Origin: Mytilus trossulus
Lineage: Eukaryota
Direction of reading: 5' to 3'
NCBI RefSeq assembly: GCF_036588685.1
Contig: NC_086380.1
Coordinates: 32,674,001 to 32,738,000, forward strand
Length of the DNA: 64,000 nt
Shown here: positions 1 to 64,000 of the stretch, piece after piece
Numbering within the stretch: the first letter of the stretch is position 1
How the letters are laid out: each line of letters opens with the position of its first letter
Translations under genes and position numbers: made by a program
The notes under the pieces: model-generated
Told to the model about the DNA's origin: nothing
What the model saw: the letters and a program-made list of their open reading frames with translations, nothing else
Databases searched by the model: none

Positions 1-331
1 TTTTATTATTCAAAAATATGAACTGGTTTGCTGTTCTTCTTTGAATATTACTTAGCATTTATCTATAAAGAGTCTAATTTGATAAGAAGAGGAATCCATT
101 TAAAGTATCAATAATCATTTTATGTTTACGATTCTGCATTGTTTTATAAACCCGAGCAAGACAATATCATTTATGTACTGTAAAATTTGAATAACTAACT
201 GATTGAAAAAGTTTTAAAAAGATATGGAAATTTCGGAATTTTTTAAATCTGTCTAACCGCGGGATTGCCTTTCAAATCAACATGTTTGAATTATCTAATT
301 TTATCAAACGGGGTTGTCTTCACTTTTGTAG

Positions 332-3300
332 AACACAGAATGGAAAACTTTGAGTTTTGTTTATGATGGTAAATTCCTTACAGGAAGTATAAATGGTATG
401 ACATCAAGAGTCCCACTTAGAGGTATGTGCATTATATAATACTGTAAACCAACTAATGTTTGGAACTTTAGCGAGTAGAAAAATAAGGTGGATATAAATA
501 GTTGAAAATGTTTTCTCTTTTCGACTACATAAGGTGAATGTGAAAAAAACAAATTAAAAGCGTCTCGTAAATAAAAAGAAGCGTTTATTCTCAACAAAGT
601 TTTTTTTATTTAAACCATAGATTTTTAACATCTGTATACAAGAATGAAAAAAAAAAGTCATTTAAAATTTTTATAAAAACAAGTTCAGAGTAATAATATT
701 AAAAGAGCACACTATTGTCTCATATTTTCATGACTTTTAAACTGGATGCAATGCGACGTTTAGATGAATAATTCAAACAACCGACAGAACGTTATTTGAA
801 TATCTTTCAAAATATCAGAAACGAATGTACTCTAATATATAAGCTATATTATAATATATATTTTTATGCATGGTAACTAATTAGTATATTAGATTAATGA
901 AGATGTCAACATTGTCAGGAGACACCTACCGCACATTATGCAAAACGATGGTGACCTTATCGTTTGTTAAAAAAAAACAAGCAATAAACTAATAAAATAG
1001 CCTTTAAATTTCATTTTAAAAAAGAGTATTGAGTATTTTGCAAGGTCAATTTAAATTACCGGTCAGTGACTCCGTAAAAAAAGCTATTGGTGTCTTGTAA
1101 AATTCGAATACAATATAATATTCTATGGACCCGTTTAAAGACATATATTTATTACAGGTGTAATCGAAGAAAGACCAAGTGCGCTGATACTAGGAGCATG
1201 TGATTATTTTGGTGGATTTGATGGTTTAATGGATGATGTAAGTTGAAAAAAACCAGTAGTAAACGAAGAAAACGTTTTTCAGGGAATGACGTAATAAATA
1301 TTCCCTAAAAGATTCGAAATATACACATTTGCAAGCTGCGTTTTACACCGTTTTACAAGAAAATTATCTGTGCTGAAATGAAAATTTTGTAAAAATTGAA
1401 TGGCCTTAAAACTGTCTGTCAGGAAAAAAAACATTTCACAATCATCATTCTTAAAAAAACATTTAGGTTCAACAGGCGACAGTAGTAGACCGATGAGCAA
1501 ATCCCGTCAAGAGAGTAGTAAGAGATAATTCCAAGGTAACGAACAAAAACTGAAGGAATCGTTTGCCCTTGTAAAAAAGCAATACCAATCGTCAACAGGG
1601 CAAGTGCCTCCTGATATGCAAGCTGCATCAGCCATGCAAACTTATAAGTACAAAACACAGTGTTAGTTTTTATTGTAATCATTGGTAGATAAGCTCTTTC
1701 GTTCAGATGACATGTTTTCATAAAATGAGGCAGTTATTAATATGGAAATAAAATAATTGCTTGTTGATTTACGCAAAGCACCAGTTATCACATGAATAAT
1801 AAGGACAAAGAACAAGACGAAAAGAATGGTTTTAATGAAATGCAATTAAATACATTCGATCAATAGACATGTTCAATTTTGAACAAATGAATATAAACGT
1901 TTTGGTACTGTACCATAATTCCGTTGCATTAACCAAAATTCCCACCAACAGTTTTTGTTAATATCATAAGATGCATTTTTAGAAATCCACCAAAATATAA
2001 AAAAAAATTATTCAAAATGGTGCGTTCGACTCTTTTCTGGATTTACCTTCATCATAAACACTCAACTCCGTAAAAATGGAAAGCCAATGATCTATTTATA
2101 CTTTAATACTAGAGAAGCTTATTGTCGAAACAAGACCTTAAAGGAAAGCCAAATCCGAAATAGCATGAGGAACCTCGGGGCATCCTTACACTACAACATA
2201 TAATAAGGCATTATTATTCACTAACATAACTATGGTTCTTTGTGTGTCCTAAATGATAGCAAATATATTGTCTCTTTAATAAGAAAAAAAGTGTTTTCGA
2301 TAATATTTATTGAATTTACACTTTATGATACATAAAAATAACTCAAAGACTTAAATGTGTACGCCAAACGCGCTATGTGATTACAAAAACCTCCTCAATA
2401 TCGCTCGAATCACGCAAGTTGACATGCCAATAAATAGGCAGTACGAAATAAATGATTGACAATTAGGGCTTGCAAATAATTGGGTCAACTAAGAACACAT
2501 GATAATTTATGACGAATTTATATTCTTAGAATTCGATTATACACACATGATTAAAATATACACATTGAACAGGCTTGAGAATCAATAAAACAGTCTCATA
2601 TTGTCAAGCTGTAGATATCGGCAACACTTCTGTCACCTACATAACCTAATAAGATAGCAAATCAATAAAATTTACATAAATTATAAAGAAGAAGACAGGA
2701 TTGAATGCTGAAAAAAACACCAGGTGAATTCCCGTCACAGGTTCATGTACCTATTCAAATTCATATTTTTCTTTATTGTAAAAGCATGACACATGCACAA
2801 AATATATTTTTTTGGTAAGCATTATTTCATTTTTTCGCTGACATAAGGGCAAATTATTATCTCGGGCGGAGAGTTCATATTAATTTTTGTACATGCATCC
2901 TAAACACGTTTTGTAATCCTCGGTTTTTAATGCTCGTCAACTACTTTTATATTCGAGTGTCACTGTATATTTATATTTAGCCGTAACGTACCAAATAAGA
3001 AGCCTTGTATAAATTAAAGGCAAGAAATGGTATCAACATTTTTCTATTCAGCTTGTTTTCATTATCCATAACAACCATCGCTTCACATTTACGAAATGTC
3101 ATATTTATGAAAATTCAAAAACTTCTTACAAGATTTCTTAAACACCAAATCTACTATTTGTATCATTGCTTTGATTCTTTTTTCTTTTATCTCATCATCT
3201 ATACTGCAATTATTTATAGATAAATATTAATGTATGTGATCTGTATATCCATAGAACGAAACGGATTGAAACTCTAGGCACAAATACTATTGTTCTTGCA

Positions 3301-3512
3301 AAACATGTCGAGTTTTCCTATTGCACTTATTTCTGCGTACATTCTGATTTCTGTAGCGAAATGACGACACAAAATCTTGATGATTTATAAGACTGGCTAT
3401 TTTGTTAGTATTTTCAGATTGTGTATCGGTTCACTCATATATTTGATATTAATAAAATGCTTTATCTTTTCAGGTTAAGTTGTATCTGTGTGTACCGCAT
3501 GGAATAACGTAG
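332..3512 (+). CDS. 3' part (last three exons) of a Pif/LamG3-like laminin-G domain protein; join(332..422,1158..1237,3474..3512); gene starts upstream of the window
   Basis: AG|exon|GT sites in consistent phase give NTEWKTLSFVYDGKFLTGSINGMTSRVPLR-G-VIEERPSALILGACDYFGGFDGLMDD-VKLYLCVPHGIT*. This aligns exon-for-exon (same 91-nt exon, same phases) with the last three exons of the minus-strand gene at 12602-14059. Missed by the ORF track. Confidence 0.85.
2021..2063 (-). ncRNA. Degenerate hammerhead-like motif, third family (relatives at ~32320-32364 +, ~30726-30750 +, ~16727-16741 +)
   Basis: GTGTTT-ATGATGA-AGGtaaatCCA-GAAA-AGAG-TC-GAACGC; the other copies share tgatgaaggt and/or the upstream tatttggctttgagcgttc flank. 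Confidence 0.45.
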
Positions 3513-5601
3513 TACAATGTCTACTCTATCTAGCAAATGACAATCTGTGATATTTATAAATAAGTTGACTTTCGTTGGTTGCTTTTTAAAAATCCCTTAC
3601 ACAGAAGAACCCGAAAGCGCTTTCAGTATTCACTCGAAGGACTTTGTATTAGTTGTATAAACATACACATATATATATATGATTTTTAAGCCAGCTGACG
3701 CCTCCCCCAGGTGCGGGATTTTCTCGCTGTGGTGAAGACCCATTCGGGGCATTGGGCTGATTTCTAATCACTGATCATGCTGTTGTCTCTTTGACATATT
3801 TTGAATTCTCTATTATAGCACCAACTGCATGTACATTTGTTGATATGTACGCCCATTTTGATCAAATGCAATTGATCATTATTTTTTTTCGTAAGCTGAG
3901 GTTTTGCTGTTTATAACCATAACACGGCAAACCTATTGTGTATGTGTGTTGTGAGAAAGAATTAATTTCATACATACACGAAGACGGAAGTAACTTTTCG
4001 AATTTATTTGATTTTTTTGGTGCTTTCAAATTAATATTGACTATTGTGCCCTGGGTTTTATTCAACCATATTTTATATGACAGCAGCAAAATCTATTTTT
4101 GCACGTTGCCATGGGCTCTACTCGGACTGAAAAGGGAAAAATTAATTTGACAGAAAGCAATATTTTTATTTCGAATGTTTTCGTGAGACTTTAGAAGTCG
4201 AGACGCGCCTTTCTACATTTTCAATTTGTTTCATCGAGAATGTGTATCCGAATGATATTAATGAATAAAATTCAGATTGTTACTCCCTCACCAATGTCTA
4301 AATGAAATATGCTGTATTTATTTTGGATATACAAAATTGAGATCATAATAAAAAGATACAATGTGTTCACATTATGTACGATATTCATGCAAATATAATT
4401 AAACATCATATTGTTTTATTTTTCTTATCAGCAATGGCTTTATGCCGCCAAATTACATGCATGCGCATTTCACCGTCTCAAACTCCATACTACTGTTTGT
4501 TATATCATAATTCGTATTCAAAATAAAAAAATGATATCACGTCATTGGTTGAATTTTCAAAGTTTAGAATCCTTTTAACCAATTACAATTGTTTGGCGTA
4601 ATAGTTTTTGAAGTATTTCCAATGCATTTAAATCCTCATGAATTGATGGGATTGAACTTTTATCGTTGCCATGGTCATAATTCAAATAAAACATGCATTA
4701 ACAATAGATTGTGTCCACTGAAATTATTGATTAATGAACTTATCCGAATTCGGTGATTTGAAGTTTTAAGAGTTATACAAATTTTTTAGGCTTATTAGCT
4801 TTGAGAGATTATTATATGTCATTTAATATTGGAAAAAATCGTGCCCCAATTTTAGAAGAAAAAAAATATCGGCGTGTATGATTTTAAACAGTTTTTTTGG
4901 GTATGTAAGCCAAACGAACCAACAAAAATCTACGCAGAAATATATACAAATATTACGACCATAAACAACTTAACACGATACGACACCAATTGGATAAGCA
5001 GTGTCGAATGAGACTTCGGTGGCAATAGTTGTCATCAGATATTCAAGTTTGATTTATCCAATAAAAAAGACGCATAACATTTATCTTCAAAACAACTGTT
5101 TGTTAATCTTTAGTGACTATAGCTAGCGGATGGATAGTGTCTAAAACAATAAACTTAATAATTCTTCCAGTTTACATTCAGTTTCTTTCTAGAAGATGCA
5201 CTAACAGTGGTGGGACAGCAACTATCAAATAAAAAATTCAAAAAAAATGTCAGACTTTTCTTTTTTTTCTATATAATATATTATATCGAGGTTTCAGTTT
5301 TCAAGCAGCTTAACGACTTGAATTGGTATGATGAAATTGAATTGAACTTTTAAGCGAAAACAATTTGAACTTGATTTACCGTATTCTGTCTTACATAGGT
5401 TGATTTTCTCCTTTAAATTTATATTGCAAAGCAGCTGTGCGGGTTACAGATTAAAACATAAATTCGAGCATCTTAATAATATATCAGCTCTAATGAACAA
5501 AACACAAATGTCCTGACAATAGAAATTCAACCAATGACTTAGGGATACTATTTTTGTTTACCTCAAATTGGTAATTAAAGATACCAGGCTTATAATGTTA
5601 T

Positions 5602-5645
5602 ACGTCAGACGCGCGTTTCGTCTACATAAAACTCATCATTGACGC
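5602..5645 (-). ncRNA. Hammerhead ribozyme copy with a core mutation (CUGAUGA to AUGAUGA)
   Basis: Same family and flank as 50463-50506; all stems retained. Confidence 0.7.
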
Positions 5646-7504
5646 TCAGATATTATACCTGATGAGTTGATTTCGTATATTCATTGTGTGATTGTGAACA
5701 CTCTCATCGTGTAAATTACTGGTAATATCTAAACATGAATGTTTGTAAACTTCCTCTGTTGTTGTCTCAATAAAATGATTGCCACTTTTGTTTTTCTTGC
5801 TCAGCTTTTACAGGTGGGATGATATTAGTCGAAATAAAGATTAAGAAAAGACCTGTTATAAAATCATGTAGGCACTACTTTACTTCGACTAATGTTCTAA
5901 ATCAATTTTCAACGATTTTATTTTGTATCCATTTGTTGTCTATTGGTCTTTTTCACTTTTTTTGTCGTTGCGTTATCAAATCATTTTAAGTTTGAATGTT
6001 CCTTTGGTATCATTTCTCTCTCTTTGAAGAAGGAATAAAATGACACAGCATTCATTGGACAAATACCAATTAAAAGTTATTTGGAAGTCAATTACATGAT
6101 ATATTTTGGACCTATAGCGATTTGATTTTAACATATTGTGAATGAAATGGAGATTCGTCCCATTGGCACTCTTACCACATCATCATATTTCATTTGATCA
6201 ATATCAGTATTGTAAATAAACGAAAGTTAGGCTAGAGATAAACATTGCAGAATGGAAGGTCGGTATCAAGATATCAATATTTTGATGACATTTTAATGAA
6301 TATGAAAGTAAGAGCGTATATAGACATCATAAAAGGATTGTTATCTGATACTTTCCCAAACATATATGAATTGTGCCGTGACAAAAATAGAATAAAAAAA
6401 GCAAAAATACGCGACCAAAAGAAAAACCACAGTCCAAAACAATAACCTTAAAAAATCTGAAATGGGCAATGTAAACAATAACAAAAGAGTAGGGGGATAT
6501 CATGTCATCTGGAAGGGTACGAAGGGCCTACCCAACATGCAAGACCTGTCATGTTGCTAAAGCAAAAACAAAATAACTTTAAACTTCGTTTAGGAAGGCC
6601 ACAATCGAGGAAAAACAGGTCCCAGTTCTTTTACTTTATTACCGTAAGCAAATACAGCTCTTTCAAATTACACAATATAAAAATCAAATAGACAATGTAC
6701 AGCATAATATAACATTTATACATTAGTTATACAAACCAAAGGAAGAATAAAGGAGAGTATCATATAGAGACATATTTAACTACCAAAACATTTGGATAAA
6801 TAACTATACGTGCGCTTTCAGATTTTTTATATATCTACATCTTATCTCGTTATTTTCAATTATAATCATATAATTATGTGGATTGCTTATCGACAAATGT
6901 GTTTTGATTGTTTTTCTGGTGACATCTGCTTTCATTTGTAAGCGATTTACAAGGAGATGAAATAAGACTAGACATATCAGTGTACTTGTTATTTTTATAC
7001 ATATCTATTTATATATTATACGAACAAATTGTATTCCGTGATGGCATGAATTATTACTGATGAGGTAATTACGTGGTTGTTAAATTTGATATATGTTTTT
7101 TGTGCTTCTTTGTTAAATATTTGTTTGTTTTTGTTCTGATTGAGATTGTGACATAATGGTGACTGTTGTACCCCTATTTTGACAATGTTACCTATACTGG
7201 CTGTGTTTTGTTCATGCATCGTTGTAAATATAATGGAATTTGATTTACGACTAGTGCTTTAAAACCAGATTCATTCAACCACATTCTACGAGAAATATGA
7301 CAGTTGTTGTCCATTCGTGAGATGTGTTGTATCATTTGATTTCGCTATTTGATTAGGGACATTCCATTTTGAATATTCCTGATCATTCCTTGAAGATCAG
7401 TAATTTTGTGATTTTTATTTTTTCATTAATTTTCTGCTCAGTACATATGCAAATCATGACATAAAAGACGACTTTCGTTTTTCTTTTGTTGACGAAACAC
7501 GAGT

Positions 7505-7925
7505 CTGATAGTTGAAAGTTTGATAGTTTATTAGAGAAAACTCAGCCGCAGAAGACTGCGGAACAGGATCATATTTATATACACAATATTAATTACAACA
7601 TAGTTCATAATACAAACAGAAGACATTTTTAAATTACACATCTTCAGAAATAAGTTTGTGTTTATTACAGTTTTAAATTAGACAAGCAGCTTTTTTACCT
7701 TTTGAATAAAAATTGACAGCTTAGACAGCACATTACTATTACTATATTTAAGCATGCCAAGTATTTTTTTTCATTTGGATATTTTAGACAATATGGAGGT
7801 ATGAACTTCCTTCTTAAATACTTAACTTCACAGTTGGTACATTTACATGTATAGTGGTATACATCTCCAAGACCAGCTTTACAGAGTGGACAAATCCTCT
7901 CATTTCGTGGTACATTTCTCCATCG
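7505..7925 (-). mobile_element. 5'-truncated LINE 3' end (ORF2 C-terminal CxxC..H..C zinc-finger region, RTE-X-like)
   Basis: Reverse frame RWRNVPRNERICPLCKAGLGDVYHYTCKC...RRKFIPPYCLKYPN, followed by a ccgcag/ctgcgg hairpin, AATAAA and an aactatca-type tail. Confidence 0.7.
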
Positions 7926-8886
7926 GATATGTATTTCACATTAGTGATACAAATTTATAAATTGATAAAACAACTGAAAAAATATAAATAAACTAACCCT
8001 CTCTATCTCTCTCTCCACAAATCAATACCACCATTTATTATCAATGATCCATCCCTGGATCCTACTATCCTCCGTCCACGTCTTTTTAGTTCAAAATAGT
8101 ACCATACCCAAGTCAATAACAAACATTTGATTAAAAGGTGATGAAAAATACTAACTACAACAATTAAGGGTCAGGAAAGTTAAGTGTACAAGTCATAATT
8201 CTTTATACAGTTATACCGTTTTGTTAGAACACTAATACAGATAGATTAATCATGTATTGTACGACCAACTTGATTTTCCTTATATTAATTTCGAATTTCA
8301 AAATGTTGATAGATAATATAACAAAAATATCGAACTCTGAGGAAAATTCAAAACGGAAATCACTTATCAAATGACAAATATCCAAACTCTAACACATCAA
8401 ACGAATGAAAACGAACAGCAAGTGGATTTAAGTATTGTAGCAGATTTAGAAGTTAACCGATGTTTATGTCTATATAAAAACTGAGGGAATTGTACGAACG
8501 TCAAATAGAGACACACCTGGTACATAGATGTGACATGCCAAGTCGAAAAAAATAAAACATTTCCACAGAATCACTGCGTTATAAACTTTTGTATGTTTGC
8601 GTGTCCCATTGTATCAATATTAGAGCTATTGTTCTCTGTGGATTTTTTTCAATGGGAGTTTTATTTTTCCCAATGAAAAAACTATCATTCATCCATTTAT
8701 TTATCTGAAAACGATGATTAACTTCCAGTTAGGAAAATGCACGTACCAATACTAGATAGGGACACACTACTGCGTTTGATAATGTCTATGCTTCAACGTC
8801 AAACTTATTTCTACTTTAATTGTTGTAATTTGTTGTTTAGTGTTTAACTATGTAGCAACATTTAAGTAGCGTCCGCATACGGAGTA

Positions 8887-9052
8887 CTGTGGATTCATTA
8901 TTATTCGTTGGATACCAATGTTCGTGGATTTCGTGGGAACAGTTGAACCACGAAATAAAATGTTCAACAAATGATAAATTTTCTCATGGCTTGTATGCAG
9001 ACTTTGGCAAAACCACGAAATCAAATATCCACGAAAATAAATGAATCCACAG
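8887..9052. mobile_element. MITE with TA flanks (Tc1/mariner-type)
   Basis: TA|ctgtggattcatt...aatgaatccacag|TA; partial second copy at ~57600-57712. Confidence 0.8.
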
Positions 9053-9149
9053 TATATATCTTTCAATTGATGCGATATTCTCGGGCTTGTATTTTCTTTC
9101 ATGATTTCCTTGAAAGAGGTTTACTGCTCACACGATGCTATTAAACCCA

Positions 9150-9465
9150 GATGATTTAGGATATGTTCCATACGTCCTTAACTACAAATCCCTTTCCTTT
9201 TCACAAATGTGACCTACCGAATTGGATTTGTATAGTATGAGCAACACGACAGGTGCCACATGTGGAACAGGATTTGCTAACCCTTCCTCAGCACCTGCGA
9301 TCACCCCCATTTTGATTGAGTTTCTATTGCTTAGTATTTAGTTTTCTATGTTGCTTCTTGTGTACTATTATTCGTTTGTATGTCTTTTTCTTTTTTAGAC
9401 GTGGGGTTATCAGTCTTTTTTCAACTTATGAGTTTGACTGTTCCTCTTGTATCTTTAGCCCCTAT
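9150..9465 (+). repeat. Interspersed repeat, probably the 3' part of a Penelope-like element (copies at ~43850-44185 +, ~10815-10960 -, ~51500-51620 -, ~56950-57040 -)
   Basis: Shared gtgacctaccgaatt...gagcaacacgacgggtgccacatgtgga...cggagcacc core; one copy is contiguous with the PLE RT remnant at 11040-11460. Confidence 0.6.
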
Positions 9466-10593
9466 ATAATACTTTTTTAAATTTAATTTTAAAATTGAAG
9501 ACTTTTTAACGTCACAAAAGGGTACTCCATGTGCCGCTATATAGATAATGTTCTTTTACAAAAAAAATATTTAACGTTAGAAAACTTGGTTGGTAGTTTC
9601 GATCTCGTTTAATTGTAATAAACAATACCGCTGATGCATATATTACTACTTCAGATTCTGACTTAGGTTAAGTTATTAGCAATTGTAGAACATTATGAAA
9701 GTTCATAATTTAAAAATTGATATATAATCTGTAAGCGAGAAGATTAATTCCCAAACGACCCTCATCATGTTCATTGTCAATATGAAGATGTAATAAATAC
9801 ATTCGCGGCACGGGCGGCATGATGTCGTACCAGCAGTTTTGTAGGTAATTACCATTATTTTTCTTATATTTAATAATTTGTTATTTTTTGTGTACTTTGT
9901 TATATATTACATCATTTATCGCATGCCTGTACTTGTTATATATCATATGTTCCTTTGTTTATCTACGGATCTTAAATAACTGAACTAAATTCTCGCAAAA
10001 AATTGCATCAAAAGTTACACTGAAAACGTTGTCATTATCTAAAGTAGTTGTTGCTTGACGTCAGACGATTAGTTATAACCGGAGACACAATTTAGCTGAA
10101 TACACGTTGTTTTTACATACGTTTCATAACGGTTTAGAGGTTCATACATGTTTTTGTTAGTCTTGTATTTTTTGTTGTTTAAGTTTCTTGTGTACAACTT
10201 GGAGTTTATTATGGCGTTCATTATCCCTGAACTAGTATATATATTTGTTTAGGGGCCAGCTGAAGGACACTTCCGTTTCGGGAATTGTTGCTGCATTAAG
10301 ACCTGTTGGTGACTTTCTGCTGTTGTCTGCTCTATGGTCGAGTTGTTGTCTCTTTGACATATTCCCAATTTCAATTCTTAATTTTATTCTATAGACACAT
10401 GTCTAATTTTGAAGACAGGGTGTTTCTGTCTGGTTGTATATTGAATATTATGTCGTTGGGTCGTGATTACATCACATCTCCCTTCATTAATTAATAAATT
10501 GAAAAGGAACCTTGAAAAACGTCAATTATTATAACTTTGGGTAAAAATATTAAAACAGAGGCGGAAGGTACCAACAGCAAAGTCAAACTCAAA

Positions 10594-10809
10594 CCGTATA
10601 GCGGGTTATTTTCGCGGGTGTACAATTTCGCGATTTTCATTAAACAAGGTATACGAAATATTTTAGCGGTTATTATTTTGGCGTATGAAAACTTTTATTA
10701 ATACCTTTACATGTACACCTTAAATTTGGCGGAATTTATTTTGGCGATTTTCTTCTATCCGCGAAAATAAGCGAAAATTTACACCCCGCGAAAATAACCC
10801 GCTATACGG
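10594..10809. mobile_element. MITE with ~25-bp terminal inverted repeats
   Basis: ccgtatagcgggttattttcgcggg...cccgcgaaaataacccgctatacgg|ta. Confidence 0.85.
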
Positions 10810-11039
10810 TATGTCAAAACAAACTGAGAATGCCACGAACAACTACCAACAGACAAATAACTGTCAACAAAACAAAGCATAGAAAATTAAAGACTGAGCA
10901 ATACAAATCCCACCAATTCCTGGGAAAAATATCGATCACATGTGTCAACCGTCGTGTTGCGCATGAAAGTACATATCCGGAGATTAACGTAATTCGATGA
11001 TTACCTTTTATCAAAAGAGGAAGGGATGGCGGTTACGAT

Positions 11040-11460
11040 AATTGGAACATCCGTCGTCATCGGTGAAACAGATATTTGATTCGTGTTGGCGTTCGTAGAA
11101 TAAGTCGAAGGTAGGACTTTAAATGGCACTTGTAACTCTGGGTTCAATAGCTTCTTTGTTAGAAGCAACCATCTATCAAGGAAATCTTAAGAAATTTAAG
11201 AAATGCTCAGGCCTTGAAGGCATAAAACTTTGCTCAGTGCTCGGAGCACAAAAATCATGCTTGAAACATGAAATCCAGCAATTTGATTGGTTGATTTTCG
11301 AGTCTGAGTACAAAAATCATGCTCGAAAGTTTTATGACCGTGAGGCCAGGATATCAACTGAAAGATAAATATTTCATATGCTGGCGCTGCTGGAATATTG
11401 CTACATATACATAGAAATGGAAAATCACAATTGGGAAGCCAAAATGTCACTTTTTTGTAA
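11040..11460 (-). mobile_element. Penelope-like retroelement RT C-terminal remnant
   Basis: Reverse-strand DFPFLCICSNIPAAPAYEIFIFQLI...DFLDRWLLLTKKLLN resembles the NFPFLxSNIPxxPAYGVYISQLIRY...DFLxRxxLLTxKLL motif I recall from invertebrate PLE RTs. Confidence 0.65.
11208..11349. mobile_element. MITE nested in the Penelope-like remnant
   Basis: Imperfect TIRs caggccttgaaggcataaaacttt / aaagttttatgaccgtgaggccag. Confidence 0.7.
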
Positions 11461-12601
11461 AAGTTTTGAAGGAAGTATGTAATGTTATTATCACGTGATG
11501 ACAAATGGAGAACTTTTATGAATTATCTATATGAAAATTGTCATAGGTAAAGTCTATGTAATAATTCCTCCAATTTTTTACACGAATTACAAAGCTCATA
11601 TAGCACAATACAGTGTCAATTAATAAGCATTTATTCAATAAAGGCAACAGCAGTATACCGCTGTTCGAAAATAATAAATCGAGTGGAGGAAAGATATCCA
11701 GGTTACAAACTAATACCGAGGGAAACACTTCAACGATTAGAGGAAAACAACGAAACTTCACAAACACTAAAGTGCAACAAATAAAATCCCTACTTAATAT
11801 TTCATTTTCACCATATCATTCTGTGACTGATATATTCATACAGTTAAAAAAAAGTGACATGTATATAAGGAAAACATAAAATGACAATTTCTATAAATAA
11901 GATTCATCAGACGGAATGTTCTGACCGTGCTATTTGTGTGACAGCTAGGTAAGATGGGCCAGTAAATTAAGTTATTTTGTAGACTTTTCAACACTGATTA
12001 ACATTATATCGTGAGTTTTTAACGTATACAAGTGGAATTTTAATTCAAAAACCACAAGTCTACATTAATTAAACAATAAAAAACATGTAAAATTCAAAAT
12101 AGGCATGTAATACTGTTTTATTTGCATAAAAATGATAAAAAATGAGAAATGAAGTAACAACAATATATTATAAAATAACAATATAAAAAAAATTGCTTGT
12201 TCACGATATAATGTGCGGTCTTTCGGATATATGTAGTATACCGGGTAAAATGTTTGATGGGCATACACCAAACAGAGTTTCCGTGGACATATATAGTGAT
12301 GTGATTAATATAAAATATCGAAAGGTGCATATATGATAATACGATAATCTACCTGCAGACTATTACTACTCGCGAAAATGCAAAACTTAATTCTGAATGG
12401 GACATTTTTTTCTCAGAAATAAGTGGTTGTTAAAATCTCTTAAATTCAGAAAACAAGAAAATCCAAATTCACTCGTTCTTGTCATATGAAATTCAATCAA
12501 ATGTCATTCTACGTAAAACTGCTCAACTGTTGGTCCTAAGACTGTTATTCTATCACATAAATTAACAAAGAACCAGCTCCGTTAAAAATGTTTTAAGGAT
12601 T

Positions 12602-15600
12602 TCACCGTTGTTTACGAGGTTTGTAAATATGTCTTGGAATACAACCACTAAATACTTCAATCTGGAAAATAGAATTAATACAAATGTCATTCAATATGTT
12701 TATTGCAAACATATGTAAAATTGTGTGAAACAAGGTTATTAATTTACATAAAAACAAATGCATCTCATCAACATAGGTATAAAATCATTCTGTCACGCAA
12801 ATTGTACATGTATATCAGTACAAAAACATGCTTATGGAGATATGTCTCGTTGGCAATCATACCAAATTTTCTTTTTTATATTATTTAATATGACCGACAA
12901 GTCAATGTCTGTTTATAGCGTGCTAGTTCATACGACGATTTTATTCTGACTTCGAGCAGTCTAGTTTTTTTTCTCACTCCATATTGTCACGTGCTTAGTG
13001 GCCAATTGAGTAAGCTAGGAAAGCCTGATTCTTAACAGATGCTCACAAAATTTATAAGCACTTGTCCTCCCAAATGTCTCCCCTAAATAAAACCTTCATC
13101 ATGACGATCATTTAAATTGCTTGCGTTTAAAATAATCGCAGACATAATAAAGGTCTCAAATGAAAATATGTACTGGAATATGAATTTAATATCTATTCTT
13201 ATAACGCATTTAATTCAACTGGAACTTTACCAGGATTCTTCGAATCAAAGATATTTTATCGTGGAGAATAGATTAAGTACGTTTTAGAGAACTTGGCCTT
13301 AAACAATTCGTTCAAAACTTGTAAAATCAACAACACAATGTCTCTTTGATTGTGATTCTGTAAATTCAATCAACACACAGCTCCAGTCAAATCATATGTG
13401 TTTTCAAGTAAAGTAAGAACAGATTCTGCTGGTATAGAGATAAAATTGAAAATAACATTTAACTTACACTATCTATTAAACCTGTGTATCCTGAACCAGG
13501 TTTAGGACAACCACCTATTACAATAGCATTTGATCTTGTTTCTAGCATACCTGAAAATTAAGAATGATATCTAAAAACGTCTTGTTCCTTACACAAATAA
13601 ACAATTTCATAAGTCATGTTTATTAAATTAATTTGAAACTATTTATAAACCGAGGACACAACACCCAGTTAGTCATTAATAGAAACCATTTACAGTTCCA
13701 TCTGTGATATGATCAGGTGCATATTACATTCCGAAGTCGTCAATATATCAATGATTGATCCTGTAATGTTTTGTTACCCTTTCTCCAAGTTGCACATTTT
13801 CAAATGACTCTTTTCTATGTATATCACAAAAAGTTATGTCATTTTCATTTTGGCTTTCAGATATTCTTAGCTAAAATTTCATAACAATAAGAGTTATACC
13901 CATTCACAATTGGATTGTCATTTGAAGACATCTCAACACTCAGACGAATTAAAACTGAATCAACTTACCTCCCAACGGCTTTCTAGATCTATAACCATCT
14001 ATTGACGCAACGAAACTGTTACCATCATACACATATGTTAAGTCATTCCAAGAGTATGGCTATAAAAATAAATAATTATTGCATTACAACTGTTACCATC
14101 ATACACATAATTATGTTATGTCATTCAAAGAGTATGGCTTTAAAATAAATACATATAAGTGTTTTAGCTTTAAACTGAAGACAGAAGGACACAGTCCCAA
14201 AAAAAAGGGCATCAATATATAAAATGTGATAAAAAATTGATGTTAACAGATTTAAACGTTTATATTAAACAAATGTACAAATGTAATTGATTAAATGTGT
14301 TCAAGATATGACCGTTTATGCAATTGGAATAATAACATAAAAGTGATTAAACTAGAAACATATAAACAAAGCTATTGGCCTTTTCATCTAAGTACATAAT
14401 GTCCTAAATATTCGTCTAGCAAAGTATAGCAATGCTCTTTTCTAATATAAATTGCAAAAAATTCAACCGATTTCATGCACACAAAAAAGGAAAAAAAAAG
14501 GTAAAAAAAATATCCCCAAAAACCAGATATTGGTATGGTAACGATTAGTTGCACACAACACGGGTACGTCATTATACATTTAAGTGTTACTTACATCGAA
14601 ATGACTTGTGATAAATGTTCTTCTACTAAAACTGTTACTTTTGGCTACTAATTTCACTTTATGATTTTCTAATCCTATTGCAACTGTTGCAGTTCCCGTC
14701 ATGCCACAGTTCGAAATCAAATTTCCCTTTTCTGTTGCTTTTGGATCCGGTTTGAATCGTAATCGAATGGCCAATTTCGTTCCAAGTTCTTTATTCATAA
14801 ATCCCCACAGAGTTATGCGCCCATTTCCATTGAATTGTGCAGCTCCATCATTGATAACAACATTGTGTACATCGAACGCCATATTGGAACCTGACAACTC
14901 CTTGAATCCGTAGTTGAAATTCATATAGAAATCTGGCTGACATTCTGAATAAGAAACTAAAGTTTGAAAATCACTGACGTTTTTTGTTACCAATATTTTC
15001 CGGTTTGAAACGAAAACATCGAGCATAGAAATCGTGCACAACTGATTACGTCACAATATATTGATAAATAATTTCTAAAATCAAGGTCAACAGGAATTGA
15101 GGTATTATAAATGAATCCAATATTTCCCCGTTTTCAATTGCATAAATTGATACATGCTTCCCAACATCGAGTTAAGTCGAGCATTACATTGTCATGAATA
15201 CCACGTGCAGTCATAGTTTTTGTATTCTAAACGGAAATAAAATATTGAATAGTAGTGCCAAACTTTGATATCAGCCAATCAAAACTAAGGTTTACAATGA
15301 AATATATATCTAATATAATTATACACGTATGGAAGAGGGACGAAAGATACCGAAAGAGACAGTCAAACTCATAGATTTTTTCCTCCATAATAAAAATTCT
15401 CAAAAATACAATGTTACTGATAGATTAGTCTTATTACTTTGCACGCATATTTTACTCCATACTGACTCTACACTTGAAATTAGCATTCCCTATGTTGATT
15501 CAATTTTTGTATTTAGAAAGCAGAACAACCATTTTTAAATTATCATCAAATTGTAGATGGGAAACGATGTGCTCCAATTCTGTATTTCTTCATTTTAAGG

Positions 15601-18600
15601 ACATGCCCTTTATTTCTTATATTTATATTTAGCACCTCATTATTCCGTATTATTTCTTTTTTTATTACTTTCCTTAATTGTTATTTTGTTTTTTTGCCTT
15701 TTTATTTTGATTATTACTCTCTATTCTGCGAACCCCCTTTAAACCCTCCAAAATTTAACAGTTATTTTAATGATGCTCACCTCTCATTCTACGTCTACCA
15801 CTACGCATCGGTCCTGATCCTCTTCTACATCCACACTGTCTTGCACTGAATACAGTTCCTTCTGGACAAGCTCGAATTCTTAATCCATTATATTCCAAAG
15901 TTAGATAACCGTGTGGATTGTATTCATCAGGTAAGAATTTACATGCTATAAGAAGAAAATGCCTTATTTCAGTCACAAAAACATAGCAATTTAATAAATA
16001 TGTCAAACCATTTATTGTATGCTACAGTTTTCCCAAATATTGACCCATGTTCTCAAACCTGATTGATAAAATAGGCATAGACACTTCATCAAAAACACTT
16101 GGAAGTTATTTCGAAAACATATATAGAGATTGTAATAATACTAAGATGGACGTCATCCTTGAAATAGTAGTACCAGTTTTATGCACATTTCGACAATTAG
16201 TGTCTCTTCGGTTATGCTTGAGTACAAAAATGCATAGCACATTATTTTTTTGAGAAAAGGGTGAGATAACTGAATTGAATGGAACAGCTTCATTTTGTTC
16301 TATTGAAAATTAATAAAATCTTACCTTGAAATCGCATTCTATTTTCAATATCATAAGGGGTCAAACAGTTGTCCCGGCATGTTGGGTCCGGTACACACCC
16401 ATAGTTGTTATAACGGTAGCCTTTCTCGCAACACATAGGAACAGATATTCCGTAGTCACAACGATAGTAAGAACGACATCCACCTGTTCTGTTGTATTGT
16501 ACCATATCTATATCCAAACATGGATCTGAAAGTCAAACAAAAAATATTACATTCTAAGACATAACAAATTTTAAATCAACTTATACAGAAAATAAAATCT
16601 ACCGGGGTATACACTGTATGCACTGTTATGTTACATTATATTATATTTAACCCCTCCATAGCATTTTTATAGCTCAATAAGTGTTTCGGTACTTATACAT
16701 CCTCAGCTTTCAAATATGTGGCTCTAATCGTTCTTGATGAATGCATATATATTTTTGTATTTGTAATTGTAATCATAGCAACAAGTTACTTGTAAAATAA
16801 TATTTACCATCATAACAAGGAACCTCTGCAGGTGGTCGACAAAGTACTTGGTCCTGATGCCAGAAATATCCGTAGGGACATTCTCTTTGCACCGCAACAA
16901 CTTTTCCATCGGAATGGAAACATTGAACTAATTTATCGCAATACCCAGGATACTCAGCATAACCAATTCCGTCAATAAACATACTATTGCCACACAATGC
17001 TACAAGAAAATATTGTTGTGAAGATAACTTTTTTAAGATGTTTATGTTGACCTCAAATACAGCTCATTTTTAAATCATTTATGGTCTCACTGAAATCTTT
17101 TGAAATAATGAAAAGTGTTTTGAGATGATCAACTTTTGTGATAAAATCTTATTTTGTTTATAGCAGTATTTTTATATCTGTGATTTTTCGATATTTCTTA
17201 TTTTTCATATGTTAAATGTTGTAGCATATACATTGAATGTGTTATAATATCGTTTTTAAAATGGTCATGCGTTTATGACGGGTAGATTTCTTATTTTGAC
17301 ATTAGTTACGAATTGATTTTGTTTTGATATTTGGTGTTCAAGCTATTTACCGTCCAAACTTATTTGAATTCGAATGGTTTTTTTTGGTTAAAAGAGAAGC
17401 TTGTTTGTTGTCTCATTGATTTGTACTCCAAATATACGTGTATATGACCTTTGATAAGGATGGTTCGATTGTTGTTGTATTATATCGTCCGAGATTGTAT
17501 ACATTCAAAATACTGACACATGATAAAACTACTTACTTTCTAAAGCTGGAGAACTGAATTCTGGTTCATATTCTCCCACTAGATTATGTTTTCTGTCTTG
17601 TTGTGTATTTTCAGCCCCTCTGGACATGTCAAATTTATTGCTCATCTGCTGTTGTCTTTGATGAATCTGCATACTTCTGTCATATAAATCCCTTGAGAGT
17701 TCGTTCGTTGTTTCCATTGTCCTCGTTGCTACTCTTGATGTTTTTTCAGGTTTTAACCCGGTCACTCTGACGTCGGTTGTTTCAAGTCTTCGCTTCAGTT
17801 GAGGTTTTTCGGGTCCTGTATCAGTGACGTATGTTTCTGGTAATGCAGTTTTTTGTGTTTCTTCAATTGTTGGTTTGTCACGTGGTTCAAGTGTTTGTTT
17901 TTCGGTCTGTTTTATTTCTGTAACAACTACTTCCGGATCTTTAATTGTCATTTGTTGTTCGGTTGCTTTACCTTGCATATTGTTTTTTACAAGTAAATCG
18001 GGGTTTTCGATTGTTGTATAGACAGGTTCAATACTTGCTTTCTCAGTTCCTTCAGTTTGTAGTACTGTGTTGATTTGTATTGGTTCAGTAGCCGTTGAAT
18101 CAACAACTTCCTGTTTCTGCTCAACTAATCTACTTGCTGGTGCTATTTTAGCTGATTCGGTGTTAATATTTTGTTCATCAATTACTGGTACAGATTGTGA
18201 TTCACTACCAATGAATGGTGATACTGTAGTGTTTATATCAGGTACAGTAGTGTCTGCTATTTTAGCCGATTCAGTATTTGTATTTTGTTCATCAATTATT
18301 GGTACTGATGGTGATTCACTACCAATGAATGGTGATACGGTAGTTTTTATATCAGATACAGTAGTGTCTGCTATTTTAGCTGATTCGGTGTTTATATTTT
18401 GTTCATCAATTATTGGTACAGATGGTGATTCACTACCAATGAATGGTGATACGGTAGTGTTTATATCAGGTACAGTAGTGTCTACTATTTTAGCTGATTC
18501 GGTGTTTATATTTTGTTCATCAATTACTGGTACAGATGGTGATTCACTACCAATTAATGGTGATACGGTAGTTTTTATATCAGGTACAGTAGTGTCTGCT

Positions 18601-21600
18601 ATTTTTTCTGATTCAGTATTTATATTTTGTTCATCAATTACTGGTACTGATGGTGATTCACTACCAATGAATGGTGATACGGTAATTTTAATAACAGGTA
18701 CAGTCGTGTCTGCTATTTTAGTTGATTCAGTATTTATATTTTGTTCATCAATTATTGGTACTGATGGTGATTCACTACCAATGAATGGTGATACGGTAGT
18801 TTTTATTTCAGGTAAGATAGTGTCTGTTATATTAGTTGATTCAGTTTTTATATTTTGTTCATCCAAAGTTAACGATTCACTAGCAATAGATGGTGATAAG
18901 GTAGTCGTTATCATAGGTTTAGTAGCGTCTGTATGTTTTGATGTTTCGAGTGGCAGGTCATACTTTTCTGTATTTGTAATACCTTTTATCTCATACTGTG
19001 GAGTTTCATCAATCTTCTTAACTGTTGTTGTCTCATCAGCTGCTGGTATGATATCTACTTTATCTGGTGTGGCGGAAAACACTAAATCGACATTAACTGT
19101 TTCTGGAGACAACTCTTTAATAACGACCCCATCGACATCTTTAGATATCACGGTATGATCAATTGATGGAGATCCTTCCACTAGAGGTTTGTTGTTAGAT
19201 AGTAACTGTTCGTCGCCTATTTTAAAGCTGGTTGACTGCTCAGACATTGTCTGTTGACCTTCAGTTTCCATTGGGATTGTCGATTCAAGATTTGTAGTTT
19301 GGGTGAAGGATTTTTCCGAAATGTCCTTTTCCGCTGTGACCGGTATAATGCCGTCAGTTAATGTAGAAGTTTCTGACACCGTATCAGTTGCTTTATATTG
19401 TACCACAGGTACCTCTTTGATTAATACAGATGTGTCTGGCTGATCCAAACCTGTTTCAGTAGCAGTTTCGGATTGACTGGGCATATATACAACCACTCCC
19501 TCTTTACCTACGAGTTGATCTGAAGTCTGAACAGATTTTGTTTGATGACTTTTAGGTTGGCTTGACTTGTCTGTGAATGCCTCCTCAGTAACTTGCGAGA
19601 CAGCAAGGGTATTTTGTAGATTTTCTTTAGTACCTCCAAGCAGATCAGATTGTTGTGAATCTACAGTTTTAGATTCAAGAGATTGACCCAAATTACTTAC
19701 AGATGAAGTATCCGATTTATCCAAGGAATTTGTATGTATAACGCCAGAAGCTGCTACCTGTTCGCTTTTGAGTAAGTTGTCTTCATATAAGGTCGCTGGA
19801 ATAACAATAGCCTCAACATTTTGAGACTTTGTAATTGTACCTTCAGGTACTGTTGCATCCAATGTTTGTGCCTGATCGATTGAAATAGACTTGCTATCCA
19901 CAACTGCTTCAGGTTTTGTTGCCACAATGCTATCCAAAACTGTTTCGGTGTTTGTTGCTGCATTGCTATCAAAAACTGCATCAGCGTTTGTTGCAGCTTT
20001 GCTATCCACAACTGCTTCAGGTTTTGTTGCCACAATGCTATCCAAAACTGTTTCGGTGTTTGTTGCTGCATTGCTATCAAAAACTGCATCAGCGTTTGTT
20101 GCAGCTTTGCTATCCACAACTGCTTCAGGTTTTGTTGCCACAATGCTATCCAAAACTGTTTCGTTGTTTGTTGCTGCATTGCTATCAAAAACTGCATCAG
20201 CGTTTGTTGCAGTTTTGCTATCTACAACTGCTTCAGTCTTTTCTGCAACATTGCTATCCAAAATTGTTTCGGTGTTTGTTACTGGATTGATAACCAAAAC
20301 TGCTTCAGTCTTTGTTGCTGTATTGCCATCCACAACTGATTCAGTGTTTGTTGTTGCCTTGCTATCTAAACCTGCATCAGTAGTTGCTGTCTTGCCCACT
20401 AAAACTTCTCCAGTGTGTGTTAGTGCCATGCTATCAAAAACTGCTTCAGCGTTTGTGGCTGCATTGCTATCCAAAAGTGCTTCAGTGTTTGTGACTGCTG
20501 TGTTATCGACAACTGCTTCAGTATTTGGTATCGTCTTGCTTTCCAAACCTAATTCAGTTTTTGGTGCTGTCATGCTATCTAAAACTGCGCCGGTATTTGC
20601 TGTTGACATGCTATCTAATACTGCTCCAGTGTCTGTTGCTGTATAACTATCCAAAACTGCTTCATTGTTAACTGCTGTCTTGCCATCTAACACTGCTTTG
20701 TTATTTTCTGCTGCCGTGTTATTCAAAACTGCTTCGTTGTTTGCTGCTGCTGTATTATCCAGAATTGTTTCAGTGTTTACTGCTGTCTTACGATCTAAAA
20801 CTGCTTCATTGTTTACTGCTGTCTTACTATCTAAAACCGCTTCGTTATTTACTGCTGCCGTACTATCTAAAATTGATCCAGTGTTTGATGCTGTATTGCT
20901 ATCCAAAACAGTTTCAGTGTTTGGTGATGTCTTGCTATCTAAAACTTCAATGTTTGTTGCTGCATTGTTATTTAAAACTACTTCAGTGTTTGGTGATGTC
21001 TTGCTATCTAAAACTGTTTCCGTGTTTGTTCCTGCGTTTTTATCCAAAACTACTTCAGTGTTTGGTGATGTCTTGCTATCTAAAACTGTTTCCGTGTTTG
21101 TTCCTGCGTTTTTATCCAAAACTACTTCAGTGTTTGGTGATGTCTTGCTATCTAAAACTGTTTCCGTGTTTGTTGCTGCTTTTTTGTCCAAAACTACTTC
21201 AGTGTTTGGTGATGTCTTGCTATCTAAAACTGTTTCCGTGTTTGATCCTGCGTTTTTATCCAAAACTACTTCAGTGTTTGGTGATGTCTTGCTATCCAAA
21301 TCTTCTTCAGTGTTTGTTGCTGCTTTGTTATCTAATACTGCTTCTGTGTTTGTTGCTGCATTGGTATCAAATACTGCTTCAGTGTTTGTTACTACATTAC
21401 TATGAGGAATAGCTGTAGGTACATTCTCATTCAAACTGGCCCCTTCATTCACTGGTATGTGATCATTTAAAGAAGGGTTTTCCTCTATTGCTCCTTCTCT
21501 GGTAATACTTTGTACAGCATTTGCTGGCAAGTCTTCAAGTGGCATTGGAATAGATAATCCACCAGGCGCGATCGGAGCTCCTCCAACCGCCTTATCAGTT

Positions 21601-23345
21601 AACTGTTGTTCACTGATTGTTTGTTCTATCACGTCACTTACTATTGTCGTATCTTTATTCGGTTCTTGTACAACAGGTCCGCTTATTTCAGGTACACTGA
21701 TTTTTTCAGAGGTTATAGATTGATCAATCACGCCTTTGTCCAATGTTGTATCTTTATTTGATTCTTCTAAAACAGTTCCACTTGATCGAGGTGCACTGAT
21801 TGTTTCGAAGGTTTTAGATTGATCTATCAAGTCTTTGACCACTGGCTCTTTGTTAGTTCCAAATGGAGCGGCAATGTAGGTTTCAGGGGTTTTAGATGAT
21901 TCATTAACGTCATTTGCTAATTGTGTATCCTTGATAGGTCCCTCAATAGGGAAATCAATGTATGTTTGGTTGTTCATTTCAGAGGTTCCCGAATTTACAC
22001 TGCCCGTTGCCTTTGTGATTTCATTATTTTTCGAAACGGTTCCGGTAGTTGTTCTTTCTGTTTCACTACCAGTGGCTATTAATTCTGTCAAAACCTTATT
22101 TTCAACATTATTTCCTTCGATCGGATTTGTTTGCATTTCAGTCGTAGCTAATTCATTAGTGAATGCAGGTACATCTTTGGGTATATTCTGTTCATTATCT
22201 GACCTCGAAGGCTTGTTAGAATCGACAATGGATGAATCTGTTAAAGTCCCCGAATGTTTTGCAATGTTTGTCGCAAATAACATTTCTGTTACGGGTTCCT
22301 CAAGTGCTGTTCCTTTTAATGGTTCAAATGCTTTTGAGTCTACAGCTTGACTGATAAAAGACTTATCTGATTGTTCTGTATTTGATGTTGCTGGAATGCC
22401 TACCTCTGTTTTAATTGTACCATCTATAGGAATACCAACCACTTGAGGGTTGGTTTGAATTGTTGGTGTCTGTACAGATTCTGTGGTCGTCAAAGGAATT
22501 GGTGGAACTTCATTGTTAATTCTTTTGACATCAACGAGATATTCTGGACGTACATCAACCAGTTCGGATTTGCTGGTGACCTTTTCGTCTGTTGTCTTTT
22601 GTTCCTTATCACCCAAAAATTTCAAAGAATAAGTGTTATCCTGAGCAGCTACAATATTTTCTCTTGGAACAGGTTCCATAATAATATAATTATTATCAGT
22701 ATTTATATTGGAATCAACCCTTGACCCTGAACTTGCTCTACGGAAGTGTGACATCGGTATTTTGATACCAGTAGATAAACCAGTTTGTTTTGATAACCGA
22801 GACTGGTTGTCTTTTATAGCATGGGGTGAGTTATGATTCAGTTCAATTATTTGAGTTTCAGGTATAACTACTGGAGCATTAAGAACTTTTGGATTACTAT
22901 CTAGTACATCCATATTTACGGGTGTATACGGCACAGGAACAGCTGGTATTTCGTTGGCAGACTGTTCTATCTTTGAATTTGTCGCTTTGTCCGTATTGGT
23001 TTCAGTTTCTTTATAATGGAATGTTCCAGTGTCCATCTTGCCTAAAGAAAGAGATGGTTGCTTCTCACTGGCGCTAAACCCTGATTCTCTCATATTGTGT
23101 TGTTTCCGTCTTTGTGTAGGTTCTGTCTGTGATTGAGAGCTAACAGTACTTCCTGGGGTCGACGTGTTAGGGTCGGCAGTAGGTGTAGGCTGTGGCTCTG
23201 CCCATCCAGTTACCGGGTTAATGTCATTTGTAAGAGTGTCCCATGATTTTCCTTGAACTTGACCTTCACCTTGAACTAGACCTTCACCTTGACCAGATGT
23301 TTTGGTACTGAACGACACCAGCAGAAGAACAGGAATCACAATCAT
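12602..23345 (-). CDS. Secreted Pif/BMSP/LamG3-family shell-matrix-like protein, ~2316 aa; complement(join(12602..12661,13468..13550,13969..14059,14595..14944,15781..15945,16325..16525,16808..16999,17537..23345))
   Basis: Hydrophobic N-terminus MIVIPVLLLVSFS; 5.8-kb exon of T/E/D/S/V-rich repeats; three Cys-patterned exons (CDKLVQC..CPYGYFW..C; C..CRSYYRC..MCC..C..C; C..ACPEGTVFS..C) resembling ChtBD2/peritrophin-A; then LamG/ConA-like exons (AQFNGNG, LISNC, WNDLTYVYDG, IVIGGC..GYTGLIDS-IEVFSGCIP). All junctions are GT/AG and total 6951 nt in frame. Confidence 0.88.
16181..16222 (-). ncRNA. Degenerate hammerhead copy (45445 family), intronic
   Basis: GCATAA-CCGAAGA-GACActaatTGTC-GAAA-TGTGCAT; core U4 changed and 3' arm of stem I lost. 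Confidence 0.55.
18140..18910 (-). repeat. Coding tandem repeat, 114-nt/38-aa unit (DEQNINTESAKIADTTVPDINTTVSPFIGSESPSVPII), ~6.5 copies
   Basis: Seven DEQN starts; ttgttcatca recurs at 18171 and 18285. Confidence 0.95.
19890..21400 (-). repeat. Coding tandem repeat, 36-nt/12-aa unit (e.g. DSKTSPNTEVVL, DSNAATNTETVL), about 42 units, with 72-nt and 108-nt higher-order blocks
   Basis: Visible periodicity; gctatccaca recurs at 19893 and 20001 (108 nt); alternating DSKTSPNTEVVL/DKNAGTNTETVL dimers at ~20970-21310. Confidence 0.95.
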
Positions 23346-23720
23346 AGTGATGTCTACAACATAAAAAGAAATTTCATATAGTTACGACAAAATAACATGT
23401 TAAGAGAAAAAAAATGAAACTCTGCAATATTGACTTAGTTTTTTACCCTGAACATTGAGTGAATGAATGTCTGTTTTCTAAACATATTGATCATCCCCTA
23501 TCATCTTCATTTTCATTTTAAATAGCAATGCGAAATGACAAGAGGATTTATCAAGGCGGAAGTAGTTTTCGATGGTTAAATCTCGAAAATCTATTAGGAA
23601 GAAACAAATCAAGGTAACATTTACAGACTTATGAGTTGCGTGCACTTTAAGGTAGTTAAAAAGGATTGTTTAGTACCATGATGACTCGTTCGAGTATGCC
23701 ATACTTAAAAAGTGGATGGT

Positions 23721-23867
23721 ATTTTAGCTACGAAAGGGATATATTCTGGTCAAGAAAGTAACATATTTTAGCTACGAAAGGGATATATTCTGGTCAAGAA
23801 AGTAACATATTTTAGCTACGAAAGGGATATATTCTGGTCAAAAAAGTAACATATTTTAGCTACGAAA
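23721..23867. repeat. 44-bp minisatellite, ~3.3 near-identical copies
   Basis: attttagctacgaaagggatatattctggtcaagaaagtaacat starts at 23721, 23765, 23809, 23853. Confidence 0.95.
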
Positions 23868-25479
23868 TGGAACTTTTTCTGTAAATATTTTATTAGTATT
23901 GAGATAAACATACTTGAAATGGATGTACACCTTGAATATTGCTTACATATTATGAAAATCTAAGAAAGAAAATTCGAAGTAACCGACAATCACAATCAAT
24001 TTGTGTTAGTCAAGATGATACACTGACTTTATTGTACACATTGTTCCTATTAAGTATTAAGTGTTTTTTTTCTTCTGATAAACACCGCGTATATCAAGCA
24101 AAACAACTACTTTGTCAATTCCATAATTAAATTCACGAAGACCTCATGTGTATGCTTAACATAGATTGGTTCTTTCGTAAACTATTATTTGTTCCTTTCT
24201 AGAAAGAAACATTTGTATGAACATTGGCCTTTTTCATGAAATAAAGTTGTATAAAGTTTAGAATAAGGAAAACTTGAGTTATAACGTTTGGTATACCATT
24301 TTCTACATTTGAAAATGCCTCTACCAAGTAAGGAATATGACAGTTTTCCATTCGTTTGATGTGTTTTATCCTTTGATTTTGCCATTTCATTAGGGACTTT
24401 CCGTTTTGATTTTTCCTAGGAATTCAGTATTTTTGTGATTTTTACTTTTTTTGTATTGTACCAAATACAGATGAGATGTAACTGCATGTACTTTTAAAGC
24501 TTTTTGAGGATTTAGTTGTTTGAAAAATAACACAAATGATGAACACGGGCACGAAGAATAACACGTAATGTAATGTAAAAAGTATACCTTAATTGTCAGA
24601 TTATTTAACAGTATCCTAACTGTTTTTACTTATGTACAAATTTAACAATTTTTTTCAACATTGATCTGTGTCCACACTTGTTAGTAGAACTAATAAAACA
24701 ACAGGTAAGATCAAAACAAATGTCGTCAGGTCAATTTTTTAAATCATCGACGCTAAAAAAAAAAAGCCTAAATAGTGTACTTTTGTCAGCTTGAAAGAGT
24801 TAGTTGAAATCGACACAATTGATAAATACAACATAAGATGTCAAAGTGTAATCTACAACAGACGTGTATGCAATATATTTTTCTCTAAATCCCATTGAAA
24901 CTATAAAAGTAGTTCCGGTCCCTCTGCCTTTTGATCCCGATCATTGTAAAAAGAGAAATTAGAACAATAGAAAAACTGACCTTTTTAATCACATCTTTAT
25001 GGATAACAATTACAAAAGTAGAATTAAAACGATTATAAACATACCCGTCTCATTTTATTTTTTTGCATTTACAAAACCCAAACTATATGAATTGATAAAC
25101 CCCGGGCCCGTATTTAAGGGGTTTTGGTGATTTATAACGGCCTTATTATTTTTCGTTTAATATATTGTCAGGGATCAGGCCATATTTTTTTTTTATTTTG
25201 TCACATATTTTGCAATGTCTTGCCGTTGATAAATAATTACACAAAAAACGTCCATATGTTTGTGATATTATGCCGTTATAAGTATGACCAGTTTATGATA
25301 TTTAATTGATAGCCATGCTGTAGAAGTATTTTAGTAATGAAAGTACTAAGCTCTTATAAATATGTGATTGATATCAGAATTGACCTCTGTTGGAATAACA
25401 TGACTGACTTTTACATTGTTTTATAACATTTTGGCTACTCTCAATTTAGAGAAATCTTTTATTAATAGTGCTGTATTTT

Positions 25480-26220
25480 TTAATTATTTTTTTTATATAT
25501 AAAACTGATATCTTAAAGTTCACAGCAAGGTATTCTCTAACCGTAGCATAGACGTTTATTTGCAAAGATAATTTCTCTGATGGGATGAGTTTTTTTTTGT
25601 TTTTAATAAAAGAATACTTCGCCTAGTTCATCATTTAAATAAATATGTTAAAAGTTAGGACACAACGTGTTACCCTGTCTTAGTACGCATCTGTTTTTAT
25701 TTTGCTTTCGGTTATTATATATGTTTTGTTGTGACAAGTTGATCTAAACAAAAAATATAATTAAACGATTACAAAATGTGTTATATTTAATTTGTTCTTA
25801 ATAAAATATAGAATATTTCTTATATTTTTTGAATCAAATAAGAGAATGTTTTTTGTTAGTGCTGAATTCTTTATAAAACTGAGATTCGGAAGTCCACAGC
25901 AAGATGGTCTCTAATCGTAGCATGGATGTTTTATTTGCAAAGATAATGTCTTTCATGAGATAAGTTAAGTTAATGATTTTAAGATAGAAGAAACCTTTGC
26001 GTAGTTCATCTCTAAATGTCAATTAAAATGTGTTAAAAGTTAGGACATAATGGGTCGCCCTGTCTCATTACATATCTATTCTATCTTACTTTAGGTTATT
26101 ATTTATTTGTTGTTGTGACAACTTGATCTAAATACAAAACATATAATGAAACGATTTCAGAATTTTTCATACTTGATGTTAACGTTAGAGAATTTCCTAT
26201 ATTTTTGTTCGTCTTTTTAT
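25480..26220. repeat. Diverged tandem duplication, ~374-bp period
   Basis: cacagcaag..ctctaa..cgtagcat, tttatttgcaaagataat, gttaaaagttaggaca and gttgtgacaa.ttgatctaaa occur twice in the same order. Confidence 0.85.
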
Positions 26221-26331
26221 TTTATAATTTTTCTGATTTTATGGGTAGTTTTCGTTTGATAATTTATATATTGATTTGAATAATTAAACATAAAAAATAA
26301 TCTTAAAATTTTGTGAAAAAGGAATACTCAC

Positions 26332-26400
26332 CCAGTTTGATTTGCTTTACATCCACGAATGTGACCTGCTATCTGTATTGAGCCGTTGGAAAAGAAGACT
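26332..26400 (-). other. Candidate non-coding first exon of the Pif/LamG3-like gene
   Basis: Strong donor TGG|GTGAGT at 26331. The coding exon has an acceptor (TTGTAG at 23354-23359) 8 nt before the ATG, so an upstream exon is needed. The 5' boundary is a guess. Confidence 0.4.
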
Positions 26401-29400
26401 ATGTCACTAAGTAATTGACAAATCGTACCCTGGAATGATGACCTTATGTAAACAGACAAACACAAAACTTGTGTCAATTAATGCATTAGCGTGCGCTAGT
26501 TGACATAAATTTGACGGCTTCATGATGACATTTTAATTATATTAAAAAAAAATAATTAAAACACGACATCGCTTCAAATTAATTCTCATTTAAAAATATG
26601 ATTACGAGGTTAGCATGCATATAATTATAGAATTATTTGTGGTTTATATTTACCATACTTTGTCACTGCCAGTTTAAGAGCAAATTAACAACTCTTTATT
26701 GTCTCTGAACTAAACATTAACAATTGCACATTTCCTTAAGAGGAAATAATGGAGACTTTACTCAATGAAAACATATATTTCTTTGATAAATGTTGCATCA
26801 TGCATGATTTAGTTGCTACGTTGCAGACCATTGCTGGTTTCGTCTGTTTTCTGCCCTTTGGTCTGACTGTTGGTTCTTTGACATACTCCCCATTTCCATT
26901 CTCAATTTAATGTTTAGAGTATACATAAGAAAATATATATTCATATATAACGATAGGATCATTTAAGAACAAAATATGATGGAGATGAAGTTGCAAATAA
27001 AATCTTTTCAAGCTTTGACAATTGATAGATAAATATAACAAATAATATAACAAAAAAATATAATACTATTAAATGAGTGCAAAAAGTGTTTAATCTGGGG
27101 GAAACAACCTCTAGAAAAAAATTATAAAATATTTTAATATAAACCATGCAAACTACTGTGCATTGTAAACAACTCATATGATTCATTTGAAAACACATGC
27201 ATAATTAATTAGTGGTAATTAGGTTGATTATTACTAACCGTGCAGACAATTTAATTGTCATATTTCATTCAAGATATGTATATGCTTCTAAAAATATCAA
27301 AATTTAAATGAGAATTAATTCATTTAATTTTAATCAGGTCAAATGCCTCTGTCAATATGTCCTAATTTTGGTGAGCACGAACGTATCTGACTAGAAACAG
27401 CTCATCGTTTTGAATGGGCTTATTATTCAAAATACCTCAACTTCATTTCCGTTCAACGCATACAATGTTTTAGTGATGACGGTTACGGCTGTGACGTGAC
27501 TATAGTCACACTGTAACAAGCTCCTCCATTGGTGCGCTCTACAAGCAATATTCATGAGCATATTTGATTTACGAAGAGGTTTACAATACATATAGGATAG
27601 AACAAAGACACGAGGAATACCAAGTCCTTAAAACGCTGTCTTTTTACTACTTCATGTTTTTTGAAGATTTCAATGAAACGTAGGTATAGTTGCAGAGCAT
27701 TGCATTTAGAAATTCTGACCTTTAGAAATAAAAATTAATAGCAAATTTTGTGATTTCTTGTATAAAATTATCTTTATAAAAATATTTTATCACCAAAACA
27801 AAATATAAATTATTGGAACGGCAGTATAAATTGAAAAAAGGACGATATTAGTGTGAAAAATTAAGTATGCTTGAAAAAATGGAACGGCACAATATTACCG
27901 CAACGTTTTGCTGGACAGGTACACTTTCCTTTTTGGGAAACTTCTGAATTTTTCCCAATCCTGTGTTTAGAAATCTATTCTGCAAGACGGAATGATTTTT
28001 TTTACACAGTCCCATTTTGTTCCTCATGCCTTCTGCACGTTTTCATATTTGTTCTTCCCCAATTTTCCCCAATCTTGTTTTTTTCCCCAAATTTGTTCTT
28101 TAAGACAGAATGACTTCCATTTTTTTACACACCCGAACTTTGCTCTTCGTACATTTCTGCACGTTTTGCGAAGTATATAAGTATTGTTATTTAAATGATA
28201 AATAAGTTTTTAATTGTTTGCCTTATTACAAAAGCAAGGGTCAATCAGGAACTATAAAACATGCCACTTGCAGTAAGTGGTTATCCTCCCGAACCACACA
28301 AGTTCATCCCAGTGTATGTGTATTTCTTCATTTTTCTCAAACCTTTTTGTTTCTTCGTCTTTGTTTCTTCCCTTTTTCCCACTCATTTGTGAATTAATGT
28401 GCAAGTGTTCTGTCACTTGTGGACTTTTTTCTCTATTTAAATTTTTCGAAATTGTTTTGATGAGTTATTCTACAATTTTTAAAATCGCAACATACATTGT
28501 TTTCGCAACATACATTGATTTCACACCGATCATTCATTTTTTGTTAAGATTTTGTTAAGGCAAAGCTTCTTTTCTTGGGATAAAATATTGCAAAAAAATG
28601 AAACACAATATTCAACTATTTATTACTTTGGAAACTACAGACTAACTGTAACATATTTGATTGATTCTTTGCTACGATAAAAATTCGAACTAACGACTTT
28701 TTACTTTCCTTTTCAACATTTAGAATCTAATAAAACATTTAAAAAGCATTGCCCCTCCACCACAAAGATGCACGGTTCTTTTCCATTCAGAATAATATGA
28801 TATATGACTAGGAACAAATGAAAAATCATGAGAGAATTCGAAAACAATTTTTCATTCAACTGTTTTCAAATTATCATACATTTTCATTTGTACCTGGCCA
28901 TACATCATATTCTGAATGGATAAGTCATATTGAAGGATTTTTTATTCATTGCATAAATATGTCAATATTGACAATTTATACTTTTATGAGCGGTTTCAAT
29001 GATTACAAATCTGAATGAAATCTTCGAAAACGTACATATGAGAATAAATAGCTTTGACTTTTATTTGGAAACTCAATATAGTGATAAGAGGGGTTCTAAT
29101 CAAGAATTCATGAGAAAAAAAACGCAAATTGCTTGTCTGTAAATAAAGTGTTTAATCCCGCATGCAAATTGCAGAAAAATGTCTTGGGACCTCTCTCAAT
29201 ACTTATATTCTTGTGTAATTCCGGCGTCCCGCCTCGCGTATAGTACCGACGTACGCCGGACGTTGTCAACAACCATGTACACTGCCAATACGATAGTAAT
29301 TTTGGACGCATTCAACTTGTCAATCATATCTGCACAACGCGTGTTCAGGGCATATATAAAGAGCATACATAAGTGTGTTTCAGGCGTTCAAGTAACGTAT

Positions 29401-32400
29401 GTTTGCATACTAGTGTGTCTGGCGTTTGTCTAACGTAGATGAAATGCACGCTACGAATGGAAAACGTCCCTTGAATGATCGTATTTGAGACACGTCTCGC
29501 TCGTACCTTATTATTTATCAGTGCTTTTGGCGGGTCTTGGACATGCGATAATGGGGCTGTTTCATCGAACTAGTACATATTTATTTAGGGGTCTACTGAG
29601 GTCAACCTTCGGTTAGGGAATTTTCTCGCTGCATTGAAGACCCATTGGTGGATTTTGGTGGTTATCTACTCTTTGGTCGAATTGTTTTCCCTGTGACATA
29701 TTACTCATTTCCATTCTCAATTCAATTGTTTTGACTACTTCTGAATACACATGGTTTTGTATAATCACGGACATCTACTATATAAATGTCAGAGCAAGTT
29801 TCGTTGAAAGTCAAAATATGTTTTCGATACGCCACGGGTATGTTTTAAACTTTCACAGAGTGCTGAAACTACGTCAGGCGTTTGTTACATACACGTCCCG
29901 CATACGTCAACACAAATGTCCAAATAAAAATTGAACGATATTGAGGCGAATACAATATGCCCTAAATGTGTGATTCATACTATATGTCGTGTTGTCCAAG
30001 TGTGGTATATGCTTGATAAACGCTCTACTTTTAGCTGTTTAAAAGTTTCATGGAGTTCAAGCGGTCACCAAGCGTATACATTTGCATTTCAACGCGAGTC
30101 TTAAGATTGCTTAGCGTTCCTCTTGCGTGCATCTAACATATACGGACCCAGTCAATTTCCCTGTACGTCTCGTGCACGTCAGTCTATACGCCAGTGCGTG
30201 AGTCTAACGCCGGCAGGAGTGAAACAACTTAATTGCATAACAATACCGACGCGTGTTCAGTCGATTATCAGTAAGTAGTTTCCCGAAACCAGTGACTGTA
30301 TATAAATAAGATTTGACTGGATACTTGGTTTCTGACAAAGTTTGACATTATTTCCCGTATACCTGATTTATCCTTTCTAATTTATTTTACAAAGTAGAAG
30401 TTTTGAAGTTACGTGTTATTTTATCCGTATTTTTAAAGTTGGCTTTTACCGCCTTTTTTTTTTGTTCTTCAATCAAAGTATTTTTCTGGACAAGTGTGCA
30501 AATGTGGATTATATTTTAATGAATGTCAAGTTACCTGACATGTAGATAGTAAGCTATGCATTGGATGTAACATGCACTTCTTAGTACGACAGTTTTCAAC
30601 CCACGTGTGTAAATCCGGAAATCTGTCACGAGTGTTTTTTTCGCCACTTACTATGTGAACGCATTTGACCTTTTTTTTTTTTTTTTTTTGCTTTTCATTG
30701 TTTGTGTTAAATGTTTACCTATCGAACCTGATGAAGGTTAATTTAGAAGTATGTGATGTGAACAAGGAATTCGTTTTATGCACTTTCCCCTCGACGATTT
30801 TCAACCTATAACCTTGAACTTTCTAGAATGTTAGTACATACATTCAAAATATGCATCCTATGTTGTGTATACATCATATTTACATTGTTTTTACGTCTGT
30901 CAACACGTAGTCAGTATAAAAAAGAAGATGCGGTATGATAGCCAATGAGAAATCTCTCCACAAGAGACAGTTTGTGAGTAGCATTTTCGATATATAGTTG
31001 GTGCCCGTTATATGCAATCAACACCACCTTCAGCTAAATTTTTAGAATGTTCGTGTATATGAGACGTTAAATATGTACACATTTGAAAAAAAAAGGCAGA
31101 TTTTGAAAATTTTACGTGACGTTTGCTTCTAGACTATGTATCTTTACAAATTGTCTAGAAGACTGTTTAGGATTGATATTATGAAATTTTCTTATTTGTA
31201 CGAACTTAAAACCAAGCTTAATCATGATAAATGTCGGTCGTTTTGCGTCACGGCCAATACATGAGTTTTGTGTTGGTAATAAAAAATAACTCGATGGTAT
31301 GGTTTGCTTGCCAAATGAGACAACTCTCTTCAAGAGACAAAATGATACAGAAAGTAACAACATGCAGTCGCCGTACGACCTTCAACAATGAACAAAACAA
31401 TATTTTATAATAGTCTATTTGTCAATTATCGATATGTTTCTGTTAACTCATTTTTAACACAAGTTCTTTCCAATTACTAAATAACAATGGGTTTTTAACC
31501 ACACAAAACTAGCTGCTGTCCATTCATGAAAAGACGTTGTAAGTGATTTTTAAGCGTTTCAACAAATAAAAAACAAAATGAAAAAAAAACCAAAAAACTG
31601 ATATCCAAGATTTTATTTCAACAAAAGAGTATTTCTTATTTCTATTAACAGTTATGAATAACAAACAAGCATAACGAACAGAAAAATGTGCTCTTTACGT
31701 TTACTTTGCTATTCCTATCGATGAAAATTTATATCACCTCTAAAGGGAGAAGACTTCATAAGTATGATTTACTTGTGTCTAATCCATTTTGCTTTAATTC
31801 AGCAAATAAAATATGTTTAAACTAAGGGAAACAGCTCTTTTATTATAGCTTTAATGACAGAATTGGCAATTAGACTGTAACCTAGTTCCTCCTGGACGTT
31901 TAAAGTCAGAACCATCCAATTTTCTAGAAAGTTACACTATACCATGAAGAAACCGATACATTCAAGATGGGTACCCTACTTTGTGTACACAATTACAAAA
32001 GTTTGGCTGATTTCGCATATTGTTCAGTTGCATTGTCAATGGAGGTTATTATCTAATCAATTCCTACGGAAGTTTACAAATCTAAACCAGCGAATGTCTA
32101 GAATACAATTCAAAGGAGATGCGGTCGAGACATCATCGGACAAAAACCCATCGAAAAACATTACTAACTTGTAAAACTTGTGTCGGCTCCATTTGACTGT
32201 CATGTCGAGGTTTTAAGATTTTCACTCACTCAGGTAAAGTTGACTTTTGATGCATTGTTCATTTTACTCTAAAAATGTTTCGGTTCTTATGTATCGTTGT
32301 CTTTTTAATATTTGGCTTTGAGCGTTCTTGGTGAAGGTAAATCATGATAAGGGCGTCCAACGCCTAAAATTTATGACGTATTGTTTTCATTTTTTGAACG

Positions 32401-33751
32401 AAAAAAAATGTTTTAACTATACAAAAATATCCGAAGATATCTAAAACGGTTTACATATAATCATAAACAATAAAGAGGTGATTCTTACATGTATATTATG
32501 AGTATTTCAGATTTTCCAGAAACTGAAAAGGAAAGGTTATTCGAAACAATGAAAGTCATTTAACAAGAACAACAACGAAGGACGGTCGCCATCTTGTGTA
32601 ATCAACGTTTTTATTTCAGCAAAGTCGTTAAACTTTCTACAAGGTGGAAATCAATTTTGCAATAAATTCGTCTTTCATTTTCGACCTTTAGCTTCTAATC
32701 TTTGTAAAACAATACATGCTTTATTTTATTCAGACACAAATATGACCTATAATTGCTAATTTCCATGTTGTTTGGTCTCCTGTGTAGATTTGCCTAATTG
32801 GAAATCAAACCACATCTTCTTATTAATTTCACAAGAGGTCAATACATACAAATTATACAGAATAGACAGCAAAGGTTATCGTATAATAACACGTGATTTT
32901 CATGACAAAGAAATATACAATTTATTGATTACTTGTTTGTAAGGAGAAGAAATATCATAAGTAAATGTAAGTACCTATATGCGTAAATATCTTATATTTT
33001 AAAACAAATGATTAAGTTTTCTCAGCAAAGTGCATATTTTTAACAGTGTAGTAATACGAAAGTACACCAATCAATGTTCTGTCTTGAGAGATAATGTGGC
33101 TGTTGCCTTTTGTGTCAATTCTCTGTCATATGGTATTTATAAAAATGAGATCGAGAAAGGGTAAGATAAAGTTGTCAAGCATTGCGATCGGATCTTGAAA
33201 GATCTGGTATCGGATGGTGAGTGCAATTTTATACAATTCAATTGCAAAATCTGGGGAAATATCTGTTTTATTATTTAAAGTATGAAGAATTCAGAACAAA
33301 GAAACATGTCTGTCGAAATGGCTCTACTTTCTTCAAAATACTGTGCATTAAGAAAAAAAACAGTACTATTTTTTCTTGTGCAAAAACTCACATTTTACCA
33401 CAAATTGGATAACGATAATGACTTAAACGATGGCTTAATAAAGATAAGTACTTTCGTTCTAGTCCTTCAAAAGATAGAATTTTCTTTTAATTTGGAATTT
33501 GTCCTTTTAAATTATTTAAAACCAAATTTTTATCTAAAATTTTACATTGGGCATCAATATGAAATTTTATATTATGCCTTAACATATATTGCTGTTAAAA
33601 TTAAGATCAAATTGATAATTTGCTAATTTTTAAATAGAATTAATTAAGGTTTTTACCCCATTTCCCCCTAATTTTCACATGCTTAAAAATTTAACTCCCC
33701 AGATTCAATCATTTTCCTTTCAAATTTTAGCTCAAAATATATTTGCCAGTA

Positions 33752-34198
33752 GGTCCGAGAACACAATTAATTCGTAGTGCATTTCTTTTAGAACATAAAT
33801 GAAAATAAAAAAAATCCCACCTGCGCTTTCTCAAAGAAAATTTTACAGTGTGTTGTACTACTTTTGGGACCAATTATGTCAAATTTATAGAAAACTTCAT
33901 CGCCTCTAACTCAAAATATGGACAATTTTGTGTTTAGGGCGTCTTGAAATCTTTAGACAGCTTCCGAAGTGCTCATTTTCAACCTTTTTCAGCTGGACCA
34001 AATCACTACTTTCCTTTAAAATTCTGGACCCAAATTTTTTTACAGTGTAATTTCATCCCCCTACTTGCAATTTGAGGCATTGAACATGGAGAAATAAATT
34101 TGGAAGGGGTATAAAAATTAATGGCAAGTAACCCACTGTCAACACTAGGGACTATATTTGTGACGAAAATCAAGGGACGACAATGGTGGTCTCGGACC
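33752..34198. mobile_element. Non-autonomous DNA transposon with 4-bp TSD (AGTA)
   Basis: agta|ggtccgagaacac...gtggtctcggacc|agta. Confidence 0.75.
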
Positions 34199-37188
34199 AG
34201 TAGTTTGCAGGTACATTTGATTTTTTTATTTGAATGAAACAGGAACCTAGTTAGGGTGTGTCGTTGGCCGAAAATCAATGCTTTTGGTAGAAAAATAATT
34301 TAGAGAGGAAATGAGTCTTTGAAGCTAAGGTATACAGCCACATAAATATTTTAAATTATTTTTTAAGTTAAAAAATTGTAAGCTATTCAAGATGACGAAT
34401 TAGATCTTTTTTGAATTTCTAAATTTATGGATATGGATAATAAACCGAATATTGCTAATAACAAAAAAATATTGATTCCAAAATCCTCCCCAAAAACACA
34501 GACATATTCCACAAAAGACATATTTAATAAACATACGAAGAGGGATTTATTTTAAAAATTAAGACAACTACTTTTTATTTGATTGAGAAGTTTTGTTCAT
34601 AACATCTACATTTTGTACATACAAATACATGTAAATGTTTGTTTCTGAAACGTACTTTTCATTGTCAGTCAAAAGCTTACCCCGTTTTGACCCCATTTGT
34701 TATTACAGCAATGGAAGTCATGTGACTACCATATTTGGGCAGTTTTAGGGTTACTTTTTGTTCAACAAAATGAGTCCATTTCATAGAAAAGTCATATCAA
34801 ATGGAATCAAAGCATGATATACATTAAGTACAAGAAAACTGCGTATATACGTTTTAGAAGTTCTAACATAGATTTTTTTTTTGATTAAACGGCGTGCTGA
34901 AATATTATACGAAGCTTTCCCGACCTCTTCACATGTTGCGGCTATTTTTACCAATTAGGAAGTCGAAATTTCTTTCTTCACTCAAGAAAATATATGCTAT
35001 GTAATTTTTTTATTTTCCTCATTTTCCTCTTGGGTATGTTTTTCACACGCATTTTCCCGACTTTTTTCTTGTCCAATAGTGTGCTACCCTCCCAGTAGTC
35101 GCTGTGTCGGCATTGACCATGATTTTGTTATGTACTTTTTAATGAATTTTCAGCTGATAAAGTTGTAAAATATTTGTAAATTATATTCAAACGGGCTAAT
35201 TATTGTTACTTTTTTGTTTTTGATTCTAGTGTTTATTTTTTTCCCTTTTGAAACAATACTCACAATTGATCCCAACCGACCTACTGACCTAAGATGGTAA
35301 CTTGTCATGTAATTATTTTTAACATGACATACCTCTGACCATACGTAATGAAGGTATATCAATACATGCAAATCGAACTCGAAAAAAAAATACGTTATGT
35401 TTTGTTTTCATTGATTGCTAATGGTTCTATTTAACTATATCTAGGTCAAAATTTGAAAAAAAAGTCGACTAGTTCGCTTACGTAGGACTTCAGCATTGCG
35501 TCGTTTAAACACAATAATTGGATGCTCTTTCATATTTAATGTTTCGAAAATGAACTGATACATATATTTTGTTTTTGGACAAGGTCATGTTTTTCCATGA
35601 CTGTAAGTCGCGTCTTTATACAGCATCTATTGAATGTTGGATATGTACTGATTGATATTTTATACTTAGAAATATATTTTTTTTATTAGTTGTTATTGGT
35701 CTTGCGCTAGCTGTTAATAACTGCGAGTAATTTCAGATATGCATATAGTGTCTTTTTGTTGTTGTTGTTGATTTAGGGATGTATAAGTACCATGACACGT
35801 TCGGTCTTTGTTTTTGTAAATTGTTTTTCTGCTTTGTATCGATCCAATGAGTTGCGCCCTTTTTAACTGACTGATAGATGATCATAGTTATAGTTCGGTA
35901 CTATAATACCACCGTTGCAGGATTGGGGAGGGTTAGGCTCCTGCATATATGTTCCTGTACCAAGTCGTGTAATACAGTAGTCGTTTATGACTGTATATCA
36001 TATTTGTATTTCGTTCATTGTTTTTACATGAACAAGCCGTTAGTTTTCTCGTTTAAATTGTTTAACATTTACCATTTTGAGGCCTTTCATTACTGACTAT
36101 ACGGTATCATGATTTGTTTTTTATTATTGAAGGCCGTACGGGTGACCCATAGTTGTAAACTTCATTGTCATTTGGTCTGTCTAGTGGAGAGATTTCTTAT
36201 TGGCAATCATAACACATCTTCTTATTTTTTATATATACATATATAAAACATAACTATAAGTGAACTGTTGTAAAAATGAAAATAATTCACGAGGTGCATT
36301 TTTACTCAAAAACGATGAAAAAAAAAATAAACTGAGAAATTTAAAAAAAAGTTCAAACAAAATGTATGTTGCTAAACTCTTAATACTTTTAGTATAATAC
36401 AAAATATTGATAAAATTATAAGATTTTGTTTTCATATAATGTGCTTTGTTTCATTTAGAATATAGTGTGGCCATTGACTTACATTTTAAAATGCATTCCG
36501 TTATTCGCAGTATTCATATTTTTTTATCCTTCTTCCGGTCCAAAGATTACTTTCAATCTAGATTCCGTTTACTTGTTAATTCTAAAGCCAATTCTGTTTA
36601 TTCAATCAATCAGGGCCGATTCAAGGATCAAAATTAAGGGGTGTGTAATGGTCCGAAATCTTTTAAAATCAAGTCAAAAATGTGTTATGTGCGATCAAAA
36701 AGGCGTTCACCTTCTACGCGCCCCTGTGATCGCCATTGATACATTTTTATTTGGTACAAAAAGGTGAAATTGGAAGTAAAATGTTAAATCCCAACAAAAT
36801 TTGTTTTGAACATAATAGAAACTATATTAAGCGAATTGTTTAATCATCAAATTAAATCCAATTCTTGTAAAGACAATAGTTTTGACATTCTATGGTAATT
36901 CCGTTTAAATTTTAAAAGTCATTTACATATTACTGATGTCAATCGAGTCTTTTACTATCCTTTACAAACAATTCATGCAATAGAGGTCAACATTTAAAAC
37001 ACAACGACGTTTACTAAACATCATATGCCTTCATGCATAGCATAAAAGTAACGTTTAACTTTATAAAACATAAGTTTTAGCGGCAAGTTCCGTGAATTGT
37101 TCAGTTTCACAATACAAATTTGTTTATTTGATTCTCTAATAAATTAGACAGTTATTGCACGCACACTAAGAGACAGGGTAGCAGCACA

Positions 37189-38160
37189 CTACTGTAATTT
37201 TACAAATTTAGATAATGTACTTATAAGCTTTCCTAAGCTGGCACGAATGGAATTGAAAGTTGACATCATTTGATTCATAGAGTTACTAAATCTTGCCATA
37301 ATTCCTATTTTTTGTTGTTGTGTATAACTTGCTTGTTGTTCTTGGTTCTGCGGTTGTTGTGATTGTGGCTGTTGTTTAGATTGTGGTTGTCTTTGATTTG
37401 GTTGCTGATTACCATTCTGCATCTGCATTTGATATTGTCTATGCATTTGTTGTTGCATTTGTTGGTGACGCATTGCATTTTGTTGAAATTGTTGATCATG
37501 TGGTCCATTTCCATGGCCGCCATTTGGTACTTGACCTGGTGCTGATATGGCTGCTCCACTTCCGTGTCCCTGTTTCATTTTCTGCCAAGCAGCATTCATT
37601 TTTGTAGGAGCTTTCGTAGTGATAGGATGTTCTGGTGCTTCATATTCCACAGCAGGTGCTTTCGTTGTCGGTTGCTGTCCTGGCTGTTGGCCACCTGGAG
37701 CTCCAGGTTGTGGTGCTCCCATACCTCCCATCATTCCGTTACCCATCATACCCGGATACATTGGGTAATTACCTGCCATCATACCCTGTCCTCCCATCAT
37801 CCCTCCACCACCGCCCATCATTCCAGTACCGTGACCCATCATACCTTGACCTCCCATTCCGTGTCCTCCCATCATTGCGCCACCTCCCCCCATCATACTT
37901 TGCGGTATCGGTGGTGGTTGTGTATTGAATCCACCTCCCATAGCAGCGGCGAATTCTGGGGGAACTGGACCGAAACCTTGTCCTCCGAAACCCATCCCGC
38001 CTCCTCCTCCCATTCCACCCGCTTGTGGATTCCAGGTGCCTCCTGCTCCACCTTCAGCTGCACCAGCACCTCCTGCTCCACCTCCACCATTCCACATTCC
38101 TCCCATCTGCTGACATAAACATGTCGGTAACAACAAACTTGCTAATGTAAGCGCTAACAT
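37189..38160 (-). CDS. Secreted Gly/Met-rich, Gln-rich low-complexity protein, 323 aa (candidate shell/extracellular matrix protein)
   Basis: GC-rich ORF in AT-rich DNA; signal peptide MLALTLASLLLPTCLC; GGG/MMGG repeats, then P/T linker, Q-rich block and a possibly amphipathic C-terminus. Acceptor TAG at 38168-38170 just before the ATG; AATAAA at 37123-37128 after the stop. Confidence 0.85.
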   Translation of the reverse strand: MLALTLASLLLPTCLCQQMGGMWNGGGGAGGAGAAEGGAGGTWNPQAGGMGGGGGMGFGGQGFGPVPPEFAAAMGGGFNTQPPPIPQSMMGGGGAMMGGHGMGGQGMMGHGTGMMGGGGGMMGGQGMMAGNYPMYPGMMGNGMMGGMGAPQPGAPGGQQPGQQPTTKAPAVEYEAPEHPITTKAPTKMNAAWQKMKQGHGSGAAISAPGQVPNGGHGNGPHDQQFQQNAMRHQQMQQQMHRQYQMQMQNGNQQPNQRQPQSKQQPQSQQPQNQEQQASYTQQQKIGIMARFSNSMNQMMSTFNSIRASLGKLISTLSKFVKLQ

Positions 38161-38921
38161 TCTGTTCCTAGTTGGTGAAAATGAAATGTATATTTAATTA
38201 GATTAAAACTCTGTCACTACATGAAAAGATACAGTAAAATTCATAACCCATCAAATAAAAATATAAAATAGTTTAAAAACGTTTAGGGATTTCAACAAAA
38301 TATGTGTACATGTATATGTGGTCAATTTGATTAAAAATTATAAAAAATGAAGCATCGGTGGTCTAAGTATTTTATTTACAGTGACCACAAAGGTTGTGAG
38401 TTAGATTAAATGTCGGTGGTCCTCTCCGAGTAATATGGCTTCCCCCATAAATAAAAACATGGCCGCCATGGTATGAACAAGTCTTTTTTAGAGGACTGAA
38501 ACTTGCGTTAAGTAGGCTCGCGATACGATTATAATATGTTTGAAAAACAACTGACATCTGTAAGGCTACCCATCTGGATTCACCAAACCTCGATAGTATG
38601 TTTTTAAATGAATAATTATTTACTATATTAAGAGGTAAATGTGGAATATACTGAAATAAGACAGCAATCCAACAGAAATAATTAACAGACATTCAAACTT
38701 GTAATATTCTATAAAGATTATCATATTTTAACATAATCCAAAGGTATTACTATTTGTCAATTTTTATCCATAATCCATGTTGGGCCATAACCAACATATA
38801 AGGACATAAAACGCCTTTCAAATCACCATGATTTTGTAACGTCTATATACATGTATGCTGATATCTTATACAATGTTGAAAATTTGTATAATTTGTTAAA
38901 TTGGATTCAAGTTTTACCTAC

Positions 38922-39030
38922 CTTGTTTGTTTGTAATGGCGGCAGTCCCTAGTTTGTCCAAGTCATATCCCAGTGATTAATAACGTTCCCCGTCACGATA
39001 CTCTACGAGACTAATTGAAAGGCCATCACA
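38922..39030 (-). other. Candidate 5' UTR exon of the Gly/Met/Gln-rich gene
   Basis: AAG|GTAGGT donor at 38921; 5' boundary uncertain. Confidence 0.45.
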
Positions 39031-39477
39031 CTGACACATAAGAACAGCAACAGAATACCAAATTACTTCTGTGTAAAAACAAGCGTCATATTGAGGTATT
39101 TGACTTCGGATAATTAATTTTCTGGTAATAATAGAATAGTTATACTACGATGTGTAAAATCTTAAATATACCTTTTAATGTACTTCATTTGAATACTAAT
39201 TAAAAAATACTTAAAAAGACATTGTTTTAAAAAAGTACATATGATTTAGCTATATTAGGCTTTTGAATAACCTGTCGGGTATATATTTTCCCCTTTTGTG
39301 CTGATGCATCATGGGAATTCATTGGCGGAACCAGTGAGTAGGCTACGGGGGTTGGAACCCCCTTTTTGACGATCAATGCATTTGAATATGAACATATAGT
39401 TGGAACCCTCCTTTATCATGGGTTTGGTCTCCCTTTTAAAAATGGCAAGATCCTTTCCTGGAATCTGGTATATTTAA

Positions 39478-39644
39478 GAAATAATTCATGGAAGCCATAC
39501 TAGATTTGTTGGAAATTTACACATGGCCTGGGCCGTGATATTCGAATTTTATCCTGAGCGTTAGCAAGGGATGAAATTAACGAATATCACGGCCCAGGCC
39601 ATGTGTAAATTTACAACAAATCTATGGCTTCCATGAATTATTTC
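39478..39644. repeat. Long near-perfect inverted repeat (foldback), probably a transposon end
   Basis: ~65-bp arms gaaataattcatggaagccata..acacatggcctgggccgtgatattcg and its reverse complement. Confidence 0.9.
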
Positions 39645-41182
39645 GATTCTAATAGGACAAATAAGTTCATTCAAATACTGAAGCGAGGTGGGTATGCCGT
39701 GTGTGTAGCTGTTCTTTTTTACTCCTTGTTAGATATAGCTCAAATATTCTCATAAATCTTTAGCTTGCATTGATTATTTCGTAGATAACCGCTAGAAAAT
39801 ATATGTTTAATTCTCAAACCCAATATTTCCTATTTTTAATTTACATGTTTTCTCGTAAACTACCGTCAAATCCAAAATTGACATTTCGTAACGAAGGAGC
39901 TGTCATGTTGACCCGCTGAAATCAAATGGGAAAACAAAACAAAACCTACCTCATAATTACATTTTAATACAATATTATACGAACTTCGATGGGTACAAAA
40001 AAGTTTATATTTTTGTGACATTGACTAAATATTGTTTTTATACTGCAACTTAAATTAGTAATTGATAGCTTTTAAATCGTAACATAAATATCAAGCTTAT
40101 TTTCATCCCTTGATGAACCCCTGATTGTAGAGAAAGTGTTCCATGATGAAATTGACATTGCAAAAAATATAGCTGTGTTACTATATTTAGGAAATAAACA
40201 AAACTAGTGGCAATATATTAATTCTTTTTTATTATGCATCCGAATAAGAATAAAAGTTCTTTTGTCTTTTGTTTTATTACAATTTCTAATACAATAAAAT
40301 TGGCAAAGCGTTTGCAAAGTAGGTTCAAATACATGTGGATTTACGTGGGAGGTATATTGTAACATCCATTATAATGTATATCTCTGAGTCTGCGCTAAGT
40401 ATAGATATATCGAGATTTTTCACACAGTGAAAGAAGCACGTCATATTAGAATTGCCATTTCTTTTTCTCATCTTACTGAAAAATATTCATAATAAATGTA
40501 TAAATGAAGGTTAAATATAATTTTAATATCTCGTGTAGCTAACAATTAATCATGTTTTAATTAAAACATGTGTTTGTTTATGAAAATTTCCTGAATTACA
40601 ACAATGAACAATGACCACACATTCAACCTTCATGATTATTGTTAAATAAGTGTTTTTAAACATAAATACATTTAAAAGTATATTTCAAAATTAAAAAAAT
40701 AATTTGAGCCTTTAATTGACATTTCAATAGTTGCATGTTCAACCTTTGTTAAAGTTGTTATTTCGTTGTTTCAATACAACACCTTTTAAACTAAATGTGC
40801 CATTAAATACTGGTGCTTCATCTACATGTATCATCAAATAGCTAAAATATGGTAACTAATGTCTTATCTCCCATGACAAATACATGAATGGTTTTGACTC
40901 TACAAACAAAGCCCCCAAAATATTTTTTTTGGTTTAAATGAATAACATTGTGTGAGGTGTTTGATAAGGGAAATAAACAATCTAATGATATAACTTTCAA
41001 CAGGAAAAAAAGGTGTCTTCTGAATGATTTTTCATCAGGTATATCTATCTGTATGTTTTTCTGTATGTATTCTTCACCTCCAATATAGGGGATCAAGAGT
41101 ACCCTCATTAAACCCATAATCCACACATAACGATTCATACTGATTTTTGATTCTTGATTTTTATTCCCAGAGGTGAAGTTAT

Positions 41183-42148
41183 ATGCACAGTATGTCTGCA
41201 TGGCAAACAGTAGCTGGTTATAAATCTGCAAACAAAAAATCTACATCTAAACCTGGGAATTCATTGCTTACAGCAAAAGTGGATAAGGATAAACCACCTA
41301 AAAAACGCACCCATTCAGACGTATCTAGTGACTCCAATAATAGTGCAGACTTATCTAGTATAAAGAACTTTCAAAAAGATATCGATGACATTAAATCAAA
41401 ACTTGAAGGTGTGCCTAGGAGGGAGGAACTTGACAGAGTAACAAAGGATCTGGTAAAAGCTAGTGATCTTGAGCAAGTAGTTACTGTAATTGTTAAAAAT
41501 CTGATGAACGAATTTGAAATAACATTGCAACACAAGATTGATGAAAAAGCTGAAGAAATTAAACATGAAATGCAAAAGCAATTGGAAGTTTTAGTTCTAG
41601 AAAACGAAGATTTAAAGAAACAGATGTCAGCTTTACAGTATCCAAATTCAACAATTAGAAGAGACCTTAATAGAACAAGTCGACTTTCAAAACAAGCTGA
41701 TATAAGCAGCAATTATAACGAGCAGTATTCAAGAAAAAATAACATTAAAATACTTAATTTTCCAAGAAAGGAACAACAAGATTTAAGAAAGGACTTCATG
41801 GAATTTGTCAAAAATGAACTAAATGTTCAATTAGAAGAAAGAGACGTGGTTGCAATCCACCGAATACCGTCTCAAAAGGCTGGGCCCTATCCAGTTATTG
41901 TTAAACTATTCAACAGTGATGTTAAACGTAAGATTATGAGATGTAGAAAAGAATTGACTAGTAAGATTAAGTTTGTGGATAACGTTACTCAAAGAAATAT
42001 GGGCCTAATTAAGAGACTAAGAGAAACGGAAGAATTTGAATCTGTCTGGTATTATAATTGTGGAATTTATGGTAGAACGTTTTCAGGACTTCAACTTAAA
42101 TTTGGACTATATGACGACATTCACTACAGGCTACAACAAGGAAAATAG
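41183..42148 (+). CDS. L1/Tx1-type non-LTR retrotransposon ORF1-like protein (coiled coil plus RRM-like region)
   Basis: Uninterrupted 321 aa; basic N-terminus, heptad-rich middle, motifs NEQYSRKNNIKILN, AIHRIP, PVIVKL typical of LINE ORF1p. Confidence 0.8.
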   Translation: MHSMSAWQTVAGYKSANKKSTSKPGNSLLTAKVDKDKPPKKRTHSDVSSDSNNSADLSSIKNFQKDIDDIKSKLEGVPRREELDRVTKDLVKASDLEQVVTVIVKNLMNEFEITLQHKIDEKAEEIKHEMQKQLEVLVLENEDLKKQMSALQYPNSTIRRDLNRTSRLSKQADISSNYNEQYSRKNNIKILNFPRKEQQDLRKDFMEFVKNELNVQLEERDVVAIHRIPSQKAGPYPVIVKLFNSDVKRKIMRCRKELTSKIKFVDNVTQRNMGLIKRLRETEEFESVWYYNCGIYGRTFSGLQLKFGLYDDIHYRLQQGK

Positions 42149-42571
42149 ATGTTACTGAAATAGACCCCACGGACATATTGAGAATTCAACTTCGCTGCTG
42201 ATAATTGACTTATTTACCCTTCTTTAAATTAACAAAATCAAAGTTATCTCCCTTATGGTCATAGTTTTCCTACATTTTAAAATGTCAAGCATTACGCATA
42301 TGTTGTTTTTTGTTAAAATAAATTATGTAGTATTTTTCTTTTATTTTAATACTACTTTTGTATGTAACTTCTTCTAAAGTTTGCTATGAAATGAATGTGT
42401 TAAAAGTATTGGATATCACTGTTGATTCCTGATCGAAGCTTGTCAGTATGTGTATGTAGAAAATTTGTATATTGATTCAGTTTGAACAATTGTTATGTAT
42501 TTATTACTCAGTATGTATGTAATGAGAATGCATGAGGATTGGTAAAAATATGTTTACTTAATATATTACTT

Positions 42572-42690
42572 TGTCAAGGTCTGGGAGATGTATCATTGGG
42601 AGATGTTTTTTGGGATTTCGAAATGATAACCTATATTGTCTACAAAACACTGATTTCACAGTAGATCTAGAAAAAAATATAAGTATATTA
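42572..42690 (+). pseudogene. Decayed start of L1/Tx1 ORF2 (apurinic endonuclease N-terminus)
   Basis: Frameshifted pieces CQGLGD..DVF..YCLQNTDFTVDLE resemble the N(C/V)xGL...LQ(D/E)TH APE motifs; nothing recognisable follows. Confidence 0.6.
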
Positions 42691-45152
42691 AAATTATAAA
42701 CACTCAAAATGAGTTAATCTCAAGTTCAAATATTGACATTTTCTAATCGCTTGAATCATATTATATATGTGAACTTGCTACTTTAATGGTCATACTGTTG
42801 CAAATGATATATGTTGGATTAAAATAAAAAGAAACATAAAAACAAGCTTCTTTTTAAAAAATCTATATTAACCTTTTATATGACTGACATACTGATTGAA
42901 AGAACAAATCCGATATCAAAGTAAGGAGATGTGGTACGATTGCCAATGAGACAAATTCCCACCGAAATTAACATAAAGTGGATATTAGATATTAAAAGAC
43001 AACCATACGAGTTTCAACAATGAAATGAAATCCATAACGTATAGTCGGCTACGTGTATAGATCCCTACAAGAACAATATAAAATAATTTTCAATTTAGAA
43101 AACAAACGGCATAATTTATAACAAAACAATTTACGAAAAACAAAAATCACATGAACCAACGATTACCATTGGACTACAGTCTTCTGACTTGAAACAGGCA
43201 CATTAAGAGTGGAGCGGAGTTAAAATGTGTGTTTTGTAATACTAGTAAGAGAAGCCATTACGAAGTAAAGTACTTGTATATGTTCCGGACCATATGAGTA
43301 TTTGGACCATACGCGTATGGGCATGGCCAAATGGTATACTCATATGGTCCGACTATCGCGTATAGTCGGAGTATATTCTCGTTTTGTTGTTAACGGGTCA
43401 TATGAGTATTCAGACCATATATGTACTTTTCGAATAAATTCAAACTTCCTTAACAGACACAGCTCTTGCTCTGAACTTAAATCAGCAAGTCATGAAGTAT
43501 TTTTCTCATCTTTGTTCCACCAAATATATTAAATAAACACATTCCCAACTGATGTTTACACAATTTTCATATTCTGAAGACGCATAATGTGGCATACTTA
43601 TTTGAATTTCTTAATTTAGTACCGATAAACATAAAGTGAAAAAAAATTCGTTTAGTTCTGTACAAAAACATTCAAAGTTCGATAACTGGAGTTTAATTTT
43701 ACAACTCCAAAATAAGTTTGACATTTTTCTTTTACACATGCACTAATAGTAATAATTTAACTAGTAATAGGCCTATAAAAGGGATCAAGTCTTCAATACC
43801 GTTAGCATTAAGAATCTATACAAAAACAAACCAATGGTTATGGAGTAGTCGTTTCATAGATTAAATCGGATATGTTCCTTATGTCGTTACTACAATCCAC
43901 TTCCTATTCACCACGAATGTGACCTACTGAATTAGACTATTTACCGGGTTTGTAATGACATGAGCAACACAACGGGTGCCACATGTGGAGCTGGATATGC
44001 TTACTCACCCGGAGCACCCGAACTCATCCCAGATTTTGGTGGGTTTGTGTTGCTTCGACCTTTTTTCTATGTTCTGTATTTTGTACTATTATTTGACTGT
44101 TTGTCTTTTTATTTTTGAGCCATGGCGATGTCATTTTTTTTTTCGATCTATGAGTTTGACAGTCCCTCCGTTATCTTTTACAGCCATTTTGCTTTTAACA
44201 CAAACCAAACAAAACATCGCTTGATATATGTAACTATGGAGAAGGTAATTATTCAGACGCTGGTTTGACCTAGGCCACAAGAGCTAAGCGTTGTTGTGTT
44301 GTAAAATTCATATGCAATGTCAAAATATAAGTAAATAGTATCGACAGGATGTATGTGTTATGATAACTGTACAGGATACATATAATATATATCTAGTTAT
44401 GTTTTATTTTTTCAAAAACCAAATAATGCTAGTACAGAATACTGTTATTTAGACGGGTTTTTATTGATTTTTTGTTATTGTTCAATCAATATCTTTCGGT
44501 TAGAAGAGAATTTTCTGCTAACAACACTTGTGCTATGATTGAATATAAAAAAGAAAGGTGTGACATGACTGACAATGCGACGAGGTGGAAACTCTTCACA
44601 AGACACCAAATGACACAGAAAGTATGAACTATAACTAAAAGTTCACCGTACGGCCTTCAACATTGAGTAAAACCCATACCGCATAGTAAGTAATACAAGG
44701 CCCTGAAATTACATGTACATAACGGTAAAACTTTCTAAACAAAAAAAAAATAACGGCCTGATCCATTTGACTGAACGAATACAAATTTGATACACAGCAA
44801 CCAAAGACAACCACTGTCAGAAATACAGGGTCTTGAACATACTTAATGTCCCGAACTTAGAACAGTGGTGTAACAGAACAATATATGAACAAACTATAAA
44901 AATCAGTTACAAGGGACTTAACTCTTCATATCGATTTGTCAGTTCGATACAGGCACACAATCATGTAACCATTAAAACTTATTGGTTTTCCTGTTTGAAT
45001 TGTTTGAATTTTATACTAGTCATTTGTGGGGCATTAATAGTTTGATGTTCGGTGTAAACCAATGCTCCGTGTTGAGGCCGACCTATACTTGTTTACTTTT
45101 ACACATTGTGACTTGGATGGCGAGACGTCTAATACCATATCTTATTTCTAAA

Positions 45153-45815
45153 AACTTGATCTGTGTTTTGTGGCAATAAGCATTGTGTGTAAGTTTCCTA
45201 ACATTCGTTTGAGGCAAACTAAAGTTAAAGAATGGAAACCTTTTTTTTTGGTATTTTTTCCATTTTCAAAGGCACATACCTCTAGAACGATTACAGTGAC
45301 GTTTCCAAAATTCAAGTTTGATCTATGTTTTGTTTTTTAAATAAGCAAAAACCTTTCACGGATTTGGCTATACTTTTTGGACCTTTTGGATTATAGCTCT
45401 TCATCTTTTATATAAGCTTTGGATTTCAAATATTTTGGCCACGAGCATCACTGAAGAGACATGTATTGTCGAAATGCGCATCTGGTGCAAGAAAATTGGT
45501 ACCGTTAATTTTATTGTATAAGTTTCAGAAAACTTGGTTGATGCAAACTTACATTTTGAAAGTAACAGATCTAGAACGGACGCTAATTTTTTTGCAAATT
45601 TTCCATTTATAAAGGGACATTACTATATACCGTTTTAAGTGACGCCACAAAAAACGAACTTGATCTGTGTTTTGTAGTTACATGCATGTATACGCATTTT
45701 GTATAAGTTTCATAACACTTGGTTTAGGCAAATTCAAATTAAAGAACGGAAACCAATTTCGGACGTACGTACAGACGGAAAAGGGTAAAACTTAATATGG
45801 CGGCGGGGGCATATT
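45153..45815 (+). mobile_element. Helentron/HINE-like element with internal tandem units, interrupted by a hammerhead-bearing insertion
   Basis: Repeated a(a/g)(c/t)ttgatct(g/a)tgttttgt...aagtttc..aac..ttggtt..ggcaaa units; ends ggacgtacgtacagacgga...ggcgggggcata. Confidence 0.55.
45445..45488 (+). ncRNA. Minimal type-I hammerhead ribozyme motif, intact core
   Basis: GCATCA-CTGAAGA-GACA(tgtat)TGTC-GAAA-TGCGCA-TC-TGGTGC: CUGANGA and GAAA cores, stems I and II pair, stem III is the palindrome ATGCGCAT; predicted cleavage after 45482. Confidence 0.85.
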
Positions 45816-46563
45816 CAAAATAAAAATAATAACATCTATGTATAAATCAAATGTTTAGGTGTTTTTTTACTGCATATACATTTGCAAAAGTGAACTTCGC
45901 ATTACAAATGATAGAGTCTTGGTATACTGTTTATGATGCTGCTGCATGATGAAATAACACTGAAGTACAGCCACTGATATTAGAGATTCAAAATCAACAG
46001 CTTAATTTGTTGCAACCACTAATGAATCATTTATATGATTGCTTGACTGATTTGTTGCCAAGTTGAGGCTTATAACAAGTATATCCCCTCTACATATTCA
46101 TATGTCTAACCCATAGTCAGAAACCTCGAAATTCGACCAAGGCCTTTGATAGAAGCCAGAAAAAGTTGGAGGACGTTTTTTTTCTTATACAATGTTTGAT
46201 TATAATTTCGAAACTTGACATCACAAAAAAATGATAAAACAAAATTGTTTTTTTATTGTCATAAAGAGCCGTAACATATAAAAGTTTGTCTTAAAAAAAA
46301 GCAAGATCAGAATTTATAACAGTGATTAATAAAAAAAAAATATAAAAGTAATATCAAAACATCATCGACGCAACACGTTTTTTTCGACAACCTGTTTAGA
46401 ATACATTGATTATTTTACACTTTTCAAAATGTACAATCGCCAATGACCCTGTTCTTTTAAATACGAATCATTCTGTCAACGTACATCTCATTTTATCCGT
46501 CTTCACGCGGTCATTAGCAGACTAAGGTGTCTGTCCAAGGTATAAATTTGAAAATGTACTGGA

Positions 46564-49461
46564 CTATTTTGTCTCGGAGATATTTGCAGTCCGTTGTTTA
46601 TAGTAAACTTTAACTTCTAGAGCAACATAAAGTACAGACGCTACAGACAATAACGTAATAACAATGATAAGTTTTGTCTTTACACATAACACAGTACTGA
46701 TAGCGAAATACACAGTAAAACTGGTCGCCTTCCAGAAGTGGTAGTTGGCAAATGCCGGCTCTGTATTCTCTGGGTACAGGTATCCAATCAGTGCTAAAGA
46801 ATATAAAATAAAAACAACTACAGTAGATCAATTTTAGAAAAAATGTCTGGTAAGACAAGTTAACTTATGTTGAGCTTGTTTTCTAGTATTGCTTTTTCAT
46901 TTTCTATTTCCAGTATTTTGTGTTACATGTAACGTTACTTTTTATGTATTGATTTTTATGTAACTTTCATTTGTTACGAGATTGCTGTGAATTTCTGACG
47001 ACCTGGTATGACGACCTACGGCCTAGTCTGGGAACTGATTAGAACAGTTTGAGATTGTATGTATGTCCCGGTCCTAAGTCCAGAACCTGTAATTGTGGTT
47101 GTCGTGTGTTTTGAATTTTGTTCATTATTTGTGACACACATAAGTCTGTTAGTTTTTTTCATTACAGCAGATTTTAGTGAGTATGTAGCTAGTGGTAATA
47201 TCTTTGGTTAGGTTGCTTGTTAGCTGAACCGTGAAGTCATTGTTAGGTTAGATAAACTACCCTCCTTTAATAGTAGACTAGCCCAACAGATAACCAATCT
47301 ATCTCTCTGTAGGACATTTAAAAGGAGGGTAGTATACCTTACCTAACAATGACTTCACGGTTCAGCTAACAAGCAAGCAAACCAATGATATTACCATTAG
47401 CTACATACTGACTGAAATCTGCTGTAAATGGTTTTACATTTGTTATTTTGGGGCCTTTTATAAGCGACTTTGCTCATTGCTGAAGGTTGTACGGTGTCCT
47501 ATAGTTGTTTATTTCTGTGTCATTTTGGTCTCTTGTGAAGAGTTTTTTCATTGGTAGTCATACCATATCTTCTTTTATTTTATTTACAGTAAGAATAACA
47601 ACTCACCATTTGATTGCGTCTGCCATATTCCTTCGGCGACACCCCATATAACTACCATTATAAACAAATAAGGCAAGTCACTTCTCCCTTGTGGATAAAA
47701 CACAAACATGGCAACAAATACGGACATTTGTATAATAATTGCTACTGCAAACAAAACCTGTCTCCCGGTGTATTTAGCTAGCCGTGACGTCACCAAAGCT
47801 GACACAGTTGTTGATCCTCCATACGCCGCCATGATAAAGCCAACCATTTTGATTCCAATTGGACAGCTAACGTAAGACTAAAAATATAAGATAATCAAAG
47901 TTTTTGTAAGCATTGAAGGGTAACAAGAATTGCTTTAATTTATCTGTGGGAAGTAAAGTCAAACATTGCATCTTATAAAGCATTGGTTGTTCAATGAAGT
48001 TAATTTAACTAAAATTCTGGACAAAGGAAGATAACTCAAATTTTTGAAGATGACTTTAACACTGGCATCATTGATATTTTTTTGAACAGATTCATGTACT
48101 AGATCCCTACACCTTGCTCCTTTTAATTTTGACAACTGAGTATAACATTATTTTATTACATGGGTAAGTATAGTATGTTTCATTGAATTTTTTTTGTAAA
48201 TGTTCATGGACAGGACGGATAGGATGTATAGAAAGATATGATCGTTCCATATATTTTGTGTATATAAAAGATAGTGATTTTATGCAACCTTTACCCCAAA
48301 GAATGTCATGTAAAAGCTACATATTAATAAAATTAAATTTATGATCATGTGTATACCATGGAATTGTATACATAGATAGACAAGCAATTTTTCTAGAAAT
48401 ACCAAAGAATTGTGTGGGCTACTTAAATTTCTGCTTTTCTTGTATAGGACTTTATATGTGGGTTACAAATTTTATGCTATGGGCTACCATTGCCAAAGTC
48501 TTAATTTCTATCCCTGCAACAACTATAAATTCATCAAGTTAATCATTCTCATCAATCATACCTTCGTAAAATCTGTCCACAGAACGGCCTGCTCCATCGC
48601 CATTAAAGCTATAAACGGTACCAATAACAACATCTTCATATCACCGAACGTAAAGAAACATGACGTCACTGATTCTTTAATGGAAGAAGACTTTGTCCAC
48701 TGACTCTTCGGTAAAGGAGATAAAAACGTTGCAGTCAAGATGAGTCCAATGACATCAAAAACAAGAAAAACGCCAAGCATAGTGTACACGACATCTGAAG
48801 ATGGCTGGTCCAACAGAGTAGCATTTCCGGTGATTACAGGACAATCATTGACACCACATGTCGTAGCTATAGAGGAAGCATTAGAACTGTGGCTTGCACT
48901 TTTATATAAAACGGCAGACGACACTATATTTCCACTGATTTGTGTTAGTTCATATATTGTAAAGAAGATTCCGTTTAGTCTACTGAGCAACACGTGCGCA
49001 TCTTTACCTGTGCGATCTGCAAGAGAATAAGCATTTCTAGTTATGTAAATACTTTGCGCTGTCCATAGAGGACCGGAAACCAATCCAAGTAAAATAGATG
49101 AAGGAATCAAAGTTCCAAATGTTGGATAAAAGTTGCTTAATGTGTAGACTATATGAAGAATCCACGCAATAACAAGTGCCAACTTCCCGCCAATAACCTT
49201 TAATACAGTTGGCGCCAATACAGCTGAAATGATAATAAATCCATATAAGCACGACAATGACGTCACTCCTAGTCCTGCTTCCTGATTCAAACTGCTCTGC
49301 AAGTTTTGTATCGCTAAATATGCTGTAAACACAAAGAAAAATGAAGCTGACAGGATGTAAGTATTGCGAATTTCATGACCATTGACGCTGTCACTCCTTT
49401 TGGCGCTAAAACACAAACATATCTCCTCGAGATTCTCGGTTTCATTCCGTCGTTGTGACAT
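46564..49461 (-). CDS. UNC93A: UNC-93-like MFS membrane protein, ~466 aa; complement(join(46564..46793,47607..47877,48562..49461))
   Basis: FVFTAYLAIQNLQSSLN..GLGVTSL, NFYP, GPLWTAQS, DFTK|SYVSCPIG, WGVAEGIWQTQ, EPAFANYHFW; GT/AG junctions in frame (1401 nt). Confidence 0.9.
47165..47424. mobile_element. Foldback MITE with TA TSD, in the last intron of the minus-strand UNC-93 gene
   Basis: TA|cagcagatttt..gttagctgaaccgtgaagtcattgttagg and reverse complement ..ctgctg|TA; arms ~100 bp. Confidence 0.88.
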
Positions 49462-50462
49462 TGTACTATATGACACATGTATGATAGTGACCTATCATTT
49501 ACCTACTGCATCGTTTAGTGTGGACAATGCTAAAATTAGATTTACATAATTATTTAGAAAAACTTTACGTGTATGATCAATATTATCTATCTTAAGTTTC
49601 AAACCATGTGACAGGTTGTTAATAACAGCTGACACAAATGTGATTTAATTAATATACAGTTAATTCTAGCTGTAAATACTTCATTAAATATAAACTTTTT
49701 AGTTATTTTTGTTCAGAATAGTGTACACACAGTGCGTAAATTATGTACTTCAAGGTTATAGATACATGCCTGATACACATAATTCTTGTTCCAGTTACAA
49801 ATGTATCATTGGGGTTATTGAGGACTCTGTCCATATGACGTTATTTTAGTAAGGTCGTCTAATAGGTCAGGCTTCTGATATGATTGTTTCATTTCAATCA
49901 TTAAATTAGTAGGTGCAGTCGTACTTAACCATACACTATCTCAATTCTTCAATTAAAGTTTATTGCAATCTTTGTGACCTAATTGTGAGTCCTTTTTTAA
50001 TTCTTTTAAAACTATACATATTTTTATCTGTCTTTCTGAACTTGTGATTAAAGAGGGTCATGGATAGAAGAGTGACAAAGAAAACATAATTTTGTGGATA
50101 TGTTTACAATGATGATGGCCATGGACGTTGATGTTTTGGTGTTTAATTCCGTATGGGTGACGGTAAAAAGATCGAAAAGGGATGCAAAAGATAGTAAATG
50201 GACATAACAACAAGTAATATAAAAAAAAAGATAAGTCGGAAATAAACTGAAAACGCAATGGCAAAAAAAAGGCAGCAGTCCTTTTGCGACAATTACTGTT
50301 TTTCAGGGATATCATTTGCGCCAAATTTTGTTTTGCAAATGTATCAATTGCGCCAATATTCGGAAGTCATTTGCGCCAATTTATATATATGTTTTCTTAT
50401 TTTTGGCTTAAAAAGTATCATAAATAAACTCATCATAGATACCTGGACTAAATTTAGTATAT

Positions 50463-50506
50463 ACGCCAGACGCGCGTTTCGTCTACAAAAGACTCATCAG
50501 TGACGC
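50463..50506 (-). ncRNA. Minimal type-I hammerhead ribozyme motif, intact core
   Basis: Reverse strand GCGTCA-CTGATGA-GTCT(tttgt)AGAC-GAAA-CGCGCG-TC-TGGCGT; stem III palindrome ACGCGCGT; predicted cleavage between 50469 and 50468. Confidence 0.85.
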
Positions 50507-53050
50507 CCGAATCCAAAAAAGTTAAAAAGGCCAAATAAAGTACGAAGTTGAAGAGCATTGAGGACCAAAACTCCTAAAAGTTATGTTCGGAGGTATTTAA
50601 CCATGAAGATGAGCATCTGGAGATAAATGACTAAAAATGCATTAGACAGTCAATGTACATAGAGAGAGTAAAACTTTGCTGAATATTTGATAAAGATATG
50701 TCAATAGAGAAGAAAATGAGTTGTTGCATGTTAATGTCTAATTAATTTAAATGTATTAAAGCTTTTGCTGATTATGTTTTAGACACACATGCTAATGACA
50801 CAGTGCTTTAATTGTTCCAACGATGCATATGGACTTTAAAGTGAAGTTACAAGCTACTTCATACATTAAATTAGAGGGTACTCATGAGTAGCAGTAAGAA
50901 GAAGATATATTTCAGAAAAGGAAATATTTGCCGTGTTAACTGCTGGTTCCAAGTCAGAATAAAAGAGTAGGGACGTCATTTTTCTTCTAATTGACGCAAG
51001 TGATAACCATGTAATTTTTTAAAACATGTGGCTCAAACATAGCATTGGAGAAAAAAAGTTGTGGCGCAAAAGGACGCATTTTTGGCGCAAACCGATCTCA
51101 ACCAGGTTTTAAAACGACAACAACCACTCACCAATCACAACAGTGTTTAAAACGAAACAATTTGAAAACTGCGTTCCCTTATTTAAATGATGTTATATTA
51201 TGCGTATATTTTTAAAAATCATTTTCCATTGGAGTTTCAAGAATTCGTGCCTAAATACATTTACAAATGAAGTGCATATACACTTATACCATACTGATAT
51301 CTGTCTGCTCTTTAACTTTTTTTGCTGTCTTCTTTTTCTGAAAAACATATAAAGATTTGCTGCACATTCATGTAATTAGGAAAACCTTATGGAGAGAAAA
51401 ATGGTACAAGGTCACCTCGAGAGACAATAACAATCAAAACCAAGAAGCTAAGTAAACAGAGACTCACAAAAACCAAAGGAATTTTAAATTAACAGTTATA
51501 AAAACTAATTAAGAAACAACACGAACTCCACTTAAAACCGGGAGTGAAATCATGTGCTCCGGAAGGGAAGCATTTCCTGCACCGTATACAACGGCACCCG
51601 CCGTGCTATTTCTTTGTTCAGTCCCATAATGATGGAAGGTTATTATGACTGAGGAAAGCGTTACATGTAAATGTAATTAAAGAAGACAATAATAAACAGT
51701 TATTTTAAATATGTAACTATGCATTAAAGTTCAAAACATATTATCCGAGGTATGAAGATCAGCTCATTTTTTTATTGCCCGAAGCCAACGGCTTACCTGA
51801 TACATACTGAGTTAGTTCTTACAAATTCTTAGAAATAAAACACATGAAAGTAACAGCTATATTAATTATAATATGTGCTTTTGGTAACAATATTCTCTGC
51901 GAACATTCAGCAAAATTTTGATCACATTTTTTTTTATATTTCTAGCGTCCCTATTCTCAAGTAAATCATTTAAGTCTCCATAATCAACATTTAAAAAAAC
52001 GCTCCATCGCGGAAGTTATTTGCAGACGATCAAAACAATTAACCTAAAAACGCTTAAATGACCGAATTTGATTGGACAACATGAATACCTTTCAACTAAT
52101 CAGATTTCAAAATAAGAGGTCATAACTGGTCAGTGCACACATGCGCAATAGAACGATAATTTCTAGTGCAATAGACATTGGAACAAAAACTGGCAGAGAC
52201 ATAGCAAATAATATAATAGAAATATTAATAAAACAGTAAAATACTCTTTATTAGATAATATTTGCACTGCAGGAATTCATAGAAAGATAAACTAGAAAGA
52301 ATATTAAATTTAATCTTTAAAAACGATCTTCTTATCTGTTTAATTTCAACAGCTACATGTATATCTGCAGAGATTATCAAAGAGAAACTAAACGAAAGCG
52401 AATAATTTATAACCTAATCCATATATAAATTGGGAACTTCATGTATATAAATAAGAAAAAAAGGAAAAAATTGCCAATGAGACAGATATACAAAAACTCC
52501 AAAGGACAAAGATGACTAACAATTACCACGAAAACTTCATCAATAAGCAAAAACCATTGTAAGGTAGGATACACTTGGTCTCCGTAGGACAAAACGTGAA
52601 TCAATTAAACAGAGAAAACCAACGGCATTATTTACATGTATGTTTATATATCTCTAACAATAAACGATAAACAATAATAGTGGACGACAACCAACGACAG
52701 CATGTTCTATTAGTTACAATGTGTGTATATATCATGAATATCTTAACTCCTATACAGTTTTAGGAATGGCATTAGTTAAAAGGGACCGTATATATTAAAT
52801 ATTAGGCTAGTGGGTGTATTATTTTGATATTAATATGTTAGTAACAGTTTCGTTTCGCCAACACAACAGATGAAGAAAAATTTAAATTGTGATGAACGAC
52901 TAAATATTTCTTGCAGAAAACACAACCAAGCTAACAATGGGTTATTAGCTGCATTTTTTGTATAGACCAATGGCATTAGATTGAATATTTGATCATTTTG
53001 ATTATTAAGTCCGCATGTTTAACAAGATAGTCAGTAATAAAGATAAATTC

Positions 53051-53140
53051 GTTATACAGTGTGCTAGTGACCTATTACGAGATATATGGAATGTACTGAC
53101 CCCACATATATCGCATTAAGTCACTAGCACACTGTGTAAC
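53051..53140. repeat. Short inverted-repeat element
   Basis: gttatacagtgtgctagtgac...gtcactagcacactgtgtaac. Confidence 0.75.
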
Positions 53141-53201
53141 TAATAATATGTAAATGTGGTATCTCTACATGCATTTTGAATTGTTTTACTATCAATAGTA
53201 A

Positions 53202-53438
53202 GGGACGACATCAAAAGTTCAATGAAGGATAAAAAACTTTATTCACACAGTTTTTTCACTGACCCCCCTCTTAACTTAATTTGGGATAAATTGATTGACC
53301 AATAGGGATATATGTAAAATCGATTTTAGATTAACAAAAAACTTGCAGCATTGTTGACCCCCCCCCCCCCCCCCACCCCACCCCCAAACTATTTGATTTA
53401 AGTTTTTTTATCCTACATAGATCTTTTGATGTCGTCTC
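53202..53438. mobile_element. PIF/Harbinger-type (Tourist-like) MITE, TAA TSD
   Basis: TAA|gggacgacatcaaaag...cttttgatgtcgtctc|TAA. Confidence 0.82.
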
Positions 53439-54986
53439 TAACATATTGAGAAAAATATATCATTGTTTCGATATATATTTCGATTATAATATTTGACATG
53501 TTTTGATGAGTTTGTGTAACAATTGTTTATGCATATTTTAATAGAGAAGTGAGAAATGGTCCCTTTGGAACAATAAGAAACTTTAACCCAGAGAAAAACA
53601 GATAGCGCAATGGTGAAAGGAAAAACACCAGACAAGCAACATTACACAATTAGACATCGAGGTTGTTCGCTTGTCATGTTTTGGAACTTTTTTTCAGATT
53701 TTTGGAATCCTCTGGTTTTAAATCTTTTACGTGTCTGATAATAAGTCATTTGTAAAAGTCCTATAATTTTTTTTGTTATTTTGTTATTTTGAGGACTTGA
53801 AATTGCCAATGATAAAGTTATGAAAAACCAAGAGTGAACATTTTCCCACCAACATTTTAATGGCATGAATCTCGGACTTTTCTTTTTAACCCTCTCATTT
53901 GGTTCCTTAATTAATCCCCTAACAATATATATAAGGGTTGTGGAAAGCTTATTATTTGGAAACTGAGTAGCGAACTTCCTTAACCCAGAAAACTTTATTT
54001 TAAAGATTGGTCAAAGACTGGGTTACACTAACCCCAATCCTCATAAGTCGGGGGAGGTTAGACTCAAGATAGTGTGTAAGTGTATTAATTCCTGCTCCAC
54101 TAGTGACACTTGTAAATATTAATTGAAAGCAAAAAACTTGATATTTTCTGAAATTCAAATTTCATCTTATATAATTGTTTTTTTTTTATACTACAGCTAC
54201 ACAAAAAATGTTACAATTGACAACACAAAACTATGATGCATGGTCAACCTCTGAACGAACCCTTGTTTGTAAAATAAAATAATGCTACATGAAATTAACC
54301 TTGCTTAAAATATCCCTTTTATTACTTTATTTGTTACTAGATAAACATGATAAAGACAACAGACAGTTTTAAAGCTATATTATTAATAAAGTTTTTTATG
54401 CGCAATAAATCCCGGTGTTATTGGAATTTTGTTACGTAAGTTAGAATCACAGGTGTTTAAATGTTGATTCGAGATAAATTGGCATTAAAATGAAACCGAA
54501 ATTTACTTGCAGTGTTCGATTTTCATCATTGTTTCAGTATTTCCTTGAGTAAATTCGAACAATGAATATTTGTAACTGAAAAGAGAAATTCGAAATTAAA
54601 TTTCTGTTGAAGTAAATAGATGCCGTCATATTCTAATGCAGATACATATTGGATTGTTACCAAAACGTACATTAGATAATTTTAATACATGTTAGAATAA
54701 TTATGCATACTAAATGCTAAAAAACACTAAGACACTATCAAATATCCACAAAGAAATAAACGTATAACTATTTTAATGCATATATGGCGAATATCGTTTT
54801 ACAAAATCTCCATTGTACGACCCCGGCCTATTTTAACGCGAACAGACATACTGAGATGCACTAGACACAATACATGCAATATGAGACAATTAATGCAATC
54901 TTAAATTAATAAGTAAATGTATAAAAAGATCTCAGTCGTTTTGATATTAGACATCGCAATGGTATTTCAGATCTTGTGAGATCCAG

Positions 54987-55347
54987 AATTTACATGAAAT
55001 ATTTGCTGCTGTACGTTAAAAGTTTGATATGTTAGACATTACAATAGGTACATTTTTACCTATAGAAATTATTACAGGAACACCATTGTGTCTGTCATTC
55101 TGGATTATAACCTTTGTAAACTTGTTGATGCTATTTATAAATATGTTACACTTAAACGAATACAAATTTACATGAAATATGTGCTGCTGGACGTTGAAAG
55201 TCATACATTACACTTGATATTCTGACAAAGCCGATACATATTACCTTACAATACTGTGACTGTCATACTGGAATTATAACCTTTGTAAATTTGTTGATGC
55301 TATTTATACAGTGTTATACACATGTTACACTTAAACGAATACTAAAT
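54987..55347. repeat. ~180-bp tandem duplication just upstream of the + strand UNC-93 gene
   Basis: aatttacatgaaatat.tgctgctg.acgtt and ttataacctttgtaaa.ttgttgatgctatttata..atgttacacttaaacgaatac each occur twice. Confidence 0.85.
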
Positions 55348-55551
55348 ATGCACACAGAAGATGGATAATCGATCTCACTTTTATTTATATTCATAATGTC
55401 TTACGATTGTGAAACATGCCGTACATAGTTTAAAATATGCTGTGATAAGAAACACATCAGGCACATGTGTATACATCGACCTATACATTGACTAACTGTA
55501 CTTTAAAAGTGGACTACGGCCGAACCGGACCATTGATTGTAAGTAGAGAAA

Positions 55552-58500
55552 ATGAGAAATTTCAGAATGAAAATATATTGTGCGTTTCGCGGTGGTGTTA
55601 AATCGGACAAAATAGAAAGTCCCTTACAATCAACTATCGTTATATCCATTGCTTTTTTCTTTGTGTTTTCTGCCTTCATGTCGATCCAGGCATTACAGAA
55701 TAGTTTGAACATGGAAGCAGGACTTGGAGTTAAGTCTCTTGCATGTTTATACAGCGCTAGTATAGTGTCGTCACTACTTGCTCCGTTCTGTATTAAAGTT
55801 CTTGGTGGAAAAATTACAGTGGTGGCAGCGTTTTCTTGCCATGCTATATATGTAATGAGTAACTTCTATCCACGGTTTTACACTTTGATTCCAACGTCAA
55901 TACTTTTAGGATTAGTTACCGGTCCACTATGGACTGCGCAGAATCTGTTTATCACTGCTAGTGCCACGAGAATTGCAGAGAAAAGAAAGAAAAACTTGAA
56001 AGATGTTCTGAACCGACACAACGGAATATTTTTCTCTATTCATGGAGTGGCTTTCGGCATTGGAAGTGTCGTCTCTTCTATAATTTTTCACACAGATATA
56101 ACTTTACCATCCGGAAACGTTTCCAAATTGTGTGGCATTTTAGAATGTGACAGCTACCTACAACCAAACACCTCTAATATATCTTTTATAAGTACAAATA
56201 GACCATCATCTCAGTTACTTCATCAACTCTTTAGTGTTTACCTAGCATTTGACATGATTGGTGTTGTCATAGCAATGGTACTATTACCAACATTACCAGT
56301 CAGTGATTGGATAAAAAAGAAAAGTGCTTTAAAGTCTGTCTATTCCATGTTTTCATCTTTATCGAACGTTAAATTGGTGTTATTTCTACCCTTAACTATA
56401 ATGACTAGCGTACAACGCTTTGTTTTATATGCGGATTTTACAAAAGTAAGTATTACGAGATATTTTAATTAAATTATGCAAGTGCACATACGAGTGCACG
56501 AGGACTAGACATATATTGATGACTAGGTGAGAAAATATCAACTAATTTATATGCATTGAAGATAATTGATTAATGAGGGATGGGATCCCGCTTTGAAAAA
56601 CTTCAAAAATGGCACATAAAATTGAGAATGGAAATGGGGAATGTGTCAAAGAGACAAAATTCCGACTATAGAAAAAACAACAGCAGAAGGTCACCAACAG
56701 GTCTTCAATGTAGCGAGAAATTCCTGCACCCGGAGGCGTCCTTCAACTGGCCCCTAAACAAATATATACTAGTTCAGTGATAATGAACGCCATACTAATT
56801 TCCAAATTGTACACAAGAAACTAAAATTAAAAGAATACAAGACTAACAAAGGTCGAAGGCTCCTGACTTGGGACAGGCGCAAAAATGCGGCATGTTTGTT
56901 TCAGTCAATGCATTTTGTTAATCATATTATAATGTAAAATGGATGGGAAATCTACAAAACACAACATTGAACACTAAAGACTGAACAACACGAATCCTAT
57001 TAAAACCTATGATTACCCCCAGGTGCTCAGCAAGGGTAAATTGCTATTACAGGCGTTTTTAGCATGTCCATATTTATGTAACGAAAACTTAATTCATCGT
57101 GCTCTCTGTTGCACATGCATATTCGCTTAATATAAATTTGTGTATATACGTATGTTCCATATTCTCTTTGTTGTATACTCAAAGACTTTAAAAACGCAAC
57201 ACACATTTTGTTTATTTCAATTTTATGCTTTTATCAAATCAGGGTTACATTATGACTTTACAATATTGACTTTATTAACGAAAGAAAAACATGATGTTAA
57301 GTCGTTGTCGCGTGTTGATGTGGTTGGTGAATGTTTCTCTCATCTCGACTTTTTTTTATATATTATAGTTTAGACCGTTTTTTTTCTTGTTTGAATGGTT
57401 TTACACTAGTCATTTTTGGGGGCCCTTTATAGCTTGCAGTTCGGTGTAATCCAATATTCCGTGTTGAAGACGGTGCTTCGACCTATAATGACTTATTGCT
57501 ACAAATTGTGACTTGGATGGAGAGTTGTCTCATTGGCACTCATACCACATCTTCCTATGTTTCATATGACTTTAATTATTTATGCATTAGCTTTTAAAGA
57601 CATGTATGCAGACTTTGGCAAAACTACGTTCAATGTAAACAACTTTTCACGAAAATACAATGTTTCCTCAACCCACGAAAATTGATATATACGAAAATAA
57701 ATGAATCCACAAAATTCACGTTTGTTACAAACTTGCACATAAGAATAAGGAGGTGTGGTATGAATATCAATAAGATAACTATCAACCAGAGTTCGAATTA
57801 AGTGGATGGTAGCAATTTTTATGCTACCGTATAATTGTATGTACATTGTTTTATAGGCGTACATCACATGCCCATTCAGTATTGGATGGGTAGGATTAGT
57901 TATGGCAAGTTATGCATTAACAAATACAATTAGTCTACAAATTATACATGGAATAGCAAAGTTGATCAAACGTAAAATTCTAGTAGCATTCGCAGCCATG
58001 GTTAACATAGCGGAAATGACGTTTTGGTTATTTTGGAACCCAACAGCCGATCACCTTCCTTTAGTATTTGTATCAGTCATTTTATGGGGAATGACAGACG
58101 CAATATGGAAACTTGAAATATTTGGTAAGTTATATTAATTCGATTTACTATAACACCCCTACTATATGGACACAAAAAATGGCAATGTTTTTTCGAAAGT
58201 ATGCTGGCCAAAAACATTCGGAGATTAATAATTTTTTACTAAATTGTTCAAAAGATTATTTTTTTCTTCTGTTAAATCATTTACACACAAATGCTCTACA
58301 AATCGACGAATATAATGCAGTGTCCTACCTGATTTCGTTGCCTAGAAGAATATTCATTTGTCAATATAAACAGATGTTGTATGTTTGCCGATGAGACAAA
58401 AATCCTCTAGATACCAAAATGACGTAGGTCTAAGCAACTACTAGTCACCGTACGGCTTTCACAAAGAAGCAACACTCATACCATGTCAACGATGTCATTA

Positions 58501-60831
58501 ATTTTTAAAGTTATCTTCAATTTTGTTTTACGTTCAGCGTCAAATAGTGCATGCATGTTCTGGACAAGTACAAAAAATGTACAAGTCAACAATTAAATAA
58601 TACAACGTTCAGGTCCTGCAATAGATATCGTCTTGAATGAATAAATTGTCACTGAAAAATGAGGGTATACTGGATAGGGAAAGAAATTTAGCCTTGCAGT
58701 AGGCCACCTACCGACCAGTAAAGAGTCGCGGCAGGATTTTATAAGGGAGTTACCATTTGATTTTTATGGGGGTCTAGGATGAAAAATTTTGTCCTGCTTT
58801 TTTTTTAAAGTTGTAATCTCTGTCCTGCCTTTTTATTGTTTACTCTATTCGGTCCTGCCTTTTTATTTTTTACTCTATTCGGTCCTGCCTTTTTATTTTT
58901 TACTCTATTCGGTCCTGCCTTTTTTTTACTAGTTTATCCTGACTTTTTTTACACAAATTGTCATCCTGCCTTTTTTTTTTTACCAAGTTGCTCATCCTGC
59001 ACTTTTTTTTTTTACTAAAAACTCCTGTCCTGCTTATTTTTTTCAAATTTCATCCTAGCCCCCCATAAAAATCAAATGGTAGCTCCCTAACGTGCAACAA
59101 GCGTGAAACACAAGTTACACATTAGGCACTAAGTGATATTTCTCGTACAGCCACAAACGGCCACCCTGCCTCGCTGCAAAGGTGTTACCACCGACTGCAT
59201 TTGTCATTCATTCTTATGATTATTCAGTTTGGGTAATTTTTGGATGAAAACGAAAAAAATGCGTCCGGATATTGTTTCCGTCATCAGACCGTGTTTAAAG
59301 TAAATGACTAGACTTTCGATTTAAACTTTTAAACATAATTTTCAGAATTACTCGGAAACAGGACAATTATTATCGCGTTATTCTACATGTATATACTATG
59401 ATTATACTCCTTTGCTATAATATATAGAGACTCTCTATATAATATAGCAGTGATCGCCGCGGAGAAGAAACATGGAATTGATAGTAAATAGAAAATACAC
59501 TTTATTTATAATATATGTATGTTAATAGATGTTCATATACAGTAACGCGAAAATCATGGAATTTTACAGAAAATAATTTTTTTAACGGACTGTGGAAAAA
59601 AAGGAGAGGGCTTAAAATATTGTCCTGTCTCCACTGAGTACCCATGACTTTTGATACCTTTTTTGAAATTCTCCAGACATAAATTTTTTTTTAATACTTG
59701 TATCTTTAATTTTTTTCTGTTATGAATATCCTATTTTGTCGAGACTTCGACTTTAGTCGAAAAAGCGAAACAAAGCGATCCTACATTCCGTCGTCGTCGG
59801 CGGTGACGACGTCCACAAATATTCTCTCTGAAGATAGTTTTTGAAATTTGAAATTTTAATAACTTTCTTAAACTATACTGGATTTCTACAAACTTGAACA
59901 GAAGCTTGTTTATGATCATAAGATAGTATCCAGAGGTAAATTTTGTAAAAATAAAATTCAATATTTTCCGTATTTAACTTTTAAATAGACTTAGTTTTTC
60001 TGCTGGGAAACATTACATTCACTCTGTGGTTAAACTTTTTAAAATTTAGATAACTTTCTTAAACTATCCTTGGTTTGCACCAAACTTGGACAGAAGCTAG
60101 TTTATGATCATAAGACAGTATATACAAGTAAAATTTGTAAAACAATAAATCCATTTTTTCCGTATTTTACTTTTAAATGGACTTAGATTTTCTTCCAGTT
60201 AACATTACATACAGTCTGCAGTTAAAGTTTTTAAAGCATTTACTATCCTGGATTTTTACCAAACTTGGACAGAAGTTTCTTACAATCAAAAGATAGTATC
60301 AAGAGGAATATTTTTATTGATTTTTTGCTCATTTTTGTTGAGCCTGCGAATTACAGAAAAAGTAGGCGAAACACTGGATACCGCGGAACCCTTACAAATT
60401 TGTTTTCTTACAATTTCTTAATTAGATATAGGAAGATGTGGTGTGAGTGCCAATGAGACAACTCTCCATCCAAATAACAATTTAAAAATTAAACCATTAT
60501 AGGTTAAAGTACGGCCTTCAAGACTGTTTCATTAATTACTGGTTTATTTTTTACAGGTACTATACCAGTACTGTTTTCAACAAGGAAGGAACCAGCTTTC
60601 GCCAATGTTCATTTTTGGGGATCTTTGAGTAGTGCAATCTATTTTGGAACAGCAAGCTATCTTTGTGTCTTTACGAAACTTTTAGTGTGTATTGCTTTAA
60701 TGATTATATCAATGCTGCTATATCTAATATTACAAATAAAACTGTCCAGGGAACAGTCACCAGACAGACCTACAGAGCAGGAAATCAGCATCCAAGAGAA
60801 GGAACAATTAAACAACACGTCTGCAGATTGA
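55552..60831 (+). CDS. UNC93A: UNC-93-like MFS membrane protein, divergent paralogue, ~478 aa; join(55552..56445,57857..58124,60557..60831)
   Basis: FVFSAFMSIQALQNSLN, NFYP, GPLWTAQN, ADFTK|AYITCP, EPAFANVHFW; same intron positions and phases as the minus-strand copy (1437 nt). Confidence 0.88.
56615..56890 (+). repeat. High-copy interspersed repeat A (also ~3690-3815, ~10220-10390, ~26815-26910, ~29570-29725, all on -)
   Basis: Shared aattgagaatggaaatggggaatgtgtcaaagagacaa...ggtcttcaatg.agcgagaaa...ctggcccctaaacaaatatatactagttc. Confidence 0.8.
58745..59087. mobile_element. PIF/Harbinger-type MITE, TAA TSD, with internal 30-bp tandem repeat
   Basis: TAA|gggagttaccatttgatttttatgggg...ccccataaaaatcaaatggtagctccc|TAA; internal (tcctgcctttttattttttactctattcgg)n. 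Confidence 0.88.
59733..60398 (+). mobile_element. Helentron-associated (HINE/pearl-like) element with ~190-bp internal tandem units
   Basis: 5' ttttgtcgagacttcgac and 3' ttttgttgagcctgcga related termini, a (cgt)n microsatellite, ~2.5 copies of taactttcttaaactat..aaacttggacagaag..gatagtat. Confidence 0.65.
60425..60522 (+). repeat. High-copy interspersed repeat B (also ~30920, 31290, 42920, 44550, 58360 on +; ~32745, 36125, 47470, 57465, 61700 on -)
   Basis: Shared agatgtggtatgattgccaatgagacaactctcca...cgtacggccttcaaca. Confidence 0.8.
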
Positions 60832-60924
60832 CAACGGCTGTTCATAGAATCGGTTCAATATTAAATAATTTGTTTTAAGTATCTGTTGATGATTGAAGCT
60901 ACTTAAAAAAAATTAAAAATTAAA

Positions 60925-61030
60925 AAAAAATACTGAACTCCGAGGAAAATTCAAAACGGAAAGTACCTAATGAAATGGCAAAATCTAAAGACGATGGATA
61001 ACAAAGTTAACTATCATATCCCTGACTTAA
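60925..61030 (+). repeat. High-copy interspersed repeat C (also ~8325-8410 +, ~7290-7420 -, ~24300-24450 -)
   Basis: Shared aatactgaactccgaggaaaattcaaaacggaaagt.cctaat.aaatggcaaaatc. Confidence 0.8.
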
Positions 61031-62621
61031 TGTGTAGCTAGCTTAACCTCTCACTTGTACAACAGTCGCGTAAAATTCCTTTACATTGTCAAAGATGTGT
61101 GAACAATCACACATAAAAGGTAAACAATTGTCTAAAAATTTGACACATCAATCGACATTGTGTTATAATCTCAATCACTATGAAAAATCAGCAAAAAAGA
61201 AAGACAAGAATCAATATAATCATAGCACAATAACACAGCGATTGGATGTATAAGTACAGAGCCACATCATATGTAACAAAGAAACACAAAAAAGGCTTCA
61301 GAACGAAAGACATTAGCAAAATTGAAAGACAAGTTAGAATAAAAATTTAATATAACACAATAACACAATGATGGGACGTATAAGTGCAGGCCGCGTTGTA
61401 TGTAACAAAGAAACATAAAAGGGCATATATAAAACAAGCGGCGGTTTTAGGGGGAGGAAGACCAACCACACCCTTTGTGGGGAAAAAGTTAGAAATAATG
61501 AAGCTTGACAGGCGCCAGATCTATTTTAGTTAGTCAATCTGCCCGTCACCATTCCTTACATTAAAAAAGTCCAAAAAAGACTAAATCTCTAGAATCAAAT
61601 CGACTGAAATATAAATAACTTATATAATAAGAAAGAATACAAACAGTATCACCAATGAATTGAACTAACCTGCACAGCTATACAATATGGGTTTGTCGCA
61701 TTGTTGAAGGATGCAATGTTGGCTATTATTGCCTACAACTACACCATTTGAGTTTTGGTGGATAGTGGTTGCATTGAAAATTATACCACATCGATCTCCT
61801 TATTCAAATACATAAAAGTGAAACTAGTCTAGGTGTTAAACCATTTGATATGAATTGGGAGATTATTATTTATTGATAGTAATCGTTGTTTATGTGTTAA
61901 ACAATAAGAGTTGTTTTCGGTAATAAAAAAAAAAAAGAAAAGAAAAAGAAAAAAAATCTTTAAAACATAAGAAAAATCTTCACTAAAAGAAAAAAAAACC
62001 TCGTCTAATTGTTCGCAGTTATTGCTGAGAATATTTATCAGGTTGTGATTGTTTGGGTCGCTTTCAGTTGAAAAGGAACAAATGATAAGGAACAAATAAT
62101 TTATTATACATGGGTGACAGTTAGTGCCTCTCAGAATACCAATCATTCGAGGTGCAATACCAACTAAAGCATGATAGTACGTCTGATCAGATTTCATACA
62201 GAAAGGGTTGAAAAATATTGCTTTGAGTTTGACAGTTGTAAGAAATTATCCCTGCATTGTATTGCAAAAAATATACGGAGTTATCAGCAAATACCGTGGG
62301 TGTTTCGAAGGACGATTTCTATTTAGTGTTTCTATAAATCATTTTGAAATTTTATGGTGACATGGTTACTAATTATATAAAGCTTGATAATAGGACAAAA
62401 ATGGACATTAGTTTTGATTGGTCTTCTTTAGGTATTGGTTATTTTGTTTTATAGGCAATGAAATGTTGTGTGAAATTTTATGGTTGTACTGACTAAAATA
62501 CCACTTAACTCATTTCACTGAAGTATTATTTATTTGAAACAAAGAGAAATTTTTCACAATGTTTTTAATATACCAATTTGACAAAGACAAACAGGTATGA
62601 ATCAATCGTGGTATTATTCCT

Positions 62622-62872
62622 CGGCAGTGGAGGGGTCACGTGGTCCTATATGTAGTTCTGCTACTGTGATCACTAGCCAGTCAACACGGATGTTGTGAGT
62701 TCGAACCTCGCTCGTGTGAGTGCATTCGACTTGAATCTTCATTGACCAGGATTGTCAGTTTTCCTATCGAAGGTCGATGATTTTCTCCGGGCAATCCGGC
62801 TTCCTCCACAAAGAAAACTTGACACGAAATAGTCTAAAAGTGGCGGTCAAACACCAACAATCAATCAATCAA
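62622..62872 (+). mobile_element. tRNA-derived SINE (V-SINE-like central domain)
   Basis: Pol III B-box gttcgaacc, central ttttctccgggcaatccggcttcctcc, (aatc)n tail. Confidence 0.75.
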
Positions 62873-64000
62873 TTCTGAGGCAATGTTATTATTTTCAAAA
62901 CGAACACGTACTTTATTATATCCTCCAAAAAATCTCCAGAATCAATCTAGAGATTGCTCGAGATAATGCTTCTTGAAGATCACAAATAAAAATGAACAAG
63001 TTATCAAGTAATTGTAGGACGGCATATGCAAATAAGATTGCCAAAGAGACAACTCTGAATGTCTGAATACCACACTAGCATAATTTTTAAAGGTTGACTA
63101 TATACAGAAAAAAAAAATAAGCGACCAGCATCTAAAATATCTATTTGCAACTTATATTGACCATCGATAAAATAATAACTTTATACAATGCATTATTAAT
63201 ATCCACCAATGGAACTTTATATAATCAGATTATTTCAAAAGAAAATACAATTAAAATTTGTGAAAAATATTAAAACTCAAAAAGTCTTACACTCACAATT
63301 TAAAAAAAAACCCACCAACAGATGAAATCAGAGAATAATCGATTATATGTGTCATGACGAGTGTAACAGTTAAAAATTCATTTTGATGAAATACACCCAC
63401 GCTAGTAATTGCAAAATTTCGAACTTAAATTCTTTGGTTAGGGTTATCATGCAGTAAATTACAACAGACTACAGAATGACTATAAGAACTCTGGTGAGCA
63501 TAACGAGATCAGATATCTGTAATTTGATTGGATCTGCGTTGGTATATTTTTTGTAACGCCGCACTACATTGGTTCATACATTTTCATTGTAGATTTTTTT
63601 TTATGTCTTTCTGAAATAAGAATAATCCAATGCTACTAGGAAGATCGTCTTTACTTTACACCAATAAAAAATAGAATTACCAAATATGCAATGCATTTGG
63701 GAATTTTTAAGACCTGTTGCATTGGATGATTTGAAAGTGCATTTTGCGTGGGTTTCTCTGTACTTTCTTCACTAAGCTGCAAAACGTCTGAATAATTTTG
63801 ATTATATAACATTGCTAATAAAAATATCAGTAGGCGTGAGCTACACCGCACGACACTTGTTTAGATTGAATTACTGGTCTTTGGATTATAACATTAGGCT
63901 TTATTACTACGGTACTCGGGGATTTGGTTAACTTTTTACACTCCAAGAAAATAGTTAAAAGCATATTTCACTTTGCACTTCCGTATAAGACTATGAAATA

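Follow-up and report, generated by a model that had tools for sequence, protein, structure and literature searches.

Three neighbouring genes in a 64,000-nucleotide stretch of the Mytilus trossulus genome (the window), designated here A, B and O, raise the question of whether they form a shell-matrix locus and, if so, how that locus was assembled. A first-pass annotation read them as a biomineralisation cluster that arose by inverted duplication. The layout it described was borne out: A (plus strand) and B (minus strand) are convergent, tail to tail, with 9,090 bp from stop to stop, and O, a second low-complexity gene of the secreted type, is on the same strand as B with its end 13.8 kb upstream of the B ATG. 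The A-B intergenic gap is packed with dispersed repeats. Contigs from four of four runs, all of them O-containing, guessed to be RNA and without tissue labels, include A, B and O. Literature searches found no description of A-B-O linkage, and the locus brings together known kinds of gene in a mixed, probably old and apparently unreported cluster.

Structures and families of the three genes

The last three exons of A are in the window, with the 5′ exons placed upstream:

332..422, plus strand: third-last exon of A, LamG part; 91 nt, AG/GT ends; spliced tail 66/69 aa identical to P0020
1158..1237, plus strand: second-last exon of A; 80 nt, AG/GT ends; aligned to P0020
3474..4370, plus strand: last exon of A; coding 3474-3512 (stop), 3′ UTR to about 4290-4370

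When spliced, these exons encode 69 aa with 96% identity to M. coruscus PifN (AKS48157.1, P0020). Pieces of X1, X4 and X5 contigs begin exactly at 3474, the 3′ UTR has AATAAA at 4264 and 4347, and the X1 bin depth of 1.2 at exon 1158..1237 is that expected for 80 nt of a depth-9.79 contig (1.17); the joints 422/1158 and 1237/3474 fall outside the 15 contig joints listed of a total of 192 and are supported only indirectly. AKS48157.1 has VWA (E=1.8e-29) and CBM_14 domains (Pfam) and contains the low-complexity string listed for McoPifN/Unigene1582, which PMC11291548 gives as a nacre protein of M. coruscus. By sequence comparison A is a PifN orthologue, predicted by orthology to bear a VWA domain. 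In the initial description of A and B as Pif/LamG3-type, assignment of A to LamG3, the class without VWA, needs correcting in view of the VWA in its orthologue. AKS48157.1, which represents the PifN subfamily, is close to A in the tail and combines its VWA with CB modules, an insert rich in Thr and a LamG region that is complete. No linkage between PifN and LamG3 genes appears in the available part of PMC11291548; here A is linked to the LamG3-type gene B. M. coruscus transcripts described as 'sushi-like', the name that AKS48157.1 also carries, go up upon shell damage or acidification (PMC10639161).

Gene B has the following features:

12110..12661, minus strand: last exon; stop 12602, 3′ UTR to about 12110, AATAAA 12122; contigs X1 record 4 and X4 record 9
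13468..13550, minus strand: LamG exon, 83 nt; by the contig offsets, the exons on either side are separated by exactly 83+91 nt
13969..14059, minus strand: LamG exon, 91 nt; contig evidence
14595..14944, minus strand: first exon of the LamG part, 350 nt; 97% to M. edulis P0001; both boundaries coincide with ends of contig pieces
15781..15945, minus strand: third chitin-binding-like module and basic linker; CBM_14 E=0.022, under the curated cut-off
16325..16525, minus strand: second chitin-binding-like module; CBM_14 E=0.0028, under the cut-off; contig piece
16808..16999, minus strand: first chitin-binding module (CBM_14/ChtBD2); CBM_14 E=8.4e-6, over the cut-off; contig piece
17537..23353, minus strand: stalk exon, 5,817 nt; ATG 23345; predicted signal peptide
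26332..26400, minus strand: candidate non-coding first exon, proposed from a splice-site motif (donor 26331), with a guessed upper bound

The B product is 2,316 aa long, consisting of a predicted signal peptide, a 1,936-aa stalk, three chitin-binding or chitin-binding-like modules and a LamG domain. The stalk is acidic, Thr/Ser/Val-rich, Cys-free and of low complexity, with 12-aa and 38-aa repeats. The splicing is confirmed by contigs that join exons in exact register and by a RefSeq orthologue, XP_071179976.1, that is 86% identical to the stalk exon over the aligned residues and 94% identical to the CB and LamG part. Pfam gave no family match on the 1,936-aa exon and no VWA on P0004 or P0002; it gave no LamG match on the single exons of B or on P0004, and relatives of B match Laminin_G_3. 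A structural model of the C-terminal domain, made from the orthologue P0005, is an all-beta sandwich (pLDDT 90.7) that aligns with solved ConA-like folds at a TM of about 0.6. In the fold search the top-ranked structures, with 10-19% sequence identity, were ConA-type lectin-like subdomains from complexes of clostridial neurotoxins; this fold is common and abundant in the PDB, and a toxin role for B is not suggested.

On the domain matches and the modelled fold, B is a LamG3-type protein: CBM_14/ChtBD2 is present, the C-terminal domain has a predicted ConA-like/LamG fold and VWA is absent. The LamG3 class, as defined in PMC10543319, has CB and LG without VWA, and B is like those proteins in its predicted signal peptide, its CB or CB-like modules (three), its uninterrupted LG fold and its lack of VWA. 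What sets B apart from them is the 1,936-aa stalk, which is acidic, rich in Thr/Ser and internally repeated. The CB and LG C-terminal module of B is also found in Pif (Pinctada) and BMSP (Mytilus), as is the shell-matrix role that is probable for B; those proteins differ in carrying VWA, in one or four copies, and a long insertion within LG, and B, with VWA absent and LG uninterrupted, was not accepted as Pif/BMSP proper. The oyster chalky-layer protein CNI_014385, set beside B by its label of LamG3 (Pif-like), is about 46 kDa as compared with the 2,316 aa of B.

Gene O is compact:

37110..38167, minus strand: coding exon; ATG 38160, stop 37189, 323 aa; AATAAA 37128
38922..38980, minus strand: candidate non-coding first exon, placed by a splice-site motif (donor 38921), with an upper bound that is a guess

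Because it has its own stop codon and poly(A) signal, O is a separate gene. That it might be the 5′ part of B is ruled out, as there is also no donor at its end and the RefSeq B model has the same ATG as B here. The protein is basic (pI 9.7) and rich in Gly (22%), Gln (15%) and Met (11%), and its N-terminus is hydrophobic on a hydropathy plot, predicting secretion. It had been called an orphan, which is not strictly so, since mytilid homologues exist; the C-terminal amphipathic segment is conserved. P0003 was the sole match in a database search with O, and the tail alone as query returned one candidate that was not a match. Pfam recognized no family in O, a metagenome scan for the O pattern gave 592 pattern matches with 0 confirmed, and the Atlas gave generic helix matches with no feature match. 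Prediction of the O tail as a homo-trimer scored 0.02.

Counterparts in nacre

The nacre proteome of Perna viridis (PMC6641155) lists 378 proteins from 69,859 unigenes, and its tables include counterparts of A (Unigene31135, 4 peptides), B (Unigene51584, 2 peptides) and O (Unigene542, 1 peptide in the acid-insoluble fraction, and so under that study's two-peptide list). On visual comparison over 45 residues of a CB1-CB2 stretch, Unigene51584 agrees with B at 42 and with the paralogue P0009 at 23, and 36 of the last 45 residues of O are matched by Unigene542. Among the matches listed, Unigene51584 was recovered from the two nacre fractions and is missing from both myostracum tables, and Unigene542 is in acid-insoluble nacre only. 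These two unigenes, described as 'mucin-like with ChtBD2' and Gly/Met/Gln/Ala-rich, are clear counterparts of B and O, but are partial transcripts that have neither a gene structure nor a map position; the M. trossulus locus shows the genes at full length and side by side. With a published nacre PifN as the orthologue of A and counterparts of all three genes in Perna nacre, the original biomineralisation reading gains support. Six short motifs each had no match in the supplements of M. galloprovincialis and multi-species shell proteomes, files that may not list sequences. Adjoining shell-matrix genes also occur in Pinctada fucata (PMC4759782), although those clusters are same-family tandem duplicates, whereas here two deeply split tail-to-tail paralogues are accompanied by one non-homologous gene.

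Age and assembly of the cluster

The tails of A and B are related, with 40% identity across 67 aa and an alignment score of 141 against a shuffle mean of 23 (none of 5,000 shuffles scored as high), and the last three exons have the same phases, 0/1/0. The 'identical 91-nt exon' initially noted is identical in length but not in sequence, with 46 of 91 bases matching, and is followed by exons of 80 and 83 nt. Over the core, identity between A and B is 34%. The trees place A beside Sinanodonta ACJMK2_011229 (61% identity) and B beside ACJMK2_011231 (50%), and the AU test rejects a clade of A+B (p=3.5e-49); both are quick trees with SH-aLRT only, one using 41 of 158 rows and the other 19 hand-picked rows. 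Nearer to B is a paralogue group that has among its members M. trossulus LOC134695713 and Sinanodonta ACJMK2_030672; the Sinanodonta member is not on the record that carries ACJMK2_011229 and ACJMK2_011231. By this phylogeny, A and B are not sister duplicates. The A-like Sinanodonta model, ACJMK2_011229, has no VWA match. As its locus tag is only two from that of ACJMK2_011231, with one tag between and records of the same size (130,511,731 bp), A-B linkage is likely ancient, and likely older than the Mytilida-Unionida split, roughly 480 million years ago. This comparison covers A and B, by locus tags, in one Sinanodonta genome. The adjacent oyster pair CNI_027462/027463 was not accepted as orthologous to A and B, as the architectures differ.

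Inverted duplication as a Mytilus-level event is not supported, with A and B in separate clades that each have a unionid orthologue and B nearer to a paralogue elsewhere; a very old local duplication may still lie behind the pair. The first-pass reading in full, in which a lineage-level inverted duplication of a single Pif/LamG3 gene yielded one co-regulated locus, would fit the convergent orientation, the common exon phases, the 91-nt length and the occurrence of all three genes in the same four runs, but we regard it as very improbable given the lower identity of A to B than of either to its unionid orthologue, the rejected clade, the nearer paralogues of B and architectures as unlike as VWA and giant stalk. 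We give equally little credence to A and B being an ancient block held together by active constraint, through shared enhancers in the 9-kb gap or a common chromatin domain, with O added by mytilids. Apparent linkage in two lineages separated for so long and the presence of all three counterparts in one shell layer would be expected from such a block, but the gap is filled with dispersed repeats, and in bivalves the order of genes can be retained even where regulation does not constrain it.

An explanation that accepts only A as truly a nacre protein, treats B as a general mucin tethered to chitin in mantle or other epithelia and O as a neighbour by chance, and attributes the shell peptides of B and O to carry-over seems unlikely, though it draws on several observations. 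B is mucin-like in make-up and its Perna counterpart has low mantle expression (FPKM 3.75, as compared with 394 for a BMSP unigene), the O counterpart has a single peptide, and many Pif and LamG3 genes lack high mantle expression, as reported in PMC10543319. Carry-over is possible because the Perna list also includes cytoplasmic proteins, among them tubulins, eIF4A and a Na/K-ATPase (PMC6641155). Against this are the nacre listings of the B and O counterparts noted above and the hydrophobic N-termini of both proteins; in addition, three neighbours are unlikely to fall by chance among 378 of 69,859 unigenes, although such lists are enriched in secreted and chitin-binding proteins. Also doubtful is a more specific proposal, in which PifN and LamG3 make up a co-regulated nacre module whose linkage predates the Mytilida-Unionida split. 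The pair would possibly be a relic of a local duplication that split a LamG3 lineage without VWA from a Pif ancestor with VWA, and the Gly/Met/Gln framework gene would have been added later by mytilids.

The explanation we favour, and consider probable, is a small nacre-matrix locus in which an old convergent pair, PifN and a giant LamG3-type gene, lies beside an unrelated mytilid Gly/Met/Gln-rich gene; the mantle is predicted to secrete all three products into the chitinous framework of the shell. The three gene structures, the gene families and the published Perna nacre peptides for the counterparts are the parts of this reading that are directly documented. In such a framework, A would use its chitin-binding modules and VWA to connect chitin sheets with other proteins of the matrix. 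B would be attached to chitin at its C-terminal head, from which a very long acidic stalk, probably disordered and O-glycosylated, would extend and could hold water and calcium within the gel between sheets, and O, a basic protein with a counterpart in the acid-insoluble fraction, may join the insoluble framework through a flexible Gly/Met/Gln body and its conserved amphipathic tail. The promoters of A, B and O are separate and distant, and any co-expression would therefore not come from a common promoter; it might reflect mantle programmes in common or one chromatin domain.

Shell-matrix proteins are mostly known as proteome fragments. This locus supplies full gene structures for two of them, B and O, and physically links both to a named nacre protein, PifN. 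With its conserved tail, O is a compact candidate for a framework protein and is directly testable. If A-B linkage is truly old, it would provide a synteny marker for the number of nacre origins and for the descent of LamG3 from Pif-like ancestors, and should the pair prove to be a co-regulated ancient module, the pattern in which bivalves have kept it, lost it or broken it up would constitute a genomic test of a single origin of bivalve nacre.

Gene models and transcript support

The gene trio of this AT-rich window, which homology assigns to a Mytilus species, is real. Gene B (-) is spliced from eight coding exons, with canonical AG/GT ends, into a single 2,316-aa reading frame, and gene O is a separate gene ending 13.8 kb upstream of the gene B ATG. 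The tails of genes A and B agree in exon phase (0/1/0), and each includes an exon of 91 nt; the first-pass annotation described the gene layout accurately.

332-422, 1158-1237, 3474-3512 (+): the three exons of gene A in the window
38160 (ATG) to 37189 (stop) (-): gene O, 323 aa

The two 91-nt exons match at 46/91 bases, and the tails align far beyond chance (0/5000 shuffles as good). In the intron immediately before the gene B 91-nt exon (~14150-14076, -), the exon's acceptor and initial ~45 nt recur as an incomplete tandem duplicate with a 4-nt insertion, a possible decoy splice site.

The gene B model is reproduced by M. edulis RefSeq XP_071179976.1 (358/381 columns in CB+LamG; 86% identity in the stalk), and its exons are joined in contigs of two sequencing runs (X1 record 4 and X4 record 9), in which the offsets correspond to the exons not listed between (174 = 83+91; 165; 558 = 192+201+165). 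The M. edulis GenBank model P0001 (CAG2189235.1), unlike XP_071179976.1, omits the 91-nt exon and most of the stalk, likely an annotation error. For gene A, whose joints are absent from the 15 contig joints listed out of 192, contig pieces begin exactly at 3474 in 3/4 runs, in records that extend 665-1,122 letters further; X1 depth in the bin with the 80-nt exon is 1.2 versus 1.17 expected from that exon alone, and one database protein spans all three exons with 66/69 residues identical. The runs, guessed to be RNA and without tissue labels, were selected as containing gene O, and pieces of genes A and B are present in 4/4, which shows shared sample presence, not the co-regulation that had been proposed. 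Nor does the layout imply co-regulation, as genes A and B are convergent, without a common promoter, with 3′ ends ~7.8 kb apart across a repeat-rich gap.

The window has a second inverted paralogue pair, head-to-head UNC-93-like transporter genes with PF05978 on both main exons, and a further open frame with no Pfam match under E 0.05. By eye, we take the latter to resemble a LINE ORF1-type protein.

46564-49491 (-) and 55543-60831 (+): UNC-93-like transporter genes
41177-42148 (+): 323-aa open frame

Identity and history of genes A and B

The best match of gene A is P0020 (M. coruscus AKS48157.1), a protein of VWA-CB-LG architecture that is named 'sushi-like protein', yet for which the Pfam search found VWA and CBM_14 but no Sushi domain. 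Because P0020 has these two domains and includes the low-complexity string given for McoPifN in the available supplement of PMC11291548, gene A is, by orthology, PifN and not LamG3. In the available text of that paper, PifN is the name given to nacre proteins from four bivalves, and PfuPifN is placed in the mantle pallium and in the mantle folds too. Gene B has one CBM_14 over the cut-off and two under, and VWA was not found in the domain search; its C-terminal domain, modelled in an orthologue as a beta sandwich (pLDDT 90.7), matches ConA-like folds in a structure search. Gene B fits the LamG3 definition in the available part of PMC10543319, so that of the 'two Pif/LamG3-type paralogues' first annotated, gene B stands as LamG3-type and gene A moves to PifN.

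The gene B stalk (1,936 aa; Thr 14%, Ser 10%, Asp+Glu 15%, pI 4.3) is Cys-free and is encoded in part by tandem arrays; repeat content varies between Mytilus orthologues, with lengths of 2,247-2,330 aa.

18141-18863 and 19891-21403: gene B stalk coding arrays of 114-bp and 36-bp units

A dibasic site close to the stalk end (~residue 1851) is present in M. edulis too, and an Arg-rich linker from CB3 to LamG (~residues 2117-2121) in Perna too. Pif and BMSP are reportedly cleaved proteins and, by analogy, these basic motifs are possible candidate processing sites.

An inverted duplication, the origin first suggested for the pair, is rejected as a recent event. Core identity is 34% between A and B, versus 61% for A with Sinanodonta P0022, 50% for B with Sinanodonta P0002, 63% for B with Pinctada P0013 and 46% for B with its paralogue P0009. 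In quick trees, A and B fall into distinct clades (SH-aLRT 99; 98-100), each beside its unionid counterpart, and a clade uniting the Mytilus A and B genes is rejected. The Sinanodonta orthologues, ACJMK2_011229 and ACJMK2_011231, are assigned to records equal in length, and the two other labelled Sinanodonta members are 273 tags off or on another record. With more than 30,000 tags, two given genes would be so close by chance ~1 in 10,000 times, and the A-B linkage is therefore likely inherited, as judged from locus tags in one outside genome with one tag in between. Given the separate clades and the probably old linkage, the exon pattern common to A and B is most readily explained as a long-standing feature of the family rather than a trace of recent inverted duplication.

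Shell evidence and a proposed role

A shell-matrix role for this locus, also proposed initially, is likely, with counterparts of all three genes in Perna viridis nacre in the available tables of PMC6641155: Unigene31135 for A (4 peptides), Unigene51584 for B (2 acid-insoluble, 1 acid-soluble) and Unigene542 for O (1, acid-insoluble), the last falling short of the authors' two-peptide list. By-eye counts match Unigene51584 to gene B at 42/45 residues versus 23/45 to P0009, and Unigene542 to the gene O tail at 36/45. Counting against a shell role, the single gene O peptide is below that list, the same Perna nacre list includes cytoplasmic proteins, and mantle FPKM of the gene B counterpart is 3.75; in the available part of PMC10543319, many Pif/LamG3 family members are not high in mantle. 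Motif searches of the accessible proteome supplements of PMC4517812 and PMC5854119 gave no match. On balance, the full shell-matrix reading of the locus seems reasonably probable.

Gene O has one database homologue, P0003, with the middle motif and tail conserved; the final 36 residues of O form an amphipathic segment patterned in heptads, with a moment exceeding 98% of shuffles. Shell genes of one family are known to sit in tandem clusters (PMC4759782). Searches of non-subscription literature found no description of a locus like this one, in which PifN stands beside a giant LamG3 and an unrelated low-complexity gene and the A-B linkage is probably old.

By likeness to Pif97, whose VWA domain pulls down nacre proteins (PMC11291548, available text), the gene A product may cross-link chitin with matrix proteins. 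The gene B product would form a chitin-anchored, acidic, mucin-like brush within the interlamellar gel, a role similar to that raised for mucin-like shell proteins in the available text of PMC6641155, and the gene O product may contribute to the insoluble framework.

Follow-up and report, generated by a model that had tools for sequence, protein, structure and literature searches.

The locus analyzed here, within a 64-kb stretch of the Mytilus trossulus genome (the window), raises the question of what kind of protein sets a giant Cys-free exon ahead of a chitin-binding and LamG module and lacks a VWA domain, and whether such a layout is out of the ordinary for the Pif/BMSP family. The gene lies on the minus strand (23345-12602), and its eight coding exons, with canonical AG/GT ends and an uninterrupted reading frame, encode a protein of 2,316 aa; this model agrees in length and sequence with RefSeq XP_063396159.1 (Mytilus trossulus, 'mucin-2-like'). 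The coding part of the giant exon, from the ATG at 23345 to the donor at 17537, comprises 5,809 nt (1,936 aa) within an ORF of 1,950 codons (17529-23381, minus strand). All seven coding introns, including 17537/16999, were bridged with CT..AC ends by assembled contigs in four of four runs from four studies, the evidence being the spliced joints themselves and not the run labels (the listed runs have no RNA on record). The intron in the 5' UTR (23353/26332) was bridged exactly in three of the four runs and with a shifted joint in the fourth; no contig covering the giant exon end to end was found among those of the four runs. Translation of the 5' exon gives an in-frame stop upstream of the ATG, and Rfam returned 0 matches. 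The first-pass annotation had read a signal peptide followed by a single 5.8-kb exon with no Cys and only two Trp, joined to the exon at 16999, and each of these points was borne out, the signal peptide (nearly identical across four Mytilus species) as a hydropathy prediction. The features of the gene are as follows.

26332..26447, minus strand: non-coding 5' exon, 5' end approximate, joining 23353 (joint in three of four runs, 116-nt side in run X2)
17537..23353, minus strand: giant exon, with 8 nt of UTR, the ATG at 23345 and 1,936 Cys-free codons; both ends bridged by contigs
23292..23345, minus strand: predicted signal peptide, about aa 1-18; the protein's most hydrophobic window
16808..16999, minus strand: chitin-binding domain 1 (CBM14), aa 1937-2000; Pfam E 8.4e-6, splice joints
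16325..16525, minus strand: chitin-binding-like domain 2, aa 2001-2067; Pfam CBM_14 E 0.0028, under the cut-off; splice joints
15781..15945, minus strand: chitin-binding-like domain 3 and basic Arg-rich linker, aa 2068-2122; Pfam CBM_14 E 0.022, under the cut-off; splice joints
14595..14944, minus strand: first exon of the LamG/ConA-like domain; splice joints, fold model
13969..14059, minus strand: LamG exon, 91 nt; splice joints
13468..13550, minus strand: LamG exon, 83 nt; splice joints
12602..12661, minus strand: last coding exon with the stop codon; splice joints; the 3' UTR reaches at least 12262

The C-terminal 380 aa consist of three CBM14-type domains, as expected from the first-pass reading (CBM_14 E 8e-6, 0.003, and 0.02), and a LamG/ConA-like domain that the fold model predicts to be complete. 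This confident model of the module (pLDDT 89.6, from a 77-row alignment; only 31 from the single sequence) gave laminin-G/ConA-like fold matches with E about 1e-8. LamG was not called by Pfam in the gene's own protein; Pfam does call Laminin_G_3 in close paralogs. At the top of the fold search stood laminin G modules and the receptor-binding domains of botulinum toxins; they have the ConA-like sandwich in common at 9-18% identity, and no relationship to the toxins is implied. RefSeq isoform X1 carries 4 extra aa at the acceptor of the 14595..14944 exon. The module has a pI of 8.7. Basic sites occur at aa 79-82, 1855-1857 (KRR), and 2115-2122, and these could sever the chain from its anchor.

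The absence of VWA noted at first pass was confirmed by Pfam and by a VWA profile (positive for 37 of the 174 proteins collected), both negative on the protein, and by six-frame translation of the window, in which no VWA exon was found; this six-frame reading, together with the stop upstream of the ATG, rules out a hidden upstream VWA exon. A VWA-bearing paralog, PifN, lies tail-to-tail with the gene in the window.

332..3512, plus strand: PifN, last three coding exons (332-422, 1158-1237, 3474-3512); tblastn 91% and 79% identity to AKS48157

AKS48157 (M. coruscus) matches McoPifN_1582, and the last three exons of the gene and of PifN have the same intron positions and phases. The Sinanodonta counterparts bear the locus tags ACJMK2_011229 and ACJMK2_011231 and sit on a contig of equal length, and linkage in that genus rests on these tags and lengths; the PifN model there also has no VWA, which means that faulty annotation may lie behind some 'VWA-less' labels. 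PifN (PMC11291548), probably the sister paralog of the gene, resembles it in having three chitin-binding domains, a complete LamG, and a Thr-rich low-complexity stretch before the chitin-binding domains (33% module identity), but keeps one VWA and has a basic linker of about 270 aa. The first-pass annotation had placed the long region in the position of the VWA, a view at odds with PifN, where VWA and Thr-rich linker both precede the chitin-binding domains. Because PifN carries the two together, linker expansion plus VWA loss is simpler than VWA replacement, and the long region more likely represents a linker of the PifN type that has expanded.

Phylogenetic analysis of the module placed the gene among Pif/BMSP relatives; its grouping with Pif proper was rejected (AU p = 5e-6). 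The ortholog group (support 100/98) belongs to a 13-sequence clade of VWA-less bivalve proteins with long Cys-poor N-termini that includes PSM (P86860; support 100/99). This clade is nested among VWA-bearing members in the module trees and is sister to the PifN group with moderate support (91/80); a grouping with a second VWA-less clade instead was not rejected (AU p = 0.13). Pif (Pif97/Pif80, P. fucata C7G0B5) and BMSP are homologous to the gene in the chitin-binding domains and in the first part of LamG (26% identity, E 2e-22), in line with the Pif-related module recognized at first pass, but they have VWA, a LamG split by an Asp/Lys/Arg-rich insert, and cleavage at RMKR. The Pif-type split, by an Asp/Lys/Arg- or Ser-rich insert, is absent from the gene, whose module is contiguous. 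PSM (P86860 of M. californianus, M. trossulus XP_063413153, scallop OWF39613) forms a sister subclade within the 100/99 clade; it is likewise VWA-less, with 45% module identity and a Cys-poor N-terminus of 1,200-2,000 aa, but differs in its long region, with a basic character in Mytilus and scallops and a high Gly content in unionids, and in lying on a different M. trossulus contig. By-eye comparison matches XP_063413153 to PSM_MYTCA P86860, which PMC3896809 Fig. S4 shows with a length of just 294 aa.

The Pif/BMSP family has been delimited by a VWA tree (PMC11291548), and a clade without VWA falls outside the reach of such a tree. Compared with the family features described there, the gene has the homologous chitin-binding and LamG module and lacks the N-terminal VWA; it also differs from the PifN subfamily in lacking VWA and in its separate clade, the PifN ortholog being the neighboring gene. 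On the other hand, all features of the LamG3 type, defined as chitin-binding and LamG domains without VWA (PMC10543319), are present: CBM14, a C-terminal LamG/ConA-like fold, and no VWA. LamG3 in this sense is an architecture reached through several VWA losses and does not form a single clade; in PMC9635652, the same name denotes a tree clade with VWA-bearing members. For example, C. nippona CNI_004555 (LamG3), compared by description and with orthology inferred, likewise has chitin-binding domains, a listed LamG, and no VWA (2,453 aa, pI 4.08, 'mucin-2-like', domains at 2077-2448). Since the oyster shell proteome already lists a protein of this size and layout, the layout is ordinary for the family and fits the published LamG3 type. 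The first-pass view that it is unusual does not hold: among the 113 module-bearing proteins of the tree set, 22 lack VWA and have a Cys-poor N-terminus 450 aa or more in length, and in 16 of these (12 without the four Mytilus orthologs) the N-terminus reaches at least 1,000 aa. A literature search found no paper with five accessions or one motif, and an Atlas search with the unionid ortholog gave generic LamG clusters only.

Evidence for a place in the shell comes from relatives. In Perna viridis, the likely ortholog is Unigene51584, which matches the protein at four motifs and for the rest was compared by eye; it is represented by one peptide in soluble and two in insoluble nacre (PMC6641155), where PifN also occurs; it was not found in the myostracum tables of that study. 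Its transcript is partial, and both peptides come from the C-terminal module. PSM was reported from all three shell layers of M. galloprovincialis (PMC4517812) and CNI_004555 from the foliated and chalky layers of the C. nippona shell (PMC10543319 supplement). A further clade member may be Hyriopsis hic124, an abundant nacre protein for which chitin-binding and LamG domains but no VWA are named (bioRxiv 10.1101/2022.09.07.507049). A search of the five supplements to the shell proteome of M. galloprovincialis (PMC4517812) for six peptides of the protein gave no match, which does not speak for its absence, given that the study relied on an EST database. The long region would yield 86 tryptic peptides of 7-30 aa.

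Behind the signal peptide, the giant exon encodes a low-complexity region rich in S, T, E, D, V, and N (S+T 23.3%, Pro 6%) with no Pfam match. Its description at first pass as an acidic repeat region stands for the recognizable tandem repeats, about 40% of the exon (Tandem Repeats Finder), and for a pI of 4.3, but the acidity is only moderate (D+E 15.4%). Three arrays were called by that program.

21645..21841, minus strand: 33-aa (99-nt) repeat, two copies
19884..21389, minus strand: 12-aa repeat, 42 copies, consensus TNTEAVLDSKAA, aa 653-1154
18141..18863, minus strand: Pro/Thr/Ser-rich 38-aa mucin-like repeat, about 6 copies

The 38-mer array, whose copy number varies between Mytilus models, is the most mucin-like stretch, with 38 of 66 Ser/Thr close to Pro (145 of 451 in the long region). 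FoldIndex scored 11 of 19 windows as positive, similar to the folded module, and clear disorder was not seen. Identity to M. californianus is 62% in the long region and 91% in the module; charge and composition vary across the clade. A putative N-terminal motif common to the gene and the unionid ortholog is of marginal significance, as 15 of 500 shuffles reach its score. A role of the long region as a 'molecular ruler' of tablet thickness was rejected: oysters and scallops, which are nacre-less, have equally long regions, and the ortholog in nacre-forming unionids is half the length.

The Ca-binding function suggested at first pass corresponds to a calcium-concentrating acidic domain doing the mineral-binding job of Pif80 from the N-terminal side. 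Such a role would agree with the net charge of -154, with the acidity kept in four Mytilus species (pI 4.3-4.7), with the low pI of the oyster protein of the same layout and, possibly, with extra charge from acidic glycans, but we regard it as unlikely. Asp makes up 6.8% of the region versus 28% of the Pif80 part of Pif, and the densest 30 residues hold at most 8 acids versus 19. Adjacent acid pairs are too few (20 versus 46 expected, with 0 of 1,000 shuffles this low; 12 versus 27 outside the repeats), as are S-x-E kinase sites (3 versus 16). Acids this sparse (15%) and spaced more evenly than chance argue against Pif80-like calcium binding; moreover, the region is close to neutral in the unionid ortholog and basic in the Mytilus and scallop PSM paralogs (pI 9.7-10.4). 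The same even spacing, together with the near-exact register of the 12-aa repeat (exactly 12 aa in 39 of 41 steps), its fixed residues (N2, E4, V6, L7, and D8 in 31-37 of 42 units), and its low Pro (2.5%), could be read as a Ca-dependent beta-solenoid in which stacked Thr/Glu/Asp ladders make up a flat face that templates mineral, with the C-terminal domains keeping it on chitin. If true, the array would be an antifreeze-protein-like template for aragonite, but a dN/dS of 0.82 between units, the variable copy number, the lack of an apparent array in the unionid ortholog, and an Atlas search with no match above 0.79 make this highly improbable.

The protein might also be a general mucin that associates with chitin in tissues other than the shell (gut, gill, periostracal groove, foot mucus) and occurs in shell extracts only in minor amounts or by entrapment. 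Invertebrate peritrophic mucins combine CBM14 with a mucin-like chain, a matching layout. In Perna, mantle expression is low (FPKM 3.75, whereas the highest shell matrix transcript has 1,383; PMC6641155), the one or two peptides stand in a list that also holds cytoskeletal proteins, and many Pif/LamG3 genes are not mantle-enriched (PMC10543319). This reading appears rather improbable, as PSM and PifN, the proteins closest to it, have an established place in the shell, the gene is linked to PifN, and proteins of the same layout occur in shells of two bivalve families. We also doubt that the protein is a Pif-like proprotein cut at basic sites so that the mucin-like chain is set free and the chitin-binding and LamG parts are separated, leaving no tethered brush when mature. 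Pif and BMSP are each cut in two, four Mytilus species have the Arg-rich linker that connects domain 3 to LamG, the protein carries the KRR at aa 1855-1857, and the Perna peptides are reported solely from the C-terminal part. However, the KRR is missing in M. californianus, the linker has minimal RxxR sites only and is short in Pinctada, and the Perna transcript lacks most of the long region, so peptides from there could not have been matched.

The protein, a VWA-less Pif/BMSP relative of the LamG3 type whose chain is probably secreted, chitin-tethered, and O-glycosylated, is thus best explained, with good though not full confidence, as a mucin-like spacer anchored on chitin within the organic matrix of the shell. 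It would be secreted by the mantle and docked on beta-chitin sheets by its CBM14 domains, and the basic LamG end may bind acidic matrix proteins or glycans. The chain itself, roughly 1,900 aa long, rich in Ser/Thr, and evenly charged, would be largely disordered and O-glycosylated, fill and hydrate the mineral-growth space, and bind calcium only diffusely. The gene may have arisen by duplication in the PifN lineage before the mussel/unionid split, followed by loss of VWA and expansion of the Thr-rich linker by tandem repeats within one exon. Together, these data provide a full-length, splice-verified model for a gene labeled 'mucin-2-like', of which one shell proteome had caught a C-terminal fragment only, and assign it, together with PSM, to an old clade in bivalves, next to PifN, whose members are giant proteins without VWA. 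The picture of the family is unchanged, published data already showing VWA loss and giant low-complexity N-termini; for the gel-like matrix that has been proposed to surround nacre tablets as they grow, the gene offers a usable candidate.

The gene studied runs on the minus strand from 23345 to 12602, and the ORF at 17529-23381 (minus strand) that holds its first coding exon is the largest in the window. Between the ATG at 23345 and the donor at 17537 lie 1,936 codons, none for Cys and just two for Trp, as the first-pass annotation had read them, and the eight joined exons encode 2,316 aa with a single terminal stop. The Mytilus trossulus protein is RefSeq XP_063396159.1 ("mucin-2-like isoform X2"), and M. 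galloprovincialis, M. edulis, and M. californianus each have a counterpart of full length. The coding exons, together with those of PifN, a VWA-bearing relative, are as follows.

23345-17537, minus strand, giant coding exon (ORF translation)
16999-16808, minus strand, coding exon 2 (canonical ends)
16525-16325, minus strand, coding exon 3 (canonical ends)
15945-15781, minus strand, coding exon 4 (canonical ends)
14944-14595, minus strand, coding exon 5 (canonical ends)
14059-13969, minus strand, coding exon 6 (canonical ends)
13550-13468, minus strand, coding exon 7 (canonical ends)
12661-12602, minus strand, coding exon 8 (canonical ends)
332-3512, plus strand, 3' end of PifN (three final exons), orthologous to AKS48157 ("sushi-like protein") of M. 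coruscus

In contigs assembled from four of 22 listed runs (one per study), none spanning the giant exon and with all but 21 of their joints listed, all seven coding introns were bridged in each run, including the proposed junction between the giant exon and the exon at 16999. The 5' UTR intron to 26332 was bridged exactly in three of the four; the exon at 26332 carries an in-frame stop codon 5' of the ATG, leaving no room for an upstream VWA domain in this transcript. An alternative acceptor at 14945-14956 (minus strand), used by one M. galloprovincialis model as well as by RefSeq isoform X1, inserts four residues (VSYS) ahead of LamG. At about 14060-14140 (minus strand), just upstream of the true 91-nt LamG exon, lies a decayed partial tandem copy of its acceptor and start; the contigs use the true acceptor. 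The first intron contains a 44-nt tandem repeat (23720-23871; 3.5 copies, 98% identity).

The expected domains were recovered in the C-terminal 380-aa module: Pfam CBM_14 matched the first small exon, with weak matches to the two after it, and the C-terminal half of the predicted fold (pLDDT 89.6, 77-row alignment) matches laminin-G/ConA-like sandwiches. Pfam matched no domain in the giant exon. The predicted lack of VWA also held, by Pfam and by a profile built from 12 relatives, which detects 37 of 174 stored proteins and found no match in this protein or its orthologs. This corresponds to LamG3, defined in PMC10543319 as chitin-binding (CB) plus LamG domains without VWA, a domain that the same paper reports as repeatedly lost in molluscs.

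A phmmer search against 1.84 billion representatives gave 400 matches, the best 150 of which were listed. The tree set comprised 113 of the 174 stored proteins, each covering at least 240 module positions, after fragments and 16 isoforms, duplicates, or rearranged models were left out. Twenty-two of the 113 lack VWA and have a Cys-poor N terminus of at least 450 aa, reaching at least 1,000 aa in 16 (unverified gene models). In a careful tree of 47 of these proteins, the ortholog group includes Pinctada (partial) and Sinanodonta sequences (support 100/98) and falls within a 13-row VWA-less clade (100/99) also containing unionid Gly-rich forms, scallop proteins, and a second M. trossulus gene, which by eye matches the shell matrix protein PSM_MYTCA P86860 as displayed in PMC3896809 Fig. 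S4. The sister group (91/80) includes AKS48157, which agrees with McoPifN_1582 of PMC11291548 in length, domain coordinates, and low-complexity sequence. Grouping the clade with Pif proper was rejected (AU test on 28 rows, p = 5e-6); grouping with another VWA-less long clade was not (p = 0.13). A second clade without VWA and with long N termini includes P0044 and P0058, whose contigs equal in size those carrying the study-gene orthologs of M. californianus and Sinanodonta, a hint that the linked family is larger. The open-access text and some supplements of the literature searched hold no account of the 13-row clade as a unit, of the PifN linkage, or of the charge pattern; the clade's genes may already stand together in the tree figure of PMC10543319.

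PifN, the remainder of which extends upstream beyond the window, lies tail-to-tail with the study gene, about 9 kb from its stop, and the 3' exons of the two match in size (91 and 80 nt versus 91 and 83 nt) and in phase. Counterparts of both occur in Sinanodonta (locus tags 011229 and 011231, equal-size contig), which suggests that the pair is older than the mussel-unionid split. Because PifN already carries a Thr-rich insert between its VWA and CB domains, we infer that in the simplest history VWA was lost and the linker expanded. The Sinanodonta PifN model P0035 (ACJMK2_011229) lacks VWA, through either genuine recent loss or a missed exon; PMC11291548 counts Villosa PifN as a VWA protein. 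Elsewhere in the window, a 334-codon ORF at 37189-38193 (minus strand) starts like a signal peptide and continues in low-complexity blocks, some rich in Gly/Met and others in Gln/Pro; without a significant Pfam match or an exact match in the sequence collection, it is possibly another secreted matrix protein adjoining the cluster. Divergent UNC-93-like exons at 48556-49491 (minus strand) and 55543-56472 (plus strand; PF05978, E 5e-15 and 2e-12) are apparently a duplicated pair, and a 323-codon ORF at 41177-42148 (plus strand), coiled-coil in look with a weak L1 transposase RBD-like match (E 0.18), is probably a LINE ORF1-like remnant.

The long region encoded by the giant exon is rich in Thr (13.7%), Ser (9.6%), Glu (8.7%), Asp (6.7%), and Pro (6%), with a pI of 4.3 and tandem repeats (a 12-mer in 42 copies, a 38-mer in about six, and a 33-mer in two). 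Its sequence changes faster than that of the module, sharing 62% identity with M. californianus where the module shares 91%. In composition it is not a polyanion like Pif80, the acidic C-terminal part of Pif, because it holds at most 8 acids per 30 residues, whereas Asp makes up 28% of that part of Pif, and a 30-residue stretch there can contain as many as 19 acids. Adjacent acid pairs number 20 against 46 expected (0 of 1,000 shuffles as low) and, with the repeats set aside, 12 against 27. The acids are more evenly spaced than in shuffles, likewise in M. californianus; neither the unionid ortholog nor the paralogs show this spacing. The deficits of N-glycosylation sequons (9 versus 31 expected) and S-x-E sites (3 versus 16) are only suggestive, since repeats make sites non-independent and, of 264 residue pairs scanned in the non-repeat part, none showed a deficit beyond z = -2.9. 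The region is predicted from composition to be disordered and O-glycosylated; the FoldIndex estimate was uninformative on disorder.

Evidence for a role in shell comes entirely from relatives. Four searched motifs and long stretches of identical sequence link Perna viridis Unigene51584 to the module. In PMC6641155 it was found in nacre by 1-2 peptides, is absent from the myostracum tables, and is described by the authors as mucin-like, with a chitin-binding domain and a possible place in a gel-like matrix. Its mantle FPKM is only 3.75. C. nippona CNI_004555 (2,453 aa, 266 kDa, pI 4.08), for which the PMC10543319 supplement lists CB and LamG as sole domains, is present in foliated and chalky layers. 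That the study protein is mainly a non-shell mucin seems the least likely of three rival readings, which partly overlap with a chitin-anchored spacer. Specific binding of Ca or mineral, close to the Ca-binding acidic brush first proposed, is a doubtful putative role for a region of such modest acid density, and cleavage freeing the long chain is equally doubtful. We rather favor, as the probable role, a secreted protein whose CBM14 domains would dock on chitin, and from this anchor a long, glycosylated, evenly charged chain would project and may thereby space and hydrate the matrix.

Follow-up and report, generated by a model that had tools for sequence, protein, structure and literature searches.

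Hammerhead ribozymes on either side of an UNC-93-like gene in Mytilus trossulus: probable truncated copies of mussel retrozymes

In a stretch of 64,000 nt of Mytilus trossulus DNA (NC_086380.1, positions 32,674,001 to 32,738,000; hereafter the window), two hammerhead motifs lie on either side of an UNC-93-like gene, which raises the question of what these motifs belong to, how they came to be there, and whether their position has any bearing on the gene. The reading that we consider very probable is that they sit in independent 5′-truncated copies of two related, high-copy, non-coding repeats, likely the Mytilus non-LTR retrozymes already described (by description), which arrived by retrotransposition and play no part in UNC-93 function. 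This kind of motif is already known and the ribozymes are ordinary for a mussel genome: passages of Cervera and de la Pena (2020; PMC7229834) count thousands of mussel hammerheads, one of which was assayed.

Scanned on both strands for strict stems and core, the window contains exactly two type I hammerheads, A at 45445–45488 on the plus strand and B at 50463–50506 on the minus strand, the same two, with the same stems, that an earlier note on this DNA had called intact. Both have intact CUGANGA, GAAA and UH cores and stems I to III with stem I open, the structure that defines the type I class. Specifically, helix I has 6 bp, helix II has 4 bp, there is no bulge, and helix III has 2 bp with a palindromic 4-nt loop. 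This geometry predicts cleavage at 45482/45483 in A and at 50469/50468 in B, as had been proposed. None of 200 block-wise dinucleotide shuffles produced a motif with a palindromic stem III together with stems I and II of no fewer than 5 and 3 bp, and a looser descriptor gave a mean of 0.03 matches per shuffle (maximum 2 over 200 such shuffles). The Rfam model RF00163 (Hammerhead_1) has the core and topology in common with these motifs, and family B has its consensus stem III. Hammerhead B scores 32.5 bits against this model (E = 3e-4) and the best family B copy in an outside contig (L003) 33.3 bits, both below the gathering score of 34, and hammerhead A is unlisted by the same search at E ≤ 1; A and B are not strict members of RF00163.

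The changes between the two motifs compensate each other in all three stems, as the earlier note had also observed. Among 14 aligned hammerhead copies (12 distinct), 96.4% of the alignment cells pair in the stems, and double-sided changes are found in 4 of the 14 stem pairs: one in stem I, two in stem II and one in stem III. All four are the single difference between families A and B, so that they amount to one comparison and not to twelve, and 65 of 500 shuffles reached the same number of double-sided pairs. Eight of the 12 alignment rows beyond the strict motifs of the window were retrieved by a pattern derived from motifs A and B themselves.

The description of both ribozymes as minimal, on the other hand, had to be given up. 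Canonical metazoan type I hammerheads have a 6-bp helix I, a 4-bp helix II and a short palindromic helix III (PMC4209133), which is the form seen here. The minimal hammerheads of Penelope-like elements resemble A and B in their type I topology, their palindromic stem III region and their many dispersed single copies, but have a helix I of 4–5 bp, a helix II of 7–8 bp, little or no helix III, and, following position 9, a bulge that precedes position 10.1 (PMC4209133), whereas A and B have 6, 4 and 2 bp in helices I, II and III and no bulge. Cleavage as dimers, which had been suggested together with this label, is possible, but a need for dimers does not follow: passages of PMC7229834 report that a mussel retrozyme clone cleaved at ∼0.1 per min, and according to a 2020 review type I motifs of invertebrates mostly cleave as monomers. 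The monomeric hammerhead fold takes a share of 1.5e-4 of the ViennaRNA ensemble for A and less than 1e-5 for B, while two-molecule folding gives a palindrome-paired dimer for A and a non-hammerhead dimer for B, which does not settle the matter of monomer versus dimer. By eye, pairing of the A palindrome with that of B would include one mismatch and one wobble. A cis dimer or circle bounded by the two was ruled out, because motifs on opposite strands can neither pair within one transcript nor excise a circle.

Each hammerhead is part of a longer fragment with its own surroundings. Fragment A1 of family A (45352–45515, plus strand) runs from −130 to +33 around the cleavage site, is truncated at its 5′ end, and is 98% identical over 164–169 nt to the tandem unit of an outside contig (L007). 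Assembled contigs that end at 45352 run on into an L007-type unit (DNA runs X1 and X6), and in a further run (X16) 21 contigs follow the window up to 45515 (+33) and there turn into dissimilar sequence (agreement 0.44). By eye, A1 splits one unit of a short host repeat, and it terminates right before a hairpin domain that is conserved in the full units; a match to this domain at +50 after A1, with 3 mismatches, was discarded as part of the flanking host repeat. Fragment B1 of family B, subfamily B′ (50421–50582, minus strand), is likewise 5′-truncated, runs from about −114 to +47, and is 85% identical to the tandem unit of L003 and 89% to L002. It appears to have been inserted into a MITE-like repeat with approximate ends at 50255 and 51100, which has subterminal inverted arms (50278–50291/51062–51075 and 50315–50334/51051–51070), raised depth and numerous insert-free contigs. 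The insert-free form is seen as joints from 50420 to 50582 in DNA runs X1, X7 and X6, from three studies, and the depth suggests that these contigs are other copies of the host repeat. B1 has no target duplication except an ambiguous TA, and a search for target-site duplications at A1, B1 and a further copy (B2, below) gave only 4–6 nt matches, none flush with both ends. At 164 and ∼162 bp, A1 and B1 each span less than half of a unit, and no second consecutive unit was found near either, where a complete retrozyme has at least two. They are derived retrozyme fragments, not complete retrozymes.

What these fragments derive from can be seen elsewhere. Two outside contigs carry the repeats in tandem, as head-to-tail units of 355 bp in L003 and of 350 bp in L007 (an array of ∼1.35 units); the two units are 70% identical to each other. 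Both combine a type I hammerhead with a unit length within the 150–450 bp of non-LTR retrozymes, and they share the non-coding character and low GC (below 50%) of that class, with a GC content of 39% and longest ATG open reading frames of 29 and 53 aa. No LTR, primer-binding site or polypurine tract was noticed in them. In all, eight outside loci were recovered; pattern scans of viral contigs and of prokaryote genome contigs gave no matches. Over A1 and B1, contig depths add up to 1.3 and 2.8 million, compared with 37–60 in single-copy bins (run X1), with similar values in runs X7 and X6; summed depth is not copy number, yet it indicates a very large family. A run presumed to be RNA contains contigs of 356 and 488 nt with the B′ segment, although contigs cannot reveal circles, strand or origin. 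The proposal of the earlier note that short, non-coding, ribozyme-bearing retroelements from two families are dispersed here is borne out.

The passages of PMC7229834 that bear on these elements describe the same picture in Mytilus galloprovincialis: two similar families with repeats of 350–390 bp, a 353-nt monomer and circular RNAs. The mussel genus, the two related type I families, the absence of coding capacity, the tandem arrangement and the GC content below 50% are all shared, and unit lengths of 350 and 355 bp compare well with 350–390 bp (clone Mg353), a likeness of description. The copies in the window differ from the tandem repeats in those passages: each stands alone and covers less than half of a unit. 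Circles are called highly self-paired there, whereas whole units folded as circles are not unusually stable here (z = −0.2 and −1.9).

Three copies in the window, all on the minus strand, had been overlooked by the earlier note, at 5602–5645, ∼16170–16229 and ∼2352–2492. The first is the hammerhead of a family B fragment (B2, 5571–5651) that is predicted to be inactive, with a core change of C3 to A. The second is a decayed family A fragment (A2, 16169–16229) with a core change and a loss of ∼10 nt that removes the cleavage site; it lies within an intron of a chitin-binding gene, on the same strand (CBM_14 exon). The third is a heavily decayed family B fragment (B3; nhmmer E = 2e-5, covariance model E = 0.06). 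In addition, a weak match at 35070–35180 on the plus strand (nhmmer E = 0.002), which lacks a hammerhead, possibly represents decayed interior sequence of a family B unit. Decayed copies are not all taken to be intronic and on the sense strand, as the last exon identified in the minus-strand chitin-binding gene lies near 13460; among them only A2 is clearly intronic.

Of 12 terminal copies, 11 end between +33 and +49 past the cleavage site, the twelfth being too decayed to place, though the sample is small and the search pattern demanded two bases beyond the cleavage site, so that copies ending at the cut would escape it. A fixed 3′ end, a short tail and 5′ truncation are what is expected of Penelope-like elements; the tail is absent from two fragments, L001 1358–1421 and window 35070–35180. 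Directly after the tail, the full units have a two-hairpin domain in which families A and B show 89% identity, compared with 55–72% for the rest of the unit. This domain folds at z = −4.2, has a UUCG hairpin with changes on both sides, and matches no Rfam family in searches with L003 and L007. The passages of PMC7229834 mention neither fixed 3′ ends nor a conserved hairpin domain, both of which come from the present copies.

The copy ends resemble the Penelope "tail", which suggests that they mark the point where a Penelope reverse transcriptase begins to copy uncut or circular RNA. The closest parallel is the Anolis element Poseidon (Frangieh et al., 2024; PMC11167929), which also has a fixed insertion end downstream of the hammerhead cut: its template is uncut RNA, initiation takes place in an AC-rich stem-loop and requires downstream RNA, and its targets are AT-rich. 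However, Poseidon encodes its own reverse transcriptase and endonuclease and starts about 85–92 nt past the cut, inside an ORF, whereas the mussel units are non-coding and their copies end 33–49 nt after the cut, and only these copy ends suggest the link. Tentatively, the hairpin domain of mussel retrozymes might serve a Penelope reverse transcriptase as a conserved landing pad: the enzyme would start at the AC-rich edge of the domain on circular or uncut RNA and so fix the 3′ ends of insertions. According to the 2020 review, animal retrozymes have no conserved motif that points to the element mobilizing them; a 3′ end fixed beside a hairpin domain of this kind would supply one, the template would be shown to span the ribozyme junction, and the hairpin domain would be the missing feature that names the autonomous partner of retrozymes. 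The anatomy of the copies may be useful in this respect.

Under the favored retrozyme reading, read-through RNA from tandem arrays elsewhere would be cut at each hammerhead into unit-length RNA and ligated into circles, as passages of PMC7229834 show for M. galloprovincialis. A borrowed reverse transcriptase, likely Penelope-like, would copy uncut or circular RNA from the fixed internal point 33–49 nt past the cleavage site, which, judging from the copy ends, would place the hammerhead near the 3′ end of each new copy. Reverse transcription would mostly stop early and leave fragments such as A1 and B1, and may at times pass one unit, compare the ∼1.35-unit array of L007. With one ribozyme each, on opposite strands, and no circle to be excised, A1 and B1 are dead ends, though each could perhaps still cut a passing transcript once.

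The same ends could belong to autonomous Penelope-like elements, with the fragments as their 5′-truncated 3′ ends (solo pseudo-LTRs) and no separate 350-bp retrozyme. Penelope elements show the same fixed 3′ and variable 5′ ends, short tail, lack of a clear target duplication and AT-rich targets; the retrozymes of Xenopus are relatives of pLTRs; and a 130-nt fragment does not disclose its template of origin. We nevertheless judge this improbable: the same sequence also exists as head-to-tail non-coding units in L003 and L007, the stem geometry is canonical and not of the Penelope minimal form, and a scan of 21 of the 102 ORFs in the window gave no reverse transcriptase or GIY-YIG family match. 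Spread at the level of DNA, by satellite unequal exchange or by carriage inside mobile repeats, would suit the position of A1 and B1 inside other repeats and the tandem arrays that the families also form. It is less likely still, as insert-free copies of the host repeat exist elsewhere, and common 3′ ends with scattered 5′ ends are unexpected from DNA exchange.

The gene between the two retrozyme fragments (46564–49461, minus strand; Pfam PF05978, tblastn) has three coding exons at 49461–48562, 47877–47607 and ∼46793–46564, which account for the long ORFs close to both hammerheads, an AATAAA at 46252–46257, a spliced contig in run X16, and 95–96% identity to Mytilus galloprovincialis proteins. 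Joints from 45515 to 50422 were not accepted as a deletion of this gene, with a short side of 23–25 letters and several contigs per run. Co-option of either ribozyme or of both to insulate or trim its transcripts, with B1, which is sense and about 1.0 kb upstream of the ATG, cutting read-through RNA and A1 cutting antisense RNA, is least likely of all: the intact cores of A1 and B1, each at most about 1.1 kb from the coding region, set against three decayed copies farther away, would fit, but A1 matches an unrelated array copy at 98% identity and is hence simply young, it runs antisense to the gene and lies about 750 bp past the AATAAA at 46252, both fragments lie inside other repeats, the upstream limit of the sampled RNA contig is only 49541, and flanking this close is expected by chance for ∼1 in 900 genes at 2 intact copies per 64 kb (a rough Poisson estimate from the window density). 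The ribozymes flank UNC-93 by their coordinates, as the earlier note had it, but as independent insertions of very high-copy families into other repeats they give no sign of a function there. With three decayed copies and one weak fragment elsewhere in the window, this flanking is unremarkable, and the position on either side of the gene is likely due to chance.

Exactly two strict type I hammerheads are found when both strands of the window are scanned with a descriptor, at 45445-45488 (+) and 50463-50506 (-), and these are the pair reported in the earlier note. In both, stem I is 6 bp long, stem II has 4 bp and closes a 5-nt loop, and a palindrome of 8 nt runs between A15.1 and U16.1; 200 shuffles yielded no motif of this kind. 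Against Rfam RF00163 the minus-strand motif scores 32.5 bits, under the gathering score of 34, while the RF00163 matches in the window also include a third copy at 5602-5645 and lack the plus-strand motif. The note had classed both as minimal, but in the available text of PMC4209133 their geometry is that of the canonical metazoan form (helix I of 6 bp, helix II of 4 bp, short palindromic helix III), and the minimal form described there is unlike them. It also named compensatory changes in all three stems. Four pairs distributed across stems I-III are altered on both sides among 14 aligned copies (12 distinct), and the changes are real because families A and B, two related retrozyme-type mussel repeats, are homologous (70% identity over the whole unit), but all four are differences between A and B and amount to one comparison.

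Folding models, which ignore tertiary contacts, speak against the active monomeric fold in either motif; only for the family A motif, not B, do they prefer a palindrome-paired dimer. Monomer cleavage is described as typical for most invertebrate type I motifs (review, PMC7761336). A 2026 preprint (10.64898/2026.07.22.740005) links vertebrate retrozymes to Penelope pseudo-LTRs, describes solo monomers evenly distributed along chromosomes, and reports no cleavage in eight of nine elements tested; an intact-looking core is therefore not proof of activity.

A metagenome scan returned eight loci, two of them tandem arrays of non-coding units with 39% GC: L003 (family B, hammerheads 355 bp apart) and L007 (family A, 350 bp apart). 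The plus-strand motif belongs to a family A fragment, A1, at 45352-45515 (+), which extends from -130 to +33 relative to the cleavage site and is 98% identical to L007. The minus-strand motif belongs to B1, at 50421-50582 (-), from about -114 to +47, which groups with L001, L002 and one L004 copy in a subfamily of B with a distinct tail. No second unit was found adjoining either fragment. B1 is inserted in a MITE-like repeat with subterminal inverted repeats (50255-51100), and by eye A1 likewise splits a short host repeat. In three DNA runs, contigs joining 50420 to 50582 give the insert-free form at B1, probably from other copies of the surrounding repeat, and summed contig depth over the two fragments, which is not copy number, exceeds single-copy bins by 4-5 orders of magnitude. 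Tandem units, truncated dispersed copies and insert-free forms are all seen here. The short, dispersed, non-coding ribozyme-bearing elements that had been proposed are borne out: A1 and B1 are truncated copies of mussel retrozyme-type repeats, a known thing and here truly observed. Judged by description, families A and B are likely those published for M. galloprovincialis, where ~5000 type I hammerheads fall into two similar families with repeats of 350-390 bp; a cloned repeat cleaved at ~0.1 per min, circular RNAs were abundant, and Penelope-like elements were put forward as mobilising partner (PMC7229834; its preprint agrees on these points, as far as both texts were available).

Elsewhere the window contains three further hammerhead copies, all decayed, and a weak fragment of unit interior. 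Only one sense-strand copy is clearly intronic, at 16169-16229 (-), and its cleavage site is gone; selection against pre-mRNA cutting would predict such a loss, in what is a single case.

Among 15 copies listed, three continue into a further unit and 12 are terminal; the 3' ends of 11 of these lie 33-49 nt beyond the cleavage site (the twelfth is too decayed for placement), in a sample that is small and drawn with a search pattern blind to copies that stop at the cut. Two fragments have no tail, and 5' ends away from contig ends are scattered from -39 to -197. When A and B are aligned, the end points coincide directly before an 82-nt domain with 89% identity between families, compared with 55-72% elsewhere in the unit. 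This GC-rich domain (L007:862-943 and L003:525-607, minus strand), the best conserved stretch of the unit, has no Rfam match at either locus and folds as two hairpins (z = -4.2), with double-sided changes in 4 of 31 pairs across three sequences and five pairs broken in one copy. We found no mention of a fixed retrozyme 3' end beside a conserved domain in the literature searched, in the portions available; supplements may hold one.

Cleavage and circles are published for mussel (PMC7229834). Cutting at both ribozymes leaves a linear monomer that stops at the cleavage site, and any copy reading across this site must therefore derive from RNA that is uncut or circular. We infer that reverse transcription of such RNA would have produced the dispersed copies. 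In Anolis, the Poseidon enzyme uses uncut RNA and initiates internally, at an AC-rich stem-loop that lies downstream of the hammerhead, thereby determining genomic copy ends (PMC11167929, seen in part). In this comparison with the Anolis element, mussel copy ends past the cut match such a start, and their tails match the 30-40 bp Penelope tail in the accessible text of PMC8557442. The fixed 3' end adjoining the hairpin domain may, rather tentatively, be a clue to retrozyme mobilisation, and is a cheap lead on it.

The gene between the two motifs is UNC-93-like (PF05978). Its first exon shares 95-96% identity with proteins assigned to Mytilus galloprovincialis, which makes the host a mussel of the genus Mytilus, and a spliced contig of run X16 links its three coding exons. 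A1 is antisense to this gene, ~750 bp past the likely poly(A) signal, and B1 is sense, ~1.0 kb upstream of the ATG. At the density seen in the window, chance alone would flank about 1 gene in 900 this closely. On an unrelated contig, hammerhead-bearing fragments at L004:639-682 (+) and L004:1497-1540 (-) converge ~800 bp apart, and such pairs are therefore common. A few contigs of runs X1, X7 and X6 join 45515 to 50422, so that a family A copy and an inverted copy of the B1 subfamily meet at their 3' ends. Insertions placed tail to tail at other loci are the probable source of these joints; deletion of 4.9 kb, giving an allele without UNC-93, is possible. Since A1 and B1 come from different families and sit on opposite strands, a double hammerhead in one transcript, or a circle cut out between them, is ruled out.

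A second UNC-93-like gene (55543-60831, +) is in head-to-head arrangement with the one between the motifs and shares its three-exon layout, with ~40% identity in the first exon. The second intron of the gene between the motifs holds a long inverted repeat (47221-47366), high-copy by depth and likely a MITE, which accounts for weak mir-7385 Rfam matches. An intronless ORF of 323 aa at 41177-42148 (+), with a coiled-coil-like middle and no Pfam match, presumably resembles a LINE ORF1 protein. A large gene at ~13460-23381 (-) has a 1950-aa repeat-rich exon with tandem repeats of 36 and 114 bp, together with chitin-binding (CBM_14) and laminin-G-like exons, and we take it to resemble mollusc shell-matrix proteins.
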